This document shows, in pieces, positions 1 through 36,711 of a stretch of 36,711 nucleotides of DNA. Position numbers and translations under genes: made by a program. The stretch is from the sequence record SRR31147125_413, one strand, 5' to 3'. The notes below the pieces were generated by a model. It ran no database searches, had not been told where the DNA came from, and saw only the letters and a program-made list of their open reading frames with translations. Position 1 is the stretch's first letter; each line of letters begins with the position of its first letter.

Positions 1-1
1 T

Positions 2-1024
2 GTTGATGGTATTCATTTTGATGATTATTTCTATTCTTATAATGGTATGAGTGATGCACAAGATGCATCAGCATATAATAAATATGCAAATGACGGAGAA
101 TCACTTGCTGATTTTAGAAGAAGAAATGTGGATACTTTAATTGAAGGATTACATACACTCATTGACCAAACGAATACAAATCAAGATAAAACAATTGAAT
201 TTGGTGTTTCACCATTTGGTATTTGGTCATCAACTGAAGCGGAAGGATCAAATACATCACCATATACACTTCAAAGCTATAGTGATCAGTATGCAGATAC
301 AAAGAAATGGGTTGAAGAAGGATGGTTAGATTACATCTTACCGCAGCTTTACTGGGAATTTGATCACTCATCAGCACCATATGCTGATTTAGTTGACTGG
401 TGGGCTGAACTTTGTGAAGCAAATGATGTTGACCTCATTATTGGTCATGGCTTTTATCGCTATGCTGATGATTCATGGGATTTCCAAAATGAATTCATCG
501 AGCAAATTAGATATGCTAATCAATATGATGCAGTTATAGGGAGTGCGTTATTCTCTTATAAAACACTAAATAGTGCACATACGAATGTGGTTGCAACCAT
601 CGAAAGGCTACAAGATACATACTGGACAACTTATCCAAGTTTCCCTTGGGAAAGTGATGTTGTTAAAGTTGAACCTCTTGATGAACCATCATATATGATG
701 AGTGGTCAACAAAACGATGATGATGCATATGAAAATGAAGTGAGTATAGTACTTACATCAGATGAAGATATTTATTATCAAATCAATGATGGTGAGTGGT
801 TATTATATAATCAATCTATTTTAATTGATGAGGCAGGAACTTATCGACTTGGATTTAAAGCATCAAATAATCAAGTTGAAAGTGATGAAGTTGTTTTAAA
901 CTTTACGATTGTTGAAATAGAAGATGATGAAAATACACTTAACCCGATTGTGATTATTGCCCCATCATCAGTAGGAGTCATTGCGTTAGGTGCGTGGATA
1001 TGGATCAAAAAATTCAAAAAATAA
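2..1024 (+). CDS. GHL10/DUF187 (YddW/DigH-like) glycoside hydrolase, membrane-anchored; 5' partial
   Basis: Frame is open from base 2 and reads VDGIHFDDYFY before the Met at 47. Also FGVSPFGIW, YADTKKW and LDYILPQLYW, typical of GHL10. A beta-sandwich-like tail, hydrophobic C-terminal helix and KKFKK follow. Confidence 0.88.
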   Translation, partial: VDGIHFDDYFYSYNGMSDAQDASAYNKYANDGESLADFRRRNVDTLIEGLHTLIDQTNTNQDKTIEFGVSPFGIWSSTEAEGSNTSPYTLQSYSDQYADTKKWVEEGWLDYILPQLYWEFDHSSAPYADLVDWWAELCEANDVDLIIGHGFYRYADDSWDFQNEFIEQIRYANQYDAVIGSALFSYKTLNSAHTNVVATIERLQDTYWTTYPSFPWESDVVKVEPLDEPSYMMSGQQNDDDAYENEVSIVLTSDEDIYYQINDGEWLLYNQSILIDEAGTYRLGFKASNNQVESDEVVLNFTIVEIEDDENTLNPIVIIAPSSVGVIALGAWIWIKKFKK

Positions 1025-2039
1025 AAGATTATATGGATGAAGGCATTAGGAAAAGAGATTTTCCTGGTGTCTCTATTGCCATGTCTATTGATGGAGAAGT
1101 TGCATCTATCCATAGAGGATATAAGCAACTTATGCCACAACTAGTGACATTAGATGATCATTGCGTCTATGATATAGCATCACTGACGAAAGTTATGTTT
1201 ACCACTACTGCAATCATGCAATTAATTGAAAAGGATAAATTAAAATTGGATACAAACATCAGTGATGTACTTCATTGGTTTAAACATAAAGATTTAACGA
1301 TTTATGATCTACTTATTCATAGTTCAGGTTTGCCTGCTGACATAAAAAAAGTTATACATATCAGCATAAAAATCAAATCATTGATACCATCAAAGATATG
1401 GATAAGATTTATCACAAACATGAACACATTGTTTATTCTGATGTAGGATTTATCTTATTAGGACTTATGATTGAAAAAGTAACTGATATGTCACTTGACC
1501 AATATGGAAAAAAATATATCTTTGAACCACTTCAAATGTATCATACAACATATCATCCTATCAAAGATATATGTGCACCGACTGAATATAGAAGTGATGA
1601 AACGTATGAAGGTATGTTGCAAGGAATTGTGCATGATGAGAAAGCTTTTGCTTTAGGTGAAGCGGGACATGCAGGGTTATTTTCTACATCAAGTGATTTG
1701 CTAAAATTTTGTCAATCATTATTAAATGATGAAAAGATACTCAAACGATCGAGTATTGAACAATTACAAGCCATACAAATGACTAAGCCTGATTTAAATG
1801 GCATATTGAAATCAAGAGCACTAGGATGGCAAAAACCTACAGGGACAACTTATGGTGGCAAATACATTGATCCAGATACAGTGCTCATGCATACTGGATT
1901 TACGGGTTGTCATATGGTCATAGATTTTAAATCAAATACAGCTTATGTTGCATTAAGTAATGCGATACATCCAAAAAGAACACTTAATCGTATCATTAAA
2001 TATCGAGAAACATTATCAAATATCATTATGGGAGCGTGA
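1000..2039 (+). pseudogene. Beta-lactamase-fold serine hydrolase (AmiE-like muropeptide amidase candidate); frameshifted as sequenced
   Basis: ORF 994-1446 has SxxK (DIASLTK) and LLIHSSGLP. ORF 1398-2039 has YSDVGF, GIVHDE, GHAGLFS and HTGFTG. One extra A in the A7 run at 1344-1350 joins them (PADIKKSYTYQHKNQ). Likely ATG at 1000 after AGGTG. No signal peptide. Confidence 0.8.
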
Positions 2040-2043
2040 ATTT

Positions 2044-5000
2044 ATGAGAAAAATATTATTTATACTAAGTCTTGTGTTTGCAAGTGTTATATTAATTAGT
2101 TGTAGTAATCCTACAATTGATTTAGACACAAAAACAATCACAGTAGAAGTAGGAGATACTTATCAACTTGATGCAAATGCATCAGATGATAGTGAACTCA
2201 TGTTTGAAACTAGCGATTCATCTATACTCACAATTAGTGACTCAGGTTTAATATCTGCTGTTAAAGCAGGCGATGCAACAGTAACTATATCACTAAAATC
2301 TGATGAAGATATATCAGTAACAGTAAATGTCACCGTTGTTTTAACACATTATGTGGACACAGATGACACTGAGTTAGTGGTTGTTGCTGATCATATGATT
2401 GATATTGATTTTGATGCATCTGGTGATGTTGATCTATCAAGTAGTGATACATCAATCTTTGTGATTGAAGATGGCAAAGTCAAAGGTGTATCTGAAGGTG
2501 TAGCAATACTGACAATTGCATTACAATCAGATGCAACCATTAAACAAGAAGTATCAATTACAGTGACTAAAAATGTGATGTTATCTATTGATGAACCACT
2601 TAATGAATTATATGTTGGAGAACAAAGAGTACTTATGTTTGAATCAAATGATGATGTAACTTTTGAATCATCTGATACATCAGTTGCAACCATTGATGCA
2701 AATGGTACGTTAGATGTACTTGCACTTGGACAAGTAACGATTTCAGTTGTCTCAACTTATGATACAACAATTAAAACATCAATGACATTTGATGTACTAG
2801 ATGCACCTGCTTCATTAGATATTGTTGGTGATGAACAAATGATGATTGATGATACGAGTGCTTTAAGTATTACATCAAATGATGCATCATATAAAGGTGT
2901 CATCTGGAGTTCTAGTAACGAAGAGATTGCAACAATTAATGCACTTGGTGAAATCACAGCGTTACAACCAGGACAAATCACATTTAGTGCAACATCAAAA
3001 GCAGATGATGATATCACTGCAACACATGATATGGAAATATTGAATGCAGTTGTTGTAAAAAGTGATGCACAATCAGGAGATACTTATACACATCTTGGAT
3101 TTGACTATGTATATGGGGAAAGACTTTATACGTCTATAAGCCAAGCATTAGAAAATATTAGTGAAAACACACTTATCTTATTAACTGATGGTCTTTATGA
3201 TGAACTTATTGAAATTGATGTTAATGGGACAACTTTAAAAGCAATCGATACAGCGACTATTTCTAGTATTGTATCTGTTGATGCTGATGATGTGACATTA
3301 AGTGAATTAAGTTTTGTTAATCAAGGACGTGTATTAAATACAAACCCTATTAAAAATTTTACGTTTAATAGAAATGAAGCAACAGCGCTTCAATCACTTG
3401 ATGGTGCATTTATGTCACTTAATCATGTCGATGGATTGATCATTAACAACAATAACTTCTATGCATTTACAGGACAAGCGATTCAACTTGATGATGTCAT
3501 GATCAGTCACACTGAACTTACACATAATCAATTTACAAATATAACAAAAGCATTTGCTTTTGATTATAATGTGGCATCTACACTTGATGCAACACTTTTA
3601 ATTGAGAGAAATATTATCACACAAGTTGTTGATGCGATGGATATTTTAATTGATGAATCAGTCAATGTTAACTCATATATTAGATTTAATGAAGTCTCAG
3701 CTTATAGTGGCTATGCGCTTTATGCAATGGAAAATAACTCATTAGATGCAACACTTAACTACTGGGGAACTGAAACACTTGATATGCAAAAATTTGTGAA
3801 TTTAAGTGATATGCAATTAAGAGGTTATTACGATAATCCATCAGATATCATTAGTGAAGATGATTTTGATCCAGAAATTCCAGTTAAAATATTACCAGAT
3901 CAAGAAGAAATAGACATGATCTTAGGTGAAGAAGCACAAATCACATTTACTGTATTACCAAGTACAGCTTCAACATCTAGAGTTAAATTTATCACATCTG
4001 ATTCTGATACACTTAGAATTAACACAGCAGGTGATTTAAATCCGCTTACAAGTGGACAAGCAACGATTACACTAAGATTATCAAGTGATTTCTCAATCAA
4101 TGCTCAAGTCGTTGTAAATATTACAACAACACCGGGTATTGAATTAAAACCAGATATGGTTTCATCGGGTGTAGAAGTTGGTGATTTGTTCATACTAGAA
4201 GCAACACCTTTCCCACTAGATATAGAAGATGCTGATGTAACACTGACATCAAGTGATCCAATGATTGCGACCATTGATCAATTAGGTGTTGTTGAAGCAA
4301 AACAAGCAGGACTTGTCACATTTACTGCAACACTTGATGATGATACAAGTGTGACACAAACATTTACGATTGAAATCTATGATGAACTTGATGATAATAA
4401 CCTACTTGACTTACTCACAAATTATCAAGTGAGTTATACAACACCACATGAGTGGATTGCTTATGGTACAAGTTATAACTATTATGATTTTAAATATGAA
4501 AGTGTATCTAAATATTACTTTGATGATGTAGAAATCAATCAAAGTAAAATGCTAGATATTAGTACAGGTATTAGACCAGGAGAACCATTTGATGATCTTC
4601 CAGCAGGAGTGACACAATATAATCCATATAACGTTTATTGGGTTGTTGTTCATGACACAGCTAATACATCAACTGGTGCAGGCGCACTCTCTCATGCAAA
4701 CTACTTATGGAATGCTGCATCTAATGGTACACAATTATGGACATCATGGCATTTCTCAATTGATGACCAAGAACTCTACCAACATCTTCCAGAAACTGAA
4801 AGAGGATATCATGCAGGTGATGGTTCATCTCAACCGCTTCAAGGATCAACATATCTAGGTGGTGGTAATCGTAATGGTATCGGTATTGAAATGGGTGTTA
4901 ATGATGATGCTGATGTTTACCGTACATGGCAACGTACTGCAAAACTTGTCGCATCTCTACTAACTAAATATGATTTACCAAGAGAAAACATGAAATATCA

Positions 5001-5280
5001 TAATGACTTTAGTGGTAAAGACTGTCCTAAAACACTTAGAAATGCTGGACTCATCCCACTATTTGAAGAATTCCAAGATATTGAATACAAAGTAGCCGAC
5101 GACTTTAGTGATGCAACCATCACATTCGAGTCACACAACCCAGAATACTTAGATAACACAGGTAGAATCATTGATATGCCTGATCGTGCAATGACTGTCA
5201 GTTATACAGTGACAGTGACTCAAAATGGTGAGTCAGTTGCACGTACATTCTATAGCTACTTACCAGGCACAGTACACTAG
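2044..5280 (+). CDS. Lipoprotein N-acetylmuramoyl-L-alanine amidase (C-terminal Amidase_2) with multiple Ig-like (Big_2) repeats and a beta-helix-like middle region
   Basis: ATG 2044 after GGAG; lipobox-like ILISC. Repeated W/F-x-SSD-x-x-IATID Ig motifs. C-terminal VVVHDTAN, SWHFSIDD, YHAGDG, GIGIEM and YHNDFSGKDCP zinc amidase motifs. Confidence 0.9.
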   Translation: MRKILFILSLVFASVILISCSNPTIDLDTKTITVEVGDTYQLDANASDDSELMFETSDSSILTISDSGLISAVKAGDATVTISLKSDEDISVTVNVTVVLTHYVDTDDTELVVVADHMIDIDFDASGDVDLSSSDTSIFVIEDGKVKGVSEGVAILTIALQSDATIKQEVSITVTKNVMLSIDEPLNELYVGEQRVLMFESNDDVTFESSDTSVATIDANGTLDVLALGQVTISVVSTYDTTIKTSMTFDVLDAPASLDIVGDEQMMIDDTSALSITSNDASYKGVIWSSSNEEIATINALGEITALQPGQITFSATSKADDDITATHDMEILNAVVVKSDAQSGDTYTHLGFDYVYGERLYTSISQALENISENTLILLTDGLYDELIEIDVNGTTLKAIDTATISSIVSVDADDVTLSELSFVNQGRVLNTNPIKNFTFNRNEATALQSLDGAFMSLNHVDGLIINNNNFYAFTGQAIQLDDVMISHTELTHNQFTNITKAFAFDYNVASTLDATLLIERNIITQVVDAMDILIDESVNVNSYIRFNEVSAYSGYALYAMENNSLDATLNYWGTETLDMQKFVNLSDMQLRGYYDNPSDIISEDDFDPEIPVKILPDQEEIDMILGEEAQITFTVLPSTASTSRVKFITSDSDTLRINTAGDLNPLTSGQATITLRLSSDFSINAQVVVNITTTPGIELKPDMVSSGVEVGDLFILEATPFPLDIEDADVTLTSSDPMIATIDQLGVVEAKQAGLVTFTATLDDDTSVTQTFTIEIYDELDDNNLLDLLTNYQVSYTTPHEWIAYGTSYNYYDFKYESVSKYYFDDVEINQSKMLDISTGIRPGEPFDDLPAGVTQYNPYNVYWVVVHDTANTSTGAGALSHANYLWNAASNGTQLWTSWHFSIDDQELYQHLPETERGYHAGDGSSQPLQGSTYLGGGNRNGIGIEMGVNDDADVYRTWQRTAKLVASLLTKYDLPRENMKYHNDFSGKDCPKTLRNAGLIPLFEEFQDIEYKVADDFSDATITFESHNPEYLDNTGRIIDMPDRAMTVSYTVTVTQNGESVARTFYSYLPGTVH

Positions 5281-5345
5281 AACTTGAAAAAATTATTCAA
5301 TAGTTGTAAAAACAAAGAACAACGCTGGCAATTTAAGAAATTCAA

Positions 5346-5374
5346 TTGACAGCGTTTTCATAAAAACATAAAAT
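5346..5374 (+). promoter_or_regulatory. Sigma70-type promoter with overlapping cre/LacI-type operator
   Basis: TTGACA (5346-5351), 17 bp, TAAAAT (5369-5374). TGACAGCGTTTTCA (5347-5360) fully fits TGWNANCGNTNWCA. GGAGG RBS precedes ATG 5401. Confidence 0.75.
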
Positions 5375-5400
5375 GAACGTATACAAACGAGGAGGAAAAT

Positions 5401-7776
5401 ATGAAAAAAATAGTAACAGTTTTATTATTAAGTATTTTTGTTTTCGCAGCATATGGTATGAACCATGTACAAGCTGCAGAAGATGATCTTATTGATTTAT
5501 ATCCATGGGATCAAAAAGGGACACTAGATGGCAGTGAACCTTATACACAAACATTAGTTGGTGATTCTAACTGGGATTTCGTGTATGGTGGATATAGATA
5601 TCATGTTGTTAAAGATTCAGCAAGATATGTGACTGAATTTAATGATGATGACTCTAATGGTTACATTAGTGCTATCGAAATGACTGGTATGAGTTGGAAT
5701 GCATTTGCTTCATTAATTATTAATGATACAGAAGATACAGTGGTATTAGAAACTGCAAGCTCAAGAACTGACTTAACACAAGTTGTTCATAGAAAATATG
5801 CATATTTTGATGAAAATGGTGCATTACAAATGTTTGAAGACCACATTAGTGCATATTACATTCACAATGATGGAACAAACGAAGCTCCTGATTGGCGTCT
5901 AGCTACTCAAGCAGAAAAAGATGCTTATGATGCTGCAGCAGATCCTGCTGTTGATACACCAATGACAAGAGCAACTCACATCCGTATGGCACTTGATTCA
6001 AGTGATGCTGATGGATACGTAGTTGAACCTTTAGGATATCTTAAATGGACAAATGCTGATGTAGATACTGCAACTGCTGATATGGAAGATTGGTCATCAA
6101 TTGTTGATGGGAATCCTGACTTTGTGACAATCCCTGCGGGTTGGACAACTGTAAGTTTTGGTACATTAGACCGTGGTTCAGCAAATGCTAAAACTACTGA
6201 ATATATTACAATGTTCCCTGAATTTATGATTGATGAAGATATTGAACCATTCTATACAGAGTATACAAATCAACCTGCATCATTTGATGGATTAACTGCG
6301 CTTGATAATGATTTAGCAACTGATGGTATTAATATCGTTGTTGATTATAATTCAGTATTTGAATTACCTAATACAGTATCAGCATCTTGGTTAGATATGT
6401 TTGATGAAAATGATAAAATCATCAACAGTACTGAAAAAATAGATTTCTCAGTAACTATTTCTCAAGATGGCACTGATTTACAAACAATAGATTATGTTTT
6501 TGATTCAGAAACTGATTTATACACTGCAAGTGCTGCAGTGAATGTTATTGATTCAAGTGTATTTGGTTCAGGTTATAAAGCTGTTTGGTCAGCAACTACA
6601 CCTGAAGGTGATTTACAAGAAGTTGAAGCAGATATCGTTATCGGTGTTATGCCACCTACATTTAGTGGTGTTGTTGACCGTTTCGGTGATCAAGGTGTCT
6701 TTATCGACTTATTAGAAGGCGTTACAGCTGATGATGGTTATGGTAATAGTAAAACTGATGATATTGTTGTTTCATATCCTTCAAACTTTAATCCTTATTA
6801 TCCAATGCCTGGAACTTACCAAATTGATTTAGAATTTAATCATCATGTACATTTTGAAGGTGTTGATCCTGAAATTACAATTAAAGCAGAAGTGATTGCT
6901 TTTGATCCTGATGAAAGATTAAATGCTGATGTAGATATTAATACATTAAGTGCATCTGGTGATTATGCGATTTGGACAGAAATTGACAATTTCACTGATT
7001 CAGCTTCAAGCTGGGGTTCAGTTATCGTTGTTGTTGCTGCTGATGGTACAATGAAAGAACGTTATGACAGATATACTTGGGAACATACTACAAGTACTGG
7101 TACAGTTGTTGGTGATGCAAACTTATTCGCTGCATGGCAAGCTGCGCTTACACTTGAAGAAGATGAATTCATTATTGCAACTCATGGTTCAAATAATGCA
7201 CCAAGATTACGTTCAGGTAATTTAGCATTTGGTGATAGTTTATCATTTGAAGTTGGTAAACCTGATGAAGATTTTGATATCTTAACAAATGCTTCATACG
7301 AATTAGTCATTGATGATTTAACTGCACCAACATTAATCGTATTAGATGATGAATTTGCAATTGAAAGTGATGATTTTGATTCAGTAAATGATGCTATTTT
7401 AGCAAATGTTGCTGCATACGATTATACTGATGCTGCAGATGACTTAGCAGTTTATGTATCTGATAATGGTGGACTTGATTTAGCTACTGCTGGTGTTTAT
7501 ACAGTTGAAGTGACTGTAGAAGATGCTGCTGGTAATTCAGATGTTCGTTCATTTGATGTGACTGTTAAAGAAGCTAAACCATCTAGTTCAGATGTTCAAG
7601 ATTTAATTGATGATCAAAAAGTAACTGATGATGATATTCAAGCGTTAATTGATGCTGCGATTGATGATCTTCCAGAAGATGAAAAAGGCGCAACTGTAGG
7701 TGTAACAATTATTGTTGCAGTACTTGCATCAGCTGCATCATTTGGTGCTTCATTCTTCTTAATTAAAAAGAAATAA
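5401..7776 (+). CDS. Acidic surface protein of unknown function with Ig-like (DUF5011/HYR-like) modules and C-terminal membrane anchor
   Basis: Sec signal peptide (VQA-AE). Ig-like motifs PPTFSGV...GVTADDGYG and DDLTAPTL...VEDAAGN. C-terminal TM helix plus KKK; no LPxTG. Confidence 0.75.
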   Translation: MKKIVTVLLLSIFVFAAYGMNHVQAAEDDLIDLYPWDQKGTLDGSEPYTQTLVGDSNWDFVYGGYRYHVVKDSARYVTEFNDDDSNGYISAIEMTGMSWNAFASLIINDTEDTVVLETASSRTDLTQVVHRKYAYFDENGALQMFEDHISAYYIHNDGTNEAPDWRLATQAEKDAYDAAADPAVDTPMTRATHIRMALDSSDADGYVVEPLGYLKWTNADVDTATADMEDWSSIVDGNPDFVTIPAGWTTVSFGTLDRGSANAKTTEYITMFPEFMIDEDIEPFYTEYTNQPASFDGLTALDNDLATDGINIVVDYNSVFELPNTVSASWLDMFDENDKIINSTEKIDFSVTISQDGTDLQTIDYVFDSETDLYTASAAVNVIDSSVFGSGYKAVWSATTPEGDLQEVEADIVIGVMPPTFSGVVDRFGDQGVFIDLLEGVTADDGYGNSKTDDIVVSYPSNFNPYYPMPGTYQIDLEFNHHVHFEGVDPEITIKAEVIAFDPDERLNADVDINTLSASGDYAIWTEIDNFTDSASSWGSVIVVVAADGTMKERYDRYTWEHTTSTGTVVGDANLFAAWQAALTLEEDEFIIATHGSNNAPRLRSGNLAFGDSLSFEVGKPDEDFDILTNASYELVIDDLTAPTLIVLDDEFAIESDDFDSVNDAILANVAAYDYTDAADDLAVYVSDNGGLDLATAGVYTVEVTVEDAAGNSDVRSFDVTVKEAKPSSSDVQDLIDDQKVTDDDIQALIDAAIDDLPEDEKGATVGVTIIVAVLASAASFGASFFLIKKK

Positions 7777-7806
7777 TATTATTCTAAACGCTTAATAATT
7801 TCGATT

Positions 7807-7845
7807 GAAAGCACTCATTTTTAAGGGTGCTTTCTCTATTTTTTT
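7807..7845 (+). terminator. Intrinsic terminator
   Basis: Stem GAAAGCACTC/GGGTGCTTTC (one G-U pair) followed by TCTATTTTTTT, just after the stop at 7776. Confidence 0.75.
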
Positions 7846-7855
7846 CAAATATGGA

Positions 7856-7882
7856 TGTAAACGCTTTGAAAATATTTTTTCA
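7856..7882 (+). promoter_or_regulatory. Candidate cre-like site plus adjacent RpiR-type palindrome upstream of transport operon
   Basis: TGTAAACGCTTTGA (7856-7869) has one mismatch to the cre consensus. TGAAAA-TATT-TTTTCA (7867-7882) is palindromic. TATAAT lies at 7930-7935. Confidence 0.4.
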
Positions 7883-7978
7883 TATTTGAAAATAATGGAT
7901 TTTGACTATATTTAGAGATTGAAAAAATGTATAATTTAGGTATAGAAAACTATATCTTTACAAGAAAGGGAGTTAAAC

Positions 7979-9532
7979 ATGTTTAAAAAAATATTTGGAG
8001 TTATGCTAGTGATTACATTATCACTAACAATTGCTGCATGTGGTAGTGATGCAACTGCATCATTTAGTGGTGTGAGTGACGCAACTATTTCAGTTGGTTC
8101 GACATTTGATCCATTAGCTGGCGTGAGCGCAACCGATAGTGAATCTGGAGATATCACAAGTGATATCACCGTATCAGGTAGTGTCAATACTGCTGTAGCA
8201 GGTACATATACATTGACATATAAAGTAACAGGTAGTGATGGCGAAGAGGTTTCTGTTGAAAGAGAAATTACAGTAACTAATGGAAATACCGGAGATGCTG
8301 AAGAAATCGTGATTATGCATGGTGCAACTTATGAAGTTGATCCATTCCATGATGACTATACTGGTAATGATCAATCTGAAAGACAACAATTACAACGTCA
8401 AGTTGAAGCTGAATATAATGTAAAAATTGTTTATAAATCTTATCCAGCAAATGCACCTTGGGGTCCTGATAGAGTAACTGCAATTATTAATGCATCAGTT
8501 GCAGGTGATCCACTGGCAGATATTTATTGGACAACAAGTGATTGGACTCAACAATTGGCAGATAAAAATGCCATTGTATCCATTGATCAATATTTAGGTA
8601 ATGTTGGTGAAAATATTGACGAAGATTTCTTAACTGTTGGTGCTTATAAAGGGTCAAATTATGCATTTGGTTCTGAAAAACTTACAGTGGATTTAGGGTT
8701 ATATTATAATGCTGATCTTGTGTCAAGTTTAGGTGTTGAAAATCCTACACAGTTATTCTTAGATGGAGAGTGGACATGGTCTAAATTTGAAAGTTGGGCA
8801 ACACAAGTTCAAACTGCATTATCTTCACAAGGTGAAGATCAATATGCATTAGGTGGCGCAATGAGTGCTTATGCACAATCAATGGTACCACTTAATGGTG
8901 GACAACTCATTAATACTGTTACTGAACGTGTTGGTTTTAATCAAAATAAAGCACTTGATACATATAGTTTCTTAAATGATTTATGGACACAAGGATTATT
9001 TGAACCTGATGGTCAATATGACGCAGGTTCACCACTATGGCAAACAGGTAAAGTTGCGATGCATCCAGGTAGCTTATGGTTTGTTAAAGCTGATAATCGC
9101 TGGGGTGGTCTAGCATTTGAATTAGGTTTTGTACCTTTCCCAGTTGCTGATGACTTTAGTGTTGAAGATTATGTATCACCTGTCTCAGGAGTTGCAACTT
9201 ATAATCTTGCAAGTGGTATGTCTAGTGAAAGAGAACAACTAGTCTTTGAAGTTTGGAATGAACTCCAATTATGGAAAACTGAAGAAGAATTAAAATCAGA
9301 ATTTGAAATATCATTAATCACTAAATTTGATAAACAAATATATGTTGATGCATATTTAGAAGTCTATGATGGTATATATTTAGAAATTATTAATGCACTG
9401 GGTATTAACGCATACAGTGAAAATGGATGGCGTAGAAATATCAATGCAGGTATTGAAGAAGGTACTTATCGTACATTAATGGGTCAAATTGAACCTATTT
9501 ATGCAACAGCATTAGAAGATTATTTAGAATAA
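7979..9532 (+). CDS. Carbohydrate ABC transporter solute-binding lipoprotein with N-terminal Ig-like (DUF5011-like) domain
   Basis: Lipobox IAACG; FDPLAGVSATDSESGDIT...GTYTLTYKV Ig module; SBP motifs GLYYNADL, GEWTWSKF and GFVPFP. Confidence 0.88.
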   Translation: MFKKIFGVMLVITLSLTIAACGSDATASFSGVSDATISVGSTFDPLAGVSATDSESGDITSDITVSGSVNTAVAGTYTLTYKVTGSDGEEVSVEREITVTNGNTGDAEEIVIMHGATYEVDPFHDDYTGNDQSERQQLQRQVEAEYNVKIVYKSYPANAPWGPDRVTAIINASVAGDPLADIYWTTSDWTQQLADKNAIVSIDQYLGNVGENIDEDFLTVGAYKGSNYAFGSEKLTVDLGLYYNADLVSSLGVENPTQLFLDGEWTWSKFESWATQVQTALSSQGEDQYALGGAMSAYAQSMVPLNGGQLINTVTERVGFNQNKALDTYSFLNDLWTQGLFEPDGQYDAGSPLWQTGKVAMHPGSLWFVKADNRWGGLAFELGFVPFPVADDFSVEDYVSPVSGVATYNLASGMSSEREQLVFEVWNELQLWKTEEELKSEFEISLITKFDKQIYVDAYLEVYDGIYLEIINALGINAYSENGWRRNINAGIEEGTYRTLMGQIEPIYATALEDYLE

Positions 9533-9549
9533 AACAAAGAGTATAAGTT

Positions 9550-9571
9550 ATCCCCCTTTTATAAGGGGGAT
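9550..9571 (+). promoter_or_regulatory. Intercistronic stem-loop (mRNA stabiliser or partial terminator)
   Basis: ATCCCCCTT-TTAT-AAGGGGGAT is a perfect 9-bp stem with no real U-tract, located after the SBP gene. Confidence 0.6.
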
Positions 9572-9592
9572 CATTTAAAGGGAGTGCAAACA

Positions 9593-12511
9593 TTGAAAAA
9601 ACCACTGATTATTATATTATCAATATTAATCGCATTTACTGCATTTTTAATTATTGATGGTCTAATCGCTAGATTTTCCTCAGACAATCTAGCATATAAC
9701 ACAACAGCTGTAAATTTATATGATGAAATTGATATTGACGCATATGATGCAGATGATTACTATACTTATATTGAAACATTTGAACCAAATTACCCAAGTA
9801 TAGAATCAATTGTTATTCCAGCAGCAACTGTTTTAGATGATGAAGATACAGAACATACGATCTTAGATCGTTATGAAGGTGTTTCTAACCCACTATTAAC
9901 AGAAGAGACAGGAACTGCTTCATGGGAAGTAGACATTGAAGAAGAAGGATTTTATCAAATTAAAGTGAATTATTTTCCTTATGAAGGGAAAAGTTCATCA
10001 ATCGAAAGAAAATTATATCTTAATGATGAAATTCCATTTGATGGTGCAAGTCAAATTATTTTTTATCGTATATGGGCAAATGAATCAGATGTAGAAACTG
10101 ATATTTATGGTAATGACATTAGACCATCACAAGTTGAAAAACCTATGTGGACATCAGCACTCATAAAAGATTCTGTTGGTTATGTTTCTGAACCTTTTAG
10201 TTTTTATTTTGATGAAGGTACCAATAAAATATCACTAGAATCTATTCGTGAACCGATGCTTATAGAAAGTATTGAAATACAATCAGTTGAGACTTATCAA
10301 TCTTATGATGAAGTATTAAGTGGTTATCAACAAAATGGTTATGAAACCGTTGATCAAGCCATTGAGATGGTGCAAGCAGAAAATGCATTATATACAACAT
10401 CACCGACATTATATGCACTTAACGATCGTACAAGTCCATTGACGATGTCAAGTGATCCATCACTTGTTAAACTTAACACTATTGGTGGAACAAATTGGCG
10501 TGTATCAGGTGATCAAATCACTTGGGAATTTGAAGTTACTGAAACAGGACTTTATGAGATAAGTATGCGATTAAAACAAAAATTAGCATCAGGGATGAAT
10601 GTTTCAAGAAACATTTATATTGATGGTGAAATTCCGTTTGAAGAAATGCGAAATTATGCATTTCAATTTGACAATGATTGGCGTATTCAAACACTTGGTC
10701 AAGAAGATGAAGCTTATCAGTTTTATTTAGAACAAGGAGTGCATACAATCACTTTAGAAGTGACACTTGGACAATATGGTCCTCTTATTGCTCAAATTCA
10801 AAATTCAATTACTAAACTTAATGAATTATATCGTGAAATTCTAGTTTATACAGGTCCAGAACCTGATGAGTATCGTGATTATGAACTAGAATCACGTATT
10901 GATAACTTAGTTGAAAGACTTGATACTGAACGTGAAAACTTATCTGACATTCGTCAGACATTAATTGATATTTCAGGATCAAAGAGTGAAAAAACAGGTA
11001 TTTTAGATACAGTTATATTACAATTAGAAGATTTTGTCGAATCACCACGTGAAATTCATAAGAACTTGTCGACATATAGTTCTAATATTTCATCACTTGG
11101 AACACTTGTCATTCTTCTAAGTGAACAACCACTTGAAATCGATTATCTAATCATACATGGTGAAAATGCAGATCTTCCACAAGCAAAAGCATCATTTTTC
11201 AAAAAAATGATTTATAATATCAAATCATTTTTTGCAAGCTTTACAACAGATTATGCATCCATTGGTCAAACATCAGAAGATGGAGACTATGAAACGATTG
11301 AAGTTTGGTTATCTGTAGGTAAAGATCAAACCAATATTGTAAGAAAAATGATTGATGAATCATTTACACCTAACACAGATATTCAAGTTGATTTAAAACT
11401 TGTTAATAGTGCTGTCTTACTGCCTGCAACACTTGCAGGAGAAGGTCCAGATGTTGCCATGGGTGTGGGTTATAACATTCCTGTTAATTATGCGATGAGA
11501 AATGCTGTCTATGATTTATCACAATTTGATGATTTTGATGAAATAAGCGATCGATTTATGGATAGTGCACTCGTAGGTTTTGAATATGAAGATGGTTATT
11601 ATGCACTACCTGAACAACAAATCTTTTTAATGATGTTTTATCGAACTGACATTTTTGAAGAGCTAGGTTTAGGTGTACCTGATACGTGGGATGAAGTCAT
11701 TGAAATGATTCCTGATCTTCAAAAACATAATTTAGAATTCTACCTTCCGGTACCTATTACACAAGGTGCTGTGATAAATCTGCCACCAAATCCAATATTT
11801 TCTACCATGTTTTATCAAAATGATGGAGAATTTTATATCAATGATAATACAGAAAGTGGATTTAACGAAGGCATGGGTCCACAAATATTTGATATTTGGA
11901 CACAATTTTATACAGATTATTCATTCCCAGTAGAAGCAAACTTCGTCAACCGTTTTAGATCTGGTCAAATGCCAATCGGTGTGACTTATTATAATGTCTA
12001 TAACACATTAAGTGTGTTTGCTCCTGAAATTAGAGGTAAATGGGACTTTGTTGCTGTACCAGGTACAGAATATGTCGATAGCGAAGGCGAAACACAAATT
12101 AGAAGAGATACTGTATCAACAAATACAGGTACAGTCATTATGGAAAAATCTGAGCATATCGATGCTTCATGGGAATTCTTAAAATGGTGGACTTCAACAG
12201 ATATACAAGTTCAATTTGGACGTGAAATGGAAGGTATTTTAGGAGCTGCAGCACGTTACCCAACAGCAAATGTAGAAGCACTTAGTCAATTACCATGGAC
12301 AGTCAATGAATATGAAAAACTATATGAACAATGGCAATGGGTTCAAGGTATTCCTGAAGTTCCAGGTGGCTATATGACAGGTAGACATTTAGATAATGCA
12401 TTTAGACTTGTCATTAATGATTATGCAAATCCTAGAGAAACCATTTATGATTATGTACAAATTATTAATGAAGAAATAGCGAAAAAACGAAGAGAATTTG
12501 GACTTGAATAA
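9593..12511 (+). CDS. Large membrane-anchored extracellular solute-binding protein with N-terminal CBM-like beta-sandwich domains
   Basis: TTG 9593 lies 8 nt after GGGAG (GTG 9584 overlaps the RBS). N-terminal TM helix. C-terminal SBP motifs GEGPDVA, MMFYRTDIFEELGL..PDTWDE and AS WEFLKWWTS. Confidence 0.85.
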   Translation: MKKPLIIILSILIAFTAFLIIDGLIARFSSDNLAYNTTAVNLYDEIDIDAYDADDYYTYIETFEPNYPSIESIVIPAATVLDDEDTEHTILDRYEGVSNPLLTEETGTASWEVDIEEEGFYQIKVNYFPYEGKSSSIERKLYLNDEIPFDGASQIIFYRIWANESDVETDIYGNDIRPSQVEKPMWTSALIKDSVGYVSEPFSFYFDEGTNKISLESIREPMLIESIEIQSVETYQSYDEVLSGYQQNGYETVDQAIEMVQAENALYTTSPTLYALNDRTSPLTMSSDPSLVKLNTIGGTNWRVSGDQITWEFEVTETGLYEISMRLKQKLASGMNVSRNIYIDGEIPFEEMRNYAFQFDNDWRIQTLGQEDEAYQFYLEQGVHTITLEVTLGQYGPLIAQIQNSITKLNELYREILVYTGPEPDEYRDYELESRIDNLVERLDTERENLSDIRQTLIDISGSKSEKTGILDTVILQLEDFVESPREIHKNLSTYSSNISSLGTLVILLSEQPLEIDYLIIHGENADLPQAKASFFKKMIYNIKSFFASFTTDYASIGQTSEDGDYETIEVWLSVGKDQTNIVRKMIDESFTPNTDIQVDLKLVNSAVLLPATLAGEGPDVAMGVGYNIPVNYAMRNAVYDLSQFDDFDEISDRFMDSALVGFEYEDGYYALPEQQIFLMMFYRTDIFEELGLGVPDTWDEVIEMIPDLQKHNLEFYLPVPITQGAVINLPPNPIFSTMFYQNDGEFYINDNTESGFNEGMGPQIFDIWTQFYTDYSFPVEANFVNRFRSGQMPIGVTYYNVYNTLSVFAPEIRGKWDFVAVPGTEYVDSEGETQIRRDTVSTNTGTVIMEKSEHIDASWEFLKWWTSTDIQVQFGREMEGILGAAARYPTANVEALSQLPWTVNEYEKLYEQWQWVQGIPEVPGGYMTGRHLDNAFRLVINDYANPRETIYDYVQIINEEIAKKRREFGLE

Positions 12512-12522
12512 GGAGGATAGAT

Positions 12523-13446
12523 ATGCAGACAGAAATTAAAATGCCAACAAAGAAAAAGCAACTTTGGAATGAAATGAAGAAAAATAAGCATAACTACATC
12601 CTTATGGCCCCTTATGTCATTCTATTTCTAACGTTTACTGTTGTACCAGTATTTATGTCATTAGGTATTAGTTTTACTTACTTTAACTTATTAGAACCAC
12701 CTAAATTTATAGGTTTAGATAATTATACAAAATTGATTTTTGATGATGATGTTTTCATCATCGCATTAAAAAATACATTAATCTTAGCGGTTGTCACAGG
12801 ACCTGTGAGTTATTTACTCGCATTCGTCTTTGCATGGCTTATTAATGAATTAAAACCAAAACTAAGAGCATTTATGACTTTAGTGTTTTATGCACCATCT
12901 ATATCAGGTAATGCGTTTTTGATATGGTTACTCATCTTCTCAGGTGATGTCCATGGTTATGCCAATGCATTTTTGATAAAATTAGGATTTATTGATAATC
13001 CAATACTTTGGTTAAAAGATCCTGATTATATGTTAGGTGTTATTATACTCGTTCAATTATGGTTAAGTTTAGGTGTGAGTTTCCTTGCATTTATTGCTGG
13101 ACTTCAAAGCGTTGATAAAACATTATATGAAGCTGGTGCGATTGATGGTATTAGAAATAGATGGCAAGAATTATGGCATATTACATTACCTTCAATGAAA
13201 CCACAATTATTATTTGGTGCTGTGATGCAAATCACAACAAGTTTAGCGATTGCACAAGTATCCATGCAACTTGTTGGATTTCCATCCATTGAATATGCAG
13301 GACACACGATTGTCACCCATTTAATTGATTATGGGTCCACACGCTTTGATCTTGGCTATGCATCAGCGATTGCGACCATATTATTCTTTATTATGATGGT
13401 GACAAACTTAATCGTTCGATCTGTTTTAAGAAAGGTCGGTAATTAA
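12523..13446 (+). CDS. Carbohydrate ABC transporter permease (MalF-type)
   Basis: FIGLDNY; EAA loop LYEAGAIDG...WHITLPSMKP; GYASAIA; multiple TM helices. Confidence 0.93.
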   Translation: MQTEIKMPTKKKQLWNEMKKNKHNYILMAPYVILFLTFTVVPVFMSLGISFTYFNLLEPPKFIGLDNYTKLIFDDDVFIIALKNTLILAVVTGPVSYLLAFVFAWLINELKPKLRAFMTLVFYAPSISGNAFLIWLLIFSGDVHGYANAFLIKLGFIDNPILWLKDPDYMLGVIILVQLWLSLGVSFLAFIAGLQSVDKTLYEAGAIDGIRNRWQELWHITLPSMKPQLLFGAVMQITTSLAIAQVSMQLVGFPSIEYAGHTIVTHLIDYGSTRFDLGYASAIATILFFIMMVTNLIVRSVLRKVGN

Positions 13447-13447
13447 G

Positions 13448-14334
13448 ATGTTGCAAAATATTAAAAATGAACTTAAAAATAGAAAATATCGCAAGAAAAA
13501 AGACTTAATCGTTCAAGAGCAGGCGATATTACATTATTTATACTATTAGCCATATTTGGTTTTTTCAGTGCATTTCCACTGATTATGACGGTATCGAATG
13601 CATTTAAACCGCTTGATGAGTTATTTGTGTTCCCACCTAAATTATTTCCAAGAAATGTGACATTTGATAATTTTAGAGATTTATCAGAGTTAATCAATAA
13701 CTCATGGATACCTTTTAGTCGTTATTTCTTTAATACAATACTTATTACAACGCTTGGTACTGTTGGTCATGTGATTATTGCATCAATGGCTGCATATCCA
13801 CTTGCAAAATATAAATTTCCTGGAAGAAACATTATTTTTACACTAGTTGTCTATAGTTTAATGTTTGCGCCACAAGTGACTGCAACACCAAACTATATTA
13901 TTATTTCTAAACTAAACTTAATTGATAATCCAGCTGCAATTATTCTACCAGCAATAGCATCAAGTTTAGGATTATATTTAATGAAACAATTTATGGAACA
14001 AATTCCAAATGAATTAATAGAAAGTGCGAAAATTGATGGTGCGAGTGAATATCGTATATTCTTCCAAATTGTGATGCCACTTGTTAAACCTGCATGGTTA
14101 ACACTCATTATCTTATTATTCCAAAGATTATGGATTACAGATGGTGGATCATTTATTATTAGTGAAGAATTAAAACCTGTGAGTTATGCACTACGTCAAA
14201 TTGCACAAGGTACGATTGAACGTGCCGGTACGATTGCTGCAGTGTCATTTATTATGATGATTGTACCTGTGACATTCTTTATTCTGTCACAATCAAGAAT
14301 CGTTGAAACATTTAGCCATTCAGGTATGAAATAG
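13448..14334 (+). CDS. Carbohydrate ABC transporter permease (MalG-type); apparent frameshift near 5' end
   Basis: EAA loop LIESAKIDGA. The frame of ORF 13585 extends upstream as RLNRSRAGDITLFILLAIFG (first TM) to a stop at 13480. ATG 13448 joins it if one A is added to A6 at 13496-13501. Confidence 0.88.
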
Positions 14335-14341
14335 GAGGCCG

Positions 14342-15811
14342 ATGATGAAAGTATGGACATATTTATCTTTATTAGTACTCTTGCCTATACAAGTGGCTAG
14401 TATTAATTATAATTACTCATACTATGGTGATGTCATTCATTCATCACCTGGGATGAACTTTGCAACATATTTTAATGAAAATACGCTTGGTGTCACTTTT
14501 TCTTCACCAGAAGATATAGTGATTTATGATGATGTGATCTATATCATTGATTCAAAAGAGAATGCATTAATCTTAGTTGATGATACTTTTGAAACCATCA
14601 GTTACCATCAATCATTTGATTTATCACAATCATATATAGATACACTTGATGCATCTGAATCAACTGATCCAATAACGTTATCTAGTCCTTATGGTATTGA
14701 TGTCAAAGAAAGTGGTATTTATATTGCAGATAGTGGAAACAATCGCATTGTAAAACTTAGCCATCAGTTTGAAGTCTTGGATATATTTCAAGATATTGAT
14801 GAAACTGTATTTGAAGAAATCGCATTTGAACCTCGTAAAATTACAGTTGATAGTGCAGAACGTGTATATGTTGTCGCTAGAAACGTCTATGAAGGGATTA
14901 TTGAATTATCATCTGATGGTAGTTTTAATCGATATACAGGGGTAAACCCAGTATCACTTAATCCCCTAGAAATCTTTAGACGTTCACTGATGACAGATGA
15001 ACAACTCGATCAATTACAATTATTCTTGCCTACAGAATATACAAATATTACGATGACAGATAAAAACTTCATTTATGCGACATCAAAAGCATCTGATGAA
15101 AATGCTGAAAATATGATTCAGCTTATTAATCCTAAAGGTGTTGATGTGCTTGTTAGAAATGGATATCACACACCGATGGGTGATATTCAATATATTGAAA
15201 ATAATAACAATTATGTCATATCAGGACCTAGTTCTTTAGTTGATATTGCCTATACAGATAACGGTATTTATACCGTTCTTGATCAAAAGAGATCACGCTT
15301 ATTTACCTATGATAGTGAAGGTAATCTTCTCTATATCAATGGTAATGAAGGATCACAAAGTGATAAATTCTCTGAAGGTGTTGCGATTGATTACTTAGGT
15401 GATGATTTACTGGTACTTGATCGTAAGAGTCGTACTGTTGTTGTTTATCAACTCACTGATTTCGGTGAAAAAGTAAATACAGCTATTGGACTTCATGAAA
15501 ATGGGAAATTTTTAGAAGCGGCAGAAGTTTGGAAAGAAGTGTTAAAGCTGAATACAAATTACGAAATAGCTTATAACGGTATAGGTAAATTTTATTTAAG
15601 ATCTGAAGACTATAAAACAGCGATGGAGTATTTTAAACTAGGCCATGATAAATACTATTATTCAAAAGCTTTTAAGAATTACCGTAATGAACAATTAAAA
15701 GAAAACTTTGGTCTAATTATGGGTGTTATTACACTTACAGTTGTTGCGGTGATAGGTCTTAGAATCTATCGTGTGAAGAAACGTGGAGGAAGTGTGTTAT
15801 ATGAAGATTAA
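14342..15811 (+). CDS. NHL-repeat beta-propeller / TPR membrane-anchored protein
   Basis: Signal peptide; NHL repeats (SSPYGIDV..IYIADSGNNRI, EPRKITVDS); TPR-like EAAEVWKEVLKLNTNYEIAYNGIGK; C-terminal TM helix. Confidence 0.82.
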   Translation: MMKVWTYLSLLVLLPIQVASINYNYSYYGDVIHSSPGMNFATYFNENTLGVTFSSPEDIVIYDDVIYIIDSKENALILVDDTFETISYHQSFDLSQSYIDTLDASESTDPITLSSPYGIDVKESGIYIADSGNNRIVKLSHQFEVLDIFQDIDETVFEEIAFEPRKITVDSAERVYVVARNVYEGIIELSSDGSFNRYTGVNPVSLNPLEIFRRSLMTDEQLDQLQLFLPTEYTNITMTDKNFIYATSKASDENAENMIQLINPKGVDVLVRNGYHTPMGDIQYIENNNNYVISGPSSLVDIAYTDNGIYTVLDQKRSRLFTYDSEGNLLYINGNEGSQSDKFSEGVAIDYLGDDLLVLDRKSRTVVVYQLTDFGEKVNTAIGLHENGKFLEAAEVWKEVLKLNTNYEIAYNGIGKFYLRSEDYKTAMEYFKLGHDKYYYSKAFKNYRNEQLKENFGLIMGVITLTVVAVIGLRIYRVKKRGGSVLYED

Positions 15812-16442
15812 ATTAAAACAAGCACTATTTGATTTTATACTATTTCCAAAACATATATTATTTCATCCATTTGATGGATTTGAAGAACTCAAACGTTACA
15901 AAAAAGGTAAAATGTCAGTTGCATTTATCTTTATTGCACTTTATGCAGTTTTTAGAATATTTATTTTTCAAAATGAAGGTTTTTTAGTCAATGATAGAAA
16001 TCCATTAACACTCAATAGTTTAAGTGAAATATTTATCGTGATTTTAATCATTGGCCTATTTACTGTTGGTAATTGGTCTGTGACTACCCTTATGGAGGGT
16101 AAAGGTTCTTATAAAGAGATTTTAATGGTCACTGGTTATGCATTATTTCCATTGATTATCATTGGATTTCCAAGTGTGATTTTATCAAATTACTTTACAC
16201 TTGAAGAGATGACTTTCTATCATTTATTAATGGGTATTGCATATGTGTCTACAGGATGGATGTTATTTATGGGGATGTTAAATATCCATCATTATGGTCT
16301 TGGTAAAACGATTGTTGCATTTATTGCAACAATGGTTGCTATGGCTGTCATGATATTCTTTGGATTATTATTCTTTGATTTAATTCAACAATTTATATCA
16401 TTTTTAGCATCCATTTACGAAGAATTAAACTTGAGATATTAG
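15801..16442 (+). CDS. YIP1-family membrane protein
   Basis: ATG 15801 after GGAGGA; ILFHPFDGF motif, about five TM helices; typical position after the NHL gene. Confidence 0.78.
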   Translation: MKIKLKQALFDFILFPKHILFHPFDGFEELKRYKKGKMSVAFIFIALYAVFRIFIFQNEGFLVNDRNPLTLNSLSEIFIVILIIGLFTVGNWSVTTLMEGKGSYKEILMVTGYALFPLIIIGFPSVILSNYFTLEEMTFYHLLMGIAYVSTGWMLFMGMLNIHHYGLGKTIVAFIATMVAMAVMIFFGLLFFDLIQQFISFLASIYEELNLRY

Positions 16443-16452
16443 AGGGAGACTT

Positions 16453-19038
16453 ATGAAGCATATTAAAAGATTAGTCATTTTCATCATGATTGCTGCAATC
16501 GCATCTCTATATTTCTTGTTAGGTAACCATGATGCATCAGACATTGAAGCAATAGAAAAAATTGCATATTCTAGTGATGGTTTTGTTGATGCAGCAACAC
16601 TTACTGATACGAATAAACTAGTTGCATCAAACCAAAACTTTGATTTATATATGGATGAAACAACATCTTATTTTAAAGTTTATGACAAAATCAATGATGT
16701 TACTTATCAATCAAATCCAACTGAAGATGATCCTTGGATTGCAGATGAGAATCAAATGATTACAAATACAGCGATTGAAAAACAAAAAGCAACGTTAGAA
16801 ATACAATATGTTAATGAAAAAGGTTCATTAACCACAATTAATAATTATACATATAGTATTTATCATCCAGAAACAATTTTAGATGATGAAGGACTTAGAA
16901 CATTTGGTATTAAATATATTGATGATGGTGTTCAAATCAAATATGAAATTGAAGATTTAGAAATCGATTATTTATATTTTCCAAAATATATTCCGATTGA
17001 AACTTTTGAAGCACTAGATGATTATAATTTATTGAAATCACTTGCTTATAAAGGGATTGATGAAGAACTTGGTGTTTATCAAATTAATGATGATGAGTAT
17101 GAATCAATGAGTGAACTTGTTAGAAAAAACTTATATCGTATATTTTATGAAAAGTTAGGCTACACAAGAGAACAAGCTATTGCAGAAAATGAGTCATATG
17201 GGTATTTTGAATCATATGAAAAAATTAGATTTGAAATTGCGATTCAACTCAAATTAACTGAAGATGGTATTAAAACAACCATCATTAGGGATTCAATTGA
17301 AGAATCAAAATCAGAACGTATCGCTAAAATTACACTTTATCCATTATTTGGAACTGCAATTGCAGTTGATGATTTAAATCAACCTACTGAAGGTTATTTA
17401 GTCATACCTGATGGTAGTGGGGCAATAATTGAATTTAATAATGGTAAGTATTTTCAAAATGCTTATAACAAACGTTTATATGGACAGGATTTAAGTTTAA
17501 TGCCAAATGATATGGCTGAACAACAAGAAAAGATTGCAATTCCAGTTTATGGCATGATTAAAGAAGACCATGGATTTGCTGCAATTATTACAAAAGGTGA
17601 TGCCATGGCATCGATACAAGCAGATGTTTCTGGTCGTATTGATTCATATAATAAGATTTATACTTCATTTACGCTAAGAGAAGTTGAATCAGTCGTCATA
17701 GGTTCTGGTTTTAATCAATATGGTGTAGATCTATATACTGATGAGATTGTAGACACTGATTTTGAAGTGAGTTATCAGTTTTTAGATGCATCACATGCAA
17801 GTTATGCAGGTATCGCATCGATATATAGACAACATTTGATTGATACATATGGACTTACAGAAATTGACAATACCAATCAAACAGTTCTTACAACTGAATT
17901 CATTGGTGCATATGATAAACAATCATTCTTACTCGGTGTGCCATATGATTCCATGCAATCAATGACAACTTATGAAGAAGCCTTAGAAATTATTAAAGAA
18001 CTTCAAGATCTAGGTATCAATGATATGAATGTATTGTATCAAGGTACGTACAATGGTGGTCTAAAACAATCACTAAATGATGAAATTGATTATGAAAAAG
18101 TACTTGGTGGCGAAAAAGGGTATGATGAACTTTATACATACTTAAGCGATCAAGGTATTGATCTTTATCAAAGCGCATCATTGATGACTGCAAACTCATA
18201 TCATAAAGCATTTGATAAATATAGATACACGGCACAACGTATTGATGGTAGTCATGCCATTGACTACGCATATCACTATCCATCAGGTCTTCCGTATACT
18301 GAAACAGATTTTGATCATAGTGCAGGAGATTATGTCGTTAATCCCGTCTATTATCAATCAATTTATGAAGATTTTAATCAAGACTATGATTACAGTTATG
18401 TAGCACTAAATGGCATTGGTTCAATGTTAGCTGGTCATTATAATGACAAACAAACAGTATATGTACAAGAAGCCATTAATCTACAATTACAATTACTAGA
18501 TAGTATGGAAGAATCACTAATGCTTAATAACCCGTTGGGTTATGCGATTAGTTATGCAAATTACATCTCAGATTTACCTACTGAAACAACACTTTATTCA
18601 ATTATTGATTATCAAATACCATTATTACAACTTGTCTTATCAGGTTTTGTTGATTATAGTGGGCAATCAATGAATTTAGCAAGTGATCGTTCTATCGATT
18701 ACCAATTCTTAAAAGCTATTGAAACAGGATCAAATCTTAAATATACACTCACACATGATGATTCGATTGAATTGCTAAATACAGAATACAATTATTATAT
18801 GGCTACTCAGTATGATTTTTGGTTAGATACGATTGCATCACAAATACAAGAACTTGATACGATTGGTCTGCATGAAGGATATTTAGTAGGTCATGAACAA
18901 GTCGCTAATAATGTATTTAAAGTGACTTATAGTCATGGACTTACCATCTACATTAATTACAATTTAAGTGATGTCACTGTTAATGCAATACATGTTGGTA
19001 GTATGGATTATACTGTTGTGGAGGTTCTTCAGCCATGA
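16453..19038 (+). CDS. DUF5696-like large extracellular protein (possible glycoside-hydrolase-like fold)
   Basis: N-terminal TM anchor; LYPLFG...EGYLVIPDGSGAIIEFNNGK, IPVYG, IPLLQLVLSG and VTYSHG.TIYINY; context between YIP1 and permease genes. Confidence 0.75.
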   Translation: MKHIKRLVIFIMIAAIASLYFLLGNHDASDIEAIEKIAYSSDGFVDAATLTDTNKLVASNQNFDLYMDETTSYFKVYDKINDVTYQSNPTEDDPWIADENQMITNTAIEKQKATLEIQYVNEKGSLTTINNYTYSIYHPETILDDEGLRTFGIKYIDDGVQIKYEIEDLEIDYLYFPKYIPIETFEALDDYNLLKSLAYKGIDEELGVYQINDDEYESMSELVRKNLYRIFYEKLGYTREQAIAENESYGYFESYEKIRFEIAIQLKLTEDGIKTTIIRDSIEESKSERIAKITLYPLFGTAIAVDDLNQPTEGYLVIPDGSGAIIEFNNGKYFQNAYNKRLYGQDLSLMPNDMAEQQEKIAIPVYGMIKEDHGFAAIITKGDAMASIQADVSGRIDSYNKIYTSFTLREVESVVIGSGFNQYGVDLYTDEIVDTDFEVSYQFLDASHASYAGIASIYRQHLIDTYGLTEIDNTNQTVLTTEFIGAYDKQSFLLGVPYDSMQSMTTYEEALEIIKELQDLGINDMNVLYQGTYNGGLKQSLNDEIDYEKVLGGEKGYDELYTYLSDQGIDLYQSASLMTANSYHKAFDKYRYTAQRIDGSHAIDYAYHYPSGLPYTETDFDHSAGDYVVNPVYYQSIYEDFNQDYDYSYVALNGIGSMLAGHYNDKQTVYVQEAINLQLQLLDSMEESLMLNNPLGYAISYANYISDLPTETTLYSIIDYQIPLLQLVLSGFVDYSGQSMNLASDRSIDYQFLKAIETGSNLKYTLTHDDSIELLNTEYNYYMATQYDFWLDTIASQIQELDTIGLHEGYLVGHEQVANNVFKVTYSHGLTIYINYNLSDVTVNAIHVGSMDYTVVEVLQP

Positions 19039-19961
19039 AAAAATACATAGAAAAAGTGACTTCTTATTTTAAACATATGACGTATAAACAAAAGAAAAAA
19101 TTATGGGGTGTTGTCTTTTTACTCCCATGGATTATCGGTATCTTATTATTCTTTGTCATTCCATTTATTAATTCATTACAATATAGTTTCTTTGAATTAA
19201 CACCTCAAGCAGGTCTTATCGAAAAAACATTTATTGGATTTGATAATTATAAATATGCGATTAATACACATGTAACTGATACATCTAGCTTTAGAGTAGA
19301 ACTCATCACAACAACAACTGATGTTTTAATTAATTTACCAGTTTTATTGATTTTTAGCTTATTTATCGCAGTTGTACTTAATATGAAGTTTAGAGGACGT
19401 GCTATTGTTAGAGCAATCTTCTTTATTCCTGTTATTCTTAATTCTGCAGCAGTAGCAACTGCTGTAGGTGGTGCTGATGCGATTAATAGCATTTTAGAAC
19501 AACAAGGAATCGGAAAAATATTTGATTTAGAGTTTTATCTGATGCAATCAGGACTTCCACAGTTTTTTATCACTTTTATTGTAGGTCTTATTGAACGTAT
19601 CTATGATATTTTAGCCTTATCTGGTGTGCCGATTTTGCTATTCTTAGCAAGTATTCAATCAGTACCAGGTCACTTATATGAAGCTGCTAAAATTGAAGGT
19701 GCAACTTCTTATGAAATGTTTTGGTTAATTACATTGCCTAATGTGACACCACACATTTTAACTGTTGTTGTCTATGCGCTCGTAGACACTTTCTTAACAT
19801 CAAGTGTTTCAACAATTATTAGTGAAGAATTAAGTGTACAAAATTGGGGACTCAGTTCAGCCATGGCATGGATATATGTATCAACAATACTGGTGATCCT
19901 TGCAGTGATTTGGGCGCTTGCAAAAATCTTCCATATAGGAGAATCTCATTATGAATCTTAA
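19035..19961 (+). CDS. Carbohydrate ABC transporter permease (MalF-type)
   Basis: FIGFDNY; RAIFFIPVIL; EAA loop LYEAAKIEGAT..EMFWLITLP; ATGA overlap with the upstream gene. Confidence 0.92.
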   Translation: MKKYIEKVTSYFKHMTYKQKKKLWGVVFLLPWIIGILLFFVIPFINSLQYSFFELTPQAGLIEKTFIGFDNYKYAINTHVTDTSSFRVELITTTTDVLINLPVLLIFSLFIAVVLNMKFRGRAIVRAIFFIPVILNSAAVATAVGGADAINSILEQQGIGKIFDLEFYLMQSGLPQFFITFIVGLIERIYDILALSGVPILLFLASIQSVPGHLYEAAKIEGATSYEMFWLITLPNVTPHILTVVVYALVDTFLTSSVSTIISEELSVQNWGLSSAMAWIYVSTILVILAVIWALAKIFHIGESHYES

Positions 19962-20949
19962 TATTAAAGAAAAAATTAGAGAAAATTTCCAAGATATGGT
20001 TAAAGAAATAAAGAATCCAGCTAAACAACTTAGAGCAAAACGTAAAGCCCAACATGTTTTATTAGTGATCATGCGTTCAGTACTCTTGTTTGGATTAAGT
20101 TTTGTGATCTTATTTCCAACCATTCAGCAAGTGCTTATGGCGCTACGTGCACCAGAGGATGTGAATAATCCTGCAGTGATATGGATCCCTGAAACATGGA
20201 GTTTCATGAATATTAAAATTGCAAGTATAGTTTTAGATTACAAATCGGCTTTATTTAACACATTTAAATTAAGTCTTATATCTACAGTTTTACAAATAGC
20301 AAGTACAGCACTTGCTGGATATGCATTTTCAAGACTAAGATTTAAGGGTAGTGATTTATTATTTATATTAGTTATTTTAACAATCATTACACCACCACAA
20401 GCTTTATCACTCGCTCAATATTTATACTTTAGATCTATTTCTTTAATTGGAAAAGAATCATCGATTTATATTATGAGTGGTCTCGGTATGGGTATTCGTT
20501 CAGGTATATTTATCTATATCTTTAGAAGTTTCTTTAAAGGACTACCTAAAGAATTAGAAGAATCAGCAATGATTGATGGTGCTGGAGTATTTAGAATATT
20601 TCGATCAGTGATGTTACCAAATGCAAGAGGAGCGTTGCTTACAGTAGGATTGTTTGCTTTTGTTTGGCAATGGAATGATGCATATTATGTCAAAATATTT
20701 GAAGTCAGTACTGAAGAATTTCCACTCTTGACGATGCGTTTAATTAATGCAGCTGAGAATATGTATGCAGCGTTATTCTATTCAGGTGGTTTATCACTTG
20801 TCGGACAAGATGTTTGGGAAAATCCAGTATTTCTTGCACTCATTACAAATGTATCAGCATTGCTCATGATGCTACCTTTACTTATATTATATTTATTTGT
20901 ACAAAAACAATTTGTTGAATCTATTGAAAGAACAGGTATAGTCGGTTAA
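19951..20949 (+). CDS. Carbohydrate ABC transporter permease (MalG-type)
   Basis: AGYAFSRL; EAA loop LPKELEESAMIDGAG; FVWQWND; QKQFVESIERTGIVG. Confidence 0.92.
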   Translation: MNLNIKEKIRENFQDMVKEIKNPAKQLRAKRKAQHVLLVIMRSVLLFGLSFVILFPTIQQVLMALRAPEDVNNPAVIWIPETWSFMNIKIASIVLDYKSALFNTFKLSLISTVLQIASTALAGYAFSRLRFKGSDLLFILVILTIITPPQALSLAQYLYFRSISLIGKESSIYIMSGLGMGIRSGIFIYIFRSFFKGLPKELEESAMIDGAGVFRIFRSVMLPNARGALLTVGLFAFVWQWNDAYYVKIFEVSTEEFPLLTMRLINAAENMYAALFYSGGLSLVGQDVWENPVFLALITNVSALLMMLPLLILYLFVQKQFVESIERTGIVG

Positions 20950-21601
20950 TGAAAAAAATGAAAAACCTACAACAACTCTATATCAAAAAATAAACACAAT
21001 TTCTGATTGGGTGATTAGACTGGTGATGATTAATATTTTAATCGTCATTACCAGTCTACCTTTAATCACGCTTTTTCCAAGTTTAAGTGCAGGATATAAG
21101 TTATTTCATCAATATGTTAATCAAGAAGAAGTGAAATTGTTTAAAAACTACTTTGTTTATTTTAAAGAAAATTTTAAAAAGAAATTGTTGCTTGGTCTTT
21201 CGCTTACAATCATTATTATTCTAGGCTATGTGAATTCAACATATTATGTTGATTTCTTAAATGAATCTGTCACTTGGTTTTATGCTGTTGGTTATTACGT
21301 GACACTCACCGTGCTTGTGATCGCATTACTTGTAAATTTGTATGCATTGACTGTTATTACTTTTGCACCACATGCACGTATCGGACTCATCTATAAATTT
21401 TCACTATATTTATCAGGTAAGTTCTTTATACAAACGATTTTATTATTTTTAACATTATCCATACCATTGGTATTACTAATGATACCAACATTGCATATTG
21501 TCTTAGTGTTCGCAGGATTTAGTATACCCGTTTTATTAAATGTTTTAATATCACAAAAAGTTGTTACATATATAAAGGAATTGATGGAAACCAATGATTA
21601 A
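20949..21601 (+). CDS. YesL/DUF624-like membrane protein; apparent frameshift near 5' end
   Basis: DWVIRLVMINIL...LITLFPSLSA...FKENFKK pattern with several TMs. The frame of ORF 21011 is open back to a stop at 20939. ATG 20949 (TAATG overlap) joins it with one extra A in A7 (20952-20958) or A6 (20985-20990). Confidence 0.72.
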
Positions 21602-22736
21602 ATGTGGGATAGACCAAATCGATCAATATCTTGATCTATTTGAAGGTATGCGTGTAGGATTAATGACTAATCCAACAGGTATGAATCAAAATTTAATATC
21701 AACAATTGATCTATTGAACGAAAAAACAAATCTTGTAAGTTTATTTGCTCCTGAACATGGGATACGTGGAGAGCTTCAAGCTGGTGTTCATTTTGATGAT
21801 TATATTGATCATGAAACACATTGTAAAGTTTATTCAGTTTATGGAAAATTAAAGGCCCCTACAGATGATATGCTAAAGGTGATAGATGTGATGTGTTTTG
21901 ACATTCAAGATGTCGGTGCAAGATTTTACACATTTATTTATAGTATGGCTTATGCCATGATGGCATGTGCTAAAAATAATGTATCATTTGTTGTCTTTGA
22001 TCGTCCTAATCCTGTTGGCGGATTAAAAGTTGAAGGAAATATCTTAGATATAGCATATCGTTCATTTGTTGGATATTATCCAATCACTCAACGTTATGGT
22101 CTCACCATCGGTGAACTTGCACTATATTTTAATGATGTCTATGATATAGGTTGTGATTTAAAGGTTATTCCTTTAAAAGGATGGAAAAGATCCATGCATT
22201 ATCAAGATCTTGATATCCCATGGATCATGCCTAGTCCTAATATACCAACACCGTTAACGACTTTTGCTTATTTAGCAACATGTTATTTCGAAGGAACGAA
22301 TGTGAGTGAAGGACGAGGTACAACTAGACCTTTTGAAATGATTGGTGCGCCTTGGTTAGATGCATCTCTCATGATTAAATATCTTAATCAACAAAATTTC
22401 AAAGGTGTTAAATTTAGAAAAGTATACTTCACACCTAGTTTTTCAAAATACAAAGATACTTTATGTGAAGGTATTGATATATTAATTACTGATAGTCATT
22501 TATTTGAACCAGTAAAAGTTGGCATGCATTTATTGTATCTCATTCAAAAGCATCACACATCATTTGAAATACGTGCACCTTTTAAAAAAGGTAAGCATTG
22601 CATGCTTGAATATCTACTTGGTCAAGGATATTTAACAGATCATAAAAAAACACTTGTTCAAGTGATAGATCAAATGGATAAAGATCAAGAAACATTTAAC
22701 AAAATGAAAGGTAAATATCACTTATATGATGAATAG
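21594..22736 (+). CDS. namZ: Exo-beta-N-acetylmuramidase NamZ (DUF1343/YbbC)
   Basis: GLMTNPTG, LFAPEHG, FDIQDVGARFYTF, DRPNP, PSPN.PT and SEGRGTTRPFE motifs; no signal peptide. Confidence 0.93.
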   Translation: MIKCGIDQIDQYLDLFEGMRVGLMTNPTGMNQNLISTIDLLNEKTNLVSLFAPEHGIRGELQAGVHFDDYIDHETHCKVYSVYGKLKAPTDDMLKVIDVMCFDIQDVGARFYTFIYSMAYAMMACAKNNVSFVVFDRPNPVGGLKVEGNILDIAYRSFVGYYPITQRYGLTIGELALYFNDVYDIGCDLKVIPLKGWKRSMHYQDLDIPWIMPSPNIPTPLTTFAYLATCYFEGTNVSEGRGTTRPFEMIGAPWLDASLMIKYLNQQNFKGVKFRKVYFTPSFSKYKDTLCEGIDILITDSHLFEPVKVGMHLLYLIQKHHTSFEIRAPFKKGKHCMLEYLLGQGYLTDHKKTLVQVIDQMDKDQETFNKMKGKYHLYDE

Positions 22737-24306
22737 AAAAACTGATATTAATCAGCTAACAATTGAAGAAAAAATTGGTCAACTATTTATGTATGGGATT
22801 CATGGTCTTGAAGTTACTGATGAGACGATTGAACTTATTAAAACATATAAAGTAGGTAATATCATATTATTCACCAGAAATATTGATTCTAGCAAACAGG
22901 TCTATCAGTTGACACAATCACTACAAAAACTAGCTTATGATCATCTAGAAATACCTTTGCTTATTTCAATTGATCAAGAAGGCGGTATGGTAACAAGAAT
23001 AAAAAATGATGACCTATATTTTCCTGGGGCAATGACATTATCAGCCTATGATGATGAAAAAGCAACCTATCAAGCAGGATGCGATATGGGATTGTTACTT
23101 AAAACACTGGGTATCAATATGAATTTAGCACCTGTATTAGATGTCAATCATAACCCAAAAAATCCAGTCATTGGTGTGAGAAGTTATGGTGACCAAGCAC
23201 AGCAAGTGTCTAAACATGGTCTTGCATTTTTTAAGGGACTTGAAGAACATGTGTTAGCTACCGGCAAACATTTTCCAGGTCATGGTAATACACATGTTGA
23301 TTCACATTTAGGATTACCGACAGTTGATGCAACTATTGAAGAATTAAAATCACTTGATCTTATACCTTTTGTAGATGCAATCAATCAAGATATTTCAGCG
23401 TTAATGACTGCACATATCCATTTTCCTAAGATAGAGGATAAAGGATTACCTGCAACATTAAGTAAGAAAATACTTACAGATTTACTTAGAAACGAACTCA
23501 ATTTTAAAGGATTAATTGTAACAGATGGTATGCAAATGGATGCGATTAGTAAAATATATGGTACGGTCAAAGGTTGTGAACTATCAATTTTTGCTGGTGC
23601 TGATATGTCACTGATTTGTCATTCACATGAACTACAAATCAAAACGATTAATCACTTTAAATCATTATATCAACAAGGTATTTTAACAGATGACCTGTTA
23701 AATGATCGCGTATCAAGAATACTTACCTATAAAGAAAGACTTGATCAAGATATTGATCTTACACAGTCATTTGAAGAAGCATATGATATGCTTCCTATTG
23801 CTGACATGATTGAAAGGAATTATCATGTCGTCGAACAAGCAGCAACACATATTTTAGGTAAGACATATAAACCATATGGAAAAACATTATATGTTGGTAT
23901 TATTCCTTCAATGACATCCATTGCTGATGAGTCACAAGAAGCAATCAATATCGAAAATGAGATTAAAAATTCCATGAACAACATCTCAACAATCATGATT
24001 CCAGTCATGCCAAAGTATCATGACATCAAAGCGGTACTTGCAAAAGCTAGACAAGTAGATCAAGTGGTGATTAACACATATAATGGCAATATTTATCATG
24101 AGCAAATCAAACTCATTGAAGCACTAGCTCAAGAAATTGATGAACTTTATGTGGTTGCTATGAGAAATCCATATGATCTAAATTTCACTGATAAAATTAA
24201 AAATTATACATGTTTATATGAATATACACCACATGCTATAAAAGTTCTGATTAAATATTTAAAAGGAGAACTTATATGTAGAGGAAAGGTGCCAATAACC
24301 CTATGA
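22726..24306 (+). CDS. nagZ: GH3 beta-N-acetylglucosaminidase NagZ
   Basis: IDQEGG.V.R, APVLDV, KHFPGHGNTHVDSH (NagZ signature) and TDGMQM; C-terminal domain with RNPYD; no signal peptide. Confidence 0.93.
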   Translation: MMNRKTDINQLTIEEKIGQLFMYGIHGLEVTDETIELIKTYKVGNIILFTRNIDSSKQVYQLTQSLQKLAYDHLEIPLLISIDQEGGMVTRIKNDDLYFPGAMTLSAYDDEKATYQAGCDMGLLLKTLGINMNLAPVLDVNHNPKNPVIGVRSYGDQAQQVSKHGLAFFKGLEEHVLATGKHFPGHGNTHVDSHLGLPTVDATIEELKSLDLIPFVDAINQDISALMTAHIHFPKIEDKGLPATLSKKILTDLLRNELNFKGLIVTDGMQMDAISKIYGTVKGCELSIFAGADMSLICHSHELQIKTINHFKSLYQQGILTDDLLNDRVSRILTYKERLDQDIDLTQSFEEAYDMLPIADMIERNYHVVEQAATHILGKTYKPYGKTLYVGIIPSMTSIADESQEAINIENEIKNSMNNISTIMIPVMPKYHDIKAVLAKARQVDQVVINTYNGNIYHEQIKLIEALAQEIDELYVVAMRNPYDLNFTDKIKNYTCLYEYTPHAIKVLIKYLKGELICRGKVPITL

Positions 24307-25217
24307 AAAAATATATAATTAGTGTTGATGGTGGAGGCACCAAAACAAATGGTGTACTCTATGATATAAAAGGAAAACCTTTAAAAGAAGAAACGTCAGG
24401 ATATACAAATTTCTATGTCAATGAAACGATTGCACGTAAGCATTTGTTTCAAGTACTAGATGGATTAACACTTGGACTAGTTAAACCTTATCAGTTAGTC
24501 ATCATACTTGGTATATCAGGCAGTACAGGAACAAATAAAGAAGCACTAGAAACTGAGATTAATCAAAAATATCATGCATGTACGTATTTATATAGTGATG
24601 ATATATTAGCACTTCATAGTGTCAAAAAGAATCAAGATATGCAAGTGATTTTGATGATTGGTGGAACAGGTTCATCCATCACATATACATCGGATGACAC
24701 CGTTGCACAAATTGGTGGTTTTGGTCATCTTTTAGGTGATGAAGGATCTGCATATCATGCAAGTATTAAAGCATTGAAATATGTGATTAGACAAATTGAA
24801 GCTAAAGAGCCACTGTCTCTTTTAAGTAAAGAAATATTAAGTTATATGGATGGTTCAACAAAAGATGACATTAAATCATTTGTCTATGGTCATGAAAAAA
24901 CTAAAATTGCTGAAATTGCGACAGTCATTGATCAGTGTGCTAGAAAAAATGATTATACTGCTCAAGAAATTATTAAAAAAGAAGCACAAGAAGCAGCAAG
25001 GCAAATTATTTATGCATACAAAAACATGGATAAACCAGAACGTCTTATCATTGCTCTAAGAGGTGGATTCATTACGAAAGCATATCAAATCGAAGATGTC
25101 TTAACAAAATCACTCGATCAAACAATTATGCACTATCAGTTAGACAAGCAAGCAATACTGCCAACCATCGGTGGTTATTACATGGGGATAAAAATTTTAG
25201 AAAAAGGTGATTGTTAA
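24303..25217 (+). CDS. BadF/BcrAD-type amino sugar kinase (MurK-like MurNAc/GlcNAc kinase)
   Basis: VDGGGTKT, IGGTGS and GGFGHLLGDEGSAY motifs; lies between nagZ and murQ. Confidence 0.85.
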   Translation: MKKYIISVDGGGTKTNGVLYDIKGKPLKEETSGYTNFYVNETIARKHLFQVLDGLTLGLVKPYQLVIILGISGSTGTNKEALETEINQKYHACTYLYSDDILALHSVKKNQDMQVILMIGGTGSSITYTSDDTVAQIGGFGHLLGDEGSAYHASIKALKYVIRQIEAKEPLSLLSKEILSYMDGSTKDDIKSFVYGHEKTKIAEIATVIDQCARKNDYTAQEIIKKEAQEAARQIIYAYKNMDKPERLIIALRGGFITKAYQIEDVLTKSLDQTIMHYQLDKQAILPTIGGYYMGIKILEKGDC

Positions 25218-26119
25218 TGGAACTACATAAAATAAGCACTGAAAAAAGAAATCATAAAACTAAAAATATTGATATATTATCAACTAAACAAATATGTCAA
25301 CTCATTAATGAAGAAGATAAAACAATCGCTTTTGCAGTAGAAAAGGTTATTGATCGTATTGCAGAAGTTGTTGATTTGGTCACTAAAACTTTTCAAAATG
25401 GAGGACGCCTTATCTATATAGGCGCTGGCACAAGTGGAAGACTTGGTGTCTTAGACGCGAGTGAATGTCCACCTACTTTTGGCGTTGATCATAATATGGT
25501 CGTCGGATTGATTGCTGGTGGTGATCATGCGTTACGTTTTGCAGTCGAAGATGTTGAAGATTCATTAGAAGTTGCAAAAGAAGATTTAAAAAACATTGAT
25601 TTAACAAAGAATGATTTTGTTATTGGTATTGCAGCAAGTGGAAGAACACCATATGTTATTGGCGGACTATCCTATGCACGTGAAGTTGGATGTTTAACAG
25701 GATGTATAACAACGAGTGAAAATTCAAAAGTTGCATCAATTTCTCATTATCCAATAGAAGTGATTACAGGTGCTGAACCACTCACTGGATCAACACGTAT
25801 GAAAAGTGGTACCGCACAAAAAATGGTCTTAAATATGATCACAACAACATCAATGGTTAAAATAGGTAAAGTTTATGAAAATTTAATGATTGATGTTCAA
25901 ATGAATAATCAAAAATTAGTATCAAGAGCACAAACAATTGTCATGGATGTCACAGGTGTCAATCTAGATATTGCTCAAAAGTATTTAGAAAAATATGGAT
26001 CGGTTAAATTTGCGATTTTTGCAATACTTAGTAAGATTGATGATTTGCATGAAATCAAACATATTCTTGATCAACATGATGGCAATATTAGGGAATCATT
26101 AAAAAACAACATAAAGTAG
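25217..26119 (+). CDS. murQ: N-acetylmuramic acid 6-phosphate etherase
   Basis: TE.RN, GAGTSGRLGVLDASECPPTF, GIAASGRTPYV and GSTRMKSGTAQK. ATG 25217 follows AAGGTG. Confidence 0.97.
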   Translation: MELHKISTEKRNHKTKNIDILSTKQICQLINEEDKTIAFAVEKVIDRIAEVVDLVTKTFQNGGRLIYIGAGTSGRLGVLDASECPPTFGVDHNMVVGLIAGGDHALRFAVEDVEDSLEVAKEDLKNIDLTKNDFVIGIAASGRTPYVIGGLSYAREVGCLTGCITTSENSKVASISHYPIEVITGAEPLTGSTRMKSGTAQKMVLNMITTTSMVKIGKVYENLMIDVQMNNQKLVSRAQTIVMDVTGVNLDIAQKYLEKYGSVKFAIFAILSKIDDLHEIKHILDQHDGNIRESLKNNIK

Positions 26120-26128
26120 GGAAAACAC

Positions 26129-26850
26129 ATGAAAATTATCAAATGTGATCACTATGATGATATGAGTGAAAAAGCAGCACAAATCATCATCAGTGATATG
26201 AAAGAAAAAAAGAATATTGTCTTAGGACTTGCAACTGGATCAACACCTCTAGGACTATATAAAACTCTTATAAAAGCATATCAAAAACAAGAAATTTCTT
26301 TTAGAGATGTAATGACTTTCAATTTAGATGAATATATTGGCATAAGTCAAAATCATCAGGAAAGTTATTATCAATACATGATGAATCATTTATTCAAACA
26401 CGTGGATATAAAAAAGAAAATATCAACTTACCGAATAACGATAAAGACCAAATCAAAGCACATATCGATGCATACAATCAAAAAATGAAACAACATCCGA
26501 TTGATGTTCAAGTTTTAGGGATTGGTGAAAATGGACATATTGGGTTTAATGAACCAGGCACACCATTTGAAAATGAGACGTTTATTGTTGATTTAGATGA
26601 AGATACAAGAATAGCAAATCAAAGATTTTTTAATTCACTTGATGAAGTACCTAAAAAAGCAATGACCATGGGTATTAAAAATATTATGAGAAGTAAAAAA
26701 ATCATTTTACTTGCATCAGGTATCAAAAAAGCAGAAGCTATTCAGGAAATGATTGAAGGTCCAGTAACAACAATGCATCCTGCATCCATTTTACAACTTC
26801 ATCCAAACGTAATTGTTTGTGTTGATCAAGAAGCAGGGTCATTGATTTAG
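26129..26850 (+). pseudogene. nagB: Glucosamine-6-phosphate deaminase; frameshifted as sequenced
   Basis: GLATGSTP and FNLDEY in ORF 26129-26488; LGIGENGHIGFNEP and PASILQLH in ORF 26485-26850. One extra A in A6 at 26410-26415 gives HVDIKKENINLP and a full-length NagB. Confidence 0.93.
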
Positions 26851-27468
26851 ATGAAAGTTTTATTCTTTGGAGATAGTATCACTGAAGCGCATCGACAAGT
26901 ATTGAATCCTTTGGATCTTGGATATGGTTTTGTTAAATTATTAAGTGATCAATATCCACACATTCAATTTGTAAATCGAGGTATAAGTGGACATAAAACC
27001 ACAGATTTATTACACCGGTTTGAAAGAGATGTCGTACTTGAAAAACCTGACATAGTTTTTCTATTTGTAGGTATCAATGATGCGTGGCACCCACATCTTC
27101 ATCAATATCATTTTAATTTCAATGATTTTTTAACACAATATAAAGCATTGGTTAAAAGACTTTTACATGTCAAAACAATAAAGCATCTATATCTTGTCCT
27201 ACCACATGTATTTAAAATACATCATATTGACCAAGATACATTTGATGATATTGAATTAGTTAGAAAAGAGATTCTAAAATATTCACATAAATATGAATTA
27301 TCATGTGTAAGTTTTGATGAAAAGTTTGAAATAGCACTTAAAACAATAGAACCATCTAGAATTTTAGGTGATGGTGTTCATCCAACTGCCCTTGGATATG
27401 AATTGATGTATGAAGTTTTTGTGGATTTTATAGAGAATGAAAATAGTTTAGTAGAGGTAGAAAAATGA
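26851..27468 (+). CDS. SGNH/GDSL hydrolase (acetylesterase-like)
   Basis: Blocks GDSIT, NRGISG, GIND and DGVHP; no signal peptide. Confidence 0.88.
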   Translation: MKVLFFGDSITEAHRQVLNPLDLGYGFVKLLSDQYPHIQFVNRGISGHKTTDLLHRFERDVVLEKPDIVFLFVGINDAWHPHLHQYHFNFNDFLTQYKALVKRLLHVKTIKHLYLVLPHVFKIHHIDQDTFDDIELVRKEILKYSHKYELSCVSFDEKFEIALKTIEPSRILGDGVHPTALGYELMYEVFVDFIENENSLVEVEK

Positions 27469-28316
27469 AATTATTAAAAGAAAAAGCTGAATTTTATGTA
27501 TGTGATGAAACACCAATTGAACAAGCGATTGAAAGAACAACACATATGAGTATAGCAGCACACCAAGATGATATAGAAATTATGGCATATGAAGGTATTT
27601 CAACATGCTTTAACAATGAAAATAATTGGTTTTTTGGTGTTGTTGTGACTAATGGTGCTGGTTCATCTAGAATTGGTGAATATGCCAACTATACAAATGA
27701 AGATATGATGAAGATTCGCAAATTAGAACAGAAAAAAGCAGCCTATATTGGAGAATTTGGCGCACTTGCGCTACTGGATCATCCGAGTGCTGAAGTTAAA
27801 CATCCAGATGGTGAAGATGTTGTTGATGAATTAAAAGATTTATTGTACGCAGCTAAACCAAAGATACTCTATACACATAATCTTGCAGATAAACATGATA
27901 CACATATTGGTGTGGCAACAAAAGTCATACGTGCACTTAGAAAACTAGACAAAAAAGATCGTCCAGAAAAAGTCATTGGTTGTGAAGTATGGCGTGATCT
28001 TGACTGGCTACTTGATGGATCTAAAATTAAAATGGATGCAAGTAAACATCCAAATATCGCATCAAGTCTTGTTGAAGTTTTCGATTCTCAAATTATTGGT
28101 GGTAAACGCTATGATTTAGCAGCCATTGGGAGAAGACTAGCGAATGCTACTTTTTCTGAATCACATGCTTCAGATAAATCAAATGCAGTTATTCACGGTA
28201 TGGATTTAACACCATTAATAGAAGATGATAATTTAGATATCGCATCATATATCACTTCTTATATTGATGCATTTAAAGAAGATGTATCACAAAAAATTAA
28301 TAAAATGTTAAAGTAA
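27465..28316 (+). CDS. PIG-L/LmbE family N-deacetylase
   Basis: AAHQDDIE metal motif, VTNG, RKLEQKKA and THNLADKHDTH. Confidence 0.85.
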   Translation: MKLLKEKAEFYVCDETPIEQAIERTTHMSIAAHQDDIEIMAYEGISTCFNNENNWFFGVVVTNGAGSSRIGEYANYTNEDMMKIRKLEQKKAAYIGEFGALALLDHPSAEVKHPDGEDVVDELKDLLYAAKPKILYTHNLADKHDTHIGVATKVIRALRKLDKKDRPEKVIGCEVWRDLDWLLDGSKIKMDASKHPNIASSLVEVFDSQIIGGKRYDLAAIGRRLANATFSESHASDKSNAVIHGMDLTPLIEDDNLDIASYITSYIDAFKEDVSQKINKMLK

Positions 28317-28472
28317 AAGTTATCTTTTTGGATATATACCAAGAGAGAAAAATATTTTTATCTACACCTCATGACTAGAAATAAGACCGAACAAATAAAA
28401 AATATTGGCGATTCATTTTTTATTGATATTGTTTGGTCTCATTTTTAGTTAAAAAACAAAAGGAGTATGTGT

Positions 28473-29864
28473 ATGTATAAAAAAATAACCAAAGCAGATA
28501 TTTTGTATTTTAAAAATATTGAAGGTGTTATTGTAGAAGAAAAAAATGAGATTGACGAAGCATTTTATCATGATGAATTAGGCACAGTATCTCAAGTACC
28601 TGATCTGCATATGTATGTCTATGATAAATATCAAGTCTCTAAAGTCATGCAATATGCATATCAAGAAAGAATATGTGTCACAGTTAGAGGAGCAGGTACT
28701 GGACTTGTTGGTGCAAGCGTAGCTATCCATGGTGGTATTTTACTTGATATGTCAAAAATGAATCAAATAATTGAACTTGACAAGACAAATTTAACACTAA
28801 CCGTTGAACCTGGCGTATTGTTAAAAGATATTTATGCATGTGTTGAATCTGAAAATCTATTTTATGCACCTGATCCTGGACAAAAACTTGCGACTATTGG
28901 TGGCAATATATCAACAAACGCAGGTGGTATGCGTGCCATTAAATATGGTGTGACTAGAGATTGGATTAGAGGACTAGAAGTCGTTCTACCTAATGGAACC
29001 ATTGAACGTTTTGGAGGAAAAGTTGTAAAAAACTCTACAGGTTATGCACTTAAAGACTTAATGATTGGTAGTGAAGGAACACTTGCTATTATTGTTGAAG
29101 CTACTTTAAAACTTATACCTAAACCAAAATATCAAAAAAGTTTGCTTGTTCCATTTAAAAAAGTTGATGATGCCATTAAAGCAGCACCACAAATTATTAT
29201 TAATCACGTCCTACCTACTGCAGTTGAGTATTTAGAAAGACAATCACTACAGTATAGTGAAGCATTTTTAGGTAGAAAAATAGAACATAATGAGTTTGAA
29301 GCTTATTTACTTCTAAGTTATGATGCACACACAAAGGCATCGCTTGATCATGATATTGATCAAGCAAAATCATTACTCATTAACAATTACCATGCACTAG
29401 ATGTTTTTGATGTTGATACATCAAAGAAAAGAAGTGATGTGTGGAATGTGAGAGATGGTTTTTTAGAAGCTATTAAAGCATCGAGTGATACGATTGATGA
29501 ATGTGATGTCGTATTGCCACGTGCTCATATTTATGAGTTTTTATCATTTGTTAATGCACAAAGTAAAGCATTGGATTTACGTATTCCTTATTTTGGACAT
29601 GTAGGTGATGGGAATCTTCATATCTATTTTTGTAAAGACCATATGGATGAAAACATATGGCAAGAAAAAATTCATGAGGGATTTATCAGACTCTATGACA
29701 AAGCGCAATCATTAGGTGGCCTAATCTCAGGTGAGCATGGCATAGGGTATGCGAAGAAATCATATATGAAACGTTTATTAGGAGAACAACAAATACTACT
29801 TATGAAAGGCATCAAAGAAGTATTTGACCCACATTATATATTAAATCCTAGTAAAATCATATAG
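28473..29864 (+). CDS. FAD-linked 2-hydroxyacid oxidoreductase (GlcD/LctD-like; putative D-lactate dehydrogenase)
   Basis: RGAGTGLVG, TIGGNISTNAGG, IGSEGTL, GHVGDGNLH, SGEHGIG and FDP..ILNP. ATG 28473 lies 7 nt after AGGAG. Confidence 0.87.
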   Translation: MYKKITKADILYFKNIEGVIVEEKNEIDEAFYHDELGTVSQVPDLHMYVYDKYQVSKVMQYAYQERICVTVRGAGTGLVGASVAIHGGILLDMSKMNQIIELDKTNLTLTVEPGVLLKDIYACVESENLFYAPDPGQKLATIGGNISTNAGGMRAIKYGVTRDWIRGLEVVLPNGTIERFGGKVVKNSTGYALKDLMIGSEGTLAIIVEATLKLIPKPKYQKSLLVPFKKVDDAIKAAPQIIINHVLPTAVEYLERQSLQYSEAFLGRKIEHNEFEAYLLLSYDAHTKASLDHDIDQAKSLLINNYHALDVFDVDTSKKRSDVWNVRDGFLEAIKASSDTIDECDVVLPRAHIYEFLSFVNAQSKALDLRIPYFGHVGDGNLHIYFCKDHMDENIWQEKIHEGFIRLYDKAQSLGGLISGEHGIGYAKKSYMKRLLGEQQILLMKGIKEVFDPHYILNPSKII

Positions 29865-29888
29865 CGCTTTCATAATTAGTGATATAAT
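29859..29888 (+). promoter_or_regulatory. Extended -10 promoter of the RpiR gene with a partial cre-like site
   Basis: TGATATAAT at 29880-29888; ATATAGCGCTTTCA at 29859-29872. Confidence 0.5.
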
Positions 29889-29910
29889 ACACATATAACA
29901 ACAATTAGAG

Positions 29911-30765
29911 GTGAACAATTTGAGCGTAGTCATAAATATGTTGAAGTACAAAGATGAACTAAGTATTGCAGAAAGAGCAGTTTTAGACTATTTATTAGAA
30001 AATAAATCAGTCTTAAACGATTTTAGTGTTGAAAAAATTGCAGAAGCTGCCTATACATCTCCAGCATCAGTTGTACGTATGTGTAAAAAGATGGGTTATA
30101 AAGGATTTAAAGACTTTAAGATAGACTTTATTTTATCAAATGCTAAAGTAGAAATGCCTGATAATAAAGAATATGTTGACGTTGTTTTAAATAAGGATGA
30201 AAACTGTGGGAGATCTGCGATAGAGAATAATATTAGAGCATTGGAAGATACCTTAAATCTTTATGATAAAGAAGCCATCACAAAAGCTGCTGGTATTATT
30301 ATGAATGCTAGAAAAATATTAATTTTTGGTAAAGGTTCTTCATTTTTAGTGTGTAAAGACTTAGAAATGAAACTTAGACGTATTGATAAATTTTGTATTG
30401 CACAAGGTGAGTCACATGATCAGTTGATTGATGCAACTTTTATCAATCAAAAAGATGTTGTCATATTTATTTCTAATTCAGGTAAAACAAAGGAAATTGT
30501 TAGTGCAGCATTAGTCGCAAGACAAAATCATGCTAAAATTATTAGCATTACAAAAATTGGAAGCTCACTACTTGCAGATATGAGCGATGTCGTACTTTAT
30601 ACCTCATCACTAGAAGGTGAGTTTAGAAGTGCTGCGATGACTTCTAGAATTTCACAAATGTGCTTAGTTGATGCATTATTTGCAAGATGTACGTATACGA
30701 ATTTCGAACGATCAGTAAATAAATTAGAAATGACTTATAAGACTTTTAAAAAATTTAAGCGATAG
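29911..30765 (+). CDS. MurR/RpiR family transcriptional regulator
   Basis: HTH region SPASVVRMCKKMGYKGFKDFK; SIS domain FGKGSS, ISNSGKTKE and AMTSRISQ. Confidence 0.93.
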   Translation: MNNLSVVINMLKYKDELSIAERAVLDYLLENKSVLNDFSVEKIAEAAYTSPASVVRMCKKMGYKGFKDFKIDFILSNAKVEMPDNKEYVDVVLNKDENCGRSAIENNIRALEDTLNLYDKEAITKAAGIIMNARKILIFGKGSSFLVCKDLEMKLRRIDKFCIAQGESHDQLIDATFINQKDVVIFISNSGKTKEIVSAALVARQNHAKIISITKIGSSLLADMSDVVLYTSSLEGEFRSAAMTSRISQMCLVDALFARCTYTNFERSVNKLEMTYKTFKKFKR

Positions 30766-30768
30766 TTT

Positions 30769-30797
30769 AAGAGTTGACATGAAGTCAACTCTTTTTT
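30769..30797 (+). terminator. Intrinsic terminator
   Basis: AAGAGTTGAC-ATGAA-GTCAACTCTT followed by a T run. Confidence 0.75.
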
Positions 30798-30815
30798 ATA
30801 TAATTGGAGGAAAAT

Positions 30816-31280
30816 ATGGGTGTTAATTCAAAAGATATGTTAGTAGATTTATATCAAGATATATTCACAGAAGTTAAATGTGATTATGAAATTAAAAGGT
30901 TATTATCACCAAATAGTGATGATTTAGTTGCATTTGTGTTAAAGCATTTTTCAAAAACTTGGGCATCTGAAATTAAAGCAGCGATTTATAAAAACAATCC
31001 AAATTGTTGGATTGCAGTTTATAATCGTGAAATTGTAGGTTTTGCTTGTTATGATGCAACAGCTAAAGGTTATTTTGGACCTACTGGTGTTGATGAAGCA
31101 CATCGTGGACATAAAATAGGTAAAGCATTACTGATGCATTCACTTAAATCACTTAAAGATGAAGGTTATGGATATGCCATTATAGGTGGTGTTGAACCTC
31201 ATAATTTTGCTTTTTATGAAAAAACATGTCAAGCTGTTGTCATTGAAAATAGTAAAAAGATATATACTAGAATGGTGTAA
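30816..31280 (+). CDS. GNAT family N-acetyltransferase
   Basis: ATG 30816 after GGAGG; GYFGPTGVDEAHRGHKIGKALL acetyl-CoA motif and FYEK. Confidence 0.85.
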   Translation: MGVNSKDMLVDLYQDIFTEVKCDYEIKRLLSPNSDDLVAFVLKHFSKTWASEIKAAIYKNNPNCWIAVYNREIVGFACYDATAKGYFGPTGVDEAHRGHKIGKALLMHSLKSLKDEGYGYAIIGGVEPHNFAFYEKTCQAVVIENSKKIYTRMV

Positions 31281-31282
31281 AA

Positions 31283-33088
31283 ATGGATATTATAAGTGAT
31301 ATAGATATTAAACATGGTATTGAAGAAATACAAAAGATGTTTCCTAATTCATTTGTGGATATTAAAGTTATTCAGGTTAAATATCAAATGGAAGAAGCAG
31401 TCTATGTAAATAGAGTGCATGAAAAAGTTGTCATTAGATATCACGAAAAACATCAAGTTTTTTTAGCACTTAAAACACTCATGATTCATGGAAATCATTT
31501 TGAGTCAACGATAAAAGCTAGGATATCAGATTTATCCTATATGGTTGATTGTGCAAGAGGTGCAGTACCAAAGATATCTGCTTTAAAACAATTAGTCGTC
31601 AATCTTTCACTACTTGGGTATCGAAAACTAGGTTTATATGTGGAAGATGTGCTAGTATTACCGGATGAAGAGATGTTTGGTTATATGCGTGGTGCATATC
31701 ATAGTGAAGAAATTAATGAACTCATCACATATGCACAAGCATTTGGGATTAAAGTGGTGCCATACATTCAAACACTTGCACATTTATCACATATCTTTAA
31801 ACATCAAGTCTATCAAGAAATCTGTGATGTGAAAGATATTTTATGTGTTGGAGAAAACAAAACTTATGCACTGATTGAAAAGATGATAGTTTCGGCTAAA
31901 GATATGTTTCAAACACATGAGATTAATATTGGTATGGATGAAGCATGGCAATTAGGTCTTGGGAAATATCTTAAGCAACATGGTTATAAAGATAGATTAA
32001 ATATCATGATGCATCATTTAAAACAGGTTAGTGATATACTAGAAAAACATATGATGAAAGCATCCATGTGGGCAGATATGTTTTTTCTATTAAAAGATGG
32101 GACTTATCTCCTTGATCAACATACAGACTTTAATGATATCAAAAGTGAGGTCCCAAAACATATAAAACTCATTTATTGGGACTATTATCAAAAAGATAAA
32201 AGGAAATATACGCAAAAAATACAATCATTAAAAACACTATCTCAGCACATAGGATTTGCAGGTGGTGCTTGGAAATGGTTGGGGTATGCACCGTTAAATG
32301 CATTTTCAATTGAAACTATCACTGCATCATTTAAGGTTTGTGTAGAAGAAAATATTGACCAATATATATTAACTGCATGGGGTGATAATGGTGCAGAAGC
32401 ATCACTATTTTCAATGATGCCTACGTTAGTAGCTCTATCAGATTTAAACTATGATAGTTCTCATAAGGTCAATGAGACACTTACTTTGCTCACAAATTAT
32501 GATTTGTCTGAGTGGTTACTATTGGACCAATTAAATCATTTATATGAAAGTGATGCATTATACCCAGTAAATCCTTCGAAATATTTATTATTTGAAGATG
32601 TGCTTATGGGGCATCCAAAAATTTATGTCGATCAATCTTATGAAATATACTATACAAAACTCTTAGAAAAGTTAAATACACTCACAAATAGAACATCGAC
32701 ATACCATTATATATTTCAATCGCTTAATGATCTTGTTCATCTATTAGTATATAAATCGTCACTAAGTTTATATGTTTATAATGCATATCATCAAAAGCAT
32801 TCAAGGATGAGTATCATTAACAAAATTGATGCAGTAGAACAAAGGCTCAAAGTGTTTATGCAATCATTTAAAGAACAATGGTATTTAGAAAATAAACGAT
32901 TTGGATATGAAGTACATAGTTACCGTTTAGGTGGCTTACTAAATAGATTAAACGAAGTAAGGGATATATTATTAACAAATGATAGAATTGAAGAATTAGA
33001 ATTAAGAATTATAACAAAGAGACAGCCAGATGATCTTCGTGAAGGATGTCTATATTTTAATCAATTTGATAATTATTATACCTTTTAA
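31283..33088 (+). CDS. GH20 beta-N-acetylhexosaminidase (GcnA-like)
   Basis: MVDCARGAV, LYVED, PYIQTLAH, catalytic INIGMDEA, MWADMFF and TAWGDNGAE; no signal peptide. Confidence 0.88.
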   Translation: MDIISDIDIKHGIEEIQKMFPNSFVDIKVIQVKYQMEEAVYVNRVHEKVVIRYHEKHQVFLALKTLMIHGNHFESTIKARISDLSYMVDCARGAVPKISALKQLVVNLSLLGYRKLGLYVEDVLVLPDEEMFGYMRGAYHSEEINELITYAQAFGIKVVPYIQTLAHLSHIFKHQVYQEICDVKDILCVGENKTYALIEKMIVSAKDMFQTHEINIGMDEAWQLGLGKYLKQHGYKDRLNIMMHHLKQVSDILEKHMMKASMWADMFFLLKDGTYLLDQHTDFNDIKSEVPKHIKLIYWDYYQKDKRKYTQKIQSLKTLSQHIGFAGGAWKWLGYAPLNAFSIETITASFKVCVEENIDQYILTAWGDNGAEASLFSMMPTLVALSDLNYDSSHKVNETLTLLTNYDLSEWLLLDQLNHLYESDALYPVNPSKYLLFEDVLMGHPKIYVDQSYEIYYTKLLEKLNTLTNRTSTYHYIFQSLNDLVHLLVYKSSLSLYVYNAYHQKHSRMSIINKIDAVEQRLKVFMQSFKEQWYLENKRFGYEVHSYRLGGLLNRLNEVRDILLTNDRIEELELRIITKRQPDDLREGCLYFNQFDNYYTF

Positions 33089-33089
33089 A

Positions 33090-33117
33090 AAAAATGCTAG
33101 CGTCTGCTAGCATTTTT
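33090..33117. terminator. Bidirectional intrinsic terminator between convergent genes
   Basis: AAAAATGCTAGC-GTCT-GCTAGCATTTTT is a perfect inverted repeat with A/T tails on both sides. Confidence 0.85.
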
Positions 33118-33125
33118 ATATAAGA

Positions 33126-34364
33126 TTATTTAGATTCTTTAATAAATACAACTGCACATGCAATTAAACCACCAACGATGATTGAAATAGCAGCTAATAT
33201 AAAAATAGATTGTCCTCCATCAACTTCAATAATAGAGCCATTTTCATAAACGACACGAGTTTGTTCATTCATGTAATCTATATAGAATGCATTATAGTCT
33301 AATGTAAAATCTGTTAAATATTGATCAATCGATGTCAATGTTTCGACAAAATCAGATGAATCAGATGATGATAAACCTGTTTGATTAATGGCATTGATAA
33401 TTGTTTGATATTGATCAACTTGATAATTAAATTCGACATTTTCAATACGATAATTTGCAATTTCTGATAATAATAAATCAGCTTGTTGAAGATTAGAAGT
33501 TTCTACTAAATCTTGATACATTGTTTCTAATTCAGCAATTTTTAATGTATTAAGTGCAATATCATTTTCAATATATGCAATTTTAATCTTTAATTGATCA
33601 ATATAAGTCGTAGCGTTTTTATAATATACATTATCGATGATCTCTTGTTTTACTTCAGCAATTGATGGATATTTTTGGTAAGCTTTGATCAATTGTTCAC
33701 GTAGATCTAAAATACGTATATCATTAAATGTAATATCACCATATTGTTCAATGAATTGATTTATTTGTGATAATAACAATTGATATTGATCATAGTAGTA
33801 GTCAATTTGTTCACTATATTCTATGTCGTCTGATATGAGTGATAAATAATCATAAATAACAAGTGATTCATTTTTTTGTATGGCTTCTTCGATGATCGCA
33901 TAAATGAGATCGTTTATAAACTCACTTGATAACTCATGATCATAATTAAAATATTTTAACGGTATGGATAGTGAAAATCCATAATCACTATATATGAGTT
34001 CACTATCAGTGGATGCTATTGACTCTTGTCGACTAACAGTAGTTTGTGAATCTGTATAGATTGCTTCAATATCAATATCTTTATACATATCATTGCTAGT
34101 TTTGATTTTTTCTAGTTGATCATATGATATAAGATCACGATAATCAAATTGAGACCGATCAGGATATTTTTCTGATTCTATATTTAAAAAATAATACTCA
34201 AAATCAGTGGTTGCAATTTGCATAGGTTTAAATATTAAATATAAAGATAAAGTCATGAGTAACGCTATGGATAGCGTAACTATGAGTATTAAATATTTGT
34301 TTAACCATAATTTCTCGAAAATCTCTTTTAAACTTATTTCATGATCTATGTGTTCGTCTGTCAT
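33126..34364 (-). CDS. Wzz-like (polysaccharide co-polymerase-like) membrane protein
   Basis: N-terminal EISLKEIFEKLW..KYLI plus TM helix, long helical/coiled-coil loop, C-terminal TM with GG; RBS AAGGGGG. Confidence 0.6.
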   Translation of the reverse strand: MTDEHIDHEISLKEIFEKLWLNKYLILIVTLSIALLMTLSLYLIFKPMQIATTDFEYYFLNIESEKYPDRSQFDYRDLISYDQLEKIKTSNDMYKDIDIEAIYTDSQTTVSRQESIASTDSELIYSDYGFSLSIPLKYFNYDHELSSEFINDLIYAIIEEAIQKNESLVIYDYLSLISDDIEYSEQIDYYYDQYQLLLSQINQFIEQYGDITFNDIRILDLREQLIKAYQKYPSIAEVKQEIIDNVYYKNATTYIDQLKIKIAYIENDIALNTLKIAELETMYQDLVETSNLQQADLLLSEIANYRIENVEFNYQVDQYQTIINAINQTGLSSSDSSDFVETLTSIDQYLTDFTLDYNAFYIDYMNEQTRVVYENGSIIEVDGGQSIFILAAISIIVGGLIACAVVFIKESK

Positions 34365-34402
34365 GGTGTGTCCCCCTTATAATTTTTATGACTAACGTCA
34401 TT

Positions 34403-34430
34403 ATTATAACACATCAATTTTAAAAGACAA
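34403..34430 (-). promoter_or_regulatory. Sigma70-type promoter of the Wzz-like gene
   Basis: On the - strand: TTGTCT, 16 bp, TATAAT with TGn extension. Confidence 0.55.
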
Positions 34431-34441
34431 ATACTTCTTTT

Positions 34442-36145
34442 TTACTTTTTAATAAGATGCAATAATAGCTGATGAGATGCAATTTTTGGCCCTTCGCCTA
34501 AAATACCATCAACAGCAAGTTGTGTATACAAAACACCCACTGGTACTTGTGTTTCATATAACTTATTAAAATAATTATTTAAGATGATTTCGGTTTTATT
34601 TTGTTGCTGAACAGGACCAAAAGGATTTGCAAAATAACTATCAACAAGTCCTACTTCTGAAGTCGTTCCTTTTGCTTTTCGTCTACCTTGTCTAAAAACA
34701 TCTATAGCCAGTTGCTTATCTTCAAAGAAATCTAATCCTTTTGATGTTTCATGATAGTTGTTTGCATAAAATAACATATCAACCCTATGATCTTTCATAA
34801 TAAAATCATAACTAGATACAGGTAAAATAAGTCTAGCATTAGCTTGATCAGGATTTAGAAAGATTGCGCGATCAAATTCACGATATGCATAGCCTTGATC
34901 AAGATCATCAAGTCTAACAAATGCACCGATTTCAGTTCCATTTGCATACACTTCGCCATCTTTTAAATAAAATGTCCCCATATCATCAAATATTACATTC
35001 ATATCTTTAATATATGTATCACCAATTTGTCGAAGTGCTTCAAGTGTTTCAGATTTACCTGCACCACTATCACCAATAATGGCAATATTTTTTTGATTGC
35101 CATCTTTTAAAGTGATTTTAACCATAGATCCATGGATGGGTAGCATTTCGTGATCAATGTTATAGACATTGTGTAATGTTAATAACATTTTCTTTAAGTA
35201 ACCAAAATAATCATTTTTCTCTTGTAGAGATACAAAACCTACATAATAATCATTTTCTAAATCTTTATAGTATGTACAATCATATTGATCTTCTTTAATA
35301 CCATAAACATAAATAAGGTCTGGTTGTCTTTTTGTGTTTTCATCATAAGTGGCTGTTTCAAATAAATTACTTAAAGCAATACCATGATGTAGAAAATCAA
35401 CGTGGATATAAACAAATGCAAGTAGTTTACCTACATAAATAGGATATGCAATATAATCATTTTTATGAATATCTAGTTCATGTAAAGGATTATGTGATAT
35501 TTCTTTAAATAAACCTTGTCGTTTATTTGAATTTGAATAAATCATAAAAGGTGGTCTGATGAGTAATTCTTGAATAAAATTCATACCTTGTAATTTTTCA
35601 TAAGCTTTTACTTGTGTAAACTTATGAGGAAAAACCATAAGGTTTGCATTAACACCTGCTGGTAACTGACGATAAACTAAAAAGTCATCGCCTAAGATTT
35701 TTTGTGATATTGTTCGGTATAACAATAATACCTGATGATTAAAATCATCAGTTGTATTAATAAGCGTTGCAGCAAGATAATTTCTAGAAGACTTCTTATC
35801 ACCAGTAATGATACCAATACGTTCAAGTTTTCTCCAATAATCATAGAAGTGTTCTGTGAATTCATAAAGTTCATCGCGGAATTTTAAAATAGGTTTTAAA
35901 TGATCGTAGCCACTAATTTCATCATATGTCCATAATATAAGTAGTTTATATATTTCAACAAAAGTAGAAGTTCTTACTTTTTTAAAAGGTGCAATTGAAA
36001 TATCATCATTTTGTTTTAAAGATTTGATGTATTGACTAAGTACATAAACAAATTCTTTAGAAGATAGAATTTTAGTTTTTGTGTCACATGTTAATTGTCC
36101 AAAATTAATCATGGCATATCGATTTGTTAAATGGAATTTTTTCAT
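34442..36145 (-). CDS. PEP carboxykinase-like P-loop protein
   Basis: PIHGSM, Walker A GDSGAGKSE, IFDDMG and YFANPFGP follow the PEPCK/HPr-kinase motif order; the N-terminus is unlike classic PckA. Confidence 0.65.
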   Translation of the reverse strand: MKKFHLTNRYAMINFGQLTCDTKTKILSSKEFVYVLSQYIKSLKQNDDISIAPFKKVRTSTFVEIYKLLILWTYDEISGYDHLKPILKFRDELYEFTEHFYDYWRKLERIGIITGDKKSSRNYLAATLINTTDDFNHQVLLLYRTISQKILGDDFLVYRQLPAGVNANLMVFPHKFTQVKAYEKLQGMNFIQELLIRPPFMIYSNSNKRQGLFKEISHNPLHELDIHKNDYIAYPIYVGKLLAFVYIHVDFLHHGIALSNLFETATYDENTKRQPDLIYVYGIKEDQYDCTYYKDLENDYYVGFVSLQEKNDYFGYLKKMLLTLHNVYNIDHEMLPIHGSMVKITLKDGNQKNIAIIGDSGAGKSETLEALRQIGDTYIKDMNVIFDDMGTFYLKDGEVYANGTEIGAFVRLDDLDQGYAYREFDRAIFLNPDQANARLILPVSSYDFIMKDHRVDMLFYANNYHETSKGLDFFEDKQLAIDVFRQGRRKAKGTTSEVGLVDSYFANPFGPVQQQNKTEIILNNYFNKLYETQVPVGVLYTQLAVDGILGEGPKIASHQLLLHLIKK

Positions 36146-36185
36146 CTGGTAAGTCCCCTTTTTTAAGTATTATAAATATTATACC

Positions 36186-36207
36186 AAAAAAAGAGGCTTG
36201 GCCTCTT
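36186..36207 (-). terminator. Intrinsic terminator of the GNAT-like gene
   Basis: AAGAGGC/GCCTCTT stem followed on the - strand by a T run. An extended -10 (TGGTATAAT, 36186-36178) for the next gene follows directly. Confidence 0.65.
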
Positions 36208-36709
36208 ATATTTTTTTAATATAACAACGTCTTCGCTTATGATTAACATAATCAAAGTCTTTCCATTGATTTTGTATGGCAAAGTTTTCTTCTAATTCAG
36301 GACCAGTCTCAGCATATTTAACACCGTTTTTAATCCCAACTTTGCATGCATCTTCCATAAAGAGTGCCATCATCCCTTTATTTTGATGTCTTGGATCAAC
36401 TGCAACAAAATAAAAATCAACGACATCATGATGTTTTAAGCTTCTAAACAATCTAAATACACCAAATGGGAATAATTTACCATTGCTTTTTTTATTTGCT
36501 TTTGCAAGACTAGGCATTAAGACTGCAAATCCAGCAATCTCATCATTTTTATCAGTGACAAACCATAAGTAATCAAGTTGAACAATCATAAGTGTTTGTT
36601 CAACATAATAATCCATGACCTTATCAGTCACAGGATAAAAACCGTAAAGTTCCATAAATGCTTCATTATAAACATTAAATGCTTTATAAATATAATTTTT
36701 TATTTCTTT
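36206..36709 (-). CDS. GNAT-fold protein (YghO-like), 5' partial
   Basis: Frame is open to the window end (KEIKNYIYKAFNVYNEAF-MELYGF); NGKLFPFG, VAVDPRHQNKG and ELEEN motifs. Confidence 0.7.
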   Translation of the reverse strand, partial: KEIKNYIYKAFNVYNEAFMELYGFYPVTDKVMDYYVEQTLMIVQLDYLWFVTDKNDEIAGFAVLMPSLAKANKKSNGKLFPFGVFRLFRSLKHHDVVDFYFVAVDPRHQNKGMMALFMEDACKVGIKNGVKYAETGPELEENFAIQNQWKDFDYVNHKRRRCYIKKI

Positions 36710-36711
36710 TT

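Follow-up and report, generated by a model that had tools for sequence, protein, structure and literature searches.

In walled, low-G+C Firmicutes such as Bacillus subtilis, ordinary recycling of the cell's own peptidoglycan is represented by the murQ-murR-murP-amiE-nagZ-namZ operon, as described in PMC8054146. With respect to wall-less bacteria, MurNAc use and the genes for it have already been published for Spiroplasma, as has the uptake of dead bacteria by Acholeplasma; specifically, free-living Acholeplasma was reported to take up 13C from dead Escherichia coli in RNA stable-isotope probing (PMC4628116). We found no published description in the literature of the locus presented here, and two of its features appear to be new, namely a DUF5696 protein that is predicted from its modeled fold to be a GH129-like glycosidase, and the lack of a canonical NagA, for which a conserved PIG-L deacetylase is a candidate stand-in.

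The locus lies at positions 2-33088 (~33 kb) of the window, by which we mean the whole 36,711-nucleotide stretch of record SRR31147125_413 that was analyzed. It comprises 25 genes on the same (+) strand, to which all features below belong, and this strand holds every ORF of ≥100 aa with a family match in that span; across the whole window, 27 of the 30 ORF products scanned gave a Pfam match at E ≤ 0.001. The families named in an earlier, sequence-only reading of this DNA (GHL10, Amidase_2, NamZ, NagZ, GH20, MurQ and NagB) were all found, co-oriented, with Pfam and NCBIfam models. The kinase (BadF-type), RpiR regulator, GDSL, PIG-L, FAD oxidase and GNAT proteins were likewise present by Pfam, as were the genes for import, consisting of two solute-binding proteins and four permeases. 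Overall, we consider it likely that the locus serves peptidoglycan utilization by a bacterium of the Acholeplasmataceae lineage that has no wall, with the walls of other bacteria as its substrate.

At the cell surface, two enzymes could open such a route. The first gene (2..1024), whose 5′ end is cut by the window, encodes a GHL10 glycosidase (PF02638, 89.5 bits) with a hydrophobic membrane anchor and a Lys-rich tail at its C-terminus. It shares 36% identity over 203 residues with E. coli DigH (E 4e-37), which itself matches PF02638 at 453 bits, and by sequence it is a DigH homologue. DigH is described in PMC12288456 as a hydrolase that acts after amidases and is specific to glycan strands stripped of their peptides (denuded). 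The second enzyme (2044..5280, within ORF 1960-5280) is a surface lipoprotein with four Big_2 domains (PF02368) and a C-terminal Amidase_2 domain (PF01510, 68.9 bits), the N-acetylmuramoyl-L-alanine amidase domain. Its start is likely the internal Met before the lipobox rather than the ORF start at 1960, and a lipobox-like signal ending in Cys, as well as the His/His/Cys zinc-ligand motifs, could be read by eye; full-length identity to its counterparts in G001-G003 is 41-50%. In the proposed route the amidase would strip stem peptides from foreign peptidoglycan, after which the membrane-anchored DigH-like enzyme would cut the denuded strands, the families being assigned from sequence and the substrates presumed from them. 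A further surface protein with a signal peptide and C-terminal membrane anchor (5401..7776) is kept at the same position in relatives; it has no Pfam match at E ≤ 0.001, with a weak Ig-like signal below threshold, and no sequence match in the PDB.

Cleaving enzymes tethered to the surface of a wall-less cell, which is itself immune to them, could also act as a bacteriolytic weapon, in which the amidase and GHL10 proteins lyse living neighbors in predation or competition and fragment catabolism is a by-product. The GHL10 domains of relatives, of which there are up to three on two proteins, would fit such a role, which we nonetheless judge very improbable: DigH-type enzymes favor strands that are already denuded (PMC12288456), an attack by exo-enzymes would be slow, a Pfam scan of the window turned up no genes for holins, toxin delivery or secretion, and the sole experimental data, those reported in PMC4628116, concern killed cells.

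For the scavenging route that we prefer, oligosaccharides and muropeptides would be taken up through two binding-protein-dependent ABC importers. The binding proteins are a lipoprotein with an N-terminal Ig-like domain (7979..9532; PF16403, PF01547 and PF13416; 59-68% identity to relatives) and a large membrane-anchored protein (9584..12511; PF01547 and PF13416 at residues 582-880; 67-77% identity) whose 550-residue N-terminal extension gives weak CBM-like signals (sub-threshold Golvesin_C and CBM_35). Two permeases of the first importer follow (12523..13446 and 13448..14334; both PF00528; 82-88% and 91-93% identity to relatives, respectively), and the two of the second are found at 19035-19961 and 19951-20949 (PF00528 in both; 72-81% identity). 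Next to these is a DUF624/MusI-like membrane protein (21011..21601; PF04854; NCBIfam MusI_fam 48 bits, below cut-off); proteins of this type are accessories of sugar ABC systems. An ABC ATPase was absent from the window in a family scan of the ORF products.

Between the two importers lies a central block that went unmentioned in the sequence-only reading. It consists of an NHL-repeat/TPR protein carrying both a signal sequence and a C-terminal membrane segment (14342..15811; PF01436, PF07719 and PF13414, all weak; 65-71% identity to relatives), a Yip1-domain membrane protein (15783..16442; PF04893, 51.5 bits; 73-80% identity) and a DUF5696 protein anchored in the membrane at its N-terminus (16453..19038; PF18952, 540.6 bits). 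The AlphaFold2 model of the last (pLDDT 91.7, pTM 0.90) places a (beta/alpha)8 barrel between two beta-sandwiches, and its best Foldseek matches are to GH129 structures (5opq/8rzk, E 6e-30; 5wzq, E 1e-22), followed by GH101 and GH36. Moreover, the family profile picks up 8rzk (E 7.6e-12) and 5wzn (E 4.4e-6). The protein is thus predicted to be an extracellular GH129-like glycoside hydrolase, and the block as a whole would probably process or capture a further wall-derived glycan. Against a peptidoglycan substrate, the structurally closest relatives of DUF5696 are alpha-glycosidases, which do not suit the beta-1,4-linked glycan of that polymer.

Several reading-frame breaks bear on how these genes are read. 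When contigs of four runs, the probable source among them, were compared with the window over 13000-32900, all four had an additional A after each of positions 13495, 20951 and 26409. The A missing from the run ending at 13495 removes the first membrane helix from the listed ORF (13585-14334) of the second permease, whose counterpart in a relative is a 297 aa ORF including this N-terminal helix, and that missing behind 26409 splits NagB into 26129-26488 and 26485-26850. Both genes are intact in the contigs of all four runs, and the extra A in each run indicates that at least these two breaks come from errors in the window's assembly.

In the cytoplasm, GlcNAc and MurNAc would be released from the non-reducing end by three leaderless glycosidases, a location suggested, as for the hydrolase discussed below, by the lack of signal peptides. 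These are the exo-beta-N-acetylmuramidase NamZ (GH171; 21594..22736; PF07075, 279 bits; PF20732, 150 bits), which has neither a signal peptide nor an N-terminal hydrophobic segment, the beta-N-acetylglucosaminidase NagZ (GH3; 22726..24306; PF00933, 297.5 bits; NF003740, 221.9 bits against a cut-off of 207) and a GH20 beta-N-acetylhexosaminidase of GH20C type (31283..33088; PF00728, PF18088), with 2epk (E 1.5e-101) and 5a69, annotated 'GH20C' (E 1e-97), as its best solved relatives. Curated cut-offs were exceeded by NagZ and both NamZ domains, as well as by MurQ. Leftover peptides would be taken off by a beta-lactamase-fold hydrolase (994..2039), which the earlier reading had called AmiE-like; this held only at the level of the family (PF00144 on both pieces), and the best NCBIfam model is PBP4B (33.6 and 92.2 bits, below cut-off), the gene for which comes after murQ-murP in E. 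coli. The gene is present as two ORFs (994-1446 and 1398-2039) with a break at the A7 run 1344-1350, and is a single intact ORF of 352 aa in G001; by arithmetic, inserting a single base would bring the two back into one frame.

The released sugars could then be carried into glycolysis. A MurK-like kinase of BadF type (24303..25217; PF01869), with an 'N-acetylmuramic acid/N-acetylglucosamine kinase' as its best solved relative (8zo3, E 5.8e-22), would yield MurNAc-6-P and GlcNAc-6-P, and MurQ, the MurNAc-6-phosphate etherase (25211..26119; NF003915, 405 bits, cut-off 168; TIGR00274, 384.6 bits, above cut-off), would convert MurNAc-6-P to GlcNAc-6-P and D-lactate. The latter may be oxidized to pyruvate by an LctD-type FAD-dependent lactate dehydrogenase (28467..29864; PF01565, PF02913), which among solved structures comes closest to 7qh2_C, 'Lactate dehydrogenase (NAD+, ferredoxin) subunit LctD' (E 1.3e-155); an ETF-alpha gene adjoins its orthologue in G001. 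Deacetylation, followed by NagB (26129..26850; TIGR00502 on both halves; an intact 240-aa ORF in G001), would deliver fructose-6-P. The earlier description of the locus as near-complete fails to account for the absent NagA step: an NCBIfam scan found no canonical NagA in the window, and none of five relatives has NagA above cut-off, which leaves the conversion of GlcNAc-6-P to GlcN-6-P an unproven step. Since NagA is missing, the probable deacetylase and candidate stand-in is the PIG-L/LmbE-family de-N-acetylase (27465..28316; PF02585, 53 bits); no solved relative was found for it by sequence, and orthologues occur in all five relatives (63-75% identity), in three of them at most about 4 kb away from the locus. 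A cytoplasmic GDSL esterase (26851..27468; PF13472, PF00657) is a candidate O-acetyl esterase for O-acetylated muropeptides, and G001 carries a GDSL gene near the locus that is 31% identical to it. The remaining genes encode a GNAT acetyltransferase (30804..31280; PF00583) and a MurR/RpiR-family regulator (29911..30765; HTH_6 PF01418 and SIS PF01380; 137-157 bits against MurR/RpiR NCBIfam models, below cut-offs; 80-81% identity in G001-G003), which by analogy would act as a repressor that senses MurNAc-6-P and controls the gene set.

Several of these enzymes would suit other substrates. GH20, GH3 NagZ, NagB and PIG-L fit routes for chitin or other HexNAc polymers equally well, the DUF5696 fold resembles GH129 and GH101 alpha-N-acetylgalactosaminidases within a large family (4219 representative clusters at E ≤ 0.001), and chitin degradation genes were credited to related Acholeplasma MAGs by their authors in PMC8921683. 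This could be taken to describe a general locus for amino sugars and HexNAc glycans (chitin, host or capsular), with the DUF5696 transporter cassette as its core, directed at an alpha-linked HexNAc polymer, and peptidoglycan sugars as a side substrate. We regard this as unlikely, because NamZ, MurQ, the MurK-like kinase, Amidase_2, the DigH homologue, the AmiE/PBP4B-like hydrolase and the lactate dehydrogenase, each of which we count as specific to MurNAc or peptidoglycan, stand in one run, and AnmK (338 bits), counted likewise, lies inside the locus of the relative G001. Moreover, MurQ, present in 60 of 301 genomes of the order, accompanies NamZ in all 58 that carry the latter, and a Pfam scan of the window found no chitinases of families GH18 or GH19.

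A dedicated peptidoglycan locus could still serve the cell's own wall, as the enzyme families shared with the B. subtilis operon (PMC8054146) would suggest, and evidence on the host was drawn from relatives and the syntenic flank rather than from the window organism's own genome. At the 3′ end, three non-locus genes recur, with their order unchanged, in G050, a complete single-contig 1.84-Mb genome of the Acholeplasma-type order, at 43, 81 and 73% identity. Ten relatives were tested, comprising five locus carriers and the five flank-nearest genomes, including G050; MraY and FtsW/RodA were found in none of either group. A PBP transpeptidase was found in one of the ten, where it is a fragment lying at one end of a 2.7-kb contig, and in none of the five flank-nearest genomes. 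Mur_ligase_M was sought in the five locus carriers, where the two matches scanned proved to be FolC (TIGR01499, 348 and 272 bits) and three further matches are of similar size and score. Across the order, MraY was above cut-off in 45 of 301 genomes and failed to reach it in 57 of the 58 NamZ carriers. The exception is G015, which carries murE-mraY-murD plus a diverged copy of the locus, and this locus type is thus not exclusive to wall-less cells; its proteins are 27-71% identical to those of the window, as opposed to 54-93% in MraY-free carriers. Among carriers, only this diverged one matches the contrary case named in the sequence-only reading, a walled Firmicute in which the mur pathway is full.

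Taken together, these observations support the earlier claim of a wall-less host, and the window organism almost certainly lacks a cell wall of its own, as indicated indirectly by its relatives. As judged from the same genomes, recycling of its own wall is ruled out because the host lineage is without MraY, FtsW/RodA, Mur ligases and PBPs, and we give the walled-Firmicute explanation very little credence. The proposed Acholeplasma/Izemoplasma affiliation stood for the former part, the relatives being of Acholeplasmataceae type, but none of the evidence involves Izemoplasma; the sequence-based clues offered for the affiliation (low G+C, code 11, C-terminal anchors and no LPxTG-like motif in any of 30 window products) are consistent but weak.

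With respect to distribution, 13 related loci with a DUF5696 protein were identified among 185,579 species genomes, all in Acholeplasmataceae-type MAGs, whose titles read Acholeplasmataceae, Mariniplasma, Acholeplasma, 'Tenericutes' or 'Bacillota bacterium'. Gene order is the same in all 13 over the stretch that each contig covers: unk791, two solute-binding proteins, two permeases, NHL/TPR, Yip1 and DUF5696, then two permeases, DUF624, NamZ, NagZ, kinase, MurQ and NagB. The GHL10, beta-lactamase-fold and amidase genes lie upstream in all three long contigs examined. None of the seven genomes nearest by the flank gene (71-81% identity) appears in the sets that carry NamZ or MurQ, which points to a patchy distribution. 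If the proposed foraging route is correct, the locus would explain how free-living relatives of Acholeplasma live off dead bacteria. The window's branch in the locus tree is long and arises from a polytomy.

The locus occupies positions 2-33088 of the window on the plus strand and consists of 25 genes. Every ORF of at least 100 aa with a family match in this interval lies on the plus strand, with gaps of −80 to +202 bases between these ORFs, and the G+C content of the window is 28-36%. A Pfam scan assigned a family at E ≤ 0.001 to 27 of the 30 ORF products of the whole window, and further family names were obtained from NCBIfam models with their curated cut-offs. From its 5′ end, the run begins with a GHL10 gene cut by the window start, followed by a beta-lactamase-fold hydrolase gene (994-2039), a Big_2/Amidase_2 lipoprotein and a 791-aa surface protein (5401-7776). 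Two solute-binding proteins, two permeases, an NHL/TPR protein, a Yip1 protein and a DUF5696 protein (16453-19038) come next, and these are followed by two further permeases, a DUF624/MusI-like protein, NamZ, NagZ, a BadF-type kinase, MurQ and NagB. The 3′ part holds a GDSL esterase, a PIG-L deacetylase, an FAD oxidase, an RpiR regulator, a GNAT protein and a GH20 enzyme. The sequence-only reading had proposed this parts list for a peptidoglycan-foraging locus, and the Pfam and NCBIfam matches bear it out, as the families were found and MurQ, NagZ and NamZ are beyond doubt.

Specifically, MurQ scores 405 bits against NF003915 (cut-off 168) and 384.6 bits against TIGR00274, both over the cut-off, while NagZ reaches 222 bits against NF003740 (cut-off 207) and is also matched by PF00933. 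NamZ (GH171) matches PF07075 with 279 bits and PF20732 with 150 bits, and its gene is adjacent to, and overlaps, that of NagZ. The beta-lactamase-fold gene belongs to PF00144, and its best NCBIfam model is PBP4B, under the cut-off of that model. No N-terminal hydrophobic segment is present in NamZ, NagZ or the beta-lactamase-fold product. With respect to uptake, no PTS family (MurP) was detected by Pfam or NCBIfam among the 30 ORF products of the window; two ABC systems and a MurK-like kinase stand in place of the PTS. This kinase matches PF01869, and the best of its five solved relatives is the MurNAc/GlcNAc kinase 8zo3 (E 5.8e-22). From its position between NagZ and MurQ, we infer that the kinase phosphorylates MurNAc at O6, and as such it would replace the PTS of the Bacillus and E. 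coli routes.

Topology was assigned from hydropathy and by eye. On this basis, the proteins predicted to lie outside the membrane include GHL10 and DUF5696, anchored through the C-terminus and the N-terminus, respectively, and the amidase, which is a lipoprotein; the others are the 791-aa protein, the two binding proteins and the NHL/TPR protein. NamZ, NagZ, GH20, the beta-lactamase-fold protein, the kinase, MurQ, NagB, the GDSL and PIG-L proteins, the oxidase, the regulator and the GNAT protein are predicted to be cytoplasmic. Among the surface proteins, the truncated GHL10 product matches PF02638 with 89.5 bits and is 36% identical (E 4e-37) to E. coli DigH, itself a GHL10 protein that scores 453 bits with the same model. 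DigH has been described as a hydrolase specific for the denuded strands left by amidases (PMC12288456, accessible text). Given this specificity, the surface amidase would act first and GHL10 would then act on the denuded strands, and the neighbouring Amidase_2 gene fits such a preference for peptide-free strands, by analogy with DigH. For the 791-aa protein, which fits no known family, no solved relative was found by single-sequence search, and the ESM Atlas offers, as a lead only, scores of up to 0.84 to Ig-like surface proteins. The 975-aa binding protein carries a 550-residue N-terminal extension (window 9584-11300) with two repeated modules, for which only sub-threshold Golvesin_C and CBM_35 signals were obtained. 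This extension may be a glycan-capture domain fused to the binding protein of the transporter.

Downstream of MurQ, the closest solved relative of the FAD oxidase is 7qh2_C (E 1.3e-155), the LctD subunit of a lactate dehydrogenase/Etf complex. GlcD-family enzymes act on D-2-hydroxy acids, and an LctD-type oxidase would take up the D-lactate released by MurQ; because MurQ releases D-lactate, the oxidase would close the carbon balance. No Etf gene was found by Pfam among the ORFs of the window, and an ETF-alpha gene adjoins the oxidase orthologue in G001, one of the five locus-carrying relatives G001-G005. A canonical NagA was not detected in the window with NCBIfam models, nor was NagA found over its cut-off in any of the five carriers, where the best match (21.8 bits) is a generic amidohydrolase. 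A PIG-L-family deacetylase is present in all five carriers at 63-75% identity, and lies no more than about 4 kb from the locus in three of them. We infer that this candidate deacetylase could supply the deacetylation between MurQ and NagB; single-sequence search found no solved relative of the PIG-L protein.

For DUF5696, single-sequence search likewise yielded no solved relative, and the ESM Atlas returned only its own family. An AlphaFold2 model was built on 83 diverse family members; it has a pLDDT of 91.7 and a pTM of 0.90, and shows three domains with a (beta/alpha)8 barrel. An earlier model on 11 close sequences (pLDDT 45) was discarded, and one relative's stretch, L009, whose DUF5696 match holds six stops, was left out of the alignment for that earlier model. 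The best Foldseek matches of the model are the GH129 structures 5opq/8rzk (E 6e-30) and NagBb 5wzq (E 1e-22), followed by GH101 and GH36, and the GH129 matches have target-normalised TM-scores of 0.67-0.73 at a sequence identity of 12-13%. The family profile of DUF5696 also finds GH129 chains by sequence, at E 7.6e-12 and 4.4e-6, the former match covering three short stretches outside the catalytic region. Since these stretches miss the catalytic region and Pfam maintains a separate family (PF18952, with 4219 representative clusters), we file DUF5696, on profile and model, as a putative remote relative of GH129 and not as a member. The three-domain fold is shared with the GH129 enzymes ZgGH129, a 3,6-anhydro-D-galactosidase, and Bifidobacterium NagBb, an alpha-N-acetylgalactosaminidase, whereas the N-terminal membrane anchor sets DUF5696 apart from them. 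The GH129, GH101 and GH36 relatives are alpha-glycosidases, and because of this DUF5696 may act on a wall-attached polymer and not on the beta-1,4 glycan. Three near-invariant acidic residues, D346, D719 and E757, are candidate active-site residues.

Several apparent frame breaks interrupt the run. NagB and the beta-lactamase-fold gene are each split into two ORFs in different frames, the permease at 13585-14334 lacks the first helix present in its 93%-identical relative, and a run of A is found at every break. We aligned short-read contigs of four public runs to window positions 13000-32900. Each run belongs to a different study, and one of them, at about 320x depth, is the probable source; contigs only were compared, and depth is uninformative on expression or copy number. 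One extra A follows 13495, 20951 and 26409 in the contigs of all four runs, restoring the whole permease (13495) and NagB (26409), the site at 20951 being intergenic. True pseudogenisation of these two genes was considered and rejected on this basis. The break in the beta-lactamase-fold gene falls at an A7 run (1344-1350) beyond the aligned stretch, where one added base would rejoin the frames; in a relative the gene forms one uninterrupted ORF of 352 aa, and this break is probably a missing A of the same kind. The pathway is therefore not decaying, and the assembly has homopolymer deletions.

The long ORFs of the window are read under table 11 (ORF ends TAA 16, TAG 9, TGA 5; 119 TGG codons), so that TGA is a stop in the standard code, unlike the situation in Mycoplasma and Spiroplasma. 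The search for wall genes that the sequence-only reading had proposed was run on relatives. MraY and FtsW/RodA were each found in none of the five locus carriers, nor were MraY, FtsW/RodA or PBPs found in any of the five flank-nearest genomes (G050, G255, G164, G120 and G068), those closest to the window in a flank gene 3′ of the locus. Among 14 named genomes, the controls responded in 12 for MraY and in 10 for FtsW/RodA. Of the five carriers, G004 alone holds a PBP transpeptidase domain, a fragment of 150 aa that lies at a contig edge (2.7 kb), and Mur_ligase_M gave five hits in four of the five. The two of these hits that were scanned are both FolC (TIGR01499, 348 and 272 bits), and the remaining three are 413-416-aa ORFs with like scores. 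The PBP fragment of G004 and its second Mur_ligase_M hit were considered as a sign of a wall and rejected, the latter being FolC. The two G004 contigs concerned (C112 and C120; stretches L032 and L033) are 2.5-2.7 kb long with 37.5-40% G+C and hold between them the PBP2 fragment beside hrcA, and the second FolC; they probably represent bin contamination and not wall genes of the organism.

Of the 301 genomes sampled from the GTDB order Acholeplasmatales, 59 have a match to MraY at E ≤ 0.001, and in 45 the score exceeds the cut-off. NamZ occurs in one of these 45, versus 57 of the other 256. The sole genome with both NamZ and MraY over cut-off is G015, a diverged carrier in which murE, mraY and murD stand in a row and whose copy of the locus is far more distant (27, 50 and 54% identity for DUF5696, NamZ and MurQ). 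In two other NamZ carriers the MraY matches are weak, at 43 and 18 bits where the cut-off is 192. In a separate, single-contig genome, three adjacent mraY fragments (G243:C1:1982772-1983290; 49.7, 31.7 and 25.4 bits) contain internal TAG stops; this mraY looks decayed and is a possible relic of recent wall loss. In all, MraY and FtsW/RodA were found in none of the ten relatives, one of the ten holds a PBP fragment, and the more distant G015 is walled. Foraging on peptidoglycan by a wall-less host, as originally proposed, is supported indirectly, through the relatives. We consider it very probable that the organism of the window is itself wall-less, and likely, with somewhat less assurance, that the run is a locus for the foraging and catabolism of peptidoglycan, by the mechanism described, in a lineage that makes none. 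The pathway would be purely catabolic because the host lineage makes no wall.

How widely the locus is distributed was addressed by a scan with the DUF5696 protein that covered 185,579 species with one genome apiece and returned 13 loci. The genome title names Acholeplasmataceae, Acholeplasma or Mariniplasma in eleven cases, 'Tenericutes' in another and 'Bacillota bacterium' in the last. The sequence-only reading had also called for its conservation to be mapped, and the gene order of the window proved to be kept in all 13 loci, as far as each contig reaches. Compared with the window, one permease is 91-93% identical, the large binding protein 67-77%, DUF5696 54-62%, NamZ 55-60% and MurQ 68-72%. 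Directly upstream, three long contigs carry GHL10 genes, the amidase, the 791-aa protein and the beta-lactamase-fold gene in intact form; the RpiR gene and the LctD-like oxidase, found downstream in the window, are also upstream on these contigs. In a maximum-likelihood tree of eight concatenated locus proteins, the window has a long branch (0.4) and falls into an unresolved polytomy together with the carrier lineages, and the one walled carrier is far away (1.92). Within the order, NamZ is present in 58 of the 301 genomes and MurQ (E ≤ 1e-30) in 60, including all 58 NamZ carriers, usually on the same contig at a distance of 3-4 kb. The locus of G001 additionally holds AnmK (338 bits) and a GH4 enzyme and, further on, an NAGPA-type phosphodiester glycosidase, a ROK protein, PIG-L and GDSL. 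AnmK, the GH4, NAGPA-type and ROK proteins and an HI0933-like flavoprotein lie at L026 11031-13512 and L038 567-7124. The NAGPA-type enzyme could release polymers linked to MurNAc via GlcNAc-1-phosphate, and the only sensible substrates for AnmK are anhydro-muropeptides that other bacteria shed.

Immediately 3′ of the locus, at 33126-36709 on the minus strand, lie three genes that are not part of it and that bear independently on the host's relatives. They code for a membrane protein with two helices and a weak likeness to Wzz, a P-loop protein of 567 aa that fits no family, and a GNAT protein. Matches to the P-loop protein at E ≤ 1e-20 occur in 157 of the 301 genomes, with best identities of 81, 75, 75, 74, 71, 71 and 71%; in a metagenome scan, relatives with 42-57% identity to the flank protein turned up, but the window's own contig did not. 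In G050, a single contig of 1.84 Mb, the trio occurs in the same order and orientation (43, 81 and 73% identity; L043 8699-12978), with trigger factor and Lon on one side. On the other side, where the window has the locus, G050 has a capsule/exopolysaccharide cluster (Wzz, CpsD-like, CpsB and RmlA-type). None of the seven flank-nearest genomes carries NamZ or MurQ by the searches above, and the locus is therefore patchy even among close relatives.

The closest described system is the B. subtilis operon murQ-murR-murP-amiE-nagZ-namZ, with secreted AmiE, NagZ and NamZ and with MurNAc uptake through a PTS (PMC8054146); the accessible text of that paper makes no mention of Acholeplasma, Tenericutes or Mollicutes. 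Both systems bring together MurQ, a MurR/RpiR regulator, a hydrolase of the beta-lactamase fold (in the window, a putative AmiE-type one), GH3 NagZ and GH171 NamZ, and they would share the logic of exo-lytic removal of GlcNAc, peptide and MurNAc ahead of the etherase. Unlike the B. subtilis operon, the window has no MurP PTS; uptake would run through two ABC systems, and the MurK-like kinase would carry out the phosphorylation. Its NagZ, NamZ and AmiE-like proteins lack signal peptides, whereas their B. subtilis counterparts are described as secreted (PMC8054146, same text). To the B. subtilis set the window adds the surface Amidase_2, the DigH-like GHL10, DUF5696, NagB, LctD, PIG-L, GDSL, GNAT and GH20. 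The B. subtilis pathway recycles the cell's own wall, while the host lineage of the present locus makes none.

As in the window, MurQ, a MurR regulator and a PBP4B-type beta-lactamase-fold gene are found together in the E. coli operon (murR, murQ-murP-yfeW), where the PBP4B gene comes after murQ-murP. Also in common with E. coli are the DigH homologue of the window and the AnmK of the relatives' locus. However, the E. coli genes are scattered, use a PTS and serve the cell's own turnover products, whereas in the present wall-less lineage they stand together with importers and surface enzymes. In Tannerella forsythia, the MurNAc genes form a transporter-kinase-etherase operon. Like the window, Tannerella depends on foreign peptidoglycan fragments (PMC7670621, in part) and takes the kinase (MurK) route to MurNAc-6-P without a PTS; it salvages MurNAc for its own wall, whereas the Acholeplasmataceae carriers build none. 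Acetobacterium woodii LctBCD (PDB 7qh2) is matched by the window oxidase in its LctD subunit, which here is set in a MurNAc locus, D-lactate being the by-product of MurQ.

A precedent among wall-less bacteria is Spiroplasma, in which murP/murQ were reported in 2013-14 and MurNAc was suggested to derive from bacteria eaten by the host (PMC3762197, PMC3971584). There too a wall-less Mollicute keeps MurQ for the MurNAc of other bacteria. According to the accessible parts of these reports, Spiroplasma handles the free sugar with no more than a PTS transporter and the etherase. The window differs in starting at the polymer, with surface hydrolases, oligomer import, exo-glycosidases and lactate oxidation. 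Taken together, the parts are of known kinds, and they are combined and localised otherwise than in the Bacillus model; what is new, as predicted from sequence and model, is the GH129-like DUF5696 and a possible NagA substitute.

Peptidoglycan has been described as a component of bacterial necromass that is degraded slowly, and according to an enrichment study of 2020 there was at that time no knowledge of peptidoglycan degraders or extracellular hydrolases in anoxic habitats (PMC7511781, accessible text). The peptidoglycan-enrichment paper names Acholeplasma in its reference list only. RNA stable-isotope probing with killed E. coli showed that free-living Acholeplasma acquire dead-cell carbon more rapidly than the rest of the community (PMC4628116); the accessible text gives no mechanism and lacks the word peptidoglycan. 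For the MAGs carrying two of the relatives' stretches (L004 and L006), a saprotrophic life on dead biomass was proposed from chitin, amylase and glucosidase genes, the present locus not being cited in the text available (PMC8921683). Environmental Tenericutes surveys deal, in their accessible sections, with peptidoglycan synthesis only (PMC7301438, PMC7761423), and the locus is not described in the corresponding part of a paper on necromass and peptidoglycan (PMC11129491). In the literature searched, as far as its texts were accessible, no description of the locus was found; the supplementary tables of the MAG papers, outside that search, may list its genes. The same search found neither the term DUF5696, nor Acholeplasma with MurQ, nor Mariniplasma with peptidoglycan, and no paper among the matches listed joins NamZ to a Mollicute term.

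In terms of biological meaning, the locus would provide a concrete mechanism for the uptake of dead-cell carbon in a lineage with cultured members. It would be an example of a 'recycling' pathway that, once the wall had been lost, was retained or gained for catabolism alone. The locus also places the DUF5696 family and the possible NagA substitute in a defined biochemical context. A more far-reaching reading, which we hold to be tentative and on balance doubtful, is that about one-fifth of Acholeplasmatales species carry a 'sacculus utilisation locus' and are specialist consumers of whole walls, peptidoglycan and attached polymers included. Surface DUF5696, with NHL/TPR and Yip1, might then act on a wall-linked alpha-HexNAc polymer, and PIG-L might replace NagA.

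With respect to habitat, ten runs from three studies besides the probable source contain 61-67% of the sampled 31-letter words of the window (21000-30900), and are labelled sand metagenome, aquatic viral metagenome and named organism B. Three of the ten were aligned, and their contigs are mostly 95-99% alike to the window stretch. Several habitats thus harbour close strains.
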